Source of the DNA: Deltaproteobacteria bacterium
Lineage (GTDB): Bacteria > Myxococcota > Kuafuiibacteriia > Kuafuiibacteriales > Kuafuiibacteriaceae
Reading direction: 5' to 3'
Assembly: GCA_040218735.1 (NCBI GenBank)
Contig: JAVJQW010000017.1
Location: forward strand, 415,416 to 479,415
DNA: 64,000 bases
Shown here: one piece after another, positions 1 through 64,000 of the stretch
Layout: every line of letters begins with the position of its first letter
Position numbering within the stretch: the stretch's first letter is position 1
Program-made: the position numbers and the translations under genes
Notes under the pieces: model-generated
Databases searched by the model: none
What the model saw: only the letters and a program-made list of their open reading frames with translations
What the model was told of the DNA's origin: nothing

Positions 1-2
1 GA

Positions 3-1073
3 GCGCCGGTCGAGCTCGACGCCACGCTCGCGTTCGCCGTGTCCGCCGAAGCCCCCTTCGAGCGCTCCAACCAGGGGTACCTGGAGCTGATGGGCGGCGC
101 GTCGCTCGAGCTCGGCGGACCGGTCCTCGCGTTCGCGGGCGCGGGGATCGGATTGAACGATGGGTTCGGCTCCCCGGACTGGCGCGTGCTGGGTGGTCTG
201 CGCCTCACGGGCGGCGACACGGATCGGGACGGCGACGGACGCCCCGACGACGACGACCTCTGCCCCGACGAACCCGAGGATCTCGACGGCGTCGACGACC
301 TCGACGGCTGCCCCGACGGCGACGAAGCCCCCGCCGCCGATCCCGACGCGGACGACGACGGTGTGTTCGACTGGGACGACGCGTGTCCGAAGACCCCGGG
401 TCCACGCGCGGCCGGCGGCTGCCCCGAACAGGATCAAGACGGCGACGGCATCGCGGACCACGCCGACCTCTGCCCGACGGACGCGGAGGACGCCGACCAG
501 TTCGAGGACGACGACGGCTGCCCCGACCCCGACGACGACGGCGACGGAACCCTCGACGCGCAGGACCGGTGCCCGCGGTCGTCGGGGCCGAGCACGAACG
601 AGGGCTGCCCCGAGCCAAAGAAGCCCATCGCCACGGCGCCTGCGACGCCGGAGGCTGCGACGCCGGAGCCTGCAACGCCGGAGGCTGCGAAGCCGGAGGC
701 CCCGAAGGTCCGCGTCGGCACGGACAAGCTGGAGATCAACGGCACCGTCTACTTCGACACCGGGAGCGCACGCATCCAGCCGCGCTCGTTCCCGCTGCTC
801 GACGAGGTCGCGCAGGTGATCGTCGCGCACCCCGAGCTGCGGCGCATCAGCGTCGAAGGCCACACCGACAGCCAGGGCGCGGACACCACCAACCTGACGC
901 TCTCCGACCGGCGCGCGGCCTCGGTGAAGGCGTACCTCGTCGAACGCGGGGTGGACGCGGCGCGGTTGTCCTCCGTCGGTTACGGCGAGACACGACCGGT
1001 GGCGGACAACGCGACCCGCGAGGGCCGCGCCGCCAACCGTCGCGTGGAGTTCGTCATCGATCCAAACCCGTAA
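3..1073 (+). CDS. OmpA-family outer membrane protein with thrombospondin type 3 (Ca-binding) repeats; 5' end lies outside the window
   Basis: Frame is open from base 3. Repeated DxDxDGxxDxxDxCP motifs, a Pro/Ala linker, and a C-terminal OmpA_C domain (VYFDTGSA, VEGHTDSQG, NLTLSDRRAASV, GYGETRP, NRRVEF). Confidence 0.92.
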   Translation, partial: APVELDATLAFAVSAEAPFERSNQGYLELMGGASLELGGPVLAFAGAGIGLNDGFGSPDWRVLGGLRLTGGDTDRDGDGRPDDDDLCPDEPEDLDGVDDLDGCPDGDEAPAADPDADDDGVFDWDDACPKTPGPRAAGGCPEQDQDGDGIADHADLCPTDAEDADQFEDDDGCPDPDDDGDGTLDAQDRCPRSSGPSTNEGCPEPKKPIATAPATPEAATPEPATPEAAKPEAPKVRVGTDKLEINGTVYFDTGSARIQPRSFPLLDEVAQVIVAHPELRRISVEGHTDSQGADTTNLTLSDRRAASVKAYLVERGVDAARLSSVGYGETRPVADNATREGRAANRRVEFVIDPNP

Positions 1074-2487
1074 CGAGGTCGGCGCCGATCGCGCGCCGCA
1101 ACAGCTCACGCGCGATCTCCACGTCGAGGCGCGCGTTGATCGCGGAGACCTGCGCCGCCGTGTACTTGAGCTCCGCGTCACGCAGCGTGATCAGCGTGGC
1201 CTTGCCATCCTTGTAGCGACCCCGCACCGACTCCACCGCGACCGTCGCGGGCCGCAACGAATCCAGCGCGAGCGCGTAGATCTGAAGCTGCAGCTCGAGG
1301 TTCTCGACGCGATCCTCGACCTCGCTCATCACCTGGCGCTCCACCTCCGCGTAGTCCGCACGCGCCTTGACGACGTTGAGCTCCGCCTCTTGGATGAGCT
1401 GCTCGTCGATGCCACCGCGGTAGAGGTTCCAGCGAACCGTGACGTCGAACCCCGCGTAGAAGTTTCTATTGAGTGGATCGGTGAATACACGATCGGCGCG
1501 CCGGCTGAACTTGCGGTAGCTGCCGCCGACCGTCAGCTCCGGGAACAGCTCCGCGCGACGGGTATCGACGAACTTCATCAGCTGGTCGACGTTCGCGCGC
1601 TGGATCTCGAGCGCAGCGCGGTGCCGCCGCGCGGCCTCCAACGCGTCGTCCAACGTCGGCACCGCGAGCTTGGGCGCGGAGGCCGACGAGGTCGACACGT
1701 GGGCCGGCAGAACGATCGCAACATCGGTACGCGCGGGCCGCGCGAGCGCGAGGTTCAGAGCCCGGCGACTGCGGGACGCCGAGAACCGCGCGCGCGCAAA
1801 CGCGAGCCGGTCCTCCGCGAGGTTACGTTCCGCGGACGCGACGTCGAACGCACGCGCCTCGCCCTTCTCCATCAGCGCCCGCGCGCTATCGAGCTGCTTC
1901 TCACCGAGACGCATCCGGAGCTCGAAGCGCTCCTGGCTCTGTAGCGCGCGCTCGAGCCCGTAGAACGCCTGCACCACGCGCAGCCGAACGTTGTTGAGCA
2001 CCTCCTGCAGCGTCGCGCGACGGAGGCGCTGCAGATCCTCGAAGCGCCCGATCTCCGTCCACCACCGCCCGCCGTCGTAGATCGTCTGCCGCACCGTGAT
2101 CCCCGCGCTGAAGTTCGCGAGGAACAGGTCGTTGAGGATGAACTGATCCCGCACCTCGTCGACCGCCGCGTTCTGGTCGAAGCCCTCCCGCGGCGGGAAG
2201 TACGGGACGTCGTCACACGCCTCGGCCCGCAGCGAGCTCTCGCAGTTCAGGTAGAGGGGCGCCTCGACGACGATCGAGTCCTGGTGCGTGCCCGCCCCGC
2301 GCAGCGAGAGATCCACGCGCGGGAGCACCGCACCGATCGCCCTCAGGCGCTGCGCGTCGACGATCAGGACGTCGTTCTGCGCGCGCACCGCGTCGCGCGC
2401 TTGGACCTGCGCGATCTCGATCGCTTCGTCGAGCGTCAGCGGACCGGACGCCGCCACCAACGCCATCGCGAGCGCCCCGAAGCTCAC
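1054..2487 (-). CDS. TolC-family outer membrane efflux protein
   Basis: Signal peptide, LTLDEAIEIA start, two OEP-like halves (VLPRVDL, LFPELTV, VRWNLYRGG), C-terminal LRRAIG. Confidence 0.85.
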   Translation of the reverse strand: MSFGALAMALVAASGPLTLDEAIEIAQVQARDAVRAQNDVLIVDAQRLRAIGAVLPRVDLSLRGAGTHQDSIVVEAPLYLNCESSLRAEACDDVPYFPPREGFDQNAAVDEVRDQFILNDLFLANFSAGITVRQTIYDGGRWWTEIGRFEDLQRLRRATLQEVLNNVRLRVVQAFYGLERALQSQERFELRMRLGEKQLDSARALMEKGEARAFDVASAERNLAEDRLAFARARFSASRSRRALNLALARPARTDVAIVLPAHVSTSSASAPKLAVPTLDDALEAARRHRAALEIQRANVDQLMKFVDTRRAELFPELTVGGSYRKFSRRADRVFTDPLNRNFYAGFDVTVRWNLYRGGIDEQLIQEAELNVVKARADYAEVERQVMSEVEDRVENLELQLQIYALALDSLRPATVAVESVRGRYKDGKATLITLRDAELKYTAAQVSAINARLDVEIARELLRRAIGADLVTGLDR

Positions 2488-2541
2488 GCGGCCCCTTCTA
2501 CCACCCTCGCCCCGGGGCGCGCGTCATTGCATGATCGCGGG

Positions 2542-3279
2542 GTGCGTGAACCCGGACGGACGGAGCGGGCGCTCGACGACCTGTGGCGCCCGTACCAAAG
2601 CGGCTGGCGCAGGCTGCTGTCCAAACACATGTTCGAGGAGCTCGCGCTCCGCGCGGACTTCGACACGGAGCTCCTCGTAGAGTCCAAGGTCGCGAACCAC
2701 GTCGCCGCCGGGCTCGTCCCCGACTGCCCGCGCTGCGAGAACACGTGCTGCGCCGGGTATGAGAACGTCGTATCGCTGCGCCTCAAGGACGTCGCCGTAC
2801 TCATGGACGTCGAGCGCACCGATCTCATCAACAAGAACAAACCTCGGTTTCCTCCACAAACCCTCGCGGAGCGCCCGGGCCTCGCCGACCTGACGAAGTC
2901 CGTCCTGTGGCGCACCCTCCCCGTGCTCGAACAGGTCGGCCCCCTGAGGCGGTGCGCCGCCCTCGACGACGACCTGCGGTGTTCGATCCACCCCGCGTGG
3001 CCGACGTCGTGCGAGCGCTTCCCATACAGCCTGTCGGCTGTACGTCGCGAGGTCGTGTGGGGCACGCGCTGCCAGTCACGCATCCTCCGCCCCGAACACC
3101 GCGCACGGAGCCGACAGCTCTTCGCGTCGGCGGTCGCCGCCTACAACGAACGCATCCGCGACGCCGTCCTCCTGCACTACCAACGCCCTGCCCTCGACGC
3201 GCTCGGGATCGGCGCGTTCCTCTCCGACCCCGACGGCGACCCGTTCGAGCCGCCGCCGAAGCTACCGGTCGTCTCCTGA
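2542..3279 (+). CDS. YkgJ-like cysteine-cluster (putative Zn/Fe-S binding) protein
   Basis: CPRCENTCC and CAAL...CSIHPAWPTSCERFPY motifs. Start chosen at GTG 2542 (alternative ATG 2629) because the 2284 start overlaps the TolC gene. Confidence 0.75.
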   Translation: MREPGRTERALDDLWRPYQSGWRRLLSKHMFEELALRADFDTELLVESKVANHVAAGLVPDCPRCENTCCAGYENVVSLRLKDVAVLMDVERTDLINKNKPRFPPQTLAERPGLADLTKSVLWRTLPVLEQVGPLRRCAALDDDLRCSIHPAWPTSCERFPYSLSAVRREVVWGTRCQSRILRPEHRARSRQLFASAVAAYNERIRDAVLLHYQRPALDALGIGAFLSDPDGDPFEPPPKLPVVS

Positions 3280-3280
3280 G

Positions 3281-4786
3281 TCACCAGTCCGGACGCTCGG
3301 TGCTGTCCGGGTCCACGCGCTTCTTCTTCGTCGGCGGCGGAGGCGGACGTTTCTTCGTCCGGGCGGACCTCACCTTCTCCTCGGTCATGACCACCGTGAC
3401 CGTCGCGTTCGCGGTGAGCGCGACCGACTGCACGGCGTCCTCGTAACCCTCCGCCTGGAACTTGAGCGTGACGGGCTCCTCGGATCGCGGGACGGCGGTC
3501 GGGCCCGGCGCCGTCCCGATCAGCTCGTCGTCCAGGAACACGCGCGCGCCCGCCGGGGCCCCGTCGAACCACAGCATCACCGACTTCGGGGCCTCGGGCT
3601 CCGTGTCGATCGGCGGGGTCTCCAGGACCGGCGGCGGCGCCGGTGGCGGCAGCTCCGCCGTCGCACGCGGCTTGGAGTCGAGGACGAACGGTAACGTCAC
3701 GACGACCAGCATCGCGAGACCGACGACGATCGCGATCAACCGCGCACGCCCCGGCGCCGTGGGTGCGATGGCCTCGGCGGAGACGGCCGAAGGGATCGTC
3801 TCGGCGAACGCCGGCTGCATCGACGGCGGCGTCACCGAGCCGCTCGACAGCGCGACCGGCCCGCTCACCTCACCCGACTGATGCGTGGGGACATCGTACC
3901 CGGCCTCGCGCGCGGCCTCCTCGAACTGCGCCATCGCGGCGGCGAGCGACGGCGGGCGCTCGTCCGGCGCCTTCGCGAGCATCGCGAGGACGGGCGCGTC
4001 GAGCGCGACGTCGAGGTCCGGCGCGACCTCGGAGGGCTTCGGCGCCGGCGCGGTCATGTGTTTCATCAACAGCTCGACGACGCTCGCCCCCTTGAACGGA
4101 AGGTGGCCCGTCATCAGCTGGAAGAGCATCACGCCGAACGAGTACACGTCCGTGCGGTGGTCGACGTTCGGCCCCTGGCACTGCTCGGGCGACATGTAAT
4201 CCGGCGTCCCGACCGCCGCGCCGGTCGCCGTGGAGTGCTGCTTCGGGAGGTCGTCGGTGAGGAGCTTCGCGATGCCGAAGTCGAGGAGCTTGGGGAACGC
4301 GCGCCCCTCTTCGTCGTGCCCGAGGAAGACGTTGGCCGGCTTGAGATCGCGGTGTGCGATCCCCGACGCGTGCGCAGCGTCGAGCGCGCGCCCGAGCCCC
4401 CGCATGATCGGGATGAGGTCCGTGATTCCGACGCGCCCCCCCTGCCGGCGCACGTAGACGTCGAGGGTCTCACCCTCGAGTAGCTCCATCACGTGGTAGT
4501 GGCGGCCGTCCTCGATCTGTCCGAACGAGAAGATGTCGATGATGTTCTTGTGGCGGATCTGATTCACCGCCCGCGCCTCGGCGATGAATCGCGATACGAC
4601 GCTCGGGTCCGCCGAGTACTTACGCGACAGGACCTTCACCGCGACCTGTTTCCCGATCAGCGGTTGGATGGCGCCGTAGACCGCGCCGAACGTCCCGGCC
4701 CCGAGCTTTCGCTCGATGACGTACTCCCCGACTTTCGTCCCGACACTTAGGTCGGGGTCGGTGGTGGTGAGCTCGTCCGTGCTCAT
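3281..4786 (-). CDS. Membrane-anchored Ser/Thr protein kinase with C-terminal PEGA-like domain
   Basis: LGAGTFGAVY, VAVK, HRDLKPAN, DFG, GTPDYMSPEQ, one TM helix (LIAIVVGLAMLVVVTLPFVL). Start trimmed to ATG 4786 since the longer ORF overlaps the divergent gene. Confidence 0.93.
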   Translation of the reverse strand: MSTDELTTTDPDLSVGTKVGEYVIERKLGAGTFGAVYGAIQPLIGKQVAVKVLSRKYSADPSVVSRFIAEARAVNQIRHKNIIDIFSFGQIEDGRHYHVMELLEGETLDVYVRRQGGRVGITDLIPIMRGLGRALDAAHASGIAHRDLKPANVFLGHDEEGRAFPKLLDFGIAKLLTDDLPKQHSTATGAAVGTPDYMSPEQCQGPNVDHRTDVYSFGVMLFQLMTGHLPFKGASVVELLMKHMTAPAPKPSEVAPDLDVALDAPVLAMLAKAPDERPPSLAAAMAQFEEAAREAGYDVPTHQSGEVSGPVALSSGSVTPPSMQPAFAETIPSAVSAEAIAPTAPGRARLIAIVVGLAMLVVVTLPFVLDSKPRATAELPPPAPPPVLETPPIDTEPEAPKSVMLWFDGAPAGARVFLDDELIGTAPGPTAVPRSEEPVTLKFQAEGYEDAVQSVALTANATVTVVMTEEKVRSARTKKRPPPPPTKKKRVDPDSTERPDW

Positions 4787-4852
4787 GGGTGGCTCGTTCT
4801 GCTTTAGCACGCCTTGACGTGATCCGTACCGCCCAGCACGCTGGTCTGTGCC

Positions 4853-6166
4853 ATGCGTCGGGGGATAGTGAGCGCGATCGCAGTCGGCCTCCTCGGCGGC
4901 TGCGTGGCGGAGACCGTCCCCCTCGGCGCCCTCGATCGCGTCGAGATCGAACCCACCCGCATCGACTTCGACGCGCCGGGCGTCCCGTGCGGCGCGTATA
5001 CCCAGCCGATCACGATCACCAACGCGACGCGCGCGACCCTGTCGATCGACCGGGTCTACGTGGAAGGCGGCGCCGCCTCCGAGTTCACGGTCGAGGCTGG
5101 GTTCGAACCCACCGAGGTCCCGCCGGGGGCGTCCATCTCCTTTTTGATCTCCTTCGACGCACCCGAGGACGGCATCTACGCCGACCGCGTCTTCATCGAG
5201 GGTGAGCTGGCGATGATGAACTTCCGCCGCATCATCCCGGTGCGGGGGTTGATCAGCTCCGACAACCGGCACGAGGACGACTACGTCCAGTCGACGACCG
5301 GCGACGCCGACATCCTCTTCGTCATCGACAACTCCTGCTCGATGGCGCCCGAGCAGGCGGCGATCGGGCGTGGGTTCTCGTCGTTCATCCAGATCGCGAA
5401 CAGCGGCCTGCTCGCCTACAACATCGCGATCACCACCACGGACGTCAGCACCGGCGACGGCTCAACCGAGGGGCGCTTCGTCCCGCTCGATCCCAGGCGG
5501 CGCAACGAACGCATCGTCTCCCGAATGACCCTCCCGACGCCGTTGGATCAGTTCGAGGAGAACGCGGAGGTCGGTGTGAAAGGCTCGGGCGAGGAGCGGG
5601 GAATCCACGCCGCGTACCTCGCGCTGCGACCCCGGCTCCTCGAGGACCACAACGCGAACTTCCTCCGCGACCACGCGCTGCTATCGCTGATCTTCATCTC
5701 GGACGAGGAGGACCAGTCGCCGGAGTCGCTGGAGTTCTACGCGGATCACTTCGCGTCGTTGAAGGGAGGCGATCGTTCGCGTGTGAAGATCGCCGGTGCG
5801 ATCGGTGGCGTCGCCGGGTGCAACGGGCCGACGGGTCAGGCCTCACCCGCCACGCGATACGCGGAGCTGATCGACACCTTCGGCGGTGTCGTGGAGTCGA
5901 TCTGCACCTCGAATTGGCCCGACACCCTCGGCAAGCTCTCGGCGGTGGCGTTCGGTCTGCGCGCGAGCTTCAGGCTTTCGGCGCGCGCCGACCCCGGGAC
6001 CGTCGAGGTCACGGTGGACGGGGTTCCGGTGCCGCCGAGGAACGCGCTGCAGCGCACGAACTGGCGGTACGTGTCGCGCTCGAACGCCGTCGAGTTCGAG
6101 CCGCGCGCGATCCCCGAGCCGGGGGCCGCGATTCACATCGCGTACGGGACGCTCTGCATCGACTGA
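4853..6166 (+). CDS. Lipoprotein with Ig-like (ASH/choice-of-anchor D-like) domain and von Willebrand A domain
   Basis: Lipobox LLGGC, N-terminal beta-rich domain (RIDF...ITITN), MIDAS-type DILFVIDNSCSM and IFISDEEDQS. Confidence 0.8.
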   Translation: MRRGIVSAIAVGLLGGCVAETVPLGALDRVEIEPTRIDFDAPGVPCGAYTQPITITNATRATLSIDRVYVEGGAASEFTVEAGFEPTEVPPGASISFLISFDAPEDGIYADRVFIEGELAMMNFRRIIPVRGLISSDNRHEDDYVQSTTGDADILFVIDNSCSMAPEQAAIGRGFSSFIQIANSGLLAYNIAITTTDVSTGDGSTEGRFVPLDPRRRNERIVSRMTLPTPLDQFEENAEVGVKGSGEERGIHAAYLALRPRLLEDHNANFLRDHALLSLIFISDEEDQSPESLEFYADHFASLKGGDRSRVKIAGAIGGVAGCNGPTGQASPATRYAELIDTFGGVVESICTSNWPDTLGKLSAVAFGLRASFRLSARADPGTVEVTVDGVPVPPRNALQRTNWRYVSRSNAVEFEPRAIPEPGAAIHIAYGTLCID

Positions 6167-6660
6167 GGGCGCGGGTAGCGCACGGTGGCGATCGCGACGT
6201 TCCCCGCCGCGTTCGTCTCGAACGAGCTCGCGAGGCCGCGGACGAGCTCGAGTCCTCGACCGAACGCGTCCTCGGACGAGGTCGGAGCGAGCTTCGCGGC
6301 GTCGTAGCCGGGGCCGGAGTCCGCGACCGCGACCGTGATCTCCCACTCCGCGTCGAACGCGCGGAGCTCGACGGTGACCTTCACCCGTCCCTTGCGTCGA
6401 GTGATCGCGGCGCTTCGAATCCCGGTGAAGGTCTCGAACTGCGCGGCGCTCCGAAGCTCGGAGTCGAGTCCGAGGACGCCGTGGTCGAGCGCGTTGATGA
6501 ACAGCTCGGACACGATCGTCGCGATGACGAAGTGTTCGTCGCGGACGTCGGGCCAGCGCCCGACGATCCCCGCGAACAACGGCGCGGGCTGCGCGTGCTC
6601 GAACTCGTGCTCACGAAACGTCAGCGCGACGCGACGTGACGGCTCGACGGGGGCCTCCAT
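6133..6660 (-). CDS. Anti-sigma factor / serine kinase, stand-alone HATPase_c domain (RsbW-like; resembles the HsbR C-terminal domain)
   Basis: N-box SELFINALDHG, G1 DSGPGYD, G2 GRGLELV. ATG at 6660 lies 4 nt after the STAS stop codon. Confidence 0.82.
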   Translation of the reverse strand: MEAPVEPSRRVALTFREHEFEHAQPAPLFAGIVGRWPDVRDEHFVIATIVSELFINALDHGVLGLDSELRSAAQFETFTGIRSAAITRRKGRVKVTVELRAFDAEWEITVAVADSGPGYDAAKLAPTSSEDAFGRGLELVRGLASSFETNAAGNVAIATVRYPRPQSMQSVPYAM

Positions 6661-6664
6661 TCGC

Positions 6665-6955
6665 TCAATCGAAGTCGAAGATCGCCTCGAAGCCGGCGAT
6701 GTCGAACACCCGCTTCGCGTAGCCGGTGCAGTTCGAGATCTGCACGCGCTCCACGTGGTCGCGCAGGACCAGCAGCATCCCGAGCGCCGAGCTGTCGACG
6801 TACGAGGTCGTCTCGAGGTCGACGACGCAGCGCTCCACGCCTTCGAGCTTCTTGAGCGCGAGGCGGAAGTCTCCGCTGACGCTGTAGTCGAACGCACCGT
6901 GAATGGTGATGCGCGCGGGCGAGTCTTCTTGGGCAGCAACGACTTGAATCGGCAT
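6665..6955 (-). CDS. STAS-domain anti-sigma factor antagonist (HsbA/RsbV-like)
   Basis: GAFDY...VVDLETTSYVDSSALGMLLVLRDH with the phospho-acceptor Ser; about 96 aa. Confidence 0.9.
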   Translation of the reverse strand: MPIQVVAAQEDSPARITIHGAFDYSVSGDFRLALKKLEGVERCVVDLETTSYVDSSALGMLLVLRDHVERVQISNCTGYAKRVFDIAGFEAIFDFD

Positions 6956-7018
6956 GTTGGAATGGGCTCCAGCAGACACGATCGGCGGACGGGCCCGATG
7001 TTTGAGCGGGGAGAGTAT

Positions 7019-7816
7019 TCAGAAGCGAAACGCGGCCCCCATGCGCCACAAGAAACCGTCGAGACGGAGTGATCCGGCGTCGATCGTGCTCGTGGCGATC
7101 CGCGCTGGATCACTGTCGCTGGGGAGGTCGCGCTGCATCTCGTCGAAGCGAAACGCGGACGCCAGCGCGTATCCCACCTCGAAGTGAAAGCTGAGCCACT
7201 GGTCCGCGCGCTCCAGGCTGCCCGACTGCGTGTAGCCGACCGGAACGAGGAGCTCGGCGCCGAGCGCACCGGCCGCGGAGTACGCGACGGCGACGTCGTC
7301 GATCTCGAAGTCGCCGAGCCGCTCCGACACCGCGAGGTGCCCGATGTCCAGGCCTCCCGTCGCACGCGCGTAGGCGCCGAAGTAGCTCCACACCGGACGA
7401 CGGTAGACCGCGGACACCTGCAGGCTCGTCACGGCGAGCTTGGCGTCGGCGGTCTCGAGGATGCGTCGGGTCTGCAGCCCCGTGGAGAGCCCCGCCTCGA
7501 ACGACACCCCCTGCACGGGGGACCACGGCGCATACTCCGCGCCGGCTTCGAAGCGCACCAACGCGCCGAGCCCCGAGACCGTCGCGAAGCCCGACTCCGC
7601 GCGAGGGATCTGCGAGCTGGCGCGCGTGTAGACACCCCACGCGGCGCCCGCGTCCTCGACCCGACGATCGAAGGACAACGTCGGGCTCGGGGACGCGGGC
7701 GCCTCACGCACGCCAGCCGTAGGGAGAGCGGGCGACGACTCGACGGACGTCGAAGACGTCGAGACCGTGCCCGCCGTGGAGGTCACGACCAGGAGGCCGA
7801 AGATCATCGAGCTCAT
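7019..7816 (-). CDS. Putative outer-membrane beta-barrel protein
   Basis: Signal peptide, alternating amphipathic strands, terminal MGAAFRF (BAM-type aromatic end). Start overlaps the upstream stop. Confidence 0.65.
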   Translation of the reverse strand: MSSMIFGLLVVTSTAGTVSTSSTSVESSPALPTAGVREAPASPSPTLSFDRRVEDAGAAWGVYTRASSQIPRAESGFATVSGLGALVRFEAGAEYAPWSPVQGVSFEAGLSTGLQTRRILETADAKLAVTSLQVSAVYRRPVWSYFGAYARATGGLDIGHLAVSERLGDFEIDDVAVAYSAAGALGAELLVPVGYTQSGSLERADQWLSFHFEVGYALASAFRFDEMQRDLPSDSDPARIATSTIDAGSLRLDGFLWRMGAAFRF

Positions 7817-9369
7817 CGCGCACCTCCCGTGCGGTCGAGGAGGCCAGACAGGAGGACACCGTCGACGCGGCGCGCCGCGCCCCGTTCGATCGACGCGCGC
7901 GGTACGAACGTGACGTCGCCGAACGCGCCCGGGTGGACGGCGTAGAGGTGGTCGCCGAGGACGCCGACGACCACGATCGGATCGTCGAGGACGACCGATT
8001 CGATGGCGAGCGTCTCGGCGTCCACGACGGCCAGCGCTCCGGTGGTGTCGTTCGGCTCGCCGTACGGTCGCGCCGGGAGCGGCGCGGCGCCGCTGTCTTC
8101 GCGGAGGATGTCGACGCCGACGACGACGCGCTCGTCCGCCGACGAGAACGCGTAGTCACGAACGTTGCCGCCCAGGACGAGCGGGCGGAGGGCGACGGAG
8201 AGGCGGACGTCTTCGCGGCGGAGCGCGAGCGCGGTGAGTGCGGTGGCGCTGCCGCCTTCGGCGGCGTGGACGAAGAAGGCGGTACCCGCACCGACGGCGG
8301 CGGGTCCCATCGTGGGGCCGGCGAGCGCGTCCTGTTCGACGAGGTCGTCTTCGAGATCCCACCCGCCGACGAACGCGTTCCCGCTGCTGCCGATGCGGTC
8401 GGGGCTCCCGTGCAGGAGCACGGTTCGGTTCTCGAGCAGCGCGATGCGCGTGGCCTGGCCGGCGAGCTCGACGGTTCGCGTCTCGGAGACATCGCCGTCC
8501 GCGGCGAGCCGGGCGGCGATCGTGCGGCCCTCGGGCGCGCGGAACGCGGCGAGCACGTAGGCGGGGTCGTCGGCGACGGCGAGATCGAGGAGGCGCTCGG
8601 CGCCGGGGACCGCGAGGAAGTTGAGCACACCGGAGGTGGTGCTGCCCTCGCCGAGGAGCTCGAGCGCGACGACGTCGGCCGTGCCCGAGGTGCGGAGGAA
8701 CAGGTAGTTCGCGTCCGCGTTGAACACGACCTGCTCGGGCGCGAGGCGATCGCCGTTCGGGAGCTTCAGCGGCACACGCACGATGCCGTCGGCCGCGAGA
8801 TCGACGACGACCACGTCGGCGTCGAGGACGATCGCGGCGCGGGACTCGTCGGCGGAGAAGACGACGTCGCGCGGAGCCGTCGACTCGGTGTCGAGCGCGA
8901 CCCGGCGCGCGCTTTGGGAGTCGAGATCGACGATGGCGATCTCGTTGTTGTTGATCGCCACGACGGGCGAGCTGCGAGCGAAGCGCGCGTCGTGAATCGC
9001 GACGAGGTAGCGGCCGGACGCAGAGAGGAACGCGCGGTCGAAGGTCGACGACAACGGGACGACGTCGACCTCACCTCCCGGGATCGCGACCCGAACCGCG
9101 GCGGGTTCGTCACCGCCCGCGAGCAGCGTGACGTGCTCGGGGCCGAAGACCGCCGAACGCACGTCGTCGCGGTCGATCTCCGTCGACTCGACAACGGTGT
9201 CACTCGCGACCCAGGCGACGCGGGCGGTGGTCTGGTCGACCCACACGAGGTGATCGGCGACGACCCGAGGGCCGACGACGACGAGCGCCTCGGTGAGCGC
9301 TTCGTCCTCGCCGCTGCACGCGGCAAAGACGAGGGTGCAGAGCACTGCGATGGACACGGGACGGGGCAT
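7813..9369 (-). CDS. Lipoprotein, predicted beta-propeller
   Basis: Lipobox VFAAC after ATG 9369; repeated blade motifs (FLSASGRY, FSADESRA, FNADANY, VVDL). TGATG coupling to the upstream gene. Confidence 0.72.
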   Translation of the reverse strand: MPRPVSIAVLCTLVFAACSGEDEALTEALVVVGPRVVADHLVWVDQTTARVAWVASDTVVESTEIDRDDVRSAVFGPEHVTLLAGGDEPAAVRVAIPGGEVDVVPLSSTFDRAFLSASGRYLVAIHDARFARSSPVVAINNNEIAIVDLDSQSARRVALDTESTAPRDVVFSADESRAAIVLDADVVVVDLAADGIVRVPLKLPNGDRLAPEQVVFNADANYLFLRTSGTADVVALELLGEGSTTSGVLNFLAVPGAERLLDLAVADDPAYVLAAFRAPEGRTIAARLAADGDVSETRTVELAGQATRIALLENRTVLLHGSPDRIGSSGNAFVGGWDLEDDLVEQDALAGPTMGPAAVGAGTAFFVHAAEGGSATALTALALRREDVRLSVALRPLVLGGNVRDYAFSSADERVVVGVDILREDSGAAPLPARPYGEPNDTTGALAVVDAETLAIESVVLDDPIVVVGVLGDHLYAVHPGAFGDVTFVPRASIERGAARRVDGVLLSGLLDRTGGAR

Positions 9370-10991
9370 CACTGCGTACCTCCTTCGATGCGCGCGTTGA
9401 GTTGGTAGCCAGTCAGGGTGCGGAGGCGCTCGGCCTCGACGTCGAGGATGCTGATGCGTCCGGCGACGTGCTCCTGGGTGACCCACACCCGCGAGTCCTC
9501 GCCGGCGAACGCGCCGGTGTACTCGGGCGCGGAGCCGAGCGCGAAGGTCGTGACGACGAGTCGGTCGAGGTCGATCGTCTCGACGCGGTGGGCGAGATCG
9601 TCCGGGTCGCGGAGCGTGACCGAGGCGTGGCGGTTGGAGAACACCAGCGACGCGGGCGCGATGCGGCCCGTGCGTTTGAGCTGCACGTCGCCGGTGTCGA
9701 GGTCGACGATCGAATAACCTTCGTCCTGGTCGACCGCGCGCTCGTAGGGATCCGCGGCGGTCGAGTCGGGCTCGGCCTCGTGCAGGACGATCGCCGTCGC
9801 GCCGTCGGGGGACACCGTGACCTGGCGGAGCTTCTTCTCGAGGCGATCGAAGACCCGCACCGAGGCATCCTCGAGATCGAGGAGGCCGAAACGCTCGACC
9901 TCGTCGAAGCGGCTGTAGATCGCGGCGCGGCGTCCATTGGCGTCCAGCTCGATCTGGCCGGCGCGAACGCCGTCGACGTCGACGACGCGCACTGCGGCGG
10001 AGGAGGTCAGCGCGTCGGGGAGTGACAGGAGCGCGACCTGGTTCGTGGCGCGGAGCGCACCGACGGCGAAGCTCCCGTCCGTGAGCAGATCGAGGTCCGT
10101 CGCGGAGGTCGACAGCGGGATGTCGGTGAGCTCGACGAGGTCGAGATCGAGGACCGCGATGCCGGGGTGGCCGAGCGCACGCAGCAACACGTAGGGCGAC
10201 GCTTCACTCGCGACGGCCTCGCGCCCGATGACCTCCGCGAGGGAGTCCGGGAACGCGATGCGGCCGGGCCGGTAACCCGGCTCCGCGAGGCGAGCGAGCT
10301 CGATGATCGTGGCGTCGTTCTTACCGACGACGACCGCGAGCGTGGCGAGCCCGCGTTCGACGCGGAAGAACACGTTGGTGTGCCGGTAACCGGCGGCGAC
10401 CTCGGCCGGCGCGACGTCGTCGCCGCGCGCGAGCGCTTCGAGGTCGACGACGGCGACGAGGCCTTCCGCGCCTTCGTCGGGCTCCAGCCCGTCCGGCGTG
10501 TAGGCGACGGCGTAGCGACCATCGGGGGAGACGACGACGTGGGCGTACGCGCGACCGAGCGCGACGGACTCTCGCGACAGCGCGTCGGGCGTCGCGCCGA
10601 CGACGGAGAGGCTCTTCCCGGCGCGCGACACGACGGCGACCGACTCGGTGTCGGCGATGCGCGTAAGCGCGACCGGTTCGCGCGGGACGAGTACGGCACG
10701 CACCGCGAGATCGATCGGATCGATCACCAGCACCGTGCTCGACCCGGTCGACAGCGCGAAGAGGTTCTCGCCGGTGGCGATCGGTCGCGAGATCGTCGCG
10801 TCGATCTCGAACTCGACGGGGAGACCGTCGTCGGGGCTCACGCAGATCGCTTCGCGACAGAGGAGACCCGACGGGCAGTCGGCGTCGACCGCGCAGTTGT
10901 CGAGCGTGGGTGTCGGCACCGGAATCGCGGCGTCGGAGGCACACCCGACGCCTAGAGCGGCAAAGAACGAGGCATAGAGTTGCAGACGCAT
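9369..10991 (-). CDS. Lipoprotein with Cys-rich N-terminus and YVTN-like beta-propeller
   Basis: Lipobox LGVGC, CAVDADCPSGLLCREAIC, repeated VSPDG and vvDL blades. Confidence 0.78.
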   Translation of the reverse strand: MRLQLYASFFAALGVGCASDAAIPVPTPTLDNCAVDADCPSGLLCREAICVSPDDGLPVEFEIDATISRPIATGENLFALSTGSSTVLVIDPIDLAVRAVLVPREPVALTRIADTESVAVVSRAGKSLSVVGATPDALSRESVALGRAYAHVVVSPDGRYAVAYTPDGLEPDEGAEGLVAVVDLEALARGDDVAPAEVAAGYRHTNVFFRVERGLATLAVVVGKNDATIIELARLAEPGYRPGRIAFPDSLAEVIGREAVASEASPYVLLRALGHPGIAVLDLDLVELTDIPLSTSATDLDLLTDGSFAVGALRATNQVALLSLPDALTSSAAVRVVDVDGVRAGQIELDANGRRAAIYSRFDEVERFGLLDLEDASVRVFDRLEKKLRQVTVSPDGATAIVLHEAEPDSTAADPYERAVDQDEGYSIVDLDTGDVQLKRTGRIAPASLVFSNRHASVTLRDPDDLAHRVETIDLDRLVVTTFALGSAPEYTGAFAGEDSRVWVTQEHVAGRISILDVEAERLRTLTGYQLNARIEGGTQ

Positions 10992-11183
10992 GGACGGCCC
11001 ACGACAAAAGCAAACGCCACGCCAGCCGCGCGACGCCGTTCGTTGTGTGTCGTCCCCCCGGGGGTTGGCGCCCCCGCCTTTGCAGTCGGTGACTTGAACC
11101 GCGACAGCGATGTCGCGTCGACCGAATCCTCGACAGGATACGGACCACGCGACGCACTTCGCCTGGTAGGATCGGCTTCGGTT

Positions 11184-12773
11184 TTGGTCGCCGACGCGAG
11201 CTCACGTCTGGTCTGCCCGCAGTGCGGAGCGATCTACCGGACCGACTTCGAAGCGTGCGCGCTCGACGGTCACGCACTCGAAGTCCTCACCGACGACCCA
11301 CTGGTGGGGAAGGTCATCGCCGACCGCTACTGCATCGAAGCGTGCATCAGCGAAGGCGCGATGGGCCGCGTCTACCGCGCGACGCACACGCGGATGAGCA
11401 AACGCTTCGCGGTGAAAGTGCTCTTCGGCGAGCACGCGTCCCAAACCCGCATGCGTGCGCGCTTCTCGCGCGAAGCCGAAGCCGCGAGCCGCCTCGAACA
11501 TCCCAACCTCGTCTCCGTCGTCGACTTCGGCGAAACACCCGAGCGCCTCCTCTACCTCGTCATGGACTTCATCGACGGGCGCACCTGCGGCGGCCTCATC
11601 GCGGAGGAAGGCCCCCTCGACGAGCTCCGCGCGCTACGCCTCGTCCGGGAGATCGCGCGCGGGCTCCGCCACCTCCACGCACGTGAGATGGTCCACCGCG
11701 ACCTCAAGCTCGACAACGTCATCGTCACCTCCGACGGCGACGTCGAAGTCCCGAAGATCGTCGACCTCGGTGTGGCCGTCCTCCCGTCCGACGGCACGGT
11801 GCAAGAGAAGTTGACGAAGCAGGGGACGATCGTCGGCACCCCCGCATTCATGGCGCCCGAGCAGGCGTTCGGCGACGGCGTCGATCCGCGCTCCGACGTC
11901 TTCAGCCTGGGGATGGTGCTCTACCACCTCCTCGCCGGACGCGGCCCATTCGACGGGTCGGCGGTCGAGGTCATCCAGCAGAACGTCACCGTGCCCTTCC
12001 CGCCGGTCGCGGAGCGCGCCCCGGGTCGAAACGTGTCGCGCGACGTGCAGCGGATCCTCGATCGGATGATCGAGAAACACGCGGAGGATCGCTTCGACTC
12101 GGCGCAGGCGGTCATCGATGCGATCGACCGCGTCCGCCCACCCTCGGTGCCCGTCGGGCGCTCCGCCCTCGTGAGCCACGCCGAGCTCACCGCGGACCTC
12201 TCGGAGCCCGCGCTCGCGAAGCCGCGACGCTCCAGTGCACCGAAACGTAGCTTGCGCGCGGTGTACGTCGCGGCCGCGTGTGGTCTCGTCGCGGCCCTCG
12301 CCGTGGGGGGCTGGGCGATCGCGAGCCGCACCCCCGAGCCCGTACCCGTTGCGGAGCTGACGGCGGAGGCGGTGTTCGAGGCGCCCTTCGAGGACGAGGA
12401 CGAGGCCGCGGAAGTCGTCGAGGAGGTCGAGGAGGCCGAGGACGAGGTCGCGCCCAAGAAGAAGACGCGGCGCAAACGCCGCGCGCGGCGGAAACGTCGC
12501 CGTACCGTTCGCCGCACCAAGCTGGCGCCGCTCGAAAAAGAGGACGGCCCGAAGACCCGCACCGCGCCGACGGTGGCGGAGCTCTCCGCTCTGACGAAGG
12601 AGTGCTCGACGCTCATCCAGCGCATCGAGGATCGCTCCGGCCCGGTCGAGGCGGGGCCGCTGCGGGTGAAGCTCATGGGCCTCGCGGCGACCGAGAGCAC
12701 GCCGCCGGATCAGCGGCACCAGATCGAGCGCGGGCTGCGGCGCCTGCGCCGGGATCTTCGGCGAAGGTTGTAG
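11184..12773 (+). CDS. Membrane Ser/Thr protein kinase with N-terminal zinc-ribbon-like motif
   Basis: CPQC...CALDG, GAMGRVY, AVK, HRDLKLDN, DLG, GTPAFMAPEQ, TM helix. Start uncertain (TTG 11184 chosen; frame open from 10980). Confidence 0.9.
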   Translation: MVADASSRLVCPQCGAIYRTDFEACALDGHALEVLTDDPLVGKVIADRYCIEACISEGAMGRVYRATHTRMSKRFAVKVLFGEHASQTRMRARFSREAEAASRLEHPNLVSVVDFGETPERLLYLVMDFIDGRTCGGLIAEEGPLDELRALRLVREIARGLRHLHAREMVHRDLKLDNVIVTSDGDVEVPKIVDLGVAVLPSDGTVQEKLTKQGTIVGTPAFMAPEQAFGDGVDPRSDVFSLGMVLYHLLAGRGPFDGSAVEVIQQNVTVPFPPVAERAPGRNVSRDVQRILDRMIEKHAEDRFDSAQAVIDAIDRVRPPSVPVGRSALVSHAELTADLSEPALAKPRRSSAPKRSLRAVYVAAACGLVAALAVGGWAIASRTPEPVPVAELTAEAVFEAPFEDEDEAAEVVEEVEEAEDEVAPKKKTRRKRRARRKRRRTVRRTKLAPLEKEDGPKTRTAPTVAELSALTKECSTLIQRIEDRSGPVEAGPLRVKLMGLAATESTPPDQRHQIERGLRRLRRDLRRRL

Positions 12774-13973
12774 CTACTCGATCGTGCCGTCGCGCACGAC
12801 GTACGAGCGCGACGGATCGATTTGTTCCGGGATCTTCGCGAGCACACGCCCGGGCGCGGGGTAGAGCTTCAGGCCGTTCGGCAGCTCGCGGCCCGGAGCG
12901 ACGAAGACGTCGGGGCCGATGAAGGTGTCGTGGCCGAAACACGACCCGAGGACGTCGTGGGGGACCTCGACGAACTCGTCGCCGACGCGCACCTTGATCT
13001 TCGATCCGCCGAGCGTGTCGGTCGGCGTCGCGCGCGGAGTGAGCGCAGCGCGGCGGCCAGCGAGGCACATCTGCATGCTCATGCCGGCGTTGGTGCCGTC
13101 CATGACCGCCGAGTTGTAGATGAGCGTGTACTTGCTGACGAAGCAGTCCGCGCCGATCGTGGAGTAGGCGACGTTCGCGCGATCTTCGATCACCGTCCCG
13201 GCGCCGACGATCGAGCCGCGCACCAACGCCTGCGCGCCGACGCGGACGCCGTCACCGAGGAACGCGCCCTCGACGCGAGCGGTGGGGTGCACGTCCACGT
13301 CCCGGCCGAACCGGTTCGCCGCCGACATGACGCGCCACAACATCCGGCCGCGGCGGAAGAGGAGCGCCTTCACCAACACCCACGCGCCCCACCACGGCGC
13401 GCCGACGATCTGGTCGACCCACTTCACCTGCACGGCGAGGCGCGAGGCGTCGAGCACGTGCACCCAGTGCCGCACGTGCAGACAGACGCTCGACGTCAGC
13501 GGGTGAACCCAGATCCCCTGCTCGTTGACGAAGTGCGGGACCCGCACCTCGATTCGACGCTCCTCGTAGATCACGCCGAGCGGCGCGGCGGCGTCGAGGC
13601 CCTGCCCGCGCGGCGCGCCGTAGAACCGATACATCGCGAGGCCGTCCGCGATGTCGACGTCCTGGTGCCACGAGAACTGTGCGAAGAACGTGGAGTCGAT
13701 CGGGAGCGCGAGGCGCACGGTGCGGTCGCGTTTCCATCGCTTCAGGAAGTCCTTGAGCACCCGGCGCGTGAAGTAGACGTCGTCCCACGTGACGATGCGG
13801 TCCTCGTCCTGCGGGATGTCGTCGGCGCTGTCGACGCGCACGACCTGTAACCCGAGCTTCGCGAACAGCCGGTCCTGTGTTTCGCGGAGCGTGGCGTCGC
13901 CGATGGGAATGTCGGCGACGGGATCACCGAACGGCGCGATGTGCGTTCCGCTCGCGATGACGTACGCGCGCAT
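12774..13973 (-). CDS. Hexapeptide-repeat (left-handed beta-helix) protein with degenerate nucleotidyltransferase-like N-terminus
   Basis: VDVHPTARVEGAFLGDGVRVGAQALVRGSIVGAGTVIEDRANV repeats and CFGHDTFIGPDVFVAPG. ATG directly abuts the stop of the TPR gene. Confidence 0.7.
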   Translation of the reverse strand: MRAYVIASGTHIAPFGDPVADIPIGDATLRETQDRLFAKLGLQVVRVDSADDIPQDEDRIVTWDDVYFTRRVLKDFLKRWKRDRTVRLALPIDSTFFAQFSWHQDVDIADGLAMYRFYGAPRGQGLDAAAPLGVIYEERRIEVRVPHFVNEQGIWVHPLTSSVCLHVRHWVHVLDASRLAVQVKWVDQIVGAPWWGAWVLVKALLFRRGRMLWRVMSAANRFGRDVDVHPTARVEGAFLGDGVRVGAQALVRGSIVGAGTVIEDRANVAYSTIGADCFVSKYTLIYNSAVMDGTNAGMSMQMCLAGRRAALTPRATPTDTLGGSKIKVRVGDEFVEVPHDVLGSCFGHDTFIGPDVFVAPGRELPNGLKLYPAPGRVLAKIPEQIDPSRSYVVRDGTIE

Positions 13974-16900
13974 CTACTGAAGCCTGCGCAGCATCTCGTG
14001 GTACTCGCGCGTGATCGCGTAGCGGATCAACGGCGCGTGCCAGTGCCGCTCGACGCGACCCCCGGCGAGCGACGACAGCACGTCCACCGAAGTCTTCAGC
14101 GATCCACTCACCACCAACCCGAAGCGCTCCGCGGTGCGGAAGACACCCGCGCGCTCTTCGCCGAGTGAGCGTCGGTCGTCACTCTCGAGCCAAGTACGGA
14201 CCTCGCCCTGCAGCGCCGCGCGATCGTTGGCGGGCAACGCACGCTCCAGCGCACGACCGCGTTTCTTCGCCATCTTCGGGTCGACGTCGTGCTCCGACGG
14301 GTCGTCGAACTTCGCGAACCCGACCAGCGCCTCGCGCAGGACGGTGAGCGGGATGAGCTCGAACATCAGCGCACGCGGGCGGAGCATCGCGAAGCACCGC
14401 CCGAACATGAACCGCAGCTCGTCGATCGAGTGTTGCTCCGCCTTCGACAACGAAACGACCAACGCCGGTCCGTCGCCGACGAACGCGGCGTTCACCGCGG
14501 CGGGTGCGTCCTCGCGCACGTACACCGGCGGTGTCTCTTGTCCGAGGACCCGCGCGGTGTAGCCGATCGGCCGGCTCACGTGGATACCGAGCCCGGCGGC
14601 GCCCGCGAGGTCGCGCTTCTTGGGGCGCGGCTCGGGCAGCACGTCGGCCATCGCCTTGAGCGGCGCGTAACCGAGCGCTTCGAACAGCTCGGTGAGATCG
14701 GACGTCTCGCCGGGGTGGAACGGGACCTCCACCGGGCGAAGCGCGTTGATGACGCGGGTGTCGAGGCTCCGCTCGACCTTCGCCGCGCCGTTCTTCGGCT
14801 CGGGTGGCGGCGTCTCGCCGAGCGCCTCGAGGATCTCCGCGGTCACGCGCGCCTGCTGCGTGTCGCCCACGCGACGACGCAGCACCGTCAGCCGCTCGAG
14901 GCCCTCGACGTCCCCCGCGCGCTGCTCCACCAGGTACGACCAAGCGACGATCGCTTCACGCGAGAGCGTCATCGCGGTCGGGCCGCCCTTCGCGGCGACG
15001 ATGTCGAGGAGACGCGCGTACTGCTCGCGGAGCCCAGGGGTCTCCGGCGCGATCTTCATGACCTTCTTGCACACCGCGAGCGCCTGCTCGTGCAGCTCCA
15101 AGTGGAACCGCAGGATCGACATCGCGTGCAGGTAGAGGCGCGTCGCCGTCGCGACCCGGTCGTCGCCGTCGGCGTCCGCGTCGGTCGAGAGATCCTCGAC
15201 GAACTGATCCGCCGCACGAAGCTGCGTGCGCACGAGCTCGTCGACGTCCCCGTCGAACTCCAGCACCACCGACAGATCCGCGCGCGCGCCGGCGTGCGTC
15301 GGCACCAGCTCCAATGCTTCGCGCAGCAGCTCTCGCGCGCGCCCGCGCTCCTTCCCCGCCGCGAGCAACACCCGCGCGGCGCGCACCAGCAGGTCCGCGC
15401 GCTCACGACCGTCACGTCGCATCGCCGGGAGCACGAGCGCCTCGGCGCCGCCCAAGGCGTCTCCGAGCTGCACGCGATACGACGAGAGCCGGTCCGCGAG
15501 CTCCACGTCCTCCGGCCCGTAGGTCTGCGCCTCGGTGAGCATCGCGGAGGCGCGCGCGAGGTCGCCGTCCAGATCACCGAGCAGCCGACCCGCGTGGACG
15601 AGCGCGTCCTTCTTCGCGCTCTCGTCCTCGAGCAGCCCCGCCAGACGCTTCAGGCACTCGGCCGCCTCGAAGGCGTCCCCCGCGTGCTCCAACATCTCGG
15701 CGTACAGCCGCAGCGGGCCGACCTCGCGCTCCGCGAGGTGATGCGCCTTCTTGGCGAGGCGCGCCGCGGCCTCGAAGTCCTCGTCGGCGCACTTGGCCTT
15801 CGCCATTCGGAAGTACACCGCCGAGCGCTGCGGCGCGGCGAGCGACGCTTCGTGGTGGAGCACGAGGCTCGCCCCCAGCTCGTACACCCGCGACCAATCC
15901 TGGTCGTCCGCGAGCAACGCACCGAGGCGGTCGAGCGCTTCGGCGTGCGTCGGTTCGTTGTTCAGGACGGCGTCGTACGACGCGCGCGCGATCTCGTGCT
16001 CAGGCAGCTCGTCCGCGGCGCGGGCGGCGGCGATCGCGAGCTGCGCGGATCGCTCCGGATCCGACAGCCCCTGCGCCGCGTTCCACAGGTGCGGCAACGC
16101 CTGCACCAGCTCTCCGCGCGACGCGAGCAGCTCACCGAAGGTGGCCTCCGTCGACAGGTCGTCCGGGTCCGCGGCGAGCGCGGCCTCGTAGTACTCGAGC
16201 GCCTTGAGGTCGTCGCCGACGCGCTGCTGCGCGAGGAGCCCGGCGCGAACGAAGAGCGCGTTGGCGTCGCGCTCGTCCTGGGACAGACGCGCCGCCTGGG
16301 CGGCGAGCTCGTGCGCGCGAATGAAGTCGTCCTCCGCCTCCGCGAAGTCCAGCAGCGCGAGGATCGCCTCACGACACTCGTAGTCGGCCTGGTAGGCGTG
16401 TTCGTACTCGGCGTGCGCGGCCTCGCGATCGCCGAACTGCGATTCGAGCATCCGCCCGATCCGCACGTGCACATTCGCGCTCTCGGCCGCCGGCGCGACC
16501 TCCGCGAGGCGACGCAAGATCGCGATGCCCTGTTCGTCCTCCCCGCGGCGCATCGCGAGCCCCGCCATTGCGTCGAGGACCTCCGTGTGGTCCGGCGCAA
16601 CCTGGATTGCACGATCGAGCGCCGCCTGCGCCGCACCGAGATCGTCGAAGACCTGCACTTGGATCTCGGACGCCTCCAGCAGCAACGCCACCTGGGCCGC
16701 GGCGTCCTGGCTGCCGTCGACCCGCGCGAGCAGCGCCTGGATGACGCCGTCCCAGTCTTCACGCGCGCGGCGAAGACGTTCGATGTGGCTCCACGCCTCG
16801 TCGTCCGTCGCGTCGTCGGCGACGACGCCCTGGTACATGTCGAGCGCGATGTCCGGCGAAGCGAGCTGCTCCTCCGAGATACGGGCGATGCGCTTGCGGA

Positions 16901-19900
16901 GCGCGTTCTTCGTCGCCGCGCTGTGCAGGACTTCGAGGCGCCGCATCCCGACGTCGACGGCCTCACCCCACTTCTCCCGGTCGAGCAGCGCTTGTTCGAG
17001 CGCTTCGAGGAGCTGCGGATCCCGCGCGCGCTCTTCGAGGCCACGCCGCAGCTCGGCTTCGGAGGCGTCCGGGTCGGCTTTGTGCTCGAGGTGGAGACGC
17101 GCGAGATCGAGGCGGAGCTGGGAGAGCTTCTCACCCTCGGTGCGCAGCGCCTGCTTCTCGTACAGCGCGATCAGATCGTCGTAGCGCTCGGTGCTCGTCA
17201 GCAGCGCCGCGGCTTGCGCGATCACTTCCTCTTCGTCCGCGAAGTCGTCGTGGTGTTCGAGGATGACGTCCGCCGCGCGCGCGCTGTCGCCGAGCTTCCC
17301 GTCGTAGACACTCACGGCGCGGAGCAAGAACCCACGTTTGTCCTTCTGGTCCTCGGTGGCCTCGGCACGCGCCAGCAACACCTGCGCGACCTCTTCGTGC
17401 CGCCCGGCGGCGTCGAGCACGGAGAGGTGTCGACCGAGCACGGCTTCGTCGGTCGGCGACTTGGCGCCGAGCCGTTCGAAGCGCTCGAGCGCACGTGACA
17501 GATCCCCGAGATCGTCGGCCTCGATCTCCGCGAGCTTCAGCTCGAAGCGGAGCTGCTGCTCGGGCGACACGTGTTCGAGCACCCCCTGCACGGTGTCGAT
17601 GAGCAACGTGTACCCCTGCGCGCGACGTCCGAGGCGAATCGTCTGCTCGATGCGATCCACGTTCGGATCGATCTGCGCGAGCCGCACCATCGAGAAGAAC
17701 GCACGCTCCGACTGTTCGAGGCGCTCGTTGGTGGAGACGATCTCCTCGAGCAGCTCGATCATCTTCGGGCGATCGTCCTGCTCGGTCGCCTCCGCGAGCT
17801 CCTTCTGGATCTGCGCGAGCCGGCCGGCGACGTCCTCCGACGCCCCGTCCTCGTCGACCGTCGCGGCGAGCGCTTCTTCGTCCAACGGCTCTTCGGCCTC
17901 GTCGTCCCCGTCGGCGGCGCGGCGATCCCGGATCTGCTCCGTGACGACCTGCGCCGCGCCGGCGCGCTCGGGTTGCGCTTCTTCGGCCGCGTCGATGTGC
18001 GAGTCCCAGCTGTCGAGCTCCGCGGCGGCGATTTGACGCGAGAGCGCGTCGCGCTCGACGAGCTGCAGGCCGTCGATCTTCGCGTCGAGCTCCTCCGCGT
18101 CGTCGACGGAGACGGGGATCTTCGCGTCGAGATCCTCCGCGTCGTCGGGCGGCGGCGGAGGCGGAGTGGGTTTGTCGAGGCGCGCGGCTTCGATCTTCGC
18201 CTCCAGATCCTCCGCGTCGTCGGGCGGCGGAGGCGGGGGGGTCGGCGTCGCGAGGCGCGCGGCTTCGATCTTCGCCTCCAGGTCGTCGGCGTCCTCGGGC
18301 GGCGGCGGCGGAGGTGTCGGCGTCGAGCGACGCGCGGCTTCGATCTTCGCCTCCAGATCGTCGGCGTCCTCGGGCGGGGGCGGCGGCGCGGTGGGCGTCG
18401 AGCGGCGCGCGGCTTCGATTTTGGACGCGAGGGCCTCGGCCTCCGCGGGATCCGCGCCGACCGACGGCTCGTCGTCCGGGTCCATCACCTCCACACGCGC
18501 GACGCCCGTGATCGGTACGGAGGGATCGCGCACCGCCGACTCACCGCGCGGCGGCGGCGGCGGCGGACGACGGCGCTCGACCGGGACGATCGCCGCCTCC
18601 TGCGGGACGTCGGCCAGTACCAAGCCCGCCGCGGGCGCCTCGTCGAGGGCGACGGTCTCGTCCTCGTCCTCCATCGGCGCGTCGGGCGTCATCAACCGGA
18701 CGCCGTCATCCTCGAGGACGAGGTCGTGCGTCGACGGCACGCGCGGCGCCGGTGCCCGCGGTGCAGGGGAAGGTGCGTCCGGCGACCAGTGGGTCTCACT
18801 CTCCGGGCCGTAACCTTCGCCGTCGAACTCGGTCGGCGCCTCCGTAGCGTCGGTCGCCACCGCGGACACACCGACGGCGTCGAGGTCCAGCACCGGACGC
18901 GCCGGCGCTTCGTCGGCTTCGTCCTCGTCGCTGACCCGCTTCGCGAGCTCGTGCTGGGGGTCGATCTCCAAAATGCGGCGACATGCTTCCACGCCCCGTT
19001 CGGGGTCGTCGACCCGCTTTTCGTCGCACAGCGTCACGATTCGGGCGTAGATCGCCACCGCCGTGGCGTCGTCCGGGGCCTCCTCGGCGTCCATCTGGAG
19101 CAGGTGGGCGACATCGTCCCAGTCCCCCCGCCGCTCGTGCAGCTTCATCAGGCGCCGGCGCGCCTCCCGGTGCTGCGGTTCGGTCTCCAAAATGGCCCAG
19201 TACACGCGGATCGCGTCCTCGGCCCGGTCCAGGACGTTTCCGTAGATGTGCCCGAGCTTCAGGCGCATATAAGTACGGAGCAGCGCGTTGTCGGTCGCCT
19301 CGCAGACGTCTTCGTACGTGTCGGACACCGTGACGAGGTCGCCGCTCATCAGGCCGAGGCGCATGACCTCGTCGAGCAGCTCCCGGTCGTCCGTCGCGTG
19401 CTGGACGGCGCGGGTGATCGCGGCGAGGGCCCGCGGGAGGTCGCCGAGCTCCAGCTCGTAGATCCGCGCGAGCTCGCGTTCGAGGCGGACCCGGTGCGGA
19501 CCGACGCGCCGATCCTTCGCGGTGACCTCCAGGATCTCCGCGAGCTCGTCGAAGCGCTCGCGCTCACGGAAGACGTCTTCGATCTGTTCGAGGACCTCCG
19601 GGTTGCCGCCGTCGTCCCAGAGCGCGGCCTTGAGGTAGGCGAGCGCACGCTGCTGGTTGCCCAAGGGGCCGAGGTGCAGCTCGGCGAGGCGCAGCGAGAG
19701 CGCGGCGCGGACGCGGGGGTCCTCCTGGTGGAGGATGATGTCCCCGATCGCCACGGCTACCTCGTCGACGCGGTCCGTCTTCTGCCCGAGCTGTTCGAGG
19801 CGCGTGACGATGCGGATGTTGGTGGGGGTGAGGCGGACGGCGCGGAGGACCTCGGTGAAGGCGGCGTCGGCGTCGTCCTTCCGTTCGGCGAGGAGCTCCG

Positions 19901-20324
19901 CAATGTAGAGGTGGAGCGTGGTGCGTTCGCCGCCGTCGGTGCTGGTCGCGAGGCGGCGCCGGTACAGGGCGATGAGGTCGTCCCAGCGTTTGAGGTCGTG
20001 GAGGATCAGCCCGAGCGCGAACAGCGCGCGGCGGTGGTCGGGCTGCAGCTCGAGGACGGCCTCGTAGGCTTCGGCGGCTTTCTCGAGGTCGTCGACCTCC
20101 TCTTCGAACACGAGCGCCGCCTCGACGAGGGAGTCGGTGGCGAGGTCCATGTCCTCGTCCCACAGCGCTACGCCGCGTTCGAAGAACGCCTCCGCGTAGG
20201 CCGAGAAATCGCCGTCCTCGCGCGCCGCGGCGCGGACGGATTCGGCGGCCTCCTGCGAAGCGGGATCGCTCCGCAGGGCCTCGAGAAAATCGGACAGACT
20301 GCCCAAGCGTGCCGAAAGGTACAC
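13974..20324 (-). CDS. Giant tetratricopeptide-repeat protein (myxobacterial AgmK-like architecture), 2116 aa
   Basis: Many TPR-like helix pairs (AAEAYEAVLELQPDHRRAL, AIRVYWAILETEPQHREA, ALEYYEAALAADPDD) flanking an acidic Pro-rich linker. Confidence 0.85.
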   Translation of the reverse strand: MYLSARLGSLSDFLEALRSDPASQEAAESVRAAAREDGDFSAYAEAFFERGVALWDEDMDLATDSLVEAALVFEEEVDDLEKAAEAYEAVLELQPDHRRALFALGLILHDLKRWDDLIALYRRRLATSTDGGERTTLHLYIAELLAERKDDADAAFTEVLRAVRLTPTNIRIVTRLEQLGQKTDRVDEVAVAIGDIILHQEDPRVRAALSLRLAELHLGPLGNQQRALAYLKAALWDDGGNPEVLEQIEDVFRERERFDELAEILEVTAKDRRVGPHRVRLERELARIYELELGDLPRALAAITRAVQHATDDRELLDEVMRLGLMSGDLVTVSDTYEDVCEATDNALLRTYMRLKLGHIYGNVLDRAEDAIRVYWAILETEPQHREARRRLMKLHERRGDWDDVAHLLQMDAEEAPDDATAVAIYARIVTLCDEKRVDDPERGVEACRRILEIDPQHELAKRVSDEDEADEAPARPVLDLDAVGVSAVATDATEAPTEFDGEGYGPESETHWSPDAPSPAPRAPAPRVPSTHDLVLEDDGVRLMTPDAPMEDEDETVALDEAPAAGLVLADVPQEAAIVPVERRRPPPPPPRGESAVRDPSVPITGVARVEVMDPDDEPSVGADPAEAEALASKIEAARRSTPTAPPPPPEDADDLEAKIEAARRSTPTPPPPPPEDADDLEAKIEAARLATPTPPPPPPDDAEDLEAKIEAARLDKPTPPPPPPDDAEDLDAKIPVSVDDAEELDAKIDGLQLVERDALSRQIAAAELDSWDSHIDAAEEAQPERAGAAQVVTEQIRDRRAADGDDEAEEPLDEEALAATVDEDGASEDVAGRLAQIQKELAEATEQDDRPKMIELLEEIVSTNERLEQSERAFFSMVRLAQIDPNVDRIEQTIRLGRRAQGYTLLIDTVQGVLEHVSPEQQLRFELKLAEIEADDLGDLSRALERFERLGAKSPTDEAVLGRHLSVLDAAGRHEEVAQVLLARAEATEDQKDKRGFLLRAVSVYDGKLGDSARAADVILEHHDDFADEEEVIAQAAALLTSTERYDDLIALYEKQALRTEGEKLSQLRLDLARLHLEHKADPDASEAELRRGLEERARDPQLLEALEQALLDREKWGEAVDVGMRRLEVLHSAATKNALRKRIARISEEQLASPDIALDMYQGVVADDATDDEAWSHIERLRRAREDWDGVIQALLARVDGSQDAAAQVALLLEASEIQVQVFDDLGAAQAALDRAIQVAPDHTEVLDAMAGLAMRRGEDEQGIAILRRLAEVAPAAESANVHVRIGRMLESQFGDREAAHAEYEHAYQADYECREAILALLDFAEAEDDFIRAHELAAQAARLSQDERDANALFVRAGLLAQQRVGDDLKALEYYEAALAADPDDLSTEATFGELLASRGELVQALPHLWNAAQGLSDPERSAQLAIAAARAADELPEHEIARASYDAVLNNEPTHAEALDRLGALLADDQDWSRVYELGASLVLHHEASLAAPQRSAVYFRMAKAKCADEDFEAAARLAKKAHHLAEREVGPLRLYAEMLEHAGDAFEAAECLKRLAGLLEDESAKKDALVHAGRLLGDLDGDLARASAMLTEAQTYGPEDVELADRLSSYRVQLGDALGGAEALVLPAMRRDGRERADLLVRAARVLLAAGKERGRARELLREALELVPTHAGARADLSVVLEFDGDVDELVRTQLRAADQFVEDLSTDADADGDDRVATATRLYLHAMSILRFHLELHEQALAVCKKVMKIAPETPGLREQYARLLDIVAAKGGPTAMTLSREAIVAWSYLVEQRAGDVEGLERLTVLRRRVGDTQQARVTAEILEALGETPPPEPKNGAAKVERSLDTRVINALRPVEVPFHPGETSDLTELFEALGYAPLKAMADVLPEPRPKKRDLAGAAGLGIHVSRPIGYTARVLGQETPPVYVREDAPAAVNAAFVGDGPALVVSLSKAEQHSIDELRFMFGRCFAMLRPRALMFELIPLTVLREALVGFAKFDDPSEHDVDPKMAKKRGRALERALPANDRAALQGEVRTWLESDDRRSLGEERAGVFRTAERFGLVVSGSLKTSVDVLSSLAGGRVERHWHAPLIRYAITREYHEMLRRLQ
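18117..18423 (-). repeat. About four tandem 75-bp coding repeats (25 aa: KIEAARRSTPTPPPPPPEDADDLEA)
   Basis: gatcttcgc recurs at about 18117, 18192, 18267 and 18342, a 75-bp period, with mostly synonymous differences. Confidence 0.9.
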
Positions 20325-20351
20325 GAGGACCGAGGTGGCTTGAAGGCGGCC

Positions 20352-22346
20352 TCAGTAGTTGAGTCGAAGCTCGGTGTAGAGGCTCGTGAGCTGGCGGAAG
20401 AAGGTGCCCTTGGTGCCGTCGCGCGCGGTGCCGAGGCGCCCGCCGATCGCGAACGTGTAGTGCTGGAACCACCGCTCGTTGTACTCGAGCGTGATGAGGT
20501 GATCCGTCGGGTTTCTCAGGTCGAACAGATCCGTGAAGGTGATCTGCGAGCCCACCCCGTTGTTGAAGTCCCAGCGGAACCCGTACACGAGGTGGTTCTC
20601 GAAGAAGCGCACGATGTCGTCCGGCGGGCGGTCCCCGCCGAAGAGCTGACTGTCGGAGTCGCCGATGACCTCCGCGAGCGGGATGAACGTGCTGCCGCCG
20701 ACGAAGTTGTCGAACGTGTGCTCCACCCCCGCCACCACCATCACGCGCGGGCCGGGCATCGGGATCTCCGCGGCGGGTCGCCCGTTGTCGAGCGTGAGCG
20801 GCGGGTTCCGCGTGCGGTCCGTCGGCGTGTGGATCACGTACGCGCCTTCGAGCTTGAGCGAGGTGTTGCCGAACAGGATCGAGGCGTCGCTGCTGATGTG
20901 GTGGAGCAGCGGGTACACGAGTGTGTCGGTCGGCAGGTGTACGAACGGGAAGCGGTTGTAGCCGTAGAAGTAGCCGGCGTGCACGTCGAAGCCCGAGAAG
21001 ACGAGGTCGAGGCGCGTGGCGACCTGCGGGTGCCACTGTTCGAGTGACGACGCGTAGAGCGGGGCGTCGCCGTAGTCGAAGGTCTGGGGGTCTTGCCCCG
21101 ACGGCGCCTGGATCACGGAGAACGGCGTGTCGAACCTCGGGAGCGCGGGCGGGATGAACGGCGTGAGGTAGAGCAGCGACAGCGAGTGGTTGCCGAGGAG
21201 GATCTTCGCGGACGCCATGGGCTGTCCGACCTTCGGTGCGTCGACGATCCCCTCCGCGAAGTTACGCGCGTTGATCACGTCGACGACGTGCAGCGCGCTC
21301 GCCGATCCCCAGGTGAGCGTGTTCCAGCCGATGCGAACGTCGGCGTGGCGGAAGCCGTACTCGAAGAACGCCTCTTCGACGATCAGGCGGTGCAGGCGTT
21401 GGTTGGTGGCGTCGACCTCGACGAGGGGGAGGAGGCGCACGCGCGCGGAGTCGCCGAACTTGCCGGTGACGGTGGAGCGGAAGCCGGCCTTGAGGATCTG
21501 GCGGCTCTTGCCGTCGAGGAGATCGGGGCTGACGAAGGCCCAGTACTTGGAGCCGACCCAACCGCGCACGCTCCAGACCCAGCCGTCCTCTTCGCCGAAC
21601 CCGTCGAACTCCGCCTCGGCGGTGACCTCGGTGTCGCCGCTGAACTCGGCGTTGAACTCGGCGTCGAAGTCGGTGTCGCCCGAGCCGAAGTCGGTGTCGG
21701 TGTCGACCTCGTCGAGGATGCTCGTCGACTCGGCGACGGTGGTCGTCTCCGTGGTGTCGGTCGGCGGTGGGGGCTCGGGCGGCTTCGTGACGTTCGCGAG
21801 CTGCGCGCGGCGGCCCGGCCAGAGGGTCTCGAGCTTTTGGTTGGTCTTGCGCCCGATCCGGTAGCCGCGATCGCGCGTCTCGGCGTCCGGCTTGTAGTAG
21901 TCGGAGCGGAAGTCCATCTCGATCTGTCCGGACTCCGCGTTCACGAGGAGGGCGCGCGCCGTGTAGAGCCAGCCGCGTTTGGTGACGGTGACGCGGAGGA
22001 CCCAGTGGGCGTCGATCTTCTTGCCGATGGCGGCGAGGGCCTTCGGGTTCCAGCGCACCTTGGGGTCGATGCGGAGGGTGTCGCCGGCCTCGGCGAAGGC
22101 GTCCTCTTGAAGGACCGTGTAGCCGCCGGTCTCAAGCTCTTGGACGATGCCGCGGGTGAGGTTGGCGGTGCCCCAGCGCGCTTGGCCGCGGACGTCGGGG
22201 ACGAGGAGCCTCAAGCCCTGGAGATCTTCGGCGCGAGCGGCGTTGGGCGCGGCCAGCCCGAAGAGGAGCGCGACCGTCAGACCCGGGAGGACGGCGGCCT
22301 GTTTTACTCCGCGTGCGATTTGAAGGACCCTCTGGGGCCGGAGCAT
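20352..22346 (-). CDS. Putative outer-membrane barrel protein of the type linked to MMPL and LolA-like genes (DUF1302-like), with extra N-terminal periplasmic domain
   Basis: Signal peptide ending AARA, N-terminal alpha/beta domain, acidic linker, then strands including RIGWNTLTWG...HVVDVIN...KVGQPM, terminal YTELRLNY. Start uncertain. Confidence 0.68.
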   Translation of the reverse strand: MLRPQRVLQIARGVKQAAVLPGLTVALLFGLAAPNAARAEDLQGLRLLVPDVRGQARWGTANLTRGIVQELETGGYTVLQEDAFAEAGDTLRIDPKVRWNPKALAAIGKKIDAHWVLRVTVTKRGWLYTARALLVNAESGQIEMDFRSDYYKPDAETRDRGYRIGRKTNQKLETLWPGRRAQLANVTKPPEPPPPTDTTETTTVAESTSILDEVDTDTDFGSGDTDFDAEFNAEFSGDTEVTAEAEFDGFGEEDGWVWSVRGWVGSKYWAFVSPDLLDGKSRQILKAGFRSTVTGKFGDSARVRLLPLVEVDATNQRLHRLIVEEAFFEYGFRHADVRIGWNTLTWGSASALHVVDVINARNFAEGIVDAPKVGQPMASAKILLGNHSLSLLYLTPFIPPALPRFDTPFSVIQAPSGQDPQTFDYGDAPLYASSLEQWHPQVATRLDLVFSGFDVHAGYFYGYNRFPFVHLPTDTLVYPLLHHISSDASILFGNTSLKLEGAYVIHTPTDRTRNPPLTLDNGRPAAEIPMPGPRVMVVAGVEHTFDNFVGGSTFIPLAEVIGDSDSQLFGGDRPPDDIVRFFENHLVYGFRWDFNNGVGSQITFTDLFDLRNPTDHLITLEYNERWFQHYTFAIGGRLGTARDGTKGTFFRQLTSLYTELRLNY

Positions 22347-22878
22347 GCTGAGTCTCAAGACGCACGACAAGGAGCCCTTCGATCTCGCGGCGGCGGTGGC
22401 CTCGAAGCCCGCCACGGTGCTGATCGTCTTCCGCGGACCCTGGTGTCCGTACTGCCAGGAGTACTGGGAGGACCTCGCGGACTACGCCGAGAAGTTCGAA
22501 GCCGCGGGCGCGCAGGTGATCGGCCTGTCCGCCGACAAGCCGAAGGCGCTGCGTCGCTTCCGCCGCCACCACCGCCTGAGCTTCCTGATGCTGAGCGACC
22601 CGAACCTCACGTCGAAGAAGGTGCTCGGCGTGAAGAAGGAGTCGCTGCACCCCGCCGCGATGTCCTACAAGAAGGAGGCGTTCCTGCAGCCCGGCGCGTT
22701 CGTCTGGACGCAGGACGGCAAGCTCCACTACGAGTGGACGCAGGACCCGAAGCTCTCGAACGTGTACGGCGCCGCGAAGCGCCCCAGCCCGAAGAAGCTG
22801 TTGAAGCGCGTGATGGCGGCGCTGCACCCCGAGCCGAAGGAAGACGGGCCCAAGGTCGAGGCCCCGGCGACGGCGTAG
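22345..22878 (+). CDS. AhpC/TSA (peroxiredoxin-like) thioredoxin-fold protein
   Basis: FRGPWCPYC, GAQVIGLSAD, FLMLSDPN. Confidence 0.85.
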   Translation: MLSLKTHDKEPFDLAAAVASKPATVLIVFRGPWCPYCQEYWEDLADYAEKFEAAGAQVIGLSADKPKALRRFRRHHRLSFLMLSDPNLTSKKVLGVKKESLHPAAMSYKKEAFLQPGAFVWTQDGKLHYEWTQDPKLSNVYGAAKRPSPKKLLKRVMAALHPEPKEDGPKVEAPATA

Positions 22879-22879
22879 C

Positions 22880-23020
22880 GTGGCTGGGCGGGAGAAGGAC
22901 GCGGACGACGACGCGTGGGTCGCGGAGATCGAGCGCCGAATTGGAGCGGTAGAATCCGGCGAGTCAAAGGGCGAGGCGTGGGAAGACGTCTACGCCGAGG
23001 CGCTCACGCGTAGCAAGTAG
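22880..23020 (+). pseudogene. Truncated putative addiction-module antitoxin (TIGR02574-like), 46 aa
   Basis: Manual translation: VAGREKDADDDAWVAEIERRIGAVESGESKGEAWEDVYAEALTRSK*. Matches the recalled AWxxEIERR...SG...WEEV signature; N-terminal half and toxin gene are absent. Confidence 0.6.
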
Positions 23021-23093
23021 ACCACCTGAGTCGAAATCTTCGAACGCTGGCACCTGCTGGAGCCCAGCTCCGACAGAGTTCGTGTCGAGACAG

Positions 23094-24290
23094 CTAGGTT
23101 CCGTCAGCAGCTTCGACCAAGGATCCTACCATCAGCTGAAGTTGCGCCATCGCCGGGTGAGGTCTACGCGAAAAGAACTCCGCAGCTCCAAAGCAAACAG
23201 CGATGTTCGCGACGGTTTCATTGAAGAACTGGATTGCGAGTACGCCCTGGGACGAATGCAGGACGTCCGGTGTCATGCGGTAGCCGGACACGAAGTTCAA
23301 GTGCTCCGTCCACGCCGCTTGCGAGTTCATCGGTGCTGGCTGCATGAACTCAATCAGGCTCGAAGGTCCAAATATCTGGCCGCCCGATCGGCGGCCTCCA
23401 AAGAACATGAAACTCTGCTCCCTCCTAAGCACAACGGCTGACAGTTCCCCTACTCCGTCTGCTTCCACAGCCTCAACACCGCAGAAGCTCCACCCACGCG
23501 GAACATCTACCTGCCCATACGCTAGGGCGGGGTTCAATGTCTGACTCAATTTGTTCCTGAGTGCTGACGGAACAGTGATCCGTTCGAGGAAGGGTCGCTC
23601 GATAGACAGATTCTGAAAAGCCGGCCCGACCCAGCTGAAAGAGAACACGCCCGACTGATGAACCAGTGCCACCAGACACGCGATTGCGCAAAAAGACGAC
23701 TGCCTCTTTGCGTTCAACATCTTCGTCACCTGCGCCTCATCGCCGACCGACATGAAGAATTGGAGTGGATAGTCGCCAAGAACCCCCTTCATCAGTGGCC
23801 CCTCCGATGACTCTCTGACGACGAATGCAGGGAACTGAATCGTCCGCCGCGGCTGCGTACCCAATACGATGCTCCGTAGCGCGTCCGGCTCGAGCGGAGT
23901 ATTCCGACTCCCGTATCTAATGAGGTATCGGCCGCTGGGAGTACAATGCGGTTTGGTCGAAGACTCTGGGATATCGACGACGAGGATTGCTCGACCTCGG
24001 CTGTCGCGTTCCATGTTGAGTCGATGATCGACCGGCGGCGAACAATCGCTCGCCTTATTGGAGACTTCGAGCTGAGCACTGTCGGTTACGGAAGTGCCGA
24101 CGATTCGCCCTCGCGTCACCTGACCTGGAATCTCATCGACTCCGAGATAGACTCTCCCGCCTTGCGAGTTTGCAAACGAGACGAAGTCTTCCGGCTTGAT
24201 GTGGGAGTATCCCCGCTTGAAGTCGACGTGGCGTCCTTCGCCCGCAGCAAGATCGGCCCGCGTACGACTTGAAACCGTCGACCGCGCCAC
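23094..24290 (-). CDS. Schlafen/AlbA_2 domain protein with unrecognised C-terminal domain
   Basis: GEGRHVDFKR, FVSFANSQGGRVYLGVDE, YLIRYGSRN. Visibly more A/T-rich and atypical in codon use compared with flanks. Confidence 0.8.
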   Translation of the reverse strand: MARSTVSSRTRADLAAGEGRHVDFKRGYSHIKPEDFVSFANSQGGRVYLGVDEIPGQVTRGRIVGTSVTDSAQLEVSNKASDCSPPVDHRLNMERDSRGRAILVVDIPESSTKPHCTPSGRYLIRYGSRNTPLEPDALRSIVLGTQPRRTIQFPAFVVRESSEGPLMKGVLGDYPLQFFMSVGDEAQVTKMLNAKRQSSFCAIACLVALVHQSGVFSFSWVGPAFQNLSIERPFLERITVPSALRNKLSQTLNPALAYGQVDVPRGWSFCGVEAVEADGVGELSAVVLRREQSFMFFGGRRSGGQIFGPSSLIEFMQPAPMNSQAAWTEHLNFVSGYRMTPDVLHSSQGVLAIQFFNETVANIAVCFGAAEFFSRRPHPAMAQLQLMVGSLVEAADGT

Positions 24291-24293
24291 CCC

Positions 24294-24524
24294 TCAAATC
24301 CCCAGCAACCCGATCCGCCGCTTCCGCTTCTTCGGGCGCTCCTCGTACAGGATGATCACCGGGATCACCTGGTCGCGATCCACATCCGTCGCGCCCGCGA
24401 TGGCGTCGCTGATCGCGTCGCCGACGACGTCCGCGAGGTCGCCCTCGCCGCGGGCGAGCGCCTTCAGTTCTCTCTTCTTGCGTCGCCCCGCGCGGACGAG
24501 GACGCGGTCGATCGCGTCGTGCAT
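24294..24524 (-). CDS. Small basic protein, paralog of 24924..25160 (possibly DUF6200-like)
   Basis: MHDAIDRVLVRAGRRKKRELKAL...VIPVIILYEERPKKRKRR. TGATG coupling with the upstream gene. Confidence 0.7.
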   Translation of the reverse strand: MHDAIDRVLVRAGRRKKRELKALARGEGDLADVVGDAISDAIAGATDVDRDQVIPVIILYEERPKKRKRRIGLLGI

Positions 24525-24901
24525 CACAGGCGGAAGAGGTCTTCGAGGATGCGGTCGCCGTCGTACGGGTACATGCCGTTCGTCAGCTTGCTCATGCGCT
24601 TCGCGTACGCGGCGTAGGCCTTGGCCGAGTTCTTCGCCGCGTCCATCAGGCCGCCGTCGCGCTTCTTCTTCGACGACTTGTTCGAGCCCTTCTCCCACTC
24701 GCGCACGCCGTCGAGCACGGCGTTCAGGATGCGGCGGTCCAGCTCGGTCATCGCGCGGTCGTAGCGCTGCGCCTCTTCGAGGCCCATCGAGTACTTCCGC
24801 TTCTTGTTCTTCTTCTTCTTCTTCTTGCCCTTCTTGGCCTTGCCGCCTTCGGGCAGCTCCAGTCCGGAAAGCTCCGCCGCTTCGTTCGTCTCTTCGACCA
24901 T
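24524..24901 (-). CDS. Small lysine-rich protein (possibly DUF6312-like)
   Basis: GAGGGAG RBS-like sequence before ATG; KKGKKKKKKNKKRKYS...SNKSSKKKRDGGLMD; host-like codon usage. Confidence 0.75.
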   Translation of the reverse strand: MVEETNEAAELSGLELPEGGKAKKGKKKKKKNKKRKYSMGLEEAQRYDRAMTELDRRILNAVLDGVREWEKGSNKSSKKKRDGGLMDAAKNSAKAYAAYAKRMSKLTNGMYPYDGDRILEDLFRL

Positions 24902-24923
24902 CGTCCGTACTCCCTCTCTTCGT

Positions 24924-25160
24924 TCAACCGCCCAGCAGGATCCGGATCGGATCGTCCCGCTTCCGCCGCTTCCTCTTGTACACCACCACCACGGGCACGA
25001 GCGTCTTGCCCTCGGCCTCCGCGCCGAGCTGCGCGCGCACCTGCTCCACCGTGGCGTCGATCTCGCCGACCAACGGCCCCGCGTGACGCTCCAACGAGCG
25101 CAGCCGCTTCCGCTTGCGCTTCCCGAGATCCACCAGGATCGGCGGTAGAAATGACGACAT
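24924..25160 (-). CDS. Small basic protein (possibly DUF6200-like)
   Basis: PILVDLGKRKRKRLRSL...GKTLVPVVVVYKRKRRKR; aligns by eye with the 24294 protein. Confidence 0.72.
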   Translation of the reverse strand: MSSFLPPILVDLGKRKRKRLRSLERHAGPLVGEIDATVEQVRAQLGAEAEGKTLVPVVVVYKRKRRKRDDPIRILLGG

Positions 25161-25247
25161 CCGCACGCGCTCAGGGCCCCCGCGCGCCGAAAAAACGCGC
25201 GTCGGCGACTGTACGAGCGCCCCTAAACCGCGTCAACTCGACGCCCC

Positions 25248-26438
25248 GTGCGCATCTGCATCATCGGCGCCGGCATCGCCGGCCTCGTCGCCGCCCGCCA
25301 GCTGAAACGCCGCGGCGCCGACGTCACCGTCCTCGAAGCCGCCGACACCGCCGGCGGCAAGTGCCACAGCCTCCGCCGCTTCGGACGCATCTACGAGCTC
25401 GGGGCGCTCGGCGTCTTCGGGACGTACCACCGCACCCGCGCCTACCTCGACGAGCTCGGCATCGAGCTCACCCCCTGCGACACCCTCGTCGACGCCCGCG
25501 GCGCCCCGGTCCGCCGCGTCCGCCACGGCCCCGAGGACCAAACCTGGTTGCTCGCGCTCGCCGACGAGCTCGGCGATGCCGACCTCGTGACCGACCACAG
25601 CCAGGTCGCCCCCCTCGAGCTGCACCTCCCCATACAGAGCTGGCTCGAACGACGCGGTCTCTGGCCCATCCCGCCGCTCCTCACCTGGGGCTACCAGGCC
25701 TGCGGCTACGGCTTCGTCACCGAGGACATCGCCGCGCTCTACCACCTTCGCATCATGTCGCTGTGTCGGGGCGTCATCGACACCGTGCGCGGCGGTTACC
25801 AAGAGCTCTGCACCCGCCTCGCGGAGACACTCCCGGTTCGAACGTCGTGCGCGGTCCGCCGCATCACCCGCGGCGACACGATCCGTATCACGACCGACGA
25901 AGGCACGACCGAAGCCGACGCCCTCGTCGTCACACCCGCGCCCGGCACCGCGCTCGAGCTTGTGGACGTCGACGACGAAGAACGTGCCGTCCTCGAAGCC
26001 TTCCGGAGCCAGGACTACGTTAGCGCCCTCGTCGAAGCGGAGAACCTCTCCGACGACGTGGGTCTCACCTTCGTCTCCGATCGCCAGACCTCGGCCGACC
26101 GGGGTCATGTCGTGATCTACCTGAAACCCGGAGCCGACCGCCCGCTGTACTCTGTATGGCAGTACAGCACCGGCAACGACGAGGCCGACGCCGCGTGCCT
26201 CGAAGCCGACGTCCGCGATCTCGGTGCGACCTCTGTGCGTACTCTCGCGCGCCGCCGCTGGACGGACTACTTCCCCTACCTCCCCCCCGCCGCGCTCGCC
26301 GCCGGGTTCGGCGTCCGCCTCGACGCTCTCCAGGGCCACCGACGTACGTTCTGGGTCGGCGGCGCCTACTCGATGGAGATCGTCGAGGCCGCAATCCGTC
26401 ACGCCGAGGCCGTCGCCAACACCCACGACTTGGGTTGA
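25248..26438 (+). CDS. FAD-dependent oxidoreductase resembling polyunsaturated fatty acid (linoleate) isomerase PAI
   Basis: GAGIAG Rossmann motif, GGKCHS...GRIYELGA, GYG, GHVVIY, YFP, LQGHRRTFWVG; collinear with the recalled Cutibacterium acnes PAI sequence. Confidence 0.8.
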   Translation: MRICIIGAGIAGLVAARQLKRRGADVTVLEAADTAGGKCHSLRRFGRIYELGALGVFGTYHRTRAYLDELGIELTPCDTLVDARGAPVRRVRHGPEDQTWLLALADELGDADLVTDHSQVAPLELHLPIQSWLERRGLWPIPPLLTWGYQACGYGFVTEDIAALYHLRIMSLCRGVIDTVRGGYQELCTRLAETLPVRTSCAVRRITRGDTIRITTDEGTTEADALVVTPAPGTALELVDVDDEERAVLEAFRSQDYVSALVEAENLSDDVGLTFVSDRQTSADRGHVVIYLKPGADRPLYSVWQYSTGNDEADAACLEADVRDLGATSVRTLARRRWTDYFPYLPPAALAAGFGVRLDALQGHRRTFWVGGAYSMEIVEAAIRHAEAVANTHDLG

Positions 26439-26474
26439 GCGCGACCTGTGACGGTGCGAGGAGTGTCGAGTTCG

Positions 26475-29400
26475 ATGAAGCCCAGCGTACGTTCTCTCGT
26501 CGACCACCTCGTCAGCAACCGCGAGCTGCGTCCTGACCAGCAAGTCTTCCGCTTCCTCGACAACGGTGACGCGGAGGGCCCCGCCACCTGCTGGACCCAC
26601 GGCGAGCTGTACGACAAAGCCGCCGCCGTCGCGCAATACATCGAAGACGAAGGCCTCGTCGGCGAGCGCATCCTGCTGCTCTACCTCCCGTGCGTCGATT
26701 ACGTCGCCGGCTTTGTCGGCTGCCTCGCCGCGGGTGCCGTCGCGGTTCCCGCCTACCCGCCCGACCCCATGCGCCTGTCGCGCACCGTGCCTCGACTCCA
26801 AGCGATCGCCGACGACGCGCAGGTCGCCGCGATGTTCACCACCGCACCGCTGAAGATGATGCTCCCGATGCTCGCGGAGCACGCCCCGAAGCTCGCTTCG
26901 ATGAAGTGCGTCGCGACCGACGAGCTCGACCTTGCGCGCGCTCGCGTTTGGACGCCGAAGCCGGTCGACGGTGACGCCCTCGCGTTCCTCCAGTACACCT
27001 CCGGCTCCACCGGCTCGCCGAAGGGCGTGATGATCACGCAGCGGAACCTCATCGAGCAGACCCGCATCGGCTGCGAGCGCACCGGGGGTACCCACGATAG
27101 TCACGTCGTGAACTGGCTCCCGCAGTACCACGACCTCGGCCTCGTCACCGGCTTCCTCATCCCCATCTACCTCGGCATCCAGTCCACCGTGCTGTCGCCG
27201 ATCGACTTCCTCAAGAAACCGATCCGCTGGATGGATGCGATCTCCAAGTTCGGCGGCACCCACGCGGGCGGCCCCGACTTTGCGTTCGCTCTCTGCGCAC
27301 GCAAGGCCACTCCGGAGGATCTGGAGCGCCTCGACCTGTCGACCTGGCAGTGCGCGTTCAACGCCGCCGAGCCACTACGCGCGAGCACCATCGATCTCTT
27401 CAATGGAACGTTCGCCCCCACCGGCCTCCGCCCCGAGGCGATGATGCCCGGCTACGGCCTCGCCGAAGCGACGATGGGCGTCACGTGGGCGCCGCTGCGC
27501 ACCGAGCCCACTCGCGTCACGGTCGATCCCGACGCCCTCGCCGACGGCCGCGTCGTACGTGCGAACGAAGGCGTCACGCTGTTCGGACACGGCCCGGCCG
27601 GGGACTTCGACGTCGCGATCGTCAACCCGCAGTCCCTCGAACGCGTCGGGCCGGACGCGATCGGCGAGATCTGGGTGCGCGGCCCGAGCGTCGGGCTCGG
27701 CTACTACGGCCGCCCCGAACAGAGCGAAGCCACCTTCGGCGCACGCATCGCCGGCACCGGCGAAGGCCCGTACATGCGCTCGGGCGACCTCGGCACGGTG
27801 CTGAACGGCGAGCTCTACATCACCGGCCGCATCAGCGACCTCATCATCCTGCGCGGCAAGAACTACTACCCGCAGGACATCGAGTACGCGGCCGAGCTGT
27901 CGCACTCCGCCGTGCGCCCCGGGTGCGGCGCGGCGTTCTCACTCGACGTGGACGACGAGGAGCGCCTCTTCGTCGCCTTCGAGACCAAACCCGGCGTCGA
28001 CCCGGACGAAGTCGTCACCGCGATACGCGAGCGCATCGTCGCCGACCACGACATCGCGCCCTACTCGATCCTCCTCCTCGCCCCGCGCTCCGCACCCAAG
28101 ACCTCCTCGGGAAAGATCCAGCGCCGCCGCCTCGCCCGCCAGTACGAAGCCGGCGAGCTCGACGTCGTGCACGTGTGGACGCGCCCCGCCTCCGCCGCGC
28201 CGCGCGTCACCGCGGCGAACCTTCGTGCGTGGCTCGTCGACAAGGTGACCGCGCTGTCCGGCGTGCGCCCCGACGAACACGCGACGTTCGCGAGCTTCGG
28301 GATCGACTCCGCGGAAGGTGTTCGGCTCGTCGCCGAGCTCGAACGCGAAGCCGGCCGAACGCTCAGCCCGAGCGTCATCTACGACCACCCCACGATCGAC
28401 GCGCTCGTCCGCCACCTCGGCGCAAACGGCCACGCGCCGGCGGCCGCGGTCGAAGCGAAGAACGAGCCGATCGCGATCGTCGGCATCGGCTGCCGCATGC
28501 CCTCCGCCGACGGCCCGGACGCCTTCTGGCGCCTCCTCGAGGACGGCGTCGACGCCGTGCGCGAGGTCCCGAAGGACCGCTTCGACGCCGACGCGATCTA
28601 CGACCCGGACGCCACCGCCGCGGGCCGCCTGTCGACGAAGTGGGGCGCGTTCCTCGACGACGTCGATCGCTTCGACGCCGCCTACTTCGGCGTCGCGCCG
28701 CGCGAAGCCGAGACGATCGACCCGCAGCAGCGCCTCCTCCTCGAAGTCACGGTAGACGCGCTCGAGGACGCCGGCATTCCGCCGTCGTCACTCGCCGAGA
28801 CCCACACCGGGACGTTCGTCGGGATCAGCAGCGCCGAGTACGGGATGTTCCAGTTCTCGGATCCGGAGCGCATCGGACCGCACACCGGCACCGGCAGCGC
28901 GATGAGCATCGCCGCGAACCGGATCGCGTACGCGTTCGATCTGCGCGGGCCGAGCTTCGCAGTCGACACCGCGTGCTCCTCGTCGCTCGCCGCGGTGCAC
29001 CTCGCGGTGCAGAGCCTCCGCAACGGCGAGTCGACGCTCGCGATCGCGGGCGGCGTCTCGTTGATCCTCACCCCCGCGATCACGATGAGCTTCTCGCGCG
29101 CCTCCGCGATGGCGGCCGACGGGCGATGTAAGACGTTCGACGCACGCGCGGACGGCTACGTGCGCAGCGAAGGCGTCGGCGTCGTGGTGCTCAAACCGCT
29201 GTCGCGCGCGAAGGCCGACGGCGACCGCATCCACGCCGTCATCCGCGGCTCCGCCGTCGCGCAAGACGGACGCACGAACGGCCTGATGGCCCCCAGCCGG
29301 CGCGCGCAGGAACGCGCGCTCCGCGCCGCGTGCGCCGACGCCGCGGTTCGCCCCGAGGACGTCACCTACGTCGAAGCGCACGGCACTGGCACCGCGCTCG

Positions 29401-32400
29401 GCGACGTCATCGAAGCGGAGGCGATCTCCGCCGCGATGCGCCCGAAGGGCGGCGACGTGTGCCTCGTAGGCTCCGTGAAGAGCAACCTCGGTCACCTCGA
29501 AGCCGCCGCTGGCGTCGCCGGGTTGATCAAGACCGCGCTCGCGCTGGAGCACGGATCGCTCCCCGCGAGTCTGCACTTCGACACGCCCAACCCGAAGATC
29601 GACTTCGACGCGCTCTCGCTTCGCGTCGTCGCCGAACGAACGTCCTGGCCCGAAGCGCGTCCGCGCATCGCGGGCGTGAGCAGCTTCGGGTTCGGCGGGA
29701 CGAACGTACACGCGATCCTCGAAGCCGCTCCAGCGCCCGAGGTGTCGGACCGCGCCGGCCCCTACGTCCTCCCCGTCTCCGCGAAGACCCCCGAAGCGCT
29801 CGCCGCGCGGGTGGAGCGTTTGCAAGGTGAGTTGACGAAGCGCTCCGACGTCGCAGCGCTCTGCGACACCGCCGCCGTTCGACGCGACCACCTCCCCTAC
29901 CGCGCCGCGTTCTACGGTGCCGACCGCGACGCCCTGCTCGGGGACCTCGCGACGTTCCGCCCGAGCGCCCCCGCGATGTCGCCGCCGCCCGTGGTGTTCG
30001 TGTTCGCGGGTCAGGGCGGACAGTGGGCGACGATGGGGAAGCGCCTCCTCGAAACCTCGCCGGTGTTCGCCGAGACCATCGCGTCCGTGGCCGACGTCTT
30101 CGGACCAGAGGTGGAGTGGTCGATCGAGGCGGTCCTCCGCGGTGAGGTCGAGCTCGACGCGATCGACGTCGTGCAGCCCGCGATCTTCGCCGTCGAAGTC
30201 GGCGTCGCGTCCGTGCTGCGCGCATGGGGCGTACACCCCGCGCAGGTGATCGGTCACAGCATGGGCGAAGTCGCCGCGGCCTACGTCGCGGGTGCCTTGT
30301 CGCTCGCCGACGCCGCCGCGGTGATCTGCCGCCGCAGCAAGCTGATGAAGACGCTCTCCGGACAGGGCGCGATGTTGTTCGCGGAGCTGACGAGAGAAGA
30401 GGCATCCGAACATGCCGCCGCGCACGACGCCGTCTCCCTCGCCACCTCCAACGGACCACGCGCGAGTGTCCTCGCCGGCGACCGCGACGCGCTCGAGGAG
30501 ATTCGAACCAAGCTCGACGACGCGGAGATCTACACACGCTGGGTCGACGTCGACGTCGCCTCGCACAGCCCGATGGTCGACCCGCTGACGACGCCGCTCA
30601 CGGAGGCGCTCGCCGGCCTGCGACCGCGCGTACCTGCGCTCCCGTTCTGGTCGACCGTGAAGAACGCACCGATCGAGGACGCCGCGCTCGACGCGAAGTA
30701 CTGGGTCGACAACCTCCGGCAGCCGGTGCTCTTCCACGACGCCGTGCTCGCGGCCCCGGAGGGCGCGGTGTTCGTGGAGATCGGTCCGCACCCGACGCTC
30801 CTCCCCTCGGTCGGGACCACGCGCGACGCCCCCGCGATCGCGACGCTGCGTCGAAACGAAGACGACGAGCTCGCGCTCGCGCGTGCGACGGCGGAGCTGT
30901 ACGCAGCCGGCGTCGACTTCGACTGGGAGGCGCGCGGCGCGCGCACGGACGTCGTCGCTCCGCTTCCGCGGTACCCGTGGCAACGCGAGAGGTTCTGGTC
31001 GCCGTCCGCCACCGGGACGATCGTGCGCGGCGCGACGGGCGCGACGCTTCAGCACCCGTGGCTCCACACGGAGGTGGTCGTCGCCGGCACGGCGGAGCGT
31101 GTGTTCGAAGGGACGTTGGATCGCCAACGCCACCGATGGCTCGAAGACCACCGCGTCGGCGGGCGCGTCGTCGTACCGGGGACGGCGCTCATCGAGGCCG
31201 TGTCGTTCGCGTCGGACCGCGCGATCCTCGAGATCGACTTCGAGCTCCCCATCGAAGCGGACGACGCCGTTCGGATCCAGCTCGCGATCGACGGAGACCA
31301 GTTCGAGGTCTTCGCGGATCAGGACGGCTGGGTGCGCCACGCGAGCGGTCGCCTGGGCGGTGTCGAGGTCCCCGCAGCGCCGACGATCGCGACGACCAAA
31401 GAGGTGGAGCCGTCGGTCTACCGAGAGCGCCTCGCACAAGCCGGCATCACGTACGGCGACGCGTTCCTCTGCGTCTCGGATCTGAAGATCGGCGTGTTCT
31501 CTACCGCGACGATCACCGCGCCTTCGATCGACGAAGCCGGTGTCTGCACCGCGACGCTCGACGCGCTCCTCCAGCTCGCCGCCGTGACGAACAAACTCGG
31601 CGTGCTCGCGCGTGCGAAGGACGTCGTCGTGCTCCGCCGCCCCGAGCGCGGCGCAAAGTACGAAGCCCGCGCGGGAGCTGAAGGGGCCTGGCTCCTCGAC
31701 GGCGACGAGGTGATCGCGTTCGTCCGACGCGTCGTCGCGCAGCCGTACGAACGCGGCGTCGTGGGTTACACGGTGGAGTGGCGCAGGACCGAGACCTCCG
31801 GGACGGCGCACCGTCGCGTCCTTGTGCTGGGCGACGCGGCGCCCTTCACCGCAAACGGGCACGCGGCTCGCGCGACATCCCTCGACGATCTGAGCGCGGC
31901 GCTCCGTGAAGGCGCCGACGCCATCGTCGCGTTCGTCCCCGAAGACCGCGAACGACGCGACGCCGACTTCGCGCTCGACGTCGTCCACACCATCGCCAAG
32001 GCGGGCCTGCGTGACGCACCGCGACTCTTCGTGGTCACGGAAGGCGCCGCCCACGTCCCCGCGCACAAACGGCCCATCGCGCTGCACCACGCCGCGACGG
32101 TCGGCTTCGTGCAGACGCTCGCAAACGAACACCCGGAGCTCGCGCCGGTGTGGTTCGACCGCGATCCCGACCGCCGCGGCCCGAGCCTCGAATCACTGGC
32201 CCGGCTCGTCGGCTCGGACTCGAAGGAGAGCCGCGTCGCGTTCCGCGACGACGCGCTGTTCGCCGCCCGCCTCGCGCCGACCCGACACCTGGAGGGCCCG
32301 CCCGTCGTATCGCCGAACGCTGAGTTCAGACTCGAGAGCTCCGAGCCCGGAATCGATCGGCTCGCCTACGCGAAACACACGCCGAGGGTGGATCGCGGCG

Positions 32401-34382
32401 AGGTCTTGGTCCGCGTGAAAGCGGCGGGCGTCGCGTTCTCCGACGTGATGAAGGCGCTCGGCATCTACCCCGGCGACGGCGCGGACGTCCTCGGCGGCGA
32501 GTGCGCCGGGACGGTCGAAGCGATCGGCCCCGGCGTCACGAACGTCGCGGTCGGCGACGAGGTCGTCGCCGTCGGTCCGCACGCCTTGGGCTCCTCGATG
32601 GTCACGAAGGCGGCGCTCGTCGCGAAGAAGCCGGCGCGCCTGCCGTGGCCGGACGCCGCGGCGCTGCCGTCCTCACTCGTCACCGCGACGTACGCGCTCG
32701 AGGAGCTCGCGCGTCTGCGCCAAGGTGAGTGGCTATTGATCACGTCCGCCGGCGGTGGCCTCGGGCTCGCGGCGATCGACGTCGCACGTCGTATCGGCGT
32801 GCGCGTCATCGCGACCGCTGGCTCCGAAGAGCGGCGTGCGCTGCTCCGCGAGCGAGGCGTCGAGCACGTCTTCGCGTCGCGGTCCGAATCCCTCGATGGC
32901 GTTCGCGCGCTGACCAAGCGCGGCGTCGACGTCGTGCTCTCCGCGGAGGTCGGCGAGGAGCGCCAGCGTCTGCTCGGCCTCCTCGCGCCGCGCGGTCGAT
33001 ATATCGATCTGTCGAAGCGCGACGCCTACGCCGGCGGCAAGCTGCCGCTGGGCGCGCTCCGCAGCAACAACGCTTATCACCTTGTGGACGTCGCCCAGCT
33101 CCTAGTTTCGGAGCCGGACTTCGTCGGCGAGCTGCTCTCGCGCACGATCGTCGACGCCGAGCCGATCCCGTACCTGAGCTATCCGGCGCGCGACACCCGC
33201 GACGCCTTCCACCGAATCGCCCGCGCCCAGCACTACGGCCGCGTCGTGATCGACATGGCTGAACCGCCGCCGCTCCGGGCGGGGGCGCACATCGTTCCGG
33301 GCGCCACGTACCTCGTCACCGGCGGCACGGGCGGCCTCGGCACCACCCTCGCCACGTGGCTTCGTTCGAAGGGCGCAGGACGCGTCGTGCTCGCGAGCCG
33401 GACCGGGACTAGCGCGCTCGAAGGCGTCGTAACCAGGAAGGTCGACGTCGCAGATCCGCATGCCGTCGAGGCGCTCGTCGCGGAGCTCGACGACCTTCGC
33501 GGCGTCTTCCACCTCGCGGGTGTGCTCGACGACGGCGTGGTGCTCGAACAAACCCACCAGCGATTCGCAGACGTCCTCGCCCCCAAGGTGGCGGGCGCGG
33601 AGAACGTGCACCGCGCGACGCGAGGACACGCGCTCGACTTCTTCGTCATGTTCGGGTCCGCCGCGGCGCTCCTCGGCAGCCCGGGGCAGAGCAACTACGC
33701 CGCAGCGAACGCGTTCCTCGACGCGCTCGCGCACCACCGCCGTTCCCTCGGCCTCCCCGCGACGACGATCGACTGGGGCCCGTGGTCAGAGGTCGGCCGC
33801 GTCGCCGGCGCGACGCACCAGTCGCGCTTCACCGCGCTCGGCTTCACGCCGCTCGCCCCGGCCGACGGGATCGAGCGCCTCGAACGGGTGCTCGCGGGCG
33901 CCGCTCCGCAGATCGCGCTGATGGACTTCGACGCCGCGCAGTGGGCGGCCTCCTATCCGAGCGCGGCGGGTACGCCGTTCTTCTCGGAGATCGCCACCGC
34001 CGAGGCGACCGCGTCCGGCGACGTCGCACGAAGCATCGCTGCGGCGCCGGCCGCGAACCGCCTCGAGACGATCGAGCGTTACCTCACCGAGCAGACGGCG
34101 TCGGTGTTGCGCGTCGATCCCACGCGCATCCTCCCGAACGTCCCGCTGCAGCAGCTCGGGCTCGACTCCCTCATGACGATCGAGCTGCGCAACCGTCTCG
34201 AGCACGACCTCGGGGTTCGGCTGTCGGCGACCGTCGTGTGGCGTCACCCGACGACCGCCGCGCTCAGCGCGCACCTCCTCGAAGCGATGGACCTCGGCGA
34301 AGCCACCGAAGCGCCGAAGTCCGAGCTCACCGAAGAAGACGGCGCCGCGATGCTCGCCGTGCTCGAGGCCCTCGACACGTGA
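26475..34382 (+). CDS. Type I PKS: FAAL-ACP-KS-AT-DH-ER-KR-ACP (loading module plus module 1)
   Basis: FAAL LAFLQYTSGSTGSPKG, WLPQYHDLGL; ACP GIDS; [24 protein letters not shown]; AT DVVQP, GHSMG, VASH (methylmalonyl-type); DH HRVGGRVVVP; ER GGECAG; KR GGTGGLG, LDD, YAAAN; ACP GLDS. Start uncertain (26448-26475). Confidence 0.96.
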   Translation: MKPSVRSLVDHLVSNRELRPDQQVFRFLDNGDAEGPATCWTHGELYDKAAAVAQYIEDEGLVGERILLLYLPCVDYVAGFVGCLAAGAVAVPAYPPDPMRLSRTVPRLQAIADDAQVAAMFTTAPLKMMLPMLAEHAPKLASMKCVATDELDLARARVWTPKPVDGDALAFLQYTSGSTGSPKGVMITQRNLIEQTRIGCERTGGTHDSHVVNWLPQYHDLGLVTGFLIPIYLGIQSTVLSPIDFLKKPIRWMDAISKFGGTHAGGPDFAFALCARKATPEDLERLDLSTWQCAFNAAEPLRASTIDLFNGTFAPTGLRPEAMMPGYGLAEATMGVTWAPLRTEPTRVTVDPDALADGRVVRANEGVTLFGHGPAGDFDVAIVNPQSLERVGPDAIGEIWVRGPSVGLGYYGRPEQSEATFGARIAGTGEGPYMRSGDLGTVLNGELYITGRISDLIILRGKNYYPQDIEYAAELSHSAVRPGCGAAFSLDVDDEERLFVAFETKPGVDPDEVVTAIRERIVADHDIAPYSILLLAPRSAPKTSSGKIQRRRLARQYEAGELDVVHVWTRPASAAPRVTAANLRAWLVDKVTALSGVRPDEHATFASFGIDSAEGVRLVAELEREAGRTLSPSVIYDHPTIDALVRHLGANGHAPAAAVEAKNEPIAIVGIGCRMPSADGPDAFWRLLEDGVDAVREVPKDRFDADAIYDPDATAAGRLSTKWGAFLDDVDRFDAAYFGVAPREAETIDPQQRLLLEVTVDALEDAGIPPSSLAETHTGTFVGISSAEYGMFQFSDPERIGPHTGTGSAMSIAANRIAYAFDLRGPSFAVDTACSSSLAAVHLAVQSLRNGESTLAIAGGVSLILTPAITMSFSRASAMAADGRCKTFDARADGYVRSEGVGVVVLKPLSRAKADGDRIHAVIRGSAVAQDGRTNGLMAPSRRAQERALRAACADAAVRPEDVTYVEAHGTGTALGDVIEAEAISAAMRPKGGDVCLVGSVKSNLGHLEAAAGVAGLIKTALALEHGSLPASLHFDTPNPKIDFDALSLRVVAERTSWPEARPRIAGVSSFGFGGTNVHAILEAAPAPEVSDRAGPYVLPVSAKTPEALAARVERLQGELTKRSDVAALCDTAAVRRDHLPYRAAFYGADRDALLGDLATFRPSAPAMSPPPVVFVFAGQGGQWATMGKRLLETSPVFAETIASVADVFGPEVEWSIEAVLRGEVELDAIDVVQPAIFAVEVGVASVLRAWGVHPAQVIGHSMGEVAAAYVAGALSLADAAAVICRRSKLMKTLSGQGAMLFAELTREEASEHAAAHDAVSLATSNGPRASVLAGDRDALEEIRTKLDDAEIYTRWVDVDVASHSPMVDPLTTPLTEALAGLRPRVPALPFWSTVKNAPIEDAALDAKYWVDNLRQPVLFHDAVLAAPEGAVFVEIGPHPTLLPSVGTTRDAPAIATLRRNEDDELALARATAELYAAGVDFDWEARGARTDVVAPLPRYPWQRERFWSPSATGTIVRGATGATLQHPWLHTEVVVAGTAERVFEGTLDRQRHRWLEDHRVGGRVVVPGTALIEAVSFASDRAILEIDFELPIEADDAVRIQLAIDGDQFEVFADQDGWVRHASGRLGGVEVPAAPTIATTKEVEPSVYRERLAQAGITYGDAFLCVSDLKIGVFSTATITAPSIDEAGVCTATLDALLQLAAVTNKLGVLARAKDVVVLRRPERGAKYEARAGAEGAWLLDGDEVIAFVRRVVAQPYERGVVGYTVEWRRTETSGTAHRRVLVLGDAAPFTANGHAARATSLDDLSAALREGADAIVAFVPEDRERRDADFALDVVHTIAKAGLRDAPRLFVVTEGAAHVPAHKRPIALHHAATVGFVQTLANEHPELAPVWFDRDPDRRGPSLESLARLVGSDSKESRVAFRDDALFAARLAPTRHLEGPPVVSPNAEFRLESSEPGIDRLAYAKHTPRVDRGEVLVRVKAAGVAFSDVMKALGIYPGDGADVLGGECAGTVEAIGPGVTNVAVGDEVVAVGPHALGSSMVTKAALVAKKPARLPWPDAAALPSSLVTATYALEELARLRQGEWLLITSAGGGLGLAAIDVARRIGVRVIATAGSEERRALLRERGVEHVFASRSESLDGVRALTKRGVDVVLSAEVGEERQRLLGLLAPRGRYIDLSKRDAYAGGKLPLGALRSNNAYHLVDVAQLLVSEPDFVGELLSRTIVDAEPIPYLSYPARDTRDAFHRIARAQHYGRVVIDMAEPPPLRAGAHIVPGATYLVTGGTGGLGTTLATWLRSKGAGRVVLASRTGTSALEGVVTRKVDVADPHAVEALVAELDDLRGVFHLAGVLDDGVVLEQTHQRFADVLAPKVAGAENVHRATRGHALDFFVMFGSAAALLGSPGQSNYAAANAFLDALAHHRRSLGLPATTIDWGPWSEVGRVAGATHQSRFTALGFTPLAPADGIERLERVLAGAAPQIALMDFDAAQWAASYPSAAGTPFFSEIATAEATASGDVARSIAAAPAANRLETIERYLTEQTASVLRVDPTRILPNVPLQQLGLDSLMTIELRNRLEHDLGVRLSATVVWRHPTTAALSAHLLEAMDLGEATEAPKSELTEEDGAAMLAVLEALDT

Positions 34383-37300
34383 GCGTCGTCCAAGCGCTCG
34401 AGCAGGCGATCGCCAAGTTATCCGCCGAACAGAAGTCCAAGCTACGCTCGCTCCTCGCGGAGCCCGCAACCCCGATTGCAGTCGTCGGCCTCGCCTGCCG
34501 GATGCCCGGCGACGGCGACACCCCCGAGCGGTTTTGGTCCAACCTCATGACCGGTCGTGACGGCATCGTCGAGATCCCGCGCGACCGCTGGGACGTCGAC
34601 GCCTACTACGATCCGGATCGCTCCGCGCCCGGGAAGATGAGCACGCGGTGGGGCGGATTCCTCCGCGACGTCCGCGGCTTCGACGCCGAGTTCTTCGGTA
34701 TCGCTCCGCGCGAAGCCACGTGGATGGATCCGCAGCAGCGCCTGCTCCTCGAAGTCGTCTACGAGGCGCTGGAGCACGCCGGTCAAGGCGACATCGCCGG
34801 GTCATCGACCGGGGTGTTCGTCGGGGTCTCGGCCAACGACTACAGCCTGTTACCGCGCACCGCGGATCAGCTCGACGCGTACACCGCGACCGGATTGTCG
34901 AACAGCATCCTCGCCAACCGCGTCTCCTACCTGTTCGATCTCGGAGGGCCGAGCGTCGCGATCGACACCGCGTGTTCGTCGTCGCTCGTTGCAACGCACC
35001 TTGCGACGCAGAGCCTCCGCAACGGTGAGTGTGATCTCGCGATCGCCGCCGGCGTGAACCTCATCCTGTTCATCGCGAACTACATCGCCTTCTCCCGCTG
35101 GGGGATGATGGCGCGCGACGGGCGGTGCAAGACCTTCGACCGCCGCGCCGACGGCTTCGTGCGCGGCGAAGGCGGCGGCGCGCTGGTCCTCAAGCGCCTC
35201 CCGGACGCGCTCCGCGACCGAGACCGGATCCTCGCGATCGTGCGCGGCTCGGCGATCAACCAAGACGGCCGCAGCGCCGGGCTCACCGCACCGAACGTCG
35301 GCGCGCAGGTCGACGTGATTCGTCGTGCGCTCGCGGACGCGGACGTTGCACCGTCCGCGATCTCCTACGTCGAGGCGCACGGCACGGGCACGTCGCTCGG
35401 TGATCCCATCGAGGTCGAAGCGCTGTCCGAGGCGTTGGGCCAGGAGGGCCCGCGCGTCGCGCTGGGCGCGGTGAAGAGCCACATCGGTCACCTGGAGGCC
35501 GCGGCCGGCATCGCGGGCCTCGTGAAGACGGTGCTCGCGCTGCACCACGGTGCGATCCCTCCGAACCTGCACTTCGAGTCGCCGAACCCGAACATCGACT
35601 TCGCGTCCACGCGGTTCGAGGTCCCGACCTCACCTCGCGACTGGAGCGACGGCGAGCGATTCGCGGGCGTGAGCTCGTTCGGCTTCGGAGGAACGAACGC
35701 CCACGTCGTCCTGCAGTCCGCGCCCGCGCTCGAACCGATCCCCCCGCGAGCCGGCGTTCGCACGCTGCTCCTCAGCGCAGCGAGTGAAGCCGCGCTCGAC
35801 GCGATGTCCGCGGACTACGCGGCCCGGATCGAAGCCGGCGACGACGCCGTCGTCGAGGGCGCCCGCCTCCGCGCACGCCTCCCGCACCGCCGCGCCGTCG
35901 TCGCGGACACGACAGAGCTCGCGGAGCGGCTGCGCGCGGGGCGCTTCGACGCCGGCGCTTGCGTGCATCGTCCACCGCGGATCGGCCTGGTGTTTTCGGG
36001 GCAGGGCTCGCTGTGGCCGGGGATGGCGAAGGCGCTCGCCGCGCACGACGCGGTGTTCGCCGAACACTTCGCCTCGGTTCCGTTCGACCGCGCCGTGCTC
36101 GATGACGCCGACGCGCTCGCCCGCACCGAGAACGCGCAGCCCGCGCTGTTCGCGTACCAGATAGCGCTCGCCGCGACGCTGCGTTCGCGCGGCGTCGTGC
36201 CCAGCGTCGTGGTCGGCCACAGCGTCGGGGAGATCGCGGCGGCGCACGTGGCGGGCGTGATCGACTTCGCGGAGGCGGTGCGTGTGATCGAGACCCGCGC
36301 CGCGCTCATGCAGACGCAGCACGGACGCGGGCGCATGTTCGAAGCAGCCGCTTCCCCGGCCGAGCTCGAACCCCTCGAACCCGGCGTCAGCGTCGCGGCG
36401 GTCAACGCGCCGGGGCGCACCGTGCTCGCCGGGGAGACCGCGGCGATCGAAGCCGCGTACCGACGACTCGACGAGGCGCGGATCGCGGTGCGCTGGCTCG
36501 ACGTCGCCTACGCGTTCCACGGCCCCGGGATGCGCGCGCTCGAAGACAGCATGATAGCGAAGCTGGGCGCGGTGCGGACGTCACCGCCGTCGCTCGCGAT
36601 CGAGTCCACCGTCGGACCGAGCGCCACGTTCGACGCCGCGCACTGGGCGAAGAACCTCGGCCGACCGGTCCTCTTCGCCGACGCCGTCGAGCGGATGTTC
36701 GCTCGCGGCGTCGACGTCGTGATCGAAGTCGGACCGAGCCCGGTGCTCAACCGTTCGATCCAATCGATGGCGCCGTCCGGCGTGACGGTCCTCCCCAGCA
36801 TTCGTCGAGCCCCCGGCGAGCCGCTCGCGTTCGAGCGCCTGCTCGCGCGCCTCTTCGTCGCCGGCGCCGACGTCACGTTTTCGACGCCATCCGCCGCGCA
36901 GACCACGGCGCCCCCGCCCTACCCTTGGCAACGGACGGCGTACTGGACCCGCGCGCCGACGTCGCAGCCTTCGGACGCTTCGCTTCACCCGCTGTTGGGG
37001 CGCCGCGTTCGTTCGCCCGCGCTCCAGGCGGAGGTGTTCGAGGCCGTGCTCACCGCGGACGGCTTCATCACGGACCACCTACTGGGCGACCGGGTCGTCG
37101 TCCCGATGACGGCGTGGGTCGAGCTCCTCCGCGCCGCCGCCGCGACGTTGTACGGTGGCGACGCGCACCGCATCGAAGCACTCGCGCTGCTCTCGCCGGT
37201 GACGCTGGAAGCCCCCGCGCGCGTTCAGCTCGTCGTCAACGCGGGCGCCGCGACGCTGCGCCAACAGACTGAAGACGACGTCACGTCCTGGCCAACGGTT

Positions 37301-39340
37301 CTCACCGCGAAGATTACCGAGACGCGCCTCCCGAGCGAGCGACTCGATCTCGACGCCGTCCAGCGGCGCTGCGCAGAGCGCCGCGACGGCGAAGCGCAAT
37401 ACGCGACGCTCGCCGCGCGCGGCGCGGAGCTTGGCCCTGCGTTCGCCGGCCTCCGGGAGATCCACCGGCGCGACGGCGAGGCGCTCGGGCGCATCGAAGC
37501 CCCCTCCGCCATCGTCGACGAGCTCGACGCGTACGGCTTGCACCCCGCCTACCTCGACGCTGCGGTGCAGACGTTCTGGAGCGCGATCCCCGACGCCGAT
37601 CTCCCGGAGCGCGGTGGTTACCTCCCCGTCTTCGTGGAGACGCTCGAGGTCACGACGACGCGGGCGGCCTCGGGTTGGGCGCACGTGGTCGTGCACGACG
37701 CCGATGCCAACTCGGTGCGCGCGGACGTCACGCTCTACAACGACGATGGGCGCGCCGTGGCGCGGTTCGAAGGTCTGCGATTCGGACGCGCCGATCAGAC
37801 GGCGACCGAGCTTCGCCGGCTGTTGCGCACGGCGGTCGCTCAGCTGCGCTGGAGCGAAGCCAAGCCCGCGAGGAGCGCGCCGACCGGCACGTGGCGCATC
37901 GTCGGGGAGTCGGACGCGGTCGCGACGTGGCTCGCATCGCGCGGGGCGCAGGTCCACGCCGACGGGGATTCGACCATCCTCCTCACCGACGACGTCGAGA
38001 CCTCGCAGCTGCTCGCCGCAGCGCGCGAAGCGTCGAGCGCTTCGAACGTGTGGCTCGTCGGTCGGGACCGTCCCGCGCACGCGGCGGCGGCGGCGTTCCT
38101 CCGCGCGGCCTCGGTGGAGCGTGCGTTTGGGTTGCGGATCGTCGAGGTCGAGGACGAAGCGGACCTCGTGCGGGCGCTCGACCACGGCGCAGACCACGTT
38201 CGGGTGCGCGACGGACGCGTGCAGTCACCTCGCCTCGAGCGCACGCCGCTGACGCCGAACGACGAACCGCATGACGACGGGACGTTCGTCATCACCGGAG
38301 GGCTCGGCGCGATCGGGCGCGCGGTCGCGGAGCACCTCGTCGATCGCGGTGCAACCCGCGTTGCGCTCGTGAGCCGCTCACCCGACGACGGGTTTGCCGC
38401 AACGATCGGCGCCGAACACTTCATCGCGGACGTCGCGGACCGCGACGCCCTCGCGAAGGTGTTCGAACGCTGCGGCCCGGTGCGCGGCGTCTACCACGCG
38501 GCCGGTGTCCTCGACGACGCCCCCGTCGAACAGCTCGACGACGACCGTATCGCTGCCGTTCTCGCCGCGAAGGCGCGCGGTACCGAGAACCTGGATGCGC
38601 TCGTCGGGGACGGGCGCCTCGTCGTGTTCTCCTCCGCGGCGGCCCTGTTCGGCGGCCCCGGCCAGGCCGCGTACGCCGCGGCGAACGCGTACGCCGACGC
38701 GGTCCTCCGCCGCCGCCGCGCCGCCGGGCGCCCCGGCCTGTCGATCCAGTGGGGCCCGTGGGCGGGCGGCGGCATGGCGAGCGCGACCGGCGAAGTGGGC
38801 GCGCGGCGCGCAGCGGCGTTCGGGCTACGGAGCGTCGCACCCGACGCGGCGTTGGCGCTCATGGATCGCCTAGAGGCGGAGGATGCGCCCGTGATCCTCG
38901 CGGCCGACATCGACTGGGCGACATTCAACGCACGCCGCGCCGACCCCCTTACGGCGCACCTCGCGGGCGCCAAACCGAGCCACACCCGCGACGAAGTCCT
39001 CCTCACTCGCATCGCCGAGGCTCCCCCGGCGGCGCGACGTACGCTGTTGACCGAGCTGCTGACGAAACAGCTGAGCGAGGTCCTGGAGCTCCCGCGCGAT
39101 GCGACCATCGACGAGGGCGCCGGCCTCTTCGACCTCGGCATGGACTCGATGACCGCGGTGGAGCTCACCGAACGTGTCTCGGCGACGCTCGGCCGCCCTC
39201 TTCCTTCTACGCTCGTGTTCGACAATCCTTCGGTCGGAGCAATCGCGGACCACGTGCTGACGACGTTCGAGCCGCAGACGACGAACGACCCGTCGGAGGA
39301 CGAGCTGATCGCGATGTTGGAGCAAGAGCTCGATGGCTGA
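34379..39340 (+). CDS. Type I PKS module 2: KS-AT-DH-KR-ACP
   Basis: GTG overlaps the previous TGA; short docking helix; DTACSSS; AT TENAQP, GHSVG, YAFH (malonyl-type); [12 protein letters not shown] and [10 protein letters not shown]; KR LDD, YAAAN; ACP GMDS. Confidence 0.96.
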
Positions 39341-42300
39341 ACACGACGGCAAAGAGGTGCTGCGACGCGCCCTCGCCGAGCTCAAACGCCTCAAGGCCGA
39401 GAACGCCGAGCTACGCCGTGACCGCTCCGAGCCGATCGCCATCGTCGGTATCGGCTGCCGCTTCGCGGGCGGCGCGAACGATCCCGCCTCGCTGTGGCGC
39501 GTGCTCGAAGAGGGCCGCGACACGATCCGCGAGGTCCCCGCGGACCGGTGGTCTATCGACGACTTCTACGACCCCCGCCCCGGCGTCGACGGCAAGATGT
39601 ACACGCGCGGGGGCGGTTTCATCGACGGCGTCGACCAGTTCGACGCGGCGTTCTTCGGCATCACCCCGCGCGAAGCGACGAGCCTCGACCCGCAACAACG
39701 CATCCTCCTCGAAGTCACCCACGAGGCGCTCGACCACGCGGGCATTCCGTCGACCGCGATCCACGGCAGCCGCACCGGCGTGTGGGCCGGCGTCAGCAGC
39801 AACGACTACCTGCAACTCCTCTTGCGCGACGGCTCCGAGTCCGACGCCGGCTACACACTCACCGGGGTGGTCCCGAACCTCGCGGCCGGGCGTGTCGCGT
39901 ACGTGCTCGGCGCGCACGGCCCGACGCTCACCGTCGACACCGCGTGCTCCTCCTCGCTCGTCGCGACGCACCTCGCCGTGCAGAGCCTTCGCCGCGGGGA
40001 GTGCGACGTCGCGCTCGCGGGCGGCGTCAACGTCATCCTCGCGCCCGAGCCGACCATCGCGTTCTGCAACCTGCGCGCGATGTCACCCGAGGGGCGCTGC
40101 AAGACCTTCGACGCAAACGCCGACGGCTACGTCCGAAGTGAAGGCTGCGGGGTCGTCGTGCTCGAGCGGCTCTCCGACGCGGTCGCGAAGGGCCATCGCA
40201 TCGTCGCGGTCATTCGCGGGAGCGCGCTCAACCACGACGGCAAGAGCAGCGGCCTCACGGTCCCGAACGGCGCCGCGCAGCGAGCGGTCATCGAAGCGGC
40301 CCTCGCCGACGGTGGCGTGAACGCGAGTGACGTCGGCTACCTCGAAGCGCACGGCACCGGAACCCCCCTCGGCGATCCAATCGAGGTCCGCGCGGCGAAC
40401 GCGGTGTACGGGGAGAGCGGCTTCAGGATCGCTTCGCTCAAGACGAACTTCGGACACACAGAAGCAGCGGCGGGGGTGCTCGGGCTGATCAAGGCCGCGC
40501 TGATCCATCAACACGGCGCGGTGCCACCGCACCTGCACTTCTCGAAGCTCAACCCGAAGATCGATCTCGGCGGCGCCCGCATCGTTCCGGAGGGCGCCGC
40601 GCACGACGGACGCATGACGGCCGTGTCCTCGTTCGGCTTCTCGGGGACGAACGCCCACGTCGTGCTCGAAGCCGCGCCGCCCGCGCCGGTCACGACACCC
40701 GCGCAACGTCACGCGTACGCTCTCCCCCTCTCGGCGCGAAGCGAAGCCGCGCTCGCGGAGACGTGCGCGCGCTTCGCCGACCGAATCGATCGCGAGCCCG
40801 AGGATGTCTACGACGTCGCCGCCACCTCCGCGCTCCGAAGGGCCGCGCACCCGCACCGCGTAGTCGCCGTCGGTCGGAACGCCGACGAGATCACGACCGC
40901 GTTGAGGCGGCGCGTTTCGAAGGGACAACACCGCGAAACGCCCGAGGGGCGCGCGGGTCCGCGGTCTGCGATCGCATTTGTGTACTCGGGTCAGGGGACG
41001 CAGTGGACGGGCATGGGGGCCGCGCTCCTCGAACGTGAGCCCGTGTTCGCGGAGGCGTTTCGCCGCGCGGCGGACGCGCTCGCCGCTCACGGCGTCGAGG
41101 ATCTCGAACGGAAGATCACCACCGGCGACCTCGCTGCGACCGAGCTCGCACAGCCTGCGATCTTCGCCGTGCAGTACGCGCTCACCGCGTTGCTCGCCGA
41201 GTGGGGTGTTCGTCCGGACGCCGTCGTCGGGCACAGCGTCGGCGAGCTCGCCGCGGCCGTCGCGTCGGGGCGTATGTCGCTCGAGTCCATCGCGCGGGTG
41301 ACGGCGCTGCGCGCGCGCCGAATGCAGGAAGCGACCGGGCTCGGCCGCATGGCGGCGGTGGAGCTCGGCGAGGCCGCGGTACGCGACGCCATCGCCGGCG
41401 AGGCCGTGGCGATCGCCGCCCTCAATGGACCCGCTTCGGTCGTTATCGCCGGAGCGTCGGACGCGCTCGACCGCGTCGTCGCGAAGCTCCGCGCACAGCG
41501 AGCCGCGGTGACGTGGCTCGACGTCGACTACGCGTTCCACAGCCCCCAGATGGCACCGCTCGCCGCGCAGCTCGAAGCGGAGTTGGGTGCCCTCGATGTC
41601 GCCGCGGGCGATGTGCCGTTCTACTCGACGGTGAGCGGAGCCCGGGAGAACGACGCGCTCGACGCCACGTACTGGCGCCGCAACGTCGAGGGCACCGTAC
41701 GCTTCGCGCCTGCGATCGACGCGATGGTCGCGGACGGCATTCGCACTTTCGTGGAGGTCGGATCGCACCCCGCGCTCTTGCGCTACCTCGCCCGCGACGG
41801 TGTCACGGCGATGCGCACGCTCCGACGCGGCGAGGACGAGGCGGCCTCGATGATGCGCGCCGCCGGTGAGCTGTTCGTCCACGGCGCCGAGGTGGACTGG
41901 GCGCAGATCTACCCCGAGTCCGCCCCGGTCGATCTTCCGGCCTACCCCTGGCAGCACCAGCGCTACTGGCGACCGGCGCCGGTCGGCGCCCCCGCCGCGA
42001 AACACCCGCTGCTCGGTACGCGGCGCGAGGAAGACGGTCGCACCGTCTTCGAAGGACGGATCGATCCCGCCGCGACCCCGTACCTCGACGACCACCGCAT
42101 GTACGACGTCGTTGTGTTCCCGGCGGCGGGCTACGTGGAGCTCGCGCGCGCAGCCGCCGCGGCGGCATTCGGCGGGCCGCAGTCGATTCACGACTTCGAA
42201 GTCCGCGCGCCGCTGATCCTCGATCGACCGCAGCAGGTCCGCGTCGCCGTAGCGAAGGACGGCGCGATCGAGATCGCGAGCGACATCGTGCACGTCCGCG

Positions 42301-45300
42301 CGCGCGCCGCGAAGGCCGGTCCCTCGAAGACTGCCACCCAAAGTAGCGCCGCGCCCGACGCCGTCGACGCCGCCGAGGTCTACGCGGCGGGTGCTGCGGT
42401 CGGCGTCGGCCTCGGACCGCGTTTCACCGTGCTCGCTCGAATCTGGCGCGACGGTCGAGACACCGTCGCCTCGGTGCGCTCCATCGAAGATGACGGACAC
42501 GGCGTCCACCCCGTGGTCATCGACGCGTGCCTCCAGGCCGCGATGGCGTCGAGCGGCGACGTGGATCGCGGCCTGATGCTCCCGGTCTCGATCGGCGCGG
42601 TGGAGATGAACCGCGAAGCCGGACGCGCCGTGCAGGCCCGCTTCTCACCGCGCCGCAAAGACACCGACGGCTTCACCGGAGACGCCGTGCTCATCGACGG
42701 CGATGGCGTCGTGGTCGTGGCGATGCACGAGATCCACTTCCGACGCGCGCCGAAGGACGCGCTCCTCGCCGCGCGGGCGCGCGCCGTCGCCTCGTTGCTC
42801 TACACGCGCGCGTGGGTCGAGGCTCCGAGCTCGGACGCCGAGCGGGGAGACCAGCGGTTCCACGTCCGCGGCGACGACGCGCTCGCCGCTCGTCTGAACG
42901 GCGGTGCGCTCGAAGACGCGACCGACGTCGTGCTCGTCGCGCGCGAAGTGTCGCCCGACGACTTCCTCACGGTGCTCCGCGCCCGCCCGCCCAGGCTGTG
43001 GATCTTGGGCTCCGATCGCGACCCGGCCGCCGCCACCGCAATCGGGCTTGCACGCACCGCCCGCCTCGAACACGCCGAGGTCGAGGTTCGTATCGTCGAC
43101 GGTGGAGACGTCGTCGACGAGCTGCGCCGCCCCGGCGCCGAGCAAGAGATCCGGCTCGACGGCGAACGCCGCGTCGCACGCCTCGCGCCGCTCGCCATAG
43201 CCTCGGGCACGGTGGACCTCTCTGGTGTCCACCTGATCACCGGCGGCCGCGGCGCGCTCGGCGTCGCCACCGCACGCTGGCTCCTGAGTCGCGGAGCGAA
43301 ACGGGTCGTGCTCGCGAGCCGGCACATCCACGAGCCGCCGATCGCCGGCGTCGAGGTCCGTGCGCTCGACGTCACCGACGGCGACGCCGTGCGAAAGCTC
43401 CTCGAAGAGCTGCGCCCCGACACGATCTTCCACGCGGCCGGTGTCCTCGACGACGCGCCGCTCGAGGCGCTCACTCCGGAGCGCATCGAAGCCGTCGTCG
43501 CCCCCAAGTCCGCCGTCGAGCACTTCGCGGCGAGCGGCGCGGACCTCGTGCTCTACTCCTCGGTGGCGTCGCTCGTCGGCTCCCCCGGTCAGGCGGCGTA
43601 CGTCGCGGCGAACACGTACCTCGACGCGTTCGCCGCGAGCCACGAAGGCCCCCACCGAGTGCTGAGCGTCGCGTGGGGCCCGTGGGCCGGCGACGGCATG
43701 GCGGCCGACGTCGCGGAAGCGGCGCGGCGGCGCGGACTCGAACCGCTCCAGGCCCCCGACGCGTTCGCAGCGCTGGAGATGTTGCTCGCGAGCGACGTCC
43801 GCCACGCCGCCGTCGCGCACCTCGACGCCGCGGCCTTCGTACGTGCGTTCGGCGCGCGTCGGCCCTCGCCGCTCTCAGACCTCGCGCCCGTCACGGACGC
43901 CGCGCTCGCACGACGCCTCGCGGAGGCCGACGACCCGGAAGCGGTCGCCGCCGCGTACGTCGAAGATCAAATCCGCGACGTGCTCGGCCTCGACGCCGTC
44001 GACCTCGAAGAGGACCTCACCTCCGCGGGCATGGACTCGTTGATGGCGCTCGAGCTCCGCGACGCCCTTGAACGCGACCTCGGCCACGCGCTCGCGCCGT
44101 CGGTGTTGTTCGATCACCGTACGGGCCGCGCGCTCGCGGAGTTCGTCGTCGCGCAGGCGTCGAAGACCCCGGTCAAGCGTCGTTCGATCGTCCCTGACCC
44201 CGCGAACGCCTACGCGCCCTTCCCGCTGAACGACGTGCAGGAGGCGTACTGGATCGGGCGCGGCGGGGCGCTCGAGCTGGGCGGGATTTCTTGCCACTAC
44301 TTCGGCGCGTTCGCGCAGCGCGGCCTCGATCCCGACCGCCTCGCCGAGGCGTGGGTGAACCTCGTTCGACATCACCCCATGCTGCGCGCGGTCGTCGACG
44401 AAGACGGTCGGCAGCGCGTGCTCGAGGCGCTGCCGGACTACGCCGTCCCGATCGTCGACCTGCGCGAGGCATCGAGCGACGAGATCGAATCGACGCTCAC
44501 CGCCACCCGCGAAGAGATGTCGCACCAGATGTTCGACACGTCGCGCTGGCCGCTGTTCGACGTCCGCATCTTCCGGCTCGCCGACGAGACGCGCCTCTTC
44601 ATCAGCTTCGATCTCCTGATCCTCGACGTCTTCTCGTTCGTCACGCTGCTCGCCCAGTGGCGGCACGTGTACGAGGGGGGCGCGCTGGAGCCCGTCGGGC
44701 TCACGTTCCGCGACTACGTCCGGTACGAACACGCCGAGCGCGAGAGTGACACCTACCGTGACGCGCTGAAGTGGTGGCGCGAACGCACGAAGACGCTCCC
44801 GCCCGCTCCGGACCTCCCGCTCGCCAAGAGCCCCCGCGCGATCGAGCGCCCCCACTTCGTGCGCCGCACCGCGAAGCTCTCCGCCGAACACTGGCGACAG
44901 CTCGTCGCGCGCGCGAAGGCGGCCCAGGTGACGCCCTCGATGGCGGTGTGCGCCGCCTACGCAGAGGTCATCGGACGCTACAGCCGCGGCGATCGGTTCA
45001 CGCTCAACCTCACGCTCTTCAACCGCGCGCCGGTGCACCCCGACGTGCAGCGGGTCATCGGTGACTTCACCTCCCTGATCCTCCTCGACGTCGACCACGA
45101 AGCTCCCGCCGGCTTCGCCGACCGCGCGCAGGGCTTGCAAGCCACCCTGCGGCAGCACCTGAAACACAGCGCGGTGAGCGGCGTCCGTGTGCTGCGCGAG
45201 TGGGGCCGCACCCAGGGCCGTCGCGCCTCGGCGCCGATCGTCTTCACCAGCGCGCTCGGCCTGACGGACGACCTCCAGAACGAAGCCGACGCGACCGTGC

Positions 45301-48300
45301 GTTGGCTCGGCGAAGTCGTCGACAGCGTGTCGCAGACGCCCCAAGTGTGGCTCGACCACCAGGTCTTCGAACAATCCGGCGGCCTGTTCCTCGCGTGGGA
45401 CTGCGTCGAGGATCTCTTCCCGGCCGGGATGCTCGATGAGATGTTCGAGACGTACGTCGGCCTCCTCGAACACCTCGCCACGCACGACTGGGACGCCCCC
45501 CGCCGACCTCTCCTGCCCGCCGCGAGCCTCGCGCGCATCGAAGCGGCGAACTCGACGAAGCACGAGGTCCCGACCGTCCTGCTGCACGAACCGCTCGCGC
45601 GACGCGCAGCCGAGACCCCGAACGCCATCGCGCTCGTGACCTCGCGCCGCCAACTCACCTACGCGCAGCTCTTCACCTACGCGAACCGCACCGCCCACGC
45701 CCTCGTCGACGCCGGTGTGAAGCCCGGCGACGTCGTCGCGGTCATGACCGACAAGAACCAGGAGCAGATCGTCGCGACCTTCGGCGTGCTCACCGCGGGC
45801 GGCGCCTACCTCCCGATCGATCCCGCGCTCCCCGAAGCGCGCATCCACGACCTCCTCGCGCAGACCGGCGCGAGCGTCGTCCTCACCGAGCCGTACCTGC
45901 GCGCGTCGATTCACCTCCCCGAGGACGTCGTCGCGCTCGACGTCGAGGACCCGCCGTTCCCGAACGCGAGTGAAGCGCCGCTCCCTACGACGCGGACACC
46001 GACGGACCTCGCGTACGTGATCTTCACCTCCGGATCGACCGGCCGTCCGAAGGGCGTGATGATCGATCACCGCGGCGCGCTCAACACGTGCCTCGACGTG
46101 AACGAACGCTTCGGCGTGAAGGCCGGCGACCGCGTCTTCGCGCTGTCGAGCCTGTCCTTCGATCTGTCCGTCTACGACGTCTTCGGCACCATCGCCGCGG
46201 GCGCGACGATGGTCATCCCCGACGACTGCGGGATGCGCGACCCGGACCACTGGCACGAGCTGATGGCGCGCGAGAACGTGAGCGTGTGGAACTCGGTGCC
46301 CGCGCTGCTCGGCATGTACCTCGAGTACGTCGGCGGCGAGTCGCTCCCGGTGCCGGACTCACTCCGCCTCGCGATGTTGAGCGGCGACTGGATCCCGCTG
46401 GAGGTTCCGCCCGAGCTCTGGTCACGACGCCCCGGCGTCGACGTCGTGAGCCTCGGCGGCGCGACGGAGGGTTCGATCTGGTCGATCGCCTACCCGATCG
46501 AGCGCATGGACCCGGCGTGGAAGAGCGTCCCCTACGGGCGCGCGATGAAGAACCAAACGTTCTACGTGCTCGACCGCGACTTCGAGCACTGCCCGACGTG
46601 GGTCGTCGGCGACCTCTACATCGGCGGCGTGGGCGTCGCGATGGGTTACTTCGGCGATCCCGAGCGCACCGCGAAGCAGTTCGTCACGCACCCGCGCACC
46701 GGCGAGCGCCTCTACGCGACGGGCGACCTCGGGCGCTGGCGACCCGACGGCCACATCGAGTTCCTCGGGCGCGAGGACAACCAGGTCAAGATCCAAGGGC
46801 ACCGGATCGAGCTCGGTGAGATCGAGAGTGTGTTGCGCGAGCACGACGCCGTCCGCGAGGCCGTCGTCCAACCGCAGAAGGCGAAGACCGGCGAAACGCA
46901 GCTCGTCGGCTACCTACTCTGCGACGACGACGCACCGCCCGACACGGATCTCCGCGCGCACCTCGGCCGACGCCTCCCGGCGCACATGGTGCCGAAGGTG
47001 TACGTCACGCTCGACGCTTTCCCGCTCTCCGCGAACGGCAAGGTCGATCGCAAGGCGCTCCCCGCGCCCGACGCCGCGCCGCGCGCGGTGGTCGAGCCCC
47101 GCACCGAGCTGGAAGCCGCGATCCTCGACGCCTGGCGCGACGTCCTCGGCCTCACCACGATCGGCGTCGACGACGACTTCTTCGACGTCGGCGGCTACTC
47201 CCAGCTCGCCGTCCGACTCACGCTCGAGCTGCGCGCGCGCCTCGGCGTCGAGATCCCGATCCGAGCGCTCTTCGACACACCGACCGTCGCCGCGCTCGCC
47301 GCGCGCCTCGAAGGGGACGTCGCCGCTCCGACCGTCGCCGCCGGCGACGAGGACGTCTACACCCGCTACGCCCGACGCGGCATCGGCCTGAGGCTCGCCG
47401 CGATCCGGACCGACAAACACTACGTTCGTGCTTCGGGGAACACACTCGAGTACGAACGCGACGGTCGGCGCGTCGCAGTCCTCGACATGGTCGGCGGCTT
47501 CGGCTCGACGATCTTCGGCCACAACCACCCCGAGCTCACGGCGCTCATGCGTCGCATCTCGAGCGAGGGCACCCCGGCGCACGCGCAGTACACGAACAAC
47601 GTCTGGGCGGGGCGACTGTGCGAAGCGCTGTCGGAGCGGCTGCAGGCCGCGACGCAACGGAGCTTCGTCGTCACGCTGGTCAGCACGGGCACGGAGGCCG
47701 TCGAAGCCGCGATCAAACACGCGAAGCTCGAGTACCAGACACGCGTCGCGCGGCTCTTGCGCACGCTCGAACGCGAGGCCGCCCTCGCGATGAGCGCGAC
47801 GCTGTCTCCCGAGGTCACCGAGGAGGCGCGTTCGCTCCTCGGCGACGTCCACGACGTCCCGAGCCTCGTTACCGCTGCGCGCCGACACGCCGAGGCGATC
47901 CTCGAACGGCCGCCCGTCTTCCTCGCGCTCGACCACGCGTTCCACGGCCTCACCTCCGGCGCGCTGTCGCTCACCGCCGCGGAGGACTTCCGCGCGCCGT
48001 TCGCGCCGTTCGGCGTGCAGACCCACCGCATCGGTCAGGCGCCGAGCCAGCTCGAAGCGCAGATCGAAGCGCAGACCTCGGACCTGTTCGCGGTCGGCGT
48101 CGACGCCGACGGACGAGTCACCCTCCGTCGGCGCGCGTTCACGACGATCGCCGCGTTGTTCGTCGAGCCCATCCAGGGTGAGGGCGGCATCCGACCGCTG
48201 GAGGCGGCGTTTGTCACCGCGGCGCAGACGCAATCCTCGCGGTGCGGCTTCCCGCTGATCGTCGACGAGATCCAGTGCGGCATGGGACGCACCGGCCGCT

Positions 48301-50006
48301 TCACCGGCGCCGAGCGCGTCGGGCTCGCCGGCCATTACTACACGTTCAGCAAGAGCCTCGGTGGTGGCCTCACGAAGGTCGCCGCGATGGCCGTCGAGGA
48401 GCGGCGCTACCACGAAGACTTCGGCTACCTGCACGGCTCGACGTTCGCCGAGGACGCCCCCGGCAGCCGCGTCGCGCTCGCAGCGTTGCAGCTCCTCGAC
48501 CGCGACGACCTCCTCGCCGCGTGTGAGACGAAGGGCGCTCTGTTCGCCGAGAAGCTCCGCGCGCTGAAGACGAGGCACCCCTCGGTCATCGAAGACGTCC
48601 GCGGCGCCGGGCTCATGCTCGGCGTCCAGATCGCCGCGCAGGACGACTCCCCATCCTACGTGCTGCGTGCGGTGTCGCGCAGCGACCCGGAGATGTTCAA
48701 CCAGCTCATCGCCGGGTTCCTGCTCAACGAACATCACATCCGCATCGCGCCGACCAAGACGCGCAACACGATTCGGTTCCTCCCCTCCGCGTACGTCACG
48801 GAGGACGAGATGGACCGCGTCGTCGCCGCCTTCGAGCAGGTCTGCGAGGTCGTCGAGAACGTCAACGTCGGCCGCCTGCTGCGACACCTCGTCGTCGACG
48901 ACGTCGACCCCGCCGACGTGATCACCGATTGGCGAGGCCGGTACCCCGAGCTCGCGGACGAGGAGCCGCAGCCGGGCGACCGCCGCGTCGCACACATCGC
49001 TCACCTCGAAGACGTCGAAACCACCCTCCTCGCAGAGCCGTCACTCTCAGAGGTCCCGCTCGAACGCCTCGAACCCCTCCTCGGCCGCCTGTTCCGCTTC
49101 ACGCGCCCCGCGGTAGGCCAGCGGATGCGCATCACGACCAAGACCGGCGAGACCGTGCACCTGTCGCTCCTCGGCCTCGTCCTGACCAGCCGGATGTTCG
49201 AGTCGATGATGCAGACCTCGGAGCGCGGCACCGTGCTCGACAAGATCGAGGAGGCCCTCGACGTCGCCATCGATGGCGGCGCGTCCGTGGTCGGCTTCGG
49301 CGGGTACACGTCGATCGCCACCCTCAACTGCACCGCCGTCGCGACGACGCGCGCGGCGCTCACGTCCGGCAACGCGTACACCGTGGTGCTTGCCGTGGAG
49401 GGCGCCCGACGCGCCGCCGCGGAGGCCGGCGTCGATCTCGCGAACGCCACGGTCGCGGTGGTCGGCGCCAAGGGCAACATCGGCTCTATCGCCGCCCGGC
49501 TGATCGGCCCGGCCGCCGCACGCATCGTGTTGATCGGACGCGACGCCTCCGACGCACGACTCCGCTGCATCGCCGAAGACCTCGACAACGCCGTCGTGAG
49601 CGATCGTATGAAGGACCTCGCGGCGTGCGACGTGGTCATCACGTGCACCAGCGCGTCCGTTCCGGTGATCCGCCCCGAGCACCTCTCGGATCGCGTGCGG
49701 GTGATCTGCGACGTCGCCACCCCGAAGGACGTCGACGAATCGGTCCGCGCCGCGTTCCCGAAGCTGCGCCTCCTCTCCGGAGGCCTCGCGCGACTCCCGG
49801 GCGACGCGGGCCGTCAGCTCGTCGGCACCCGCCTCCCCGTCGACCACGTGTACGGCTGCGTCGCCGAGACGACGTTGCTCGGCGCGGCCGGCTACACCGA
49901 CAACTTCTCGTTCGGTGATCTCGACCTCGACCGCGTCGAGACCATCCGACGGCTCGCCACCGAGCACGGCTACGACGTCGGCGTCGTGGAGCAGGACGGA
50001 AAATGA
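39333..50006 (+). CDS. Hybrid PKS-NRPS: KS-AT-DH-KR-ACP-Cy-A(Cys)-PCP-aminotransferase III-acyl-ACP reductase-like, 3557 aa
   Basis: KS/AT(YAFH)/DH/KR(LDD)/ACP motifs; Cy FPLNDVQEAYWIGR, DLLILD, SQTPQVWLDHQ; Cys-type A domain (DLSVYD, WNSVP, LSGDWIP, SLGGATEGSIWS); PCP GGYS; aminotransferase DEIQCGMGRTG, SKSLGGG; reductase GGYTS, TSGN, GAKGNIGS, GCVAET. Confidence 0.95.
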   Translation: MAEHDGKEVLRRALAELKRLKAENAELRRDRSEPIAIVGIGCRFAGGANDPASLWRVLEEGRDTIREVPADRWSIDDFYDPRPGVDGKMYTRGGGFIDGVDQFDAAFFGITPREATSLDPQQRILLEVTHEALDHAGIPSTAIHGSRTGVWAGVSSNDYLQLLLRDGSESDAGYTLTGVVPNLAAGRVAYVLGAHGPTLTVDTACSSSLVATHLAVQSLRRGECDVALAGGVNVILAPEPTIAFCNLRAMSPEGRCKTFDANADGYVRSEGCGVVVLERLSDAVAKGHRIVAVIRGSALNHDGKSSGLTVPNGAAQRAVIEAALADGGVNASDVGYLEAHGTGTPLGDPIEVRAANAVYGESGFRIASLKTNFGHTEAAAGVLGLIKAALIHQHGAVPPHLHFSKLNPKIDLGGARIVPEGAAHDGRMTAVSSFGFSGTNAHVVLEAAPPAPVTTPAQRHAYALPLSARSEAALAETCARFADRIDREPEDVYDVAATSALRRAAHPHRVVAVGRNADEITTALRRRVSKGQHRETPEGRAGPRSAIAFVYSGQGTQWTGMGAALLEREPVFAEAFRRAADALAAHGVEDLERKITTGDLAATELAQPAIFAVQYALTALLAEWGVRPDAVVGHSVGELAAAVASGRMSLESIARVTALRARRMQEATGLGRMAAVELGEAAVRDAIAGEAVAIAALNGPASVVIAGASDALDRVVAKLRAQRAAVTWLDVDYAFHSPQMAPLAAQLEAELGALDVAAGDVPFYSTVSGARENDALDATYWRRNVEGTVRFAPAIDAMVADGIRTFVEVGSHPALLRYLARDGVTAMRTLRRGEDEAASMMRAAGELFVHGAEVDWAQIYPESAPVDLPAYPWQHQRYWRPAPVGAPAAKHPLLGTRREEDGRTVFEGRIDPAATPYLDDHRMYDVVVFPAAGYVELARAAAAAAFGGPQSIHDFEVRAPLILDRPQQVRVAVAKDGAIEIASDIVHVRARAAKAGPSKTATQSSAAPDAVDAAEVYAAGAAVGVGLGPRFTVLARIWRDGRDTVASVRSIEDDGHGVHPVVIDACLQAAMASSGDVDRGLMLPVSIGAVEMNREAGRAVQARFSPRRKDTDGFTGDAVLIDGDGVVVVAMHEIHFRRAPKDALLAARARAVASLLYTRAWVEAPSSDAERGDQRFHVRGDDALAARLNGGALEDATDVVLVAREVSPDDFLTVLRARPPRLWILGSDRDPAAATAIGLARTARLEHAEVEVRIVDGGDVVDELRRPGAEQEIRLDGERRVARLAPLAIASGTVDLSGVHLITGGRGALGVATARWLLSRGAKRVVLASRHIHEPPIAGVEVRALDVTDGDAVRKLLEELRPDTIFHAAGVLDDAPLEALTPERIEAVVAPKSAVEHFAASGADLVLYSSVASLVGSPGQAAYVAANTYLDAFAASHEGPHRVLSVAWGPWAGDGMAADVAEAARRRGLEPLQAPDAFAALEMLLASDVRHAAVAHLDAAAFVRAFGARRPSPLSDLAPVTDAALARRLAEADDPEAVAAAYVEDQIRDVLGLDAVDLEEDLTSAGMDSLMALELRDALERDLGHALAPSVLFDHRTGRALAEFVVAQASKTPVKRRSIVPDPANAYAPFPLNDVQEAYWIGRGGALELGGISCHYFGAFAQRGLDPDRLAEAWVNLVRHHPMLRAVVDEDGRQRVLEALPDYAVPIVDLREASSDEIESTLTATREEMSHQMFDTSRWPLFDVRIFRLADETRLFISFDLLILDVFSFVTLLAQWRHVYEGGALEPVGLTFRDYVRYEHAERESDTYRDALKWWRERTKTLPPAPDLPLAKSPRAIERPHFVRRTAKLSAEHWRQLVARAKAAQVTPSMAVCAAYAEVIGRYSRGDRFTLNLTLFNRAPVHPDVQRVIGDFTSLILLDVDHEAPAGFADRAQGLQATLRQHLKHSAVSGVRVLREWGRTQGRRASAPIVFTSALGLTDDLQNEADATVRWLGEVVDSVSQTPQVWLDHQVFEQSGGLFLAWDCVEDLFPAGMLDEMFETYVGLLEHLATHDWDAPRRPLLPAASLARIEAANSTKHEVPTVLLHEPLARRAAETPNAIALVTSRRQLTYAQLFTYANRTAHALVDAGVKPGDVVAVMTDKNQEQIVATFGVLTAGGAYLPIDPALPEARIHDLLAQTGASVVLTEPYLRASIHLPEDVVALDVEDPPFPNASEAPLPTTRTPTDLAYVIFTSGSTGRPKGVMIDHRGALNTCLDVNERFGVKAGDRVFALSSLSFDLSVYDVFGTIAAGATMVIPDDCGMRDPDHWHELMARENVSVWNSVPALLGMYLEYVGGESLPVPDSLRLAMLSGDWIPLEVPPELWSRRPGVDVVSLGGATEGSIWSIAYPIERMDPAWKSVPYGRAMKNQTFYVLDRDFEHCPTWVVGDLYIGGVGVAMGYFGDPERTAKQFVTHPRTGERLYATGDLGRWRPDGHIEFLGREDNQVKIQGHRIELGEIESVLREHDAVREAVVQPQKAKTGETQLVGYLLCDDDAPPDTDLRAHLGRRLPAHMVPKVYVTLDAFPLSANGKVDRKALPAPDAAPRAVVEPRTELEAAILDAWRDVLGLTTIGVDDDFFDVGGYSQLAVRLTLELRARLGVEIPIRALFDTPTVAALAARLEGDVAAPTVAAGDEDVYTRYARRGIGLRLAAIRTDKHYVRASGNTLEYERDGRRVAVLDMVGGFGSTIFGHNHPELTALMRRISSEGTPAHAQYTNNVWAGRLCEALSERLQAATQRSFVVTLVSTGTEAVEAAIKHAKLEYQTRVARLLRTLEREAALAMSATLSPEVTEEARSLLGDVHDVPSLVTAARRHAEAILERPPVFLALDHAFHGLTSGALSLTAAEDFRAPFAPFGVQTHRIGQAPSQLEAQIEAQTSDLFAVGVDADGRVTLRRRAFTTIAALFVEPIQGEGGIRPLEAAFVTAAQTQSSRCGFPLIVDEIQCGMGRTGRFTGAERVGLAGHYYTFSKSLGGGLTKVAAMAVEERRYHEDFGYLHGSTFAEDAPGSRVALAALQLLDRDDLLAACETKGALFAEKLRALKTRHPSVIEDVRGAGLMLGVQIAAQDDSPSYVLRAVSRSDPEMFNQLIAGFLLNEHHIRIAPTKTRNTIRFLPSAYVTEDEMDRVVAAFEQVCEVVENVNVGRLLRHLVVDDVDPADVITDWRGRYPELADEEPQPGDRRVAHIAHLEDVETTLLAEPSLSEVPLERLEPLLGRLFRFTRPAVGQRMRITTKTGETVHLSLLGLVLTSRMFESMMQTSERGTVLDKIEEALDVAIDGGASVVGFGGYTSIATLNCTAVATTRAALTSGNAYTVVLAVEGARRAAAEAGVDLANATVAVVGAKGNIGSIAARLIGPAAARIVLIGRDASDARLRCIAEDLDNAVVSDRMKDLAACDVVITCTSASVPVIRPEHLSDRVRVICDVATPKDVDESVRAAFPKLRLLSGGLARLPGDAGRQLVGTRLPVDHVYGCVAETTLLGAAGYTDNFSFGDLDLDRVETIRRLATEHGYDVGVVEQDGK

Positions 50007-51298
50007 ACGACGACCAGCCGTTGAAGCGCCTCGCCAAGGGGCTCGGCCGCCGCACCCTCGTCACCGCGAAGCTCGCAGGCCGCGTGGGCCTGAAGTACGC
50101 GCGGCGCGGCGCGAAGGACGACGCGGATCCGAAGGCCGTGGAGCGCGCGATCGCTACGGTGAAGGAGCTCGGTGCGCTCAAGGGCCTCACGATGAAGGTC
50201 GGGCAGATGGCGAGTTACCTGCCGGGCGTGATGCCGCCGGAGGCGCAGAAGGTGTTTGCGTCGCTCCAGTCCGAATCGACGCCGATGGCGTACGAGCAGA
50301 TCGCTCAGGTCGTCACCAAGGAGCTCGGCCGGCCGATCGACGAGCTGTTCGAGTCGTTCGAAGAGACCCCGATCGCGGCGGCGTCGATCGGCCAGGTGCA
50401 CCGCGCGCGCTTCGAAGGGCGCGAGGTCGCGGTGAAGGTCCAGTACCCCGAGATAGAAGAGCTGATCCGCAGTGACCTGAAGCTCATGGGAATGCTCACG
50501 AAGATGATGGTCGTCGGCACCCCGAACGACGGCGCGGCGATCGCCGAAGAGCTGCGATCGAGAATGCTGGAGGAGTGTGACTATACGCTGGAGGCCGAGC
50601 GCCAGCGCCTCTTCAAGCGCCTGATCGAGAGTCAGGCGAATTGCCGCGTCCCCGAGGTGATCTCGGAACGCTCCTCACGGCGTGTGCTCACCACCGCGTT
50701 CGCCGAAGGGGTGAGCTTCGACGCGTTCGCGGACGCGTCGAGCCAAGAGGAGAAAAACGCCGCCGCCGTCGCCATCTTCCGCGCGACGTTCAACACGCTG
50801 TTCCGCTACGCGATCTACAACGGTGACCCCCACCCCGGTAACTACCGATTCGCCCCCGACGGGCACGTGGTGTTCCTCGACTTCGGCTGCGTGCGCGCCT
50901 TCCCCAAACAGTTCATCGACGACTGGAAGCCGATGGAGCTCGCGATGCTGAACCGCGACAAGGCGGAGCTGCGGCGCGTGTTCCCGGCGACGAACATGAT
51001 GGGGGTGCCGGAGGATCGGTTCGACTGGGACCACCACTGGGAGACGATGGAGTACGTCTGCCGGCCCTACATCGCGCCCCAGCCCTTCACGTTCACGCAG
51101 ACGTACGTCGAGGAGAGCTACGAGCGCATCCTCTTCAACAAAACCACGATGAAGATGCTGAACACCCCTCCGGAGTGGCTCCTGATCAACCGCGTCCACT
51201 GGGGGCTCAACTCCGTGCTCGGGCGGCTGAACGCCACCGCCGACTGGGGTGCGCTGTGGCGCGAATTCGTGTCGTCCGAAACGACCCCTGCGCAGTGA
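50003..51298 (+). CDS. ABC1/AarF/UbiB-family atypical kinase
   Basis: [34 protein letters not shown] overlap with the synthetase stop. Confidence 0.92.
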
Positions 51299-51328
51299 TT
51301 CTCTCCGAGTCTTGTTACAGTCCCCGCC

Positions 51329-53413
51329 ATGAGTGAGGTCGTTCCGCTTCCGAGGTCCACGCCCGACGACGAGGCGCCGGATCCGATCGCCAAGGCGGTC
51401 GCGCGCGGGGTGAAGCAGCGCCGAAAGCTCGAGCTCGAGAAACGTCGTGCCGCGGTCCGCGCCGCCGAGACGACCGTCCCCGACATCGAGTCGACGGAGG
51501 GGCTGGAGGAGCTCGAAGCGCTCCTGAACGACCCGCTCGCGAAGGCTTGGCTGAACGAGGGCTCGATGTCGCGCGTCGACGTCGGGAAGGCGCGCAAGGA
51601 GGGACGGGTCGCGCCGATGCCGCGACGTAAGAAGGTCGGCGGGAAGTCGGAGAGCTCCGGAGCGCCGCCGATGGCGCGTCACGTCGACTTCGACGCGAGT
51701 GTCTTCGCTGCGCTCACGCGGCTGTTCTTCTGGGTGTGGGGGCTGACGCGTTACTTCGGCGGGATCCTCATCGACAAACTCGTCTTCCGCGACGACATCC
51801 ACCGGCGCGCGGTGCGGCTCCGCCGAACGTTGGAGTCACTGGGTCCGACGTTCATCAAGCTCGGCCAACAGCTCTCGGTGCGCGCGGACGTGCTGCCGTA
51901 CGAGTACTGCGCGGAGCTGTCGAAGATGCTCGATTCGATCGCGCCGTTCGACAGCAAGCTCGCCATCGCGGAGATCGAACGAACGACCGGGCGCAAGGTC
52001 ACCGACATCTTCGCCATCTTCGATCCGGAACCGATCGGCTCGGCGTCGCTCGCGTGTGTCTACCAGGCGATGCTCCACAACGGGGAGCGCGTCGCGGTGA
52101 AGGTGCGCCGCCCGAAGATCGGCAAACGCCTCGCCGCGGATCTTCGCGCGCTCGACTGGCTCATGGCCTACGCGGAGCTCGTCGCGTTGGTGCGCCCGGG
52201 GCTCACGCGCAACTTGAGCATCGAGCTCGTGGCGATGCTGATGGAGGAGCTCGATTTCGGGCGCGAGGCTCGTTACACCGACATCTTCCGTCGTCGCGCC
52301 AAGGAGAAGGGTCAAGACTACGTCACCGCCCCGCGCATCTACCGCGAGATCTCGAGTGAGTCTGTGATGGTCTCGGAGTTCGTTGGCGGTGTCTTCCTTT
52401 GGGAGATCCTCAACGCGCTCGACCGCGGCGACGAGGAGACCCTGAGGCAGATTCGCGAGAAGGACATCGAGCCCAAGGAGATCGCCATCGCGATGGCGGA
52501 GCTCTTCAATTGGGAGTCGATGGAGAGCCTGCTCTTCCACGCCGACCCGCACCCCGCGAACATCATCTGCAAGCCGGGGAACCAGATCGTCCTGATCGAC
52601 TTCGGTTCGTGCGGGCGCTTCTCCAGCAAGACACGCCGCCTGTTCCACCAGCTGCACCACTACATGAACAACGAGGACGTGCAGGGGATGGTGGAGTGCT
52701 CCATCTCCATGCTCGAGCCGCTCCCGCCGATCGACCTCGACCGGTTCACGAAGGAGGTCGAGAGCCTCTACTGGGAGCTCATGTACGCGTCGAAGGACGG
52801 CCACGCGGAGTGGTGGGAGAAGGCGTCGGGTGTGTTGTGGATCCGCTTCGCGGGGTTGGCGCGTCGCTACAACATCCCGATGAACCTCGACACGATGCGT
52901 CTGTTCCGCGCGACGTTCCTCTACGACACGGTGATGTTCCGGCTGTGGAAGGACCTCGACCTCGACGTCGAGTACCAGCGCTACTTCGAAAAGCTCGGGC
53001 GCCGCGCCAAGAAACGCGTCACAAAGGCCTGGAACAAACGTGCGCGCAAGGGGCTCACGAACAAGGACTACATGCAGGTCGAAGAGATGCTGCGGATGGG
53101 GAACCAGATCATCGCGCGGCTGCAGCACATCCTCGACACGCCGCAGCACAACTTCGCGAGTGTAATCGGCAAGGCGGCGTACGGCGTGTCGATGGGTTTG
53201 AAGGCCCTGATCCTCGGCTTCACGGTGCACCTGACCGCGGTGCTCGGCGTGTCGGTCTACGCGAAGGCCATGGACCACTCGATCACGATGACGGAGGCGT
53301 TCATGCGGCTCGTCGGTTCTCCGGCCTACCAGGCGGGTGTGCTCGTCGTGGGCCTGATCGTGATACGCAAGGCGCTGATGCGCTTCGAGGACATCGACGT
53401 CCGCAAGAGCTGA
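51329..53413 (+). CDS. Second ABC1/AarF/UbiB-family atypical kinase with C-terminal membrane helices
   Basis: LGPTFIKLGQ, GSASLACVYQA, VAVKVRRP, HADPHPAN, DFG, two hydrophobic C-terminal segments. Confidence 0.92.
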   Translation: MSEVVPLPRSTPDDEAPDPIAKAVARGVKQRRKLELEKRRAAVRAAETTVPDIESTEGLEELEALLNDPLAKAWLNEGSMSRVDVGKARKEGRVAPMPRRKKVGGKSESSGAPPMARHVDFDASVFAALTRLFFWVWGLTRYFGGILIDKLVFRDDIHRRAVRLRRTLESLGPTFIKLGQQLSVRADVLPYEYCAELSKMLDSIAPFDSKLAIAEIERTTGRKVTDIFAIFDPEPIGSASLACVYQAMLHNGERVAVKVRRPKIGKRLAADLRALDWLMAYAELVALVRPGLTRNLSIELVAMLMEELDFGREARYTDIFRRRAKEKGQDYVTAPRIYREISSESVMVSEFVGGVFLWEILNALDRGDEETLRQIREKDIEPKEIAIAMAELFNWESMESLLFHADPHPANIICKPGNQIVLIDFGSCGRFSSKTRRLFHQLHHYMNNEDVQGMVECSISMLEPLPPIDLDRFTKEVESLYWELMYASKDGHAEWWEKASGVLWIRFAGLARRYNIPMNLDTMRLFRATFLYDTVMFRLWKDLDLDVEYQRYFEKLGRRAKKRVTKAWNKRARKGLTNKDYMQVEEMLRMGNQIIARLQHILDTPQHNFASVIGKAAYGVSMGLKALILGFTVHLTAVLGVSVYAKAMDHSITMTEAFMRLVGSPAYQAGVLVVGLIVIRKALMRFEDIDVRKS

Positions 53414-53414
53414 G

Positions 53415-56400
53415 ATGGCTAGCAAGTTCGACGCAGCGATACGCCGGTACGCGGAAGCCACGATCCGCCACCGGATCCTCACCTCGGTCATCGCGCTCGT
53501 CGTGGTGATCGCGACGGGCCTCGGCACCGCCGAGCTCGCCTTCGACACGCGCTACCGCATCTGGTTCGAGGAAGGCAGCGACGCCCTCGTCACCTACGAC
53601 GCGCTGCTGCAGCGCTTCGGCAGCGACGACCAAGCCGTCATCGCCTTCAAGGACGACGACGGAACGCTCCTCGACAACCCGTCGCTCCTCTCGATCCGAC
53701 GCCTCACCGACGCGCTGTGGAAGGTCGAAGGCGTCAAACGCGTCGACACCCTCGCGAACTTCTCGATCGTCCGCGCGAGCCGGGTGGACCTGGAGTCACC
53801 CGCCTTCGTCGTCACGTCGAAGTACGTAGCAGCGGCGGGGGACCGCGGACAAATCGTGGTGTGGTCGACCGAGGATTGGTCGCGCCGGGAGCTCCTCGGT
53901 CACGACGGCGTCGTCGAGCACCTCGTCGCAAACGCGGCGGGTGACACGCTCTACTCGGGGGGCGTCGACCGCACCGTTCGCGAGTGGAACCTCGAGACCG
54001 GTGAGCTCGTCCACGCGTTCCGCGGGCTCGTCGAGAGCGTGAGCACGCTGGCGCTCTCACCCGACGAGGCGACGCTCTACGCTGGCTCGTACCGGGCGCT
54101 GTACCCGATCGACCTCGCGGCGAAGACGCCGCCGAAGGCGTGGACCGGGTTCGAAGACTTCGTCACCCACGTCATCGCCTCGTCGGCGGGTCTCTTCGCG
54201 GCGAGTCAGGACGTCCACCGTCTGGGGCCCGACGGTGCCAAGCTCGCGACGTTCGAGACCGACGCACGCTACGTGCACGACGTCGTGGTCGCCGGCGGGG
54301 CTGTCGTGGTCGCGACGTCGGACGGAGCGCTCCTCCGCTTCGCGGTCTCCGACGGCGCGAAGGTCGTGCTCGAACCGGAATCGAGCCTCGGCGTCCGCTC
54401 GCTCGTCGCGCTCCCCGACGGGCGCCGCGTCGCCGCCGGCATGACGGACGGGAGCGTGCGCGCGTACGACCTCGAAGGTGAGCCGCCGATCGTGACGCGC
54501 ATCCACGGCGACTGGGTCGTGGACCTGACGACCGACGCCAACGGCGTCGTCTACTCGGCTTCGCGCGACCGCAACATCGCGCAGCACAGCCCCGGTGAAG
54601 GACCACGCATCTCGGTGCTCACCGCGCACCGAGCCGCGGCGCGCCGCGTGCTGCTCGGACCGGACGAGCGCCTCTACAGCCTGGGCGACGACGGTGACGT
54701 CTACGTGTGGGCCGGCGAGCCGCTGTCGCTCGAGGCGCGTTTGTTGCGCGTGGCGCCGCGCGACGTCGCGGACGCGGTGACGCTCGAAGGGCCGGCGGTC
54801 GGGCGCCTCCGCGCCATCAACGAGTTCCGTTTCCCGGTCGAGCTGCGCGTCGGCGGTCAGAAACAAGTCGTGCACGGCGCGAAGGCGGCGGTGCTCGAAG
54901 GGCTCCCCGTCCCCGTACCGAACCCTTGCGACGACGACAGCAACTGCGGCCCCGGGCAGTACTGCGACTACGAACAGGACGAGCCGAGCTGCGTGGGGCA
55001 GACGGTCGTCGAGGCTTACCGGCCCGGGACCGAGGTGCGACTGTGGGCGGGGGAGGCGTTCCTCGACGCCGACAAGGAGACGACGATCCGCCTCCCCTCC
55101 GACGAGCCGTTCAGCGTGGGGCCCGCGACGGAGAGCCCGCTCGATCCGCGCACGCGCGTCGCCGCTCTGGTCGAGGCCTACCCACAGCCCGCGATGAAGA
55201 AAGCGCTCGAGCAGGTGCTCGGTGCGTACGCTTCGGTGGGTGATACGTTCATCTCGCCGAAGGTCGCGGACCAACTCGACGAGGCGCTCGGCGCGGACGA
55301 CACCGTCCCGCAGGAGGGTCGTGAGTTCCTGACCACGTTGGAGCAGGCGAAACTCAGCCCGCTCCGACTCCCCACGCAGCCCTTCCGTCTCGCCGAGATG
55401 GAGTACCACATGATGCGCGCGCCGAACCCACCGGCGCTCGGCGCGGTGCTCGACGACAACGGCGACACCACGATGATGATCGTGTCGCTCCACGAGCCGC
55501 CGCCCGAGGAAGCGCTCACGCGGCCCTTCGCGGTGCGCCACGCGATCGAAGATCTCACCGCGCAGGAACGCGCGGAGACCGGGCACGAGTACCACGTCAT
55601 CGGCGGGACGATCATGGACACGTGGCTCGAGGACTACGCGCGGCGCGACCTCGAACAGCTCGGCCCGTTGTTCCTCGCGGTCGTGGCGCTGCTGCTCGGC
55701 GTCGTCTACCGACGCATCTCCGGGGTGCTCGTCCCGCTGGGGCTGGTCGGCCTGGCGGTCATCATCGCGACGGGCTCGGCGGGGTGGTTGGGCGCTTCGC
55801 TCAACAACATGACCGTCGCGGTGCCGCACGTGATCCTCGCGTCGTGCATCGGCGACGCGGTGCACATCTTCAACGCGTACGTGGATCGTGTGCGCGGAGG
55901 GCTGACGCCGCACGAAGCGACGGTCGAGGCGATCAGCGCGAACTTCGCGCCGTGTCTGTGGACCAGCGCCTCGACCGCGATCGGGTTCTTCTCGCTGTCG
56001 ACCAGCCCCATCCAACCCGTGCGTGCGTTCGGGTGGATGGCCGGCATCGGCGTGGTCATGGCGTTCCTCCTCAGCGTGACGGTGCTGCCCGCCATCACGG
56101 CGACGCTGCCCGCGCCGAAGAAGAAGGCGTCGGCGTCCGGCGGTGGCGGCTTCGACGCGTGGATCGACGACAAGCTCACGACGCTCGCGGGCGGCGTGAA
56201 CCGCTCGACAGGCGCGATCGTCTTCCTCGCTGTCTTCTTCCTCGGGCTCGCGGTGTACGGCCTCACGAAGGCGGAGATCGACACCAACGATCTGAAGTTC
56301 TTCGCGGAGGAGGCGCCGTTCCGTCAGGGCGCGGACTTCGTGGAGGACAACATCAGCGGCTCGTACGCGCTGCAGCTCATGGTGGACCTCGGCGGACAGG

Positions 56401-57290
56401 GGCGCATCCGCGAGGTGAAGTACCTGCGTGAGGTCGACGAGCTGCGCGCGCACATCGAACAGACACCCGAGGTGAAGAGTGTCACCTCCATCGCCGGGAC
56501 GCTGAAGACGATGAACCGGGTGATGAGTCACGACCTCGTCGAGGACTACCGGCTCCCCGAAGACGACAAACGCGCGTCGAGTTACTACGACGCGTACACC
56601 TTCAGCCTCCCGGCGGGGTTGGACCTCACGAATCGGGTGAGCGCAACGGAGGGGGCGACGGTGCTCGACGTCCGGATGTCACACGGAGCGTCCAGCTGGT
56701 TCCTGGACTGGGGCTCGAAGCTCGACGCGTGGACGTCGAAACACCTCGAGAACATCGACGTCCGGATCACGGGCAAGTCTTGGCTCTACACGAACATGGC
56801 GAAGGACGTCGCGGAGGGGTTCCTCGCGAACGTCGGCTCCGCGATCCTCCTGATCGCCATCATGATGTTGTTTCTGGCCCGCGGTTTCCGGGTCGGCGTG
56901 CCGGCGATGCTGGCGAACACGATCCCGATCATGACGACGGTCGGCGTGCTCGGCCTCCTGGAGGTCGCGCTCGACATCTCGATCCTGGTCTCCTGCTGCG
57001 TGGCGCTCGGCGTGGTCGTCGACGACACGACGCACTTCGTCGCGAAGTACAAGAAGGCGCTGTCGAAGGGCGCGAGTCACGACAGCGCGGTGGAAGCGAC
57101 CATCCGCGAGGCCGGCAAGGCGATGGTCTTCACGACCATCATCCTCGTCTGTGGGTTCTCGATGCTCGCGTTCACGGACTTCGCAGTGAACCGCAACTTC
57201 GGGTTGGTCGTTTCGGTGATGCTGACGATGGGCGCGCTCTTCGATCTCACCGTCCTCCCTGCGCTGATGAAGCTCACCTACAAGGAGTAG
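53415..57290 (+). CDS. MMPL/RND-family transporter with inserted WD40 beta-propeller
   Basis: TM1 then FGSDD, two TM blocks with IGDAVH and VVDDTTHF. WD40 motifs (LLGHDGVV...SGGVDRTVREWN, HGDWV...SASRDRNI, TAHRAA...SLGDDGDVYVW) in the first periplasmic loop. Confidence 0.9.
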   Translation: MASKFDAAIRRYAEATIRHRILTSVIALVVVIATGLGTAELAFDTRYRIWFEEGSDALVTYDALLQRFGSDDQAVIAFKDDDGTLLDNPSLLSIRRLTDALWKVEGVKRVDTLANFSIVRASRVDLESPAFVVTSKYVAAAGDRGQIVVWSTEDWSRRELLGHDGVVEHLVANAAGDTLYSGGVDRTVREWNLETGELVHAFRGLVESVSTLALSPDEATLYAGSYRALYPIDLAAKTPPKAWTGFEDFVTHVIASSAGLFAASQDVHRLGPDGAKLATFETDARYVHDVVVAGGAVVVATSDGALLRFAVSDGAKVVLEPESSLGVRSLVALPDGRRVAAGMTDGSVRAYDLEGEPPIVTRIHGDWVVDLTTDANGVVYSASRDRNIAQHSPGEGPRISVLTAHRAAARRVLLGPDERLYSLGDDGDVYVWAGEPLSLEARLLRVAPRDVADAVTLEGPAVGRLRAINEFRFPVELRVGGQKQVVHGAKAAVLEGLPVPVPNPCDDDSNCGPGQYCDYEQDEPSCVGQTVVEAYRPGTEVRLWAGEAFLDADKETTIRLPSDEPFSVGPATESPLDPRTRVAALVEAYPQPAMKKALEQVLGAYASVGDTFISPKVADQLDEALGADDTVPQEGREFLTTLEQAKLSPLRLPTQPFRLAEMEYHMMRAPNPPALGAVLDDNGDTTMMIVSLHEPPPEEALTRPFAVRHAIEDLTAQERAETGHEYHVIGGTIMDTWLEDYARRDLEQLGPLFLAVVALLLGVVYRRISGVLVPLGLVGLAVIIATGSAGWLGASLNNMTVAVPHVILASCIGDAVHIFNAYVDRVRGGLTPHEATVEAISANFAPCLWTSASTAIGFFSLSTSPIQPVRAFGWMAGIGVVMAFLLSVTVLPAITATLPAPKKKASASGGGGFDAWIDDKLTTLAGGVNRSTGAIVFLAVFFLGLAVYGLTKAEIDTNDLKFFAEEAPFRQGADFVEDNISGSYALQLMVDLGGQGRIREVKYLREVDELRAHIEQTPEVKSVTSIAGTLKTMNRVMSHDLVEDYRLPEDDKRASSYYDAYTFSLPAGLDLTNRVSATEGATVLDVRMSHGASSWFLDWGSKLDAWTSKHLENIDVRITGKSWLYTNMAKDVAEGFLANVGSAILLIAIMMLFLARGFRVGVPAMLANTIPIMTTVGVLGLLEVALDISILVSCCVALGVVVDDTTHFVAKYKKALSKGASHDSAVEATIREAGKAMVFTTIILVCGFSMLAFTDFAVNRNFGLVVSVMLTMGALFDLTVLPALMKLTYKE

Positions 57291-57294
57291 CTCG

Positions 57295-57666
57295 GTGTTC
57301 GCCCGACCGCGCTGGCTGATGCTCCTCTCCGCGGCGCTCGCGATCCCGTACGGCGTCGCGTGCCTCGTCGCGCCCGAGTGGTGGATGGGCGTCTGGGAGA
57401 TCCCGGTCGCGTCGGGCGCGCTGCTCGCCCGGATGTACGGCGGCCAGGTGCTGGGCTTCGGCGTGCTGAGTTTGCTGGCGAGCGGACTGGATGCGGGCGA
57501 TGGGTTGCGCGCGATCCTGCGTGGGTTCTGCTTCGTGGATGCGGTGAGTTTCGGCTTGGCGCTGTGGGCGGTGACGACCGGACAGGTCGGCGCGTCGGGT
57601 TGGATCGACGTCGCAGGATTCTTCGCCTTGTCCTCAGGTTTCGGCTACTACGCCCTCAGAGCGTAG
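57295..57666 (+). CDS. Small integral membrane protein (about 4 TM; DUF4345-like)
   Basis: Hydrophobic 123 aa ORF, ARMYGG motif, GGAG upstream, 4 nt after the MMPL stop. Confidence 0.7.
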   Translation: MFARPRWLMLLSAALAIPYGVACLVAPEWWMGVWEIPVASGALLARMYGGQVLGFGVLSLLASGLDAGDGLRAILRGFCFVDAVSFGLALWAVTTGQVGASGWIDVAGFFALSSGFGYYALRA

Positions 57667-58954
57667 GCGGATCCGTGTGCGGGAAATGCGAGCAGATCTT
57701 ACAGCTCTCTTCGTAGGGCAGCATCTGCTTCCCCGTCCGTAGCTGTGCCTCGCGGATCTCGTCGCGCAAGAGGTTCGCCGGGCACTGCGGTCCGTGCGCG
57801 GTGGCGTGCGGGAAGAGCTTCCGCATCCGTCCCATCGCGACGTCGAAGCCGTCCGTCAGGACGTTGCCGGTGGACATCGACAGCATCGGGCACGGGACGA
57901 GGTTCCCGGACGGGTCGACGTGGATGAAGTTGTTTCCGCCCGCGCCGCACCCGAAGGTCTCGGCGTCCTCGATCGAGGTGCGCGTCGAGATGGCCGGCAG
58001 GTGCGCGTACTCCTTGGCGGTGTTGATGCGCTTCTGAAACGCCTGCAGCTCGTAGAGCTCGTCGTCGCGCAGACGCTCTTCCGGATGGTCGATGAACGCA
58101 CCCGCCGCGATGGGATCGAAGATCTCCACGATCCCCGCCCCGAGCTGGTGCGCGAGCTCCATGTACTTCATCAGGCCGCCGTCGCGGATGACGTCACGCG
58201 TGGCGGTCACCACCAGGCACGGGAACACCCCCGCCTGGTTGAACAGCGCGACGGCCTTCGCGGCCTCGTCGAACGCCTTCGGGCTCTTGCGGAACTCGTT
58301 GTGTTTGTCGGGCTCGTAGTGGTCGAGGCTCACCGCGGCCGCCGTGAGGCCGGCGTCCTTGAGTTGTTTCGCCTTCGTCGTCGTGAGCTTGAAGCCCGTC
58401 GTCACGACCCACATGTCGCTTCGGTCGCGACCGTGTTCGATCAACCGGCAGAGATCGTCGAACCGCAGCAGCGGCTCCCCGCCGACGATCGAAAACGCCC
58501 CCGTCCCGATCTCCTGGAAGCGGTCCACGACCATCTTCCACTCGTCCAGGCTCATGGCGTTCTTCTGGTTGAGCGCCTCGATCGCGTAGCAGTGATCGCA
58601 GCGGTACATACACGCGTCGGTCACCGCGATGTCGACGGTGGGGATGAACGGCGTCTCGCGCCCCTCTTCGAACCCGAGCAGCCGCGCCTCGATCATGCGG
58701 TCGAAGCCCGGCCCCGGGTAGCTGGGGACGTACATGTCGAAGAAGATGCGGTCGCCGAAGCGCGCGTACTTCTTCGTCGAGAGCATCTTGAGGAACGCGC
58801 GTTGGCGCTCCAGCTCGGACTTCGGGTGCGGCTTGCGGGCCTCTTTCAGCTCGCCGAGGCGGCTCCGGTTCTTCGCGAGCAGCGAGAACGCGCGGCGGGC
58901 GAAAGACAGGTCCGTGCGGATCTTGTCGAAGCCAGTGATCTGCTCCGGAACCAT
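57656..58954 (-). CDS. Radical SAM protein with SPASM/twitch-like C-terminal domain
   Basis: CMYRCDHC, GGEPLL, GCGAGG...HVDPSGNLVPC and further C-terminal cysteines. Confidence 0.92.
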   Translation of the reverse strand: MVPEQITGFDKIRTDLSFARRAFSLLAKNRSRLGELKEARKPHPKSELERQRAFLKMLSTKKYARFGDRIFFDMYVPSYPGPGFDRMIEARLLGFEEGRETPFIPTVDIAVTDACMYRCDHCYAIEALNQKNAMSLDEWKMVVDRFQEIGTGAFSIVGGEPLLRFDDLCRLIEHGRDRSDMWVVTTGFKLTTTKAKQLKDAGLTAAAVSLDHYEPDKHNEFRKSPKAFDEAAKAVALFNQAGVFPCLVVTATRDVIRDGGLMKYMELAHQLGAGIVEIFDPIAAGAFIDHPEERLRDDELYELQAFQKRINTAKEYAHLPAISTRTSIEDAETFGCGAGGNNFIHVDPSGNLVPCPMLSMSTGNVLTDGFDVAMGRMRKLFPHATAHGPQCPANLLRDEIREAQLRTGKQMLPYEESCKICSHFPHTDPPTL

Positions 58955-58976
58955 CGGATTTTCACGGTAGCACGGT

Positions 58977-59741
58977 TCACCGCGATTGCATCTGGGCGAT
59001 CGAGAACAGGTCGTCCGCGAGCTTCAGGCCCGTCCTGTACTGACCGAACTTCAACGTCGTCGTGCGCCCCGACTTCAGGTTCTCCACGGCGATCTGCTCC
59101 GGCCGCCACCCGGCGTCGGTCTTCGTATACCCGGTGACGACCAAGCGCTTGAGCGCCCGGCCCGACCGGTCGAAGTACGCAATCGACAGCGGCACCGCGC
59201 GCTCGGCGTCCACGCAGGTGATGAGCTTCGCGTAGTTCGAACGCGGCGCCTTCGGCGTCTGCTCGACCTTCGTGCACTTCTTGCCCTGCACCTCCCCCGC
59301 CCCGACGACCCGATGGTCGTAGTCCCGCGCGCGCGGGAGCGTCAGCTGCTCGATGTCGATCTCGCTCCCGAGGAAACGCGCCGTCCGGTCGGCGCCCGAC
59401 ACACGCCGGACCTCGTTCATCTGCGCCATGTAGATCCAGATCTCGGCCGGCGCTCCGGCGGGCTCGCGCACCAGCAGCGCCGACCCCTTCAGGTGCTCGG
59501 GCGCCACGAACCGCACGAGCATCGCGAGGTCGTCGCCGGACTCCTTCGCGAGCTCGACGAGGCGGTAGTCCTTCGTCTCCCCGTTCTTCTCGCGGACCTG
59601 CATCTCGAGGCGGACGCGCTGCCCGCCGAACCCGGAGAAGTTGGCTTCGACCTTGTCGGCGAGCGCCTGCGCGGACTCTGCGTGAGCAGACGGCGCGGCG
59701 AAGAGAACCAGCGCGCCGACGAACGTGGCCGCGGCTCGCAT
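58977..59741 (-). CDS. Outer-membrane lipoprotein-sorting (LolA-like, TP0789-type) protein
   Basis: Signal peptide AHA, RFVAPEHLKGSALL, WIY...VRRV, FLGSEI, YFDRSGRALK, DDLFS. Confidence 0.85.
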   Translation of the reverse strand: MRAAATFVGALVLFAAPSAHAESAQALADKVEANFSGFGGQRVRLEMQVREKNGETKDYRLVELAKESGDDLAMLVRFVAPEHLKGSALLVREPAGAPAEIWIYMAQMNEVRRVSGADRTARFLGSEIDIEQLTLPRARDYDHRVVGAGEVQGKKCTKVEQTPKAPRSNYAKLITCVDAERAVPLSIAYFDRSGRALKRLVVTGYTKTDAGWRPEQIAVENLKSGRTTTLKFGQYRTGLKLADDLFSIAQMQSR

Positions 59742-59745
59742 ACGA

Positions 59746-60525
59746 TCAGTTCTTCTGGAGCTGGCTGACGGTGAACATCTTCGGCGACAGCTTCAGCTTG
59801 AGCTTGTAGTTGCCCGCCTTCAGCACCGTCTTCCGCTTGTTCTGCATGTTCTTCATCACCGAGACGTGCGCGCGCCAGTAACCCGCTTCCTTCGAGAACT
59901 TGTCGGCCTCGAGGACCTTCAGCAGCTTGCCAGCCTTGTCGTAGAACTCGGTCTTCATCACGTACAGGTTCGTCTTGTGGAAGTACGCGATCGTCTTGCT
60001 GTAACCCGAGCCCGGAAACTTCGGCTTCGTCTCGATCTTCCAGGTGTCCTCGCCGCGCACCTTCTCCGATCCGAGGTTCTTGTAGTCGTACCGATCGAGT
60101 GAGTCGGCGGTGAGATCTTCGTAGCTGTACTCGCTGCCCTTGAACGAGGCGCTCTTGCTGCCGCCGCCGATCTGCTTCACCTGCCGCGTCTCCGAGAGGT
60201 AGAGCCAGCGCGACTCCTCCTTGCCTTCGGTCTCGTGGGTCAGGAGCGCGGTGCCCTTGCTGTCCGGCGGCGCAATGAAGCGGATGAGCGTCTTCGTCGT
60301 GTCGCCGTTGTCCTTCGTCCCCTCGACCGCGAACTGCTTCATCTTGTACGTGACGGTCTTCTTCCCGGACGCGTCGTACAGCTCCATGATCGAGTCGAAG
60401 CGCTGCCCGGCGAACCCCTTCTGGGTGTCGTCGGCCTTCTTGGCGATGTCGTAGCCGGACGGGTCGGCCGCCAGCGCGACGGCGGGCAGCAAGGTGAGGC
60501 AGAGGGTAGGCAGGACGGCTCGCAC
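59746..60525 (-). CDS. Outer-membrane lipoprotein-sorting (LolA-like, TP0789-type) protein, paralog
   Basis: GGAGG 8 nt before GTG 60525; signal peptide ALA; RFIAPPDSKGTALL, WLYL, FKGSEYSYEDL, FYDKAGKLLK. Confidence 0.88.
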   Translation of the reverse strand: MRAVLPTLCLTLLPAVALAADPSGYDIAKKADDTQKGFAGQRFDSIMELYDASGKKTVTYKMKQFAVEGTKDNGDTTKTLIRFIAPPDSKGTALLTHETEGKEESRWLYLSETRQVKQIGGGSKSASFKGSEYSYEDLTADSLDRYDYKNLGSEKVRGEDTWKIETKPKFPGSGYSKTIAYFHKTNLYVMKTEFYDKAGKLLKVLEADKFSKEAGYWRAHVSVMKNMQNKRKTVLKAGNYKLKLKLSPKMFTVSQLQKN

Positions 60526-60603
60526 GATGAACACCTCCAGGCGGTAGCGACTCGGCACGGTTGCCCGTATCTTTGGGCGAGTCAAGACGACGGCTTGGAC
60601 GCC

Positions 60604-63600
60604 ATGCCCCGCCGAACATTCATCATCGCCGCGCTGATCACTTCGGTCGGCTGCACCGACAACGACCTCGAAGACGGCGCCACCGCCATCGCGCGCCTCT
60701 CCGTCACCAACGCCGCCGCGCTGACCCAGGCGCTGTTCGCGGACGAGGGATGCGGCTTCGCGAACGACGCCGTGCTCGACGCTTGCGTCGTGGTCGGCGA
60801 CCCCGGCGAAGCGGGCGTCGTCACGTACGCGATCGCAGGGTGCACGCTCGACTTCGACGCATCACCGGTGAGCGAAGAGGACTGCGAAGGTGTCACCACT
60901 ACGCTGTCCGGCGCGGTCACCGTGACGGCCACGCTCACCATCGCGGGCACCGTCACCGGCGACGCCGATCAGCCGGTGCTCCCCAAGGACGCGCTGTCCA
61001 CGACGCTCACCGTGTCGTCCGCGATCCTCGATCGCTACCGCGTCGACGTGGAGGGGTTGGGCGCCGCGTTCGAGCTCACCGAGGGGACGCTCTCCTTCGT
61101 CGCGCGCCCGCGCTTTGCGGTGTCGAACGAGACGGGCTTCTGCACCGCGCCAACCGGTGACCTGCAGCTCGACGACGTCGTGCTGTCGAACGTCAACGGC
61201 CAGATCTTCGCCGACGACGAGGCGGACGCGTACGCCTTCGTGCGCCGCTCCTCCGTCGACGCGGTCCTCGGTAAGGTCGGCGAAGCCGAGAACACGTACG
61301 CGGGGTTGGTGGACCTCGCGTTCGGGCCGATCGACGTCCCGGTCTCCGGCGAAGAGGCGCTCGACCCTGACTACGACCGCGCATCGTTCGAAGCCGCGGT
61401 CGCGTGTGAGGCCGATCTGAAGATGCCGATCGACGACGTCTGCGACGGCTCGTCCGCCACCGGGCGCGACCTCGCGCTCGGCGTCGCGCGCCTCTCCGTC
61501 ACCGGGCTCGCCGCGATCGCCGAGCTCGTCGCCGACGACGAGACCTGCGGGTTCGCGAGCCCCGCCGCAATCGGCGGCACGCAGCTCTCCGACGAACCCG
61601 GCGCCCTCGGGACGGCGACTTCACGCATCGTCGCCTGTGCGATCGACGTGGAGTCGACGACGGTGCTCGAGGACTGCGCGGGCGCCGGCGCCTCCGTGCG
61701 CGGGCGCGTGGTGGTGACCGCCGAGCAGGTCGCGACGGGCCTCCTCACCGGGACGGCGACGGCGCCCATCGCGCCGATCACCGACCGCCCCGCGACGATC
61801 ACGTTCGAATCGATCGAGCTCGACGGCTTCTTCGTCCGCGCGGGGACCGCGACCGGTGCGGCGACGCTCGGGCTGTTGTCGGGTTCGCTCGCCGGCGTGG
61901 TCGCGCCGCGGTTCGCGAAGAGCGCGAGCTCACCGTTCTGCGCGGTCGACACCCCCAACGTCGCGTTCGACGGCGTGCGCCTCGCCGACGCACGCGTCAC
62001 GGTGCAGACGACCGACGGCACTGCGGCGGCCTCCGTCGCGGCCTCCGCGCTGCAAGCGACCTCCGGCGATGTCGGCGCCGACGAAAACGCGCTGACCGGG
62101 ACGATCGTCGTGGACGGCGCCGAGTACACCTTCGCCGACCCGCTCGACCCCGACTACGACGCCACGGCCTTCGCGAACGGCTACGCCTGCTTCGACGACC
62201 TCGAGACGCCGGTGAGCTTCATGTGCGACGCCATCCCGGAGATCACGCTCGGCGCGGCGCGCCTCACCCCGAGCGCGTTCGCCTCCGTGGTGCAGATGAT
62301 CGAGGCGGACGAAGTCTGCGGCTTCGCGAGCGCGGGGACGACCGTGCAGCTCGACGGCGCCGTGGGCTCCGAAGGCACCGCGACGTTCACGCTCGCGGGG
62401 CCGTGCACGATCGACTTCCCGTTCGGCGCGCTCCTCGCGCGCGACTGCCAGAGCGTCGAGACCTACGTCGCGGGCTCCGTCACCGTCGCCGGGACGCGCG
62501 CGATCACCGGCTTCCTCACCGGCTCCGCGGCGCAGCCCGTCGTCCCCACGAGCGGGGACGCGACGACGTACGACCTGGACGTCGACTTCGAGGACTTCAC
62601 GGTGCAAACGACCGGCGAGCTCCCGGCGTTCACGGTCGCGTCCGGGAGCATCGCGGGCGAGGTCACGGTGCGCGCCGCGCTCGACACGACGACCGGCGCC
62701 TGCACGCTCCCGACGCCGCGCGCGCGCTTCGAGGGCCTCGCGTACTCGAACGCCGAGCTTCGCGTCACTGACGAGGGCGTCACCCTCGGCGTCACGGTGA
62801 CGAGCGGCAACCTCTCCGCCGAGAGCGGGCGCCCCAACCGCATCGCGGGCACGCTCCGCGTCGACGGCGGCGACGTCGTGATCGACGACGACCTCGATCC
62901 GGACTTCGACGCCGCGACGTTCGACGCGAGCTTCACGTGCACGCCCAACCTCGTCGTGCCCGCGGACGACGCGCAGTGCTCGTTCCGCGCGGCGCTCGCG
63001 CCGGCGATCGCGGCGCTCACGATCCAGAACCTCGCGACCGCGACGCAACTCGTCTTGCAGGACACGACGTGCGGCTTCTCGTCACCGATGATCACGCCGC
63101 TCGCCGCGGTGCCCCCGCCGCCCCTCGGACCCCCGCCACAGTTCGGCTTCGTCACCAACGGCATCACCGGCTGCGCGATCGATCCGCCCGACGGCGCCCC
63201 CCTCGCCGAGGACTGCCTGCGGAACGTCACCGTCTCGACCGGGCGCTTCACCGTCACCGCGACGCAGACGGTCGCGGGCGTGCGCGGTGAGATCTGCAAC
63301 GGACCTTGCCTCCAGATCGCGATCCCCGTGGAGCGCACCGGCCTCGGCGTCACGGCCTCGACGTTGGTCCCCGCGGGTTACTCGACCGCAGTGCTCCGCG
63401 CCGGCGAGACGGCCGCGACGCAGAGCCTCGCGCTGAACGGCGGGCGCATTGGCTTCGAGGTCACACCGCTCCTCGGCGAGAACGCGCAGATGCCGGGGGT
63501 GTTCGACGTCGCGACGCCGCTCGCGCGGTTCACGCGCGTTCGTTTGAATGGCGTGGGGGCCTCGGTGATGCTGGAGGGGCTGCGCTTCGACGTGACGGTC

Positions 63601-63789
63601 GATGCTTCGGATTTTGCGGCGCGGGTGGGGCGGTATGAGGGCGTGGGGAACGATCTCGTCGGCACGATCATGATCGACGACCAACCCATCCCGCTCGCGG
63701 GGCCGTTGGACCCCGCTTATCAGCAGGCGCGGTTCGATCTGAGTTATGACTGTGCGCCGAACTTGGTGGGAACGATCCCGCCCAAGTAG
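60604..63789 (+). CDS. Large acidic lipoprotein built from four roughly 250-270 aa Cys-containing repeats
   Basis: Lipobox SVGC after ATG 60604; four units each with CGF near the start and LDP(D/A)(Y/F) near the end. Confidence 0.8.
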   Translation: MPRRTFIIAALITSVGCTDNDLEDGATAIARLSVTNAAALTQALFADEGCGFANDAVLDACVVVGDPGEAGVVTYAIAGCTLDFDASPVSEEDCEGVTTTLSGAVTVTATLTIAGTVTGDADQPVLPKDALSTTLTVSSAILDRYRVDVEGLGAAFELTEGTLSFVARPRFAVSNETGFCTAPTGDLQLDDVVLSNVNGQIFADDEADAYAFVRRSSVDAVLGKVGEAENTYAGLVDLAFGPIDVPVSGEEALDPDYDRASFEAAVACEADLKMPIDDVCDGSSATGRDLALGVARLSVTGLAAIAELVADDETCGFASPAAIGGTQLSDEPGALGTATSRIVACAIDVESTTVLEDCAGAGASVRGRVVVTAEQVATGLLTGTATAPIAPITDRPATITFESIELDGFFVRAGTATGAATLGLLSGSLAGVVAPRFAKSASSPFCAVDTPNVAFDGVRLADARVTVQTTDGTAAASVAASALQATSGDVGADENALTGTIVVDGAEYTFADPLDPDYDATAFANGYACFDDLETPVSFMCDAIPEITLGAARLTPSAFASVVQMIEADEVCGFASAGTTVQLDGAVGSEGTATFTLAGPCTIDFPFGALLARDCQSVETYVAGSVTVAGTRAITGFLTGSAAQPVVPTSGDATTYDLDVDFEDFTVQTTGELPAFTVASGSIAGEVTVRAALDTTTGACTLPTPRARFEGLAYSNAELRVTDEGVTLGVTVTSGNLSAESGRPNRIAGTLRVDGGDVVIDDDLDPDFDAATFDASFTCTPNLVVPADDAQCSFRAALAPAIAALTIQNLATATQLVLQDTTCGFSSPMITPLAAVPPPPLGPPPQFGFVTNGITGCAIDPPDGAPLAEDCLRNVTVSTGRFTVTATQTVAGVRGEICNGPCLQIAIPVERTGLGVTASTLVPAGYSTAVLRAGETAATQSLALNGGRIGFEVTPLLGENAQMPGVFDVATPLARFTRVRLNGVGASVMLEGLRFDVTVDASDFAARVGRYEGVGNDLVGTIMIDDQPIPLAGPLDPAYQQARFDLSYDCAPNLVGTIPPK

Positions 63790-63853
63790 GCGTGTGGGTC
63801 GATGCGGGGCAGTTTTGCCCTCGCCCGTGAGGGCAAGGACTCCCCACCTTTTT

Positions 63854-64000
63854 TCAAGCAGCTCGATCAACGTTTTCCTGCGGTGCACGGCGCTCGGGAT
63901 CGTACTTGCCTCCAGACTTCAGTACGGCGCAGAGCACCTTGAGGAGTCGGTCCGCGACGCCGCGGATCGCGCGTCCGTGTGAGTGACCTCGGCTTCGAAG
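63854..64000 (-). mobile_element. 3' end of a probable IS110-family transposase; element continues beyond the window
   Basis: Manual translation: LRSRGHSHGRAIRGVADRLLKVLCAVLKSGGKYDPERRAPQENVDRAA*. Resembles the IS110 C-terminus as recalled; followed by TTGAAAAAAGGTGGGGAGTC on the minus strand. Confidence 0.7.

Follow-up and report, generated by a model that had tools for sequence, protein, structure and literature searches.

PKS-NRPS assembly lines that end a polyketide chain in a thiazoline are familiar from systems of the curacin and kalkitoxin type. The cysteine modules of bacillamide BmdB (7ly7), 6lta, pyochelin (7emy) and EpoB (5t7z) share a Cy-A(Cys)-PCP layout with DxxxxD and SQTPQVxLD motifs. 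Release of a carrier-bound chain as an amine is described for tambjamine YP1: PtTamA adenylates a fatty acid onto a carrier, and PtTamH, in which a class III transaminase (TA) stands N-terminal to an AAR-type thioester reductase (TR), was shown to convert an acyl thioester on a carrier to a primary amine, giving the C12 amine from C12-TamA (PMC9594044; bioRxiv 10.1101/2025.08.11.669332). In the available text of these two sources, activity is shown for simple acyl chains only, and no PCP-bound heterocyclic thioester is among the substrates. TamH is a stand-alone enzyme that works in trans on plain C12 acyl-ACP (PMC9594044), while PigE of prodigiosin biosynthesis (PDB 4ppm; NF053554), also stand-alone, has the reverse domain order in the accessible part of PMC8341465. 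The CP-PLP1-SDH protein E1TD76 of Burkholderia, in which a carrier precedes a TA and an SDH-like (AAR-like) domain, is listed in a table from 2013; in the available sections its product is unassigned, and 0 of the 15 Aminotran_3 layouts in the non-redundant table have C/Cy-A-CP followed by TA and SDH (PMC3870968).

The window, by which we mean the whole 64,000-nucleotide stretch of DNA analyzed here, carries a FAAL-PKS-NRPS assembly line that is intact, with every catalytic motif that we checked present. An earlier note on this DNA had described eight co-oriented, tightly packed genes and a convergent three-gene unit, and all 11 ORFs were found at the positions it gave, on the same strands and with the same overlaps (4 nt at 34379, 8 nt at 39333 and 4 nt at 50003); the remaining intergenic gaps are 1-36 nt. 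The genes and domains of the cluster and its flanks are as follows, G011 being a second genome, C4 another contig of the host genome and L012 a related locus.

20352..22415, minus: possible outer-membrane export partner, membership uncertain; homologs beside MMPL/LolA genes on C4 and in L012
22345..22878, plus: AhpC/TSA redoxin, probable left-flank member; 57% homolog correspondingly placed beside the G011 cluster
24294..24524, minus: DUF6200 small basic protein, copy 2 (Pfam 28.7 bits, cut-off 26.9)
24524..24901, minus: DUF6312-like small protein; 40% homolog in G011 scores as DUF6312
24924..25166, minus: DUF6200 small basic protein, copy 1
25248..26438, plus: PAI-like FAD flavoprotein with amino-oxidase fold; closest solved relative 2b9w
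26475..34382, plus: PKS1, FAAL-ACP loading unit and module 1, KS-AT(methylmalonyl type)-DH-ER-KR-ACP; start 26475 ATG or 26448 GTG
34379..39340, plus: PKS2, module 2, KS-AT(malonyl type)-DH-KR-ACP
39333..50006, plus: PKS3-NRPS, module 3 KS-AT-DH-KR-ACP, then Cy-A(Cys)-PCP-TA-TR
44208..47309, plus: heterocyclisation module Cy-A(Cys)-PCP; A domain uninterrupted, 82 residues from A8 to A10
47358..48887, plus: class III PLP transaminase domain; Asp in VDEIQ, Lys3007
48948..50003, plus: AAR-type thioester reductase domain; GxxGxxG, Cys3509 aligned to the catalytic Cys of 6jzq
50003..51298, plus: soluble ABC1/UbiB atypical kinase a; motifs intact, 61% in G011
51329..53413, plus: ABC1/UbiB atypical kinase b; two C-terminal hydrophobic segments, 69% in G011
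53415..57290, plus: MMPL/HAE3 RND transporter; WD40 propeller inserted in first periplasmic loop, 41% paralog on C4
57295..57666, plus: small hydrophobic protein of no known family; 48% in G011
57656..58954, minus: radical SAM enzyme; CxxxCxxC at 115-122 (C115/C119/C122), further C-terminal Cys
58977..59741, minus: LolA-like (PF17131/DUF1329) periplasmic carrier 1
59746..60525, minus: LolA-like (PF17131/DUF1329) periplasmic carrier 2; GTG start with GGAGG
60604..63789, plus: probable lipoprotein of no known family, membership uncertain

The claim that 25248-60525 forms a complete unit stood for gene content and intact motifs but not for the left limit. The flanking minus-strand genes at 24294-25166 belong with the cluster, and 22345-22878 is probably also part of its left flank. 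Elsewhere, the DUF6200 family adjoins ABC1b-type kinases at 10 of the 11 loci read; the window's DUF6312-like protein had no Pfam match at E 1e-6. The contig ends at window position 64000, so the right flank can be read only to that point. GC3 of the cluster ORFs is 0.84-0.94, and the domain assignments exceed Pfam cut-offs by such wide margins that the domain content cannot be put down to chance.

All three PKS modules have a KS with the C-H-H triad, an AT with GHSxG and an ACP with its Ser, and the carrier Ser is present in all four ACPs and in the PCP. The DH His and Asp and the KR LDD and Tyr are likewise found in every module, together with the NADPH loop of the module 1 ER; in alignment, DH1 is short, and its second half diverges. 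AT1 carries IDVVQP/GHSMG/VASH, and AT2 and AT3 carry GHSVG/YAFH; these and the KR and A-domain fingerprints we read by what we take to be their usual meaning for substrate or stereochemistry. The N-terminal FAAL-ACP unit, ACP Ser included, has FAALs as its top NCBIfam and PDB matches: named FAALs are among its best 11 solved relatives (E down to 7e-134), and the NCBIfam scores do not reach the cut-offs that those mycobacterial models set for whole proteins.

In the cysteine module, the Cy motifs read DLLILD (DxxxxD) and SQTPQVWLD (SQTPQVxLD), and the A-domain code DLYNMSLIWK is presumably of Cys type. Its best solved relatives are 6lta (E about 1e-215) and BmdB (E about 1e-213). Unlike the cysteine modules described above, the window's line has no MT or TE, takes a FAAL starter, would end in TA-TR release to an aminomethyl group and is accompanied by lipid-type accessory genes; Pfam and NCBIfam scans and the A8-A10 spacing gave no sign of an Ox domain for thiazole formation. 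The terminal didomain has K3007, GAKGNIG (GxxGxxG) and C3509, matching the catalytic Lys, Cys and GxxGxxG in the available description of PtTamH, and its tail matches AAR 6jzq (2.5e-17) and PigE 4ppm. The TA stands N-terminal to the TR, as in TamH; unlike TamH, the didomain is joined in cis to an NRPS PCP and comes at the end of a line of three PKS modules and a Cys cyclisation module. We rejected a TamH orthologue, as TA-TR is fused in one 3557-aa frame (PKS3-NRPS) and the window cluster has no bipyrrole genes. Both TA and TR also match the PigE model NF053554, but at 251 bits, far below its 850 cut-off, and other pig genes are missing. By analogy, the window's TA-TR may work like TamH, and the predicted thiazoline-amine lipid is a variant of known chemistry.

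The first gene probably edits the fatty-acyl starter, although an isomerase activity is putative. Its flavoprotein matches 2b9w, which we take to be the polyunsaturated fatty acid isomerase PAI, at E 1.6e-27 over residues 2-376, FAD-binding motif included; the next matches, at E 6e-10, cover the FAD motif only. By manual count, and with a weak alignment around 88, the residues that presumably lock the substrate in PAI are not kept (R88 aligns to a gap, F168 to Cys, F193 to Leu). Of 14 other places with a homolog, six have it fused to or beside a FAAL, and the short flanks read in the remaining eight contain no FAAL. The host genome has no PfaD-type PUFA synthase and eight desaturase matches.

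By sequence, the MMPL and LolA-like genes make up a putative export module of the AmeABCD type, with a paralogous set on C4. AmeABCD of Castellaniella defragrans, the closest described system, is suggested in the available text to export hydrophobic compounds out of the cell; it pairs an HAE3/MMPL RND protein and a DUF1329 protein of the LolA superfamily with a propeller-type partner and an outer-membrane protein (PMC6394551), for the last of which the window offers a candidate. The window, with both an HAE3 RND protein and a LolA-superfamily protein (PF17131), differs in having the WD40 propeller fused into the RND protein, two short LolA-like genes, parts scattered over both flanks and an outer-membrane candidate with no DUF1302 Pfam match: 20352-22415 matched nothing in Pfam or NCBIfam, and a DUF1302 atlas score of 0.81 is a weak lead. 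The best model for the transporter was TIGR00921 (183 bits, below the 351.9 cut-off), and PF03176 also matched. The lipoprotein at 60604-63789 is better assigned to the export module than to the synthase, because two paralogs flank the C4 MMPL/LolA set. The radical SAM enzyme scored 65.8 bits against PF04055 (cut-off 29.5), and none of the best 25 NCBIfam matches listed reached a subfamily cut-off.

G011 carries a syntenic orthologous cluster at 36-69% identity, with gene order kept. Its megasynthases share 41-50% identity with those of the window and all fingerprints are the same, and this retention of order and fingerprints at such divergence argues for selection. A PUFA synthase lies directly upstream. 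No MMPL or LolA gene was found within the 100 kb read around the G011 cluster; the genome's only MMPL match (24%) is about 330 kb away.

The Cy-A(Cys)-PCP-TA-TR end is common to 22 other proteins, with TA domains in one clade. Since all 22 relatives keep the Cy DxxxxD, Cys-type code, TA Lys and TR Cys, and 16 of them are single FAAL-ACP-Cy-A-PCP-TA-TR proteins, acyl-thiazoline-CH2NH2 is taken to be the conserved core. A tandem-PilZ-type insert lies between A8 and A9 of the A domain in 16/22 relatives and an N-terminal receiver domain is present in 2/22; the window's protein has neither. Nine of 13 inserts scanned pass the Pfam PilZ cut-off, and the predicted model of the L012 insert matches c-di-GMP receptors. 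RxxxR and (D/N)xSxxG, which we take to be the c-di-GMP motifs of PilZ, occur together in 7 of the 16 inserts; RxxxR stands alone in one, and eight have neither. L012 encodes a minimal synthase in an operon with a REC-REC-MMPL protein, a LolA-like protein, an outer-membrane candidate and a histidine kinase, which, with the PilZ and receiver relatives, looks like second-messenger control. As in the interrupted A domains of PMC8341866, the inserts follow the L(V/A/I)(A/G)(Y/F) boundary between a8 and a9; the inserts described in the available text of that paper are methyltransferases, its main text has 0 occurrences of 'PilZ' or 'c-di-GMP', and the window's own A domain, unlike those, is uninterrupted. 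The open-access literature, with MIBiG outside the search, yielded no matching characterised cluster, product or PilZ-interrupted A domain. Speculatively, and we consider this rather unlikely, these proteins could be an undescribed lipid-amine synthetase family in which c-di-GMP directly gates the A domain of most members through the tandem PilZ at the A8-A9 hinge, and a phosphorelay receiver also gates some, the window holding a polyketide-extended, ungated version; if so, the family would make second-messenger-controlled bacterial lipid signals of a new class. What the sequences show directly is the gene content, the intact motifs, the synteny and the family.

From these data we infer the chemical steps, starter, tailoring, export and role. 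The flavoprotein might first move or conjugate double bonds of a fatty acid, and the FAAL would adenylate a medium- or long-chain fatty acid and load the first ACP. Module 1 would add methylmalonyl with full reduction, and modules 2 and 3 would each add malonyl and stop at the E-enoyl stage. Cysteine would then be condensed and cyclised by Cy to a thiazoline on the PCP, the TR would take the thioester onto Cys3509 and release an aldehyde with NAD(P)H, and the TA would aminate it to CH2NH2. In outline, the line probably extends a fatty acid, closes a cysteine-derived thiazoline at its end and releases the product as an amine. Collinearity with the domain order predicts the core R-CH2-CH(CH3)-CH=CH-CH=CH-thiazoline-CH2NH2; the earlier note had proposed this core on the same grounds, and it held up as a collinearity prediction, with domains that look active, the same fingerprints in the G011 orthologue and a terminal didomain homologous to AAR and PigE in TamH order. 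The amphiphile, or a radical SAM-tailored derivative, might leave the inner membrane aided by the ABC1 kinases and DUF6200 proteins and be exported by the AmeABCD-like MMPL-LolA-outer-membrane route, most likely as a regulated surface or extracellular lipid. The note had argued from the lipid-handling genes that the product may be an envelope or signalling lipid; the genes are real, but MMPL/LolA is weaker evidence than the note took it to be, given the paralogous set on C4, its absence from the 100 kb read around the G011 cluster and the outward export suggested for AmeABCD. Better hints of a regulated or signalling product come from the relatives with PilZ and receiver domains, both missing from the window's copy. 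Taken whole, a linear hybrid line making a 2-(alkadienyl)-4-(aminomethyl)-thiazoline lipid that may be tailored, is exported and acts as a regulated surface or extracellular lipid is an account that we moderately favor.

The free thiazoline amine might instead be an intermediate, with the flavoprotein or radical SAM enzyme making a thiazole or altered diene and/or the amine being acylated, condensed or phosphorylated (by the ABC1 kinases), a possibility we take seriously while thinking it will more probably fail than hold. BmdC of bacillamide is a trans-acting flavoprotein on a Cys module, and such an enzyme also acts in caerulomycin, as far as the available source text goes. Alongside its megasynthases, G011 also keeps the radical SAM enzyme, the flavoprotein and both kinases, none of which takes part in building the core; the only close homolog found of the radical SAM enzyme (59%) is at the G011 cluster, with none in 399 other genomes searched. 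The TamH amine, too, is condensed further in tambjamine. Against this, Pfam and NCBIfam scans found no acyltransferase, ligase or methyltransferase in the window cluster, PAI-like homologs track FAAL rather than Cy modules, and L012, the one minimal member with its neighbourhood read, lacks tailoring genes of this kind. That the product acts as an antibiotic, cytotoxin or predation metabolite that diffuses away, a lipophilic alkenyl-thiazoline cation in the curacin/kalkitoxin manner with the transporter serving efflux or self-protection, is similarly conceivable, though we would not expect it. Alkenyl thiazolines are bioactive, and the cluster is patchy: with a PCP-TA query at E 1e-60, matches came from 3 of 401 genomes of the phylum, and the assembly line itself is present only in the host (G000) and G011. 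DUF6200-ABC1 pairs also stand next to trans-AT PKS and NRPS-like clusters, and AmeABCD-type systems are suggested, in the available text, to export hydrophobic compounds to the environment (PMC6394551). The PilZ-type inserts, receivers and kinase/receiver operon among the relatives weigh the other way, as does the lack of a recognisable resistance or target-duplicate gene in the cluster.

Departure from the collinear thiazoline amine, with a DH or KR skipped or release at the aldehyde or alcohol to give a hydroxylated chain or a thiazoline-4-carbaldehyde or carbinol, seems improbable: thiazol(in)e aldehydes and alcohols are found in nature, DH1 is atypical as noted and motifs alone do not prove activity, but both orthologues keep His and Asp in all DHs, and the Lys and Asp of the TA do not vary across the 23 sequences aligned. 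Least credible, to the point that we give it very little weight, is a silent or decaying cluster that makes no product. A low-GC3 gene with an AlbA domain (23094-24290, GC3 0.65) is inserted at the left edge, and the PUFA synthase of G011 is missing here; however, the 8,000 megasynthase codons contain no frameshift or stop, all motifs are intact, and a near-identical copy (P0001, 97-100% per domain) is present in another assembly.

The assembly line encoded here is genuine, intact and rare. The window is the final 64 kb of contig C23 of the source assembly (G000; 11.6 Mb in 70 contigs, 96% complete), whose size, GC and gene content suggest a myxobacterium. The eight plus-strand and three minus-strand genes lay where the earlier note had placed them, and the overlaps that it reported, of 4 nt at 34379, 8 nt at 39333 and 4 nt at 50003, were recovered. 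Behind the flavoprotein gene (25248-26438), Pfam scans gave the order AMP-binding, ACP, KS, AT, DH, ER, KR, ACP for gene 2 (PKS1), KS, AT, DH, KR, ACP for gene 3 (PKS2), and KS, AT, DH, KR, ACP, condensation, AMP-binding, PCP, Aminotran_3 and a Shikimate_DH-like tail for gene 4 (PKS3-NRPS). Downstream of the megasynthases, Pfam identified two ABC1 kinases, a WD40-repeat MMPL protein, a radical SAM enzyme and a pair of LolA-like proteins. The GC content of the window was about 69%; that of the cluster was 69.5% versus 68.8%, and its tetranucleotide distance took rank 139 among 150 random 35-kb stretches, values that argue neither for nor against recent horizontal acquisition. A promoter and terminator scan of 50000-61000 gave no signal above chance.

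All three PKS modules retained the KS C-H-H residues, the AT Ser, the DH His/Asp pair, the KR LDD motif and Tyr, and the ACP Ser. The first AT carried IDVVQP, GHSMG and VASH and the other two GHSVG and YAFH, fingerprints that we take to mean methylmalonyl, malonyl and malonyl extension with B-type KRs; the ER has a Tyr within ALGIYP, which presumably predicts a 2S methyl group. The closest solved relatives of the loading domain were 7r7e-g (E about 1e-133), 3kxw and named FAALs, and those of the Cy-A-PCP stretch were Cy modules such as BmdB; the condensation domain carried DLLILD and SQTPQVWLD, and the A-domain code was DLYNMSLIWK. Pfam and NCBIfam scans of the megasynthases found no Ox, MT or TE domain. 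Read collinearly, these domains predict the core R-CH2-CH(CH3)-CH=CH-CH=CH-(thiazolin-2-yl)-4-CH2NH2 (R-C11H17N2S), the same thiazoline-amine that the earlier note had derived; with a C16:0 starter, the calculated product is C26H48N2S ([M+H]+ 421.3611). The corresponding values are 365.2985 with C12:0, 393.3298 with C14:0 and 445.3611 with C18:2; a thiazole would be lighter by 2.016, and the C16:0 aldehyde would give 420.3295. We consider this predicted core well supported. The full statement is somewhat more probable than its negation, and that the amine forms, if only as an intermediate, is likelier still. Flavoprotein-dependent pyridine formation of the caerulomycin type was rejected on comparison with an outline of that pathway, since KR and DH are present in the upstream module and a terminal C domain is missing.

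The amine is predicted from the end of the 3557-aa PKS3-NRPS protein, a class III transaminase followed by a thioester reductase (TA-TR). Residues 3206-3557 matched 6jzq, an acyl-ACP reductase that yields aldehydes (E 2.5e-17), and PigE 4ppm, and Cys3509 aligned with the AAR catalytic Cys. In excerpts of PMC9594044, PtTamH consists of a class III TA at the N-terminus joined to an AAR-like TR, and the available part of the bioRxiv tambjamine paper has C12-TamA reductively offloaded and aminated by TamH; as far as these excerpts go, TamH and the window tail share domain order and residues. Membership in a tambjamine or prodiginine pathway was rejected, as the bipyrrole genes are absent. TA-TR is widespread, with 125 of the best 150 representatives matching TA-TR only and others fused to FAAL-ACP or PKS, and a carrier-TA-SDH layout with no product was tabulated in 2013 (PMC3870968, seen in part); therefore the didomain itself is already known. 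For its placement behind a Cy-Cys module we found no description in the open-access literature (for PMC3870968, the article without its supplements).

TA-TR was also observed at the end of pure PKS and FAAL-(ACP) proteins (P0024, P0025, P0064, P0066, P0068-P0071, P0081, P0134, P0153 and L013:3290-12682; P0067, P0072, P0146 and P0160), which indicates a general cis amine-release unit. Such a portable thioester-to-amine unit would be useful in assembly-line engineering. Two proteins, P0026 and P0176, continue for about 1,000 residues after TA-TR; in P0026, which is named from Nocardia, the extra residues contain PEP-utiliser/pyruvate-phosphate-dikinase-type Pfam domains.

To place the window protein, we compared the TA-TR region with proteins of 1,956-6,225 aa and scored the best 2,226 candidates at E 1e-20. 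At least 27 matched, and at least 23 shared the Cy-A-PCP-TA-TR end: P0001, a near-copy of the window protein, and 22 relatives. The layout was FAAL-(ACP)-Cy-A-PCP-TA-TR in 16 of the 22, while four were PKS-linked (one a partial protein whose PKS part lies on its cluster mate P0034) and two, P0005 and P0013, had two Cy-A modules ahead of TA-TR, predicting bis-heterocycle aminomethyl products. All 22 retained the DxxxxD motif and a Cys-type code, as well as the Lys of TA and the Cys of TR. In a quick, midpoint-rooted TA-domain tree with SH-aLRT and no bootstrap, the relatives, the window protein and one fragment (24 rows) split from 31 other TA-TR rows with SH-aLRT support of 100. Named hosts were Chromatiaceae/Chromatiales MAGs (P0012 cluster), a deltaproteobacterial MAG (P0002) and a gammaproteobacterial MAG (locus L012); gene neighbourhoods are known for two of the 22, those in G011 and at L012. 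With the 16 single-protein members (2,700-3,100 aa), the chemistry could be followed in a single purified enzyme supplied with a fatty acid, cysteine, ATP, NAD(P)H and an amino donor.

Most of these relatives differ from the window protein within the adenylation domain. The distance from core motif A8 to A10 was 269-306 residues in 16 of the 22, 81-87 in the other six and 82 in the window; P0011 and P0017 are single-protein members of the uninterrupted kind. The longer spacing reflects the following feature:

P0003, P0005, P0007-P0010, P0012, P0014-P0016 and P0018-P0023; L012:8756-9718: tandem PilZ-type insert between A8 and A9, about 190-225 residues

The insert begins directly after an LVAYV-type boundary, the site given for a8-a9 interruptions in the accessible part of PMC8341866. 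Thirteen of the 16 insert-bearing proteins were scanned against the Pfam PilZ cut-off: nine passed, one fell just below and three had no match. A profile built from seven positive inserts detected the six divergent ones at E 1e-13 to 1e-15, and the c-di-GMP motifs RxxxR and (D/N)xSxxG stood at a fitting distance in 7 of 16; P0012 and P0016 are among the members with intact motifs. Modelled (pLDDT 80.5, 17 sequences), the L012 insert showed two beta-rich units, and its best matches were PilZ c-di-GMP receptors such as MotI, PlzA, VCA0042, YcgR and MrkH (E 2e-8 to 1e-5). Members with the PilZ insert occur in both sub-clades of the TA tree, so a loss in the window lineage may explain its absence there; the tree, which needs 3-4 changes, fits either direction. 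A PilZ/c-di-GMP-type sensor interrupting adenylation domains, or in an NRPS, was not found in the open-access literature (for PMC8341866, the article without its supplements). If c-di-GMP does control an NRPS directly and allosterically, secondary metabolism would be tied to bacterial lifestyle signalling in a new way. The window's own copy has no such insert. Receiver domains stand at the N-terminus of P0007 and P0008. In the L012 operon, a REC-REC-MMPL gene is followed by genes for a LolA-like protein, an outer-membrane candidate, a REC-histidine kinase and the REC-FAAL-NRPS, with receiver domains fused to both the lipid transporter and the synthetase (L109:11603-19254 and L012:1-12859; G061:C5:22371-39254, minus strand).

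An orthologous cluster was found in G011, a genome of the same family and another genus. Its order is flavoprotein (36% identity), PKS1 (45%), PKS2 (41%), PKS3-NRPS (50%), ABC1a (61%), a degenerate radical-SAM-like ORF, ABC1b (69%) and a small membrane protein (48%); DUF6312 (40%), AhpC (57%), two DUF6200 genes and the radical SAM enzyme (59%) are also present. Its AT, KR, ER and ACP fingerprints match those of the window cluster in type, and its Cys-type A code, DLYNFSMIWK, is two positions off. The degenerate ORF between the two ABC1 genes (G011:C2:505003-506007; L093:10003-11007) lacks CxxxCxxC, has 24% identity to the window enzyme and no Pfam match. The orthologous cluster is directly preceded by a PfaD/PfaA/PfaBC-type PUFA synthase (G011:C2:458707-475777; L091-L092), which is situated between the radical SAM gene and the AhpC gene and whose PfaBC-like gene shows two frames near its start, possibly an assembly indel. 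PfaD had no match in G000.

Among 401 genomes of the phylum, a PCP-TA query matched three at E 1e-60. The third has a FAAL-ACP gene and, apart from it, a TA-TR gene; this TamA/TamH-like pair runs divergently from a trans-AT PKS (G184:C1:1353459-1373811; L105-L106). Six of the 401 matched the radical SAM query, G011 alone closely, and 17 matched DUF6200. Outside G000 and G011, DUF6200 occurs at 16 places; at 10 of the 11 read (L210-L219) an ABC1b-type kinase lies alongside, mostly inside PKS (including trans-AT PKS) or NRPS-like clusters. We therefore place the cluster between about 24294, or perhaps 22345, and 58954, the exporter being more loosely attached. Cluster queries gave no match in G001, a genome of the same genus as G000 that is only 75% complete. 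The matches listed in a metagenome scan were mainly generic aminotransferases with no Cy-A-TA-TR locus among them, and the two best loci listed were TA-TR genes adjoining FAAL genes. A plasmid search returned five records, none with the assembly line. Between the AhpC and DUF6200 genes of the window lies an AlbA_2/Schlafen-domain gene of low GC3 (0.65; 23094-24290, minus strand), with no homolog at the corresponding place in G011.

The flavoprotein might edit the fatty acid starter or oxidise the thiazoline. Its sole full-length solved relative was 2b9w (E 1.6e-27), which we take to be PAI, a fatty acid isomerase of P. acnes, with R88, F168 and F193 presumably its substrate residues. These residues are not conserved in the flavoprotein by manual count on the 2b9w alignment, which counts against starter editing. 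The PAI product is t10,c12-CLA, according to the portion of PMC13365329 available. Homologs occur in 14 of 401 genomes. Besides the window and G011, 14 places were read, 13 of them with 1.5-kb flanks: six were FAAL-fused or FAAL-adjacent, one had a KS in the same frame and seven had neither. Linked loci in other genomes of the phylum are:

L231, L232, L233, L234, L236 and L242: PAI-like flavoprotein joined to FAAL and/or ACP in one protein, or encoded immediately ahead of a FAAL

This FAAL linkage, with the G011 PUFA synthase, favours starter editing over thiazoline oxidation. A homolog search yielded three proteins out of 8,000 scored candidates, the ESM atlas placed the flavoprotein in generic amino-oxidase clusters only, and a single-sequence AlphaFold model (pLDDT 35.9) was unusable. 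In a near-identical assembly, the megasynthase (P0001) was 97-100% identical per domain versus only 87% for the flavoprotein presumed to belong to that assembly (P0206 vs P0207); the gene for the putative starter-editing enzyme is possibly changing faster than the megasynthase.

The earlier note had read the MMPL and LolA-like proteins as lipid handling with a possible envelope or signalling product. Paralogs of the MMPL protein (41%), the LolA-like protein (53%) and the 20352-22415 and 60604-63789 proteins stand together around a sensor kinase on another contig:

G000:C4:101712-116685 (L107): paralogous export module with WD40-MMPL, LolA-like, outer-membrane candidate, two large lipoprotein paralogs and a dCache hybrid kinase

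The exporter may not be dedicated to the window cluster. No MMPL or LolA gene lies in G011:C2:435001-535000, and the sole G011 MMPL match has 24% identity and is distant from the cluster. The window exporter is similar in layout to AmeABCD, which the accessible part of PMC6394551 suggests exports hydrophobic monoterpenes from the cell. By this analogy the exporter would indicate hydrophobic cargo and not envelope location.

The individual parts of the assembly line are already known. The predicted 4-aminomethyl-thiazoline lipid or its cluster was not described in the open-access literature, a scope that leaves MIBiG and most subscription chemistry journals aside; DUF6200 and DUF6312 returned no papers in that search, and 'thiazol' and 'aminotransferase' are absent from the main text of PMC12766979. 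For the product of the window copy, a signal or envelope lipid and a secreted bioactive compound appear about equally likely. Directly downstream of the outer-membrane candidate in the window lie genes for a 2,116-aa TPR protein and an LbH-repeat protein (12774-20324, minus strand).

Follow-up and report, generated by a model that had tools for sequence, protein, structure and literature searches.

A PKS-NRPS assembly line ending in a fused aminotransferase and AAR-fold reductase, a predicted amine-releasing unit

The hybrid PKS-NRPS encoded in the window (the whole stretch of 64,000 nucleotides analysed here) ends in a class-III PLP aminotransferase (AMT) followed by a reductase domain with the fold of acyl-ACP reductase (AAR), and this AMT-AAR didomain probably acts as its off-loading unit, taking the carrier-bound thioester through an aldehyde to a primary amine. 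The identities and order of the domains are clear, their catalytic residues are intact, and the fusion is real and recurs elsewhere. How an assembly-line product is released determines its end group and in many cases its activity; if the proposed function is true, this self-contained ending of carrier, transaminase and reductase would add a third mode of release to the thioesterase (TE) and the SDR-type reductase (R) domain. The features on which the argument draws are as follows.

26448..34382, + strand: first synthase gene, FAAL-type (fatty acyl-AMP ligase-type) loading domain-ACP-KS-AT-DH-ER-KR-ACP (Pfam, core motifs)
34379..39340, + strand: second synthase gene, KS-AT-DH-KR-ACP (Pfam, core motifs)
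39333..50006, + strand: third synthase gene, 3557 aa, KS-AT-DH-KR-ACP-Cy-A-PCP-AMT-AAR-like reductase (uninterrupted ORF, Pfam)
44250..45569, + strand: heterocyclisation (Cy) domain containing DLLILD at 44610-44627 (PDB Cy matches)
45570..47102, + strand: adenylation domain with a cysteine-type pocket (FDLSVYD, WNSVPA, LSGDWIP, SLGGATEGSIWS)
47118..47309, + strand: PCP, residues 2596-2659 (Pfam PP-binding)
47199-47201, + strand: phosphopantetheine serine in the GGYS motif of the PCP
47349..48899, + strand: class-III PLP aminotransferase (AMT) of CrmG/TamH/PigE type (Pfam, NCBIfam, PDB, Foldseek)
48351..48353, + strand: Lys3007, predicted PLP Schiff-base lysine (alignment to the CrmG lysine in AKAIGGG)
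48981..50003, + strand: AAR-fold thioester reductase domain (NCBIfam, PDB sequence match, model, Foldseek)
49464..49484, + strand: nucleotide-binding motif GAKGNIG (GxxGNIG; conservation in relatives)
49857..49859, + strand: Cys3509, predicted acyl-accepting catalytic cysteine (alignment to the Cys of AAR FACFAE)
50003..51298, + strand: ABC1/UbiB-type atypical kinase gene, start codon overlapping the synthase stop (ATGA)
51329..53413, + strand: second ABC1/UbiB-type gene, also kept in locus L001

The second synthase gene would start at a GTG that shares the stop of the first gene (GTGA), the longest ORF beginning at 33782. In the third gene the didomain occupies residues 2673-3557, immediately after the PCP, with the AMT N-terminal to the reductase in one chain and a short linker between them. 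All the motifs from which the sequence-only reading had placed an aminotransferase and then a reductase in the ORF of the PCP were found at their positions: GGYS (47190), GHNHP (47517), TGTEAVEAAIK (47685), FHGLT (47940), EPIQGEGG (48165), DEIQCGMGRTG (48264) and SKSLGGG with its lysine, followed by GFGGYTS (49293), TSGNAYT (49362), VAVVGAKGNIGS (49452), DVATPKDV (49710) and YGCVAET with its cysteine. These motif matches are far beyond chance.

The profile and structure searches of the terminal region that the sequence-only reading had proposed gave concordant results for both halves. The AMT matches Aminotran_3 (Pfam, 1.3e-59), and its best relative in the PDB is CrmG (9.5e-81), which aligns over the whole length with its lysine on Lys3007. 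CrmG converts a heteroaromatic aldehyde to an amine, and the AMT is CrmG-like throughout, including a long insertion that it shares with aldehyde-aminating enzymes. A model of the didomain (pLDDT 94, pTM 0.90) superposes on CrmG with a TM-score of 0.90 in Foldseek. Lys3007 is kept in all 31 megasynthase-length sequences and in 61/61 sequences of alignment A1, as are the other invariant aminotransferase residues in the latter.

Since the AMT half dominated the Foldseek search with the whole didomain, a model of the reductase half alone was made and used as a second query. The model of the last 368 aa (pLDDT 92.7) matched AAR entry 6jzy (E 6.9e-24, TM 0.76 by query and 0.81 by target), and it has the two subdomains of the AAR fold, with the cysteine where they meet. 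In sequence the domain matches Shikimate_DH (Pfam, 4.4e-11) and AcACP_reductase (NCBIfam, 1.5e-25), and a phmmer search of the PDB aligned about 290 residues with AAR (6jzq, 2.7e-17), Cys on Cys; the partner of Cys3509 is the cysteine of FACFAE, the residue replaced by serine in 6jzz (C294S). The kinship with AAR that had been proposed from motifs is thus borne out by sequence, catalytic register and fold. The GAKGNIG motif is kept in 31/31 megasynthase-length sequences (G706, G709 and N710 are invariant in A1), and Cys3509 in 30 of the 31, the exception (P0012) being an incomplete sequence, and in 61/61 sequences of A1. Both halves of the didomain also match the NCBIfam PigE model and the PigE structure 4ppm, with the halves of the profile swapped: the C-terminal domain corresponds to profile positions 52-334 and the AMT to 492-729. 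Scores against the curated equivalog models were well below their cut-offs, at 90.2 bits against 449.7 for TIGR04058 (cyanobacterial long-chain acyl-ACP reductase) and 263 bits against 850 for NF053554 (PigE), so that the didomain is best described as an AMT-AAR relative of the AAR and PigE enzymes rather than as an equivalog of either.

An ending with neither a TE nor a canonical R domain had been proposed from the sequence, and Pfam agrees: no thioesterase was detected across ORF 39333..50006 and no SDR-type R/TR family after residue 2659. TR domains of assembly lines are SDR-type, and the SDR-type Pfam matches of this ORF (KR, Epimerase, adh_short) are confined to residues 1298-1452. The assembly line ends at 50006, because the downstream genes are not synthetase genes.

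Upstream of the didomain, the Cy domain carries DLLILD, a Cy-type DxxxxD motif that replaces HHxxxDG. It matched the Cy domain of Irp2/HMWP2 at 2.7e-82, and also those of EpoB, PchE and BmdB; the best match among chains that do not bear the name of a cyclisation enzyme, the ordinary NRPS PvdL, reached only 1.9e-19. The pocket stretch of the A domain is closest to BmdB (1.1e-35), with the pocket motifs listed above in common; BmdB is cysteine-activating, and we take the ten-residue code DLYNMSLIWK to specify Cys. Judged by its sequence, the module is a cysteine-type heterocyclisation Cy-A-PCP module and is predicted to form a thiazoline, as the sequence-only reading had it.

To guard against a fusion artefact, which would have undone that reading, we compared the locus with independent assemblies. 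A 69,933-base contig from a run of another study (X2) covers 46900-50100 without a gap and with 39 differences. The PCP-AMT junction is also spanned by contigs of three further runs (X3, X5 and X7), and for none of the four runs is an insertion or deletion listed. With the junction bridged by contigs of four other studies without indels, the fusion cannot be put down to an error of assembly. The run comparison also returned short 'joints' with sides of 20-27 letters only, which we read as fragments of other organisms and not as rearrangements.

In the release that we propose, the fatty acyl-AMP-ligase-type domain would load a starter for extension by three PKS modules, and Cy-A-PCP would add and cyclise cysteine, yielding a PCP-bound 2-alk(en)yl-thiazoline-4-carbonyl thioester. 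The AAR-fold domain would move the acyl group to Cys3509, freeing holo-PCP, and use NAD(P)H to reduce it to the thiazoline-4-carbaldehyde, from which the PLP aminotransferase (Lys3007) and an amino-acid donor would make the primary amine. The released product would be a lipophilic 4-aminomethyl-thiazoline, as the sequence-only reading had suggested; we infer each of these chemical steps, and likewise which cofactor and amine donor are used and what is released. The match of the AMT to CrmG, an aldehyde-aminating enzyme, favours release as an amine, and so, by analogy, does TamH, which combines these two domain types in this order and transaminates the aldehyde it releases. Against this reading stand the low scores to the curated AcACP_reductase and PigE models; moreover, the only substrates on which AAR-type reductases are known to act are thioesters of fatty acids or simple polyketides, none of them a heterocyclic aminoacyl thioester. 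A further caution may come from the putative terminal amidation domain (TAD) of CarI, VatR and HcaD, an AAR-fold domain at the end of NRPSs for which the accessible text of its 2024 description (10.1101/2024.10.28.620694) proposes non-reductive chemistry. Amine release by AMT-AAR is nevertheless plausible as a variant of known chemistry.

The closest known counterpart is PtTamH of the tambjamine YP1 pathway in Pseudoalteromonas tunicata, a free-standing protein of 941 aa which, according to the accessible parts of the two accounts, releases a carrier-bound acyl chain reductively and then transaminates the aldehyde (PMC9594044; 10.1101/2025.08.11.669332). As laid out in its published description, on which our comparison is based, PtTamH begins with a class-III transaminase and ends with an AAR-like thioester reductase, in agreement with the domain order claimed from the motifs, and shares the catalytic Cys, GxxGxxG and the PLP Lys; it turns a carrier-bound acyl thioester into a primary amine, but its substrate is a C12 fatty acyl chain that the TamA ACP presents to it in trans, whereas the didomain here forms the C-terminus of a 3557-aa PKS-NRPS behind Cy-A-PCP. 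In the available text of PMC10829540, PP_2782 (PpKTFusion) and KecF are likewise transaminase-AAR fusions, proposed to release a polyketide reductively from an ACP and aminate it, and their best structural neighbours are CrmG and AAR, as for the didomain here; they are, however, free-standing, belong to a koreenceine type II PKS cluster, and have putative reductase activity. PigE (prodigiosin MAP branch, PDB 4ppm) combines these two types of domain, but is free-standing and has the reductase first (PMC8341465, in the part available). Assembly lines that likewise finish by converting the thioester into an aldehyde and then a primary amine are described, so far as the sources are accessible, for the aquimarins, where the conversion is divided between the terminal TR domain of AqmG and a separate transaminase protein, AqmH (PMC12426817, PMC10028931), and for actinobacterial polyketide alkaloids, where transamination in trans follows reductive release (PMC5365063). 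CrmG itself (caerulomycin, PDB 5dds), the closest solved relative of the AMT, is monofunctional and free-standing. Myxofacyclines were set aside as a precedent, since in the available description their embedded aminotransferase works on keto groups and a TE releases the product; chalkophomycin proved irrelevant.

The TAD bears on one alternative, in which the acyl group would pass to the cysteine but leave as a primary amide, with nitrogen from the AMT or through re-oxidation of an aldehyde or imine. We regard this as very unlikely, although, after AAR, the structure nearest to the terminal domain is that of the carmabin-pathway TAD (E 4.9e-15, TM 0.67) and although TADs, as described in the accessible text of 10.1101/2024.10.28.620694, share the AAR fold, stand in cis at the end of the terminal NRPS module with an invariant cysteine and replace the TE, their nitrogen source being given as unknown. 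At 15-16% identity the two are distant: the TAD is absent from the 17 phmmer matches (E up to 1), among which AAR scored 2.7e-17 and PigE 5e-14, and its Asp-Asp-Ser-Gly-Pro loop corresponds to DVATP in the terminal domain here. The TAD moreover lies directly behind the PCP, no aminotransferase being mentioned in the available part of that source, and gives amide products by a chemistry for which a non-reductive or a redox-neutral course is proposed, whereas the product of the AMT-AAR pair of TamH is an amine (PMC9594044, accessible text).

Release of the aldehyde, or of an imine or cyclised derivative, with the AMT kept for dimerisation or directed to another substrate or carbonyl, also appears unlikely. 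Class-III aminotransferases are obligate dimers according to the available text of PMC9594044, and the accessible accounts of iturin- and myxofacycline-type lines have embedded aminotransferases using keto groups on tethered chains; here, however, all three PKS modules contain KR and DH, so that the tethered chain is not expected to bear a keto group, and both the invariance of the PLP lysine and its companion residues and the full-length likeness to CrmG, insertion included, speak against a structural role. We give hardly any credence to the didomain serving another carrier in trans, for instance to make a fatty amine from the starter acyl-ACP, while the thiazolinyl chain leaves by other means: no other release enzyme was found among the ORFs scanned (7813 to 63789), the didomain is present in a single copy in the 11.6-Mb genome, and in the NRPS-type relatives it is always C-terminal behind a carrier domain, even though TamH and KecF work in trans on separate carrier proteins in their available descriptions. 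Reduction and transamination in cis by AMT-AAR therefore remain the reading that we prefer.

The sequence-only reading had also held the integrated module to be new, which stands in part. In a literature search that left most subscription journals and supplements outside, no function was found for a carrier-aminotransferase-AAR-type NRPS/PKS ending; yet the bare architecture (CP-Aminotran_3-PF01488) appears in a 2013 survey, function not given, an AAR-fold domain at an NRPS end is in print as the TAD, and the chemistry is known, from sources accessible in part, in free-standing TamH, PP_2782/KecF and PigE. A pair known as a free-standing fusion is built into an assembly line here, in a form without an assigned function in the literature found. 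In the accessible literature, C-terminal amines of peptide natural products are called rare and their machinery elusive. If the proposed release is true, a labile alpha-heterocyclic aldehyde would be trapped in cis, and the ending might serve as a transferable part in the engineering of polyketides and peptides with a terminal amine; it also offers a comparison for the chemistry of TAD domains, and its recurrence points to a class of compounds that still awaits isolation.

Among relatives of 1100 aa or longer, 25 rows were classed as NRPS-type and 14 as PKS-type. The Cy-A-PCP-AMT-AAR ending occurs in 24 of the 25 NRPS-type rows, and the didomain lies at the extreme C-terminus in 27/30 megasynthase-length relatives. 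In a tree of 171 didomains, a branch with an SH-like support value of 100 separates the 23 NRPS-fused rows from all the others. Taken together, these observations admit a wider reading, tentative and in our judgement rather doubtful, of a Cy-A(Cys)-PCP-aminotransferase-AAR cassette of single origin, dedicated to off-loading, that in several bacterial phyla makes lipophilic 2-alk(en)yl-4-aminomethyl-thiazolines, a class not yet described. Attack of their amine on the thioimidate carbon of the ring might rearrange them to 2-alkyl-imidazolines with a free thiol, and in some lineages a synthetase-integral PilZ or receiver domain would switch the enzyme, which would suggest a role in signalling or as an envelope lipid rather than as an antibiotic. 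A scan of metagenome contigs, made with generic aminotransferase patterns, found both domains in only three loci (L088-L090, 33-39% identity), none a member of the close NRPS-fused group. The scan of genome contigs returned 80 loci, both domains being present in only three (L001-L003). In L001 both ABC1/UbiB-type genes are kept beside the homologous synthase, and the first of them is probably a member of the operon in the window.

Three synthase genes lie in the window (G+C about 70%), all in the same direction and with overlapping ends:

26448..34382, + strand: synthase gene 1, acyl-AMP-ligase-type loading domain, ACP, KS-AT-DH-ER-KR-ACP
about 34379..39340, + strand: synthase gene 2, KS-AT-DH-KR-ACP, its start set at the GTG overlapping the stop of gene 1
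39333..50006, + strand: synthase gene 3, one 3557-aa ORF (the third ORF)
residues 2697-3170 of the third ORF: Aminotran_3 (Pfam, 1.3e-59)
residues 3366-3473 of the third ORF: Shikimate_DH (Pfam, 4.4e-11)

The genes are joined by a GTGA overlap (34379..34382) and an 8-base overlap (39333..39340), which together with an ATGA overlap at 50003 suggest that 26448 to at least 51298 forms a single operon with translational coupling. Pfam analysis of the third ORF revealed KS, AT, DH, KR, carrier, Condensation-type, AMP-binding and carrier (2596-2659) domains followed by Aminotran_3 and Shikimate_DH, and found neither a thioesterase nor an SDR-type terminal reductase family in this ORF. Since the downstream genes encode two ABC1/UbiB-type kinases, a WD40-MMPL fusion, a radical-SAM protein and a LolA-like protein, the assembly line terminates in the aminotransferase-dehydrogenase pair. 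The sequence-only reading, which had placed a cis-fused aminotransferase (AMT) and acyl-ACP-reductase-like (AAR) didomain directly after the PCP, was correct: its 12 quoted motifs, with the codons of Lys (48351) and Cys (49857) among them, were all found where it had put them.

Its assignment of the first domain as a class III aminotransferase was borne out by the Aminotran_3 match and by alignment with CrmG along the full length, long helical insertion included (9.5e-81), with SKSLGGG aligned onto AKAIGGG. The didomain model (pLDDT 94.0, pTM 0.90) superposes on CrmG with a TM of 0.90 on the target; in the available account, CrmG converts a bipyridyl aldehyde to the amine. The last domain scored far under the cut-offs of the curated NCBIfam equivalog models AcACP_reductase and PigE. 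Sequence and structure searches both confirmed its proposed kinship to AAR: the best PDB-sequence match was cyanobacterial AAR 6jzq (2.7e-17, chain residues 38-335), followed by PigE 4ppm (5e-14), and YGCVAET aligned onto FACFAE of AAR, where the C294S entry 6jzz has Ser. A reductase model (pLDDT 92.7) that drew on 60 aligned free-standing relatives superposes on AAR (E 6.9e-24, TM 0.81), and its second structural neighbour is the putative terminal amidation domain (TAD) of the carmabin pathway (E 4.9e-15, TM 0.67). The PLP lysine and the nucleotide motif are kept in all 31 megasynthase-length sequences compared (the query plus 30 relatives) and the catalytic cysteine in 30 of them, the exception (P0012) ending before that position; the alignment with the 60 free-standing relatives shows no variation at K335 or C837 (didomain numbering).

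The C-type domain of the preceding module matched the solved heterocyclisation domains of Irp2 (2.7e-82), EpoB (4.2e-80), PchE and BmdB, the best chain without a cyclisation-enzyme name being PvdL (1.9e-19), and carries DLLILD where the condensation histidine motif would stand. Within the A domain, the stretch that holds the specificity pocket was nearest to cysteine-activating BmdB (1.1e-35), with FDLSVYD, WN.VPA, LSGDWIPL and SLGGATE.SIWSI in common, and next came the alpha-methylserine enzyme of 6lta and PchE. The code derived is one we take to be a cysteine code from the Stachelhaus table. A Cy-type domain with a cysteine-type A domain makes a 2-alk(en)yl-thiazoline-4-carbonyl thioester the most likely tethered substrate.

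TamH is described as having both of these domains, arranged in the same order. In the available text of PMC9594044, it binds PLP with glutamate as preferred donor, its putative catalytic residue is Cys887, and together with TamA it turns fatty acids into amines; as restated in part of 10.1101/2025.08.11.669332, it uses NADH to release the chain bound to TamA, and the acyl-CoA is not accepted. From this analogy we infer every chemical step in the third-ORF didomain: the acyl group would move from the PCP to Cys3509, hydride reduction would give the aldehyde, and transamination would follow at Lys3007-PLP. The polypeptide order, aminotransferase before reductase, is opposite to the reaction order, as in TamH. 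Reductive release then transamination is the best-supported reading of this ending, and a fairly probable one. By reasoning, a cis fusion would suit trapping of a labile alpha-heterocyclic aldehyde.

The fusion is not an assembly artefact. Another assembly encodes a protein of equal length and 99% identity, and the full architecture is identical in relatives at 58-59% identity. The region 46900-50100 was compared with contigs from four runs, each belonging to a different study: a single 69,933-base contig of X2 spans the whole region (39 differences, no gaps), while record 9 of X3, record 19 of X5 and record 25 of X7 span 46900-48291, 47117-47747 and 46997-47528, respectively. The PCP-AMT boundary (about 47349) is crossed in all four runs, with no insertions or deletions listed in any. 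Contigs 90-99% alike over this region occur in runs from several studies, labelled sponge, aquaculture, biofloc and aquatic metagenomes (X2-X9), so marine or saline samples seem to contain close relatives of the source organism.

In the portions of the literature available, free-standing transaminase-reductase fusions, characterised or proposed, comprise TamH, PP_2782/KecF and, with the reverse domain order, PigE; aquimarins and actinobacterial polyketide alkaloids use reductive release and then a separate transaminase. The suspected novelty held in part. A cis AMT-AAR ending described or given a function was not found in the literature, where supplementary figures may show such architectures, but a 2013 survey of assembly-line PLP domains lists, in its available part, one Burkholderia protein CP-PLP1-SDH (PF01488) with no function given, and a 2024 preprint (10.1101/2024.10.28.620694) presented TAD, which has the AAR fold and is fused to the ends of NRPSs, as a putative domain for amidation. 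The available text of that preprint gives the nitrogen source as unknown and makes no mention of aminotransferases. The chemistry and domain types are known; what is new is that they recur behind a thiazoline-forming module in an undescribed, cis-integrated arrangement.

A scan covering all 1.84 billion representatives returned 789 proteins at E <=1e-30, and a 90%-cluster database 1240 of free-standing size at E <=1e-50. Two pooled protein searches gave 175 sequences, 125 of them free-standing in size (<1100 aa). The other 50, which are 1100 aa or longer and include the query and its near-copy, divide into NRPS-type (25), PKS-type (14) and other extensions (11); 24 of the 25 NRPS-type rows show Cy-A-PCP-AMT-AAR, and the other, P0032 (1463 aa), begins within the A domain. 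The didomain lies within 41 residues of the C-terminus in 27 of the 30 megasynthase-length relatives and is N-terminal in two Nocardia proteins. In three proteins of about 1990 aa (P0029, P0030 and P0145) it is N-terminal and followed by about 1100 residues, with PEP-utilising/PPDK-type domains in the first two (precomputed Pfam). The source genome holds a single copy, and of the 19 other genomes in the window's own family two have a match, which is fused in one (61% identity) and free-standing in the other.

A FastTree was computed from 171 didomain segments, with support values of the SH-like type only and midpoint rooting for drawing; P0002 (near-copy), P0012 (truncated), one sequence in which one of the two domains had no match and one dropped at filters were left out. 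In this tree, the 23 NRPS-fused rows fall on one side of a branch (support 100), and 13/13 PKS-fused rows belong to a 44-row set around them (support 98). This quick tree favours, but does not prove, a single origin.

Some relatives with the same ending carry further domains. A PilZ domain is inserted between the A-domain core and C-terminal subdomain of P0013 (residues 1760-1854) and is listed by Pfam for P0004, P0006, P0009-P0011 and P0015-P0017, and P0008 begins with a response-regulator receiver domain (residues 7-119). Such domains would build the sensing of c-di-GMP or of a phosphorelay into an NRPS. In L002, a Gammaproteobacteria MAG locus, a hybrid receiver/histidine-kinase gene (2116..3618) lies just upstream of the synthetase.

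The two ABC1/UbiB-type atypical kinase genes (50003..53413) lie directly 3' of the synthase, the first starting in the ATGA overlap with its stop. Both are kept in the same order behind the homologous synthase of L001, a Deltaproteobacteria MAG locus (12835..17257; 61% and 68% identity), with an additional 334-aa ORF lacking a Pfam match between them. A gene for a 1291-aa protein of WD40 repeats fused to an MMPL/RND-type transporter (53415..57290) has a LolA-like (PF17131) gene nearby (58977..59741, - strand), and the related synthetase of L002 likewise has a LolA-like gene upstream of it (8..778; 28% identity). These neighbours hint that a lipid-like product is exported. Upstream of the synthase genes, a 2116-aa ORF whose only matches are to TPR, at the N-terminus (13974..20324, - strand), probably lies outside the cluster, flanked by:

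10980..12773: Ser/Thr kinase gene
23094..24290: Schlafen/AlbA_2 gene
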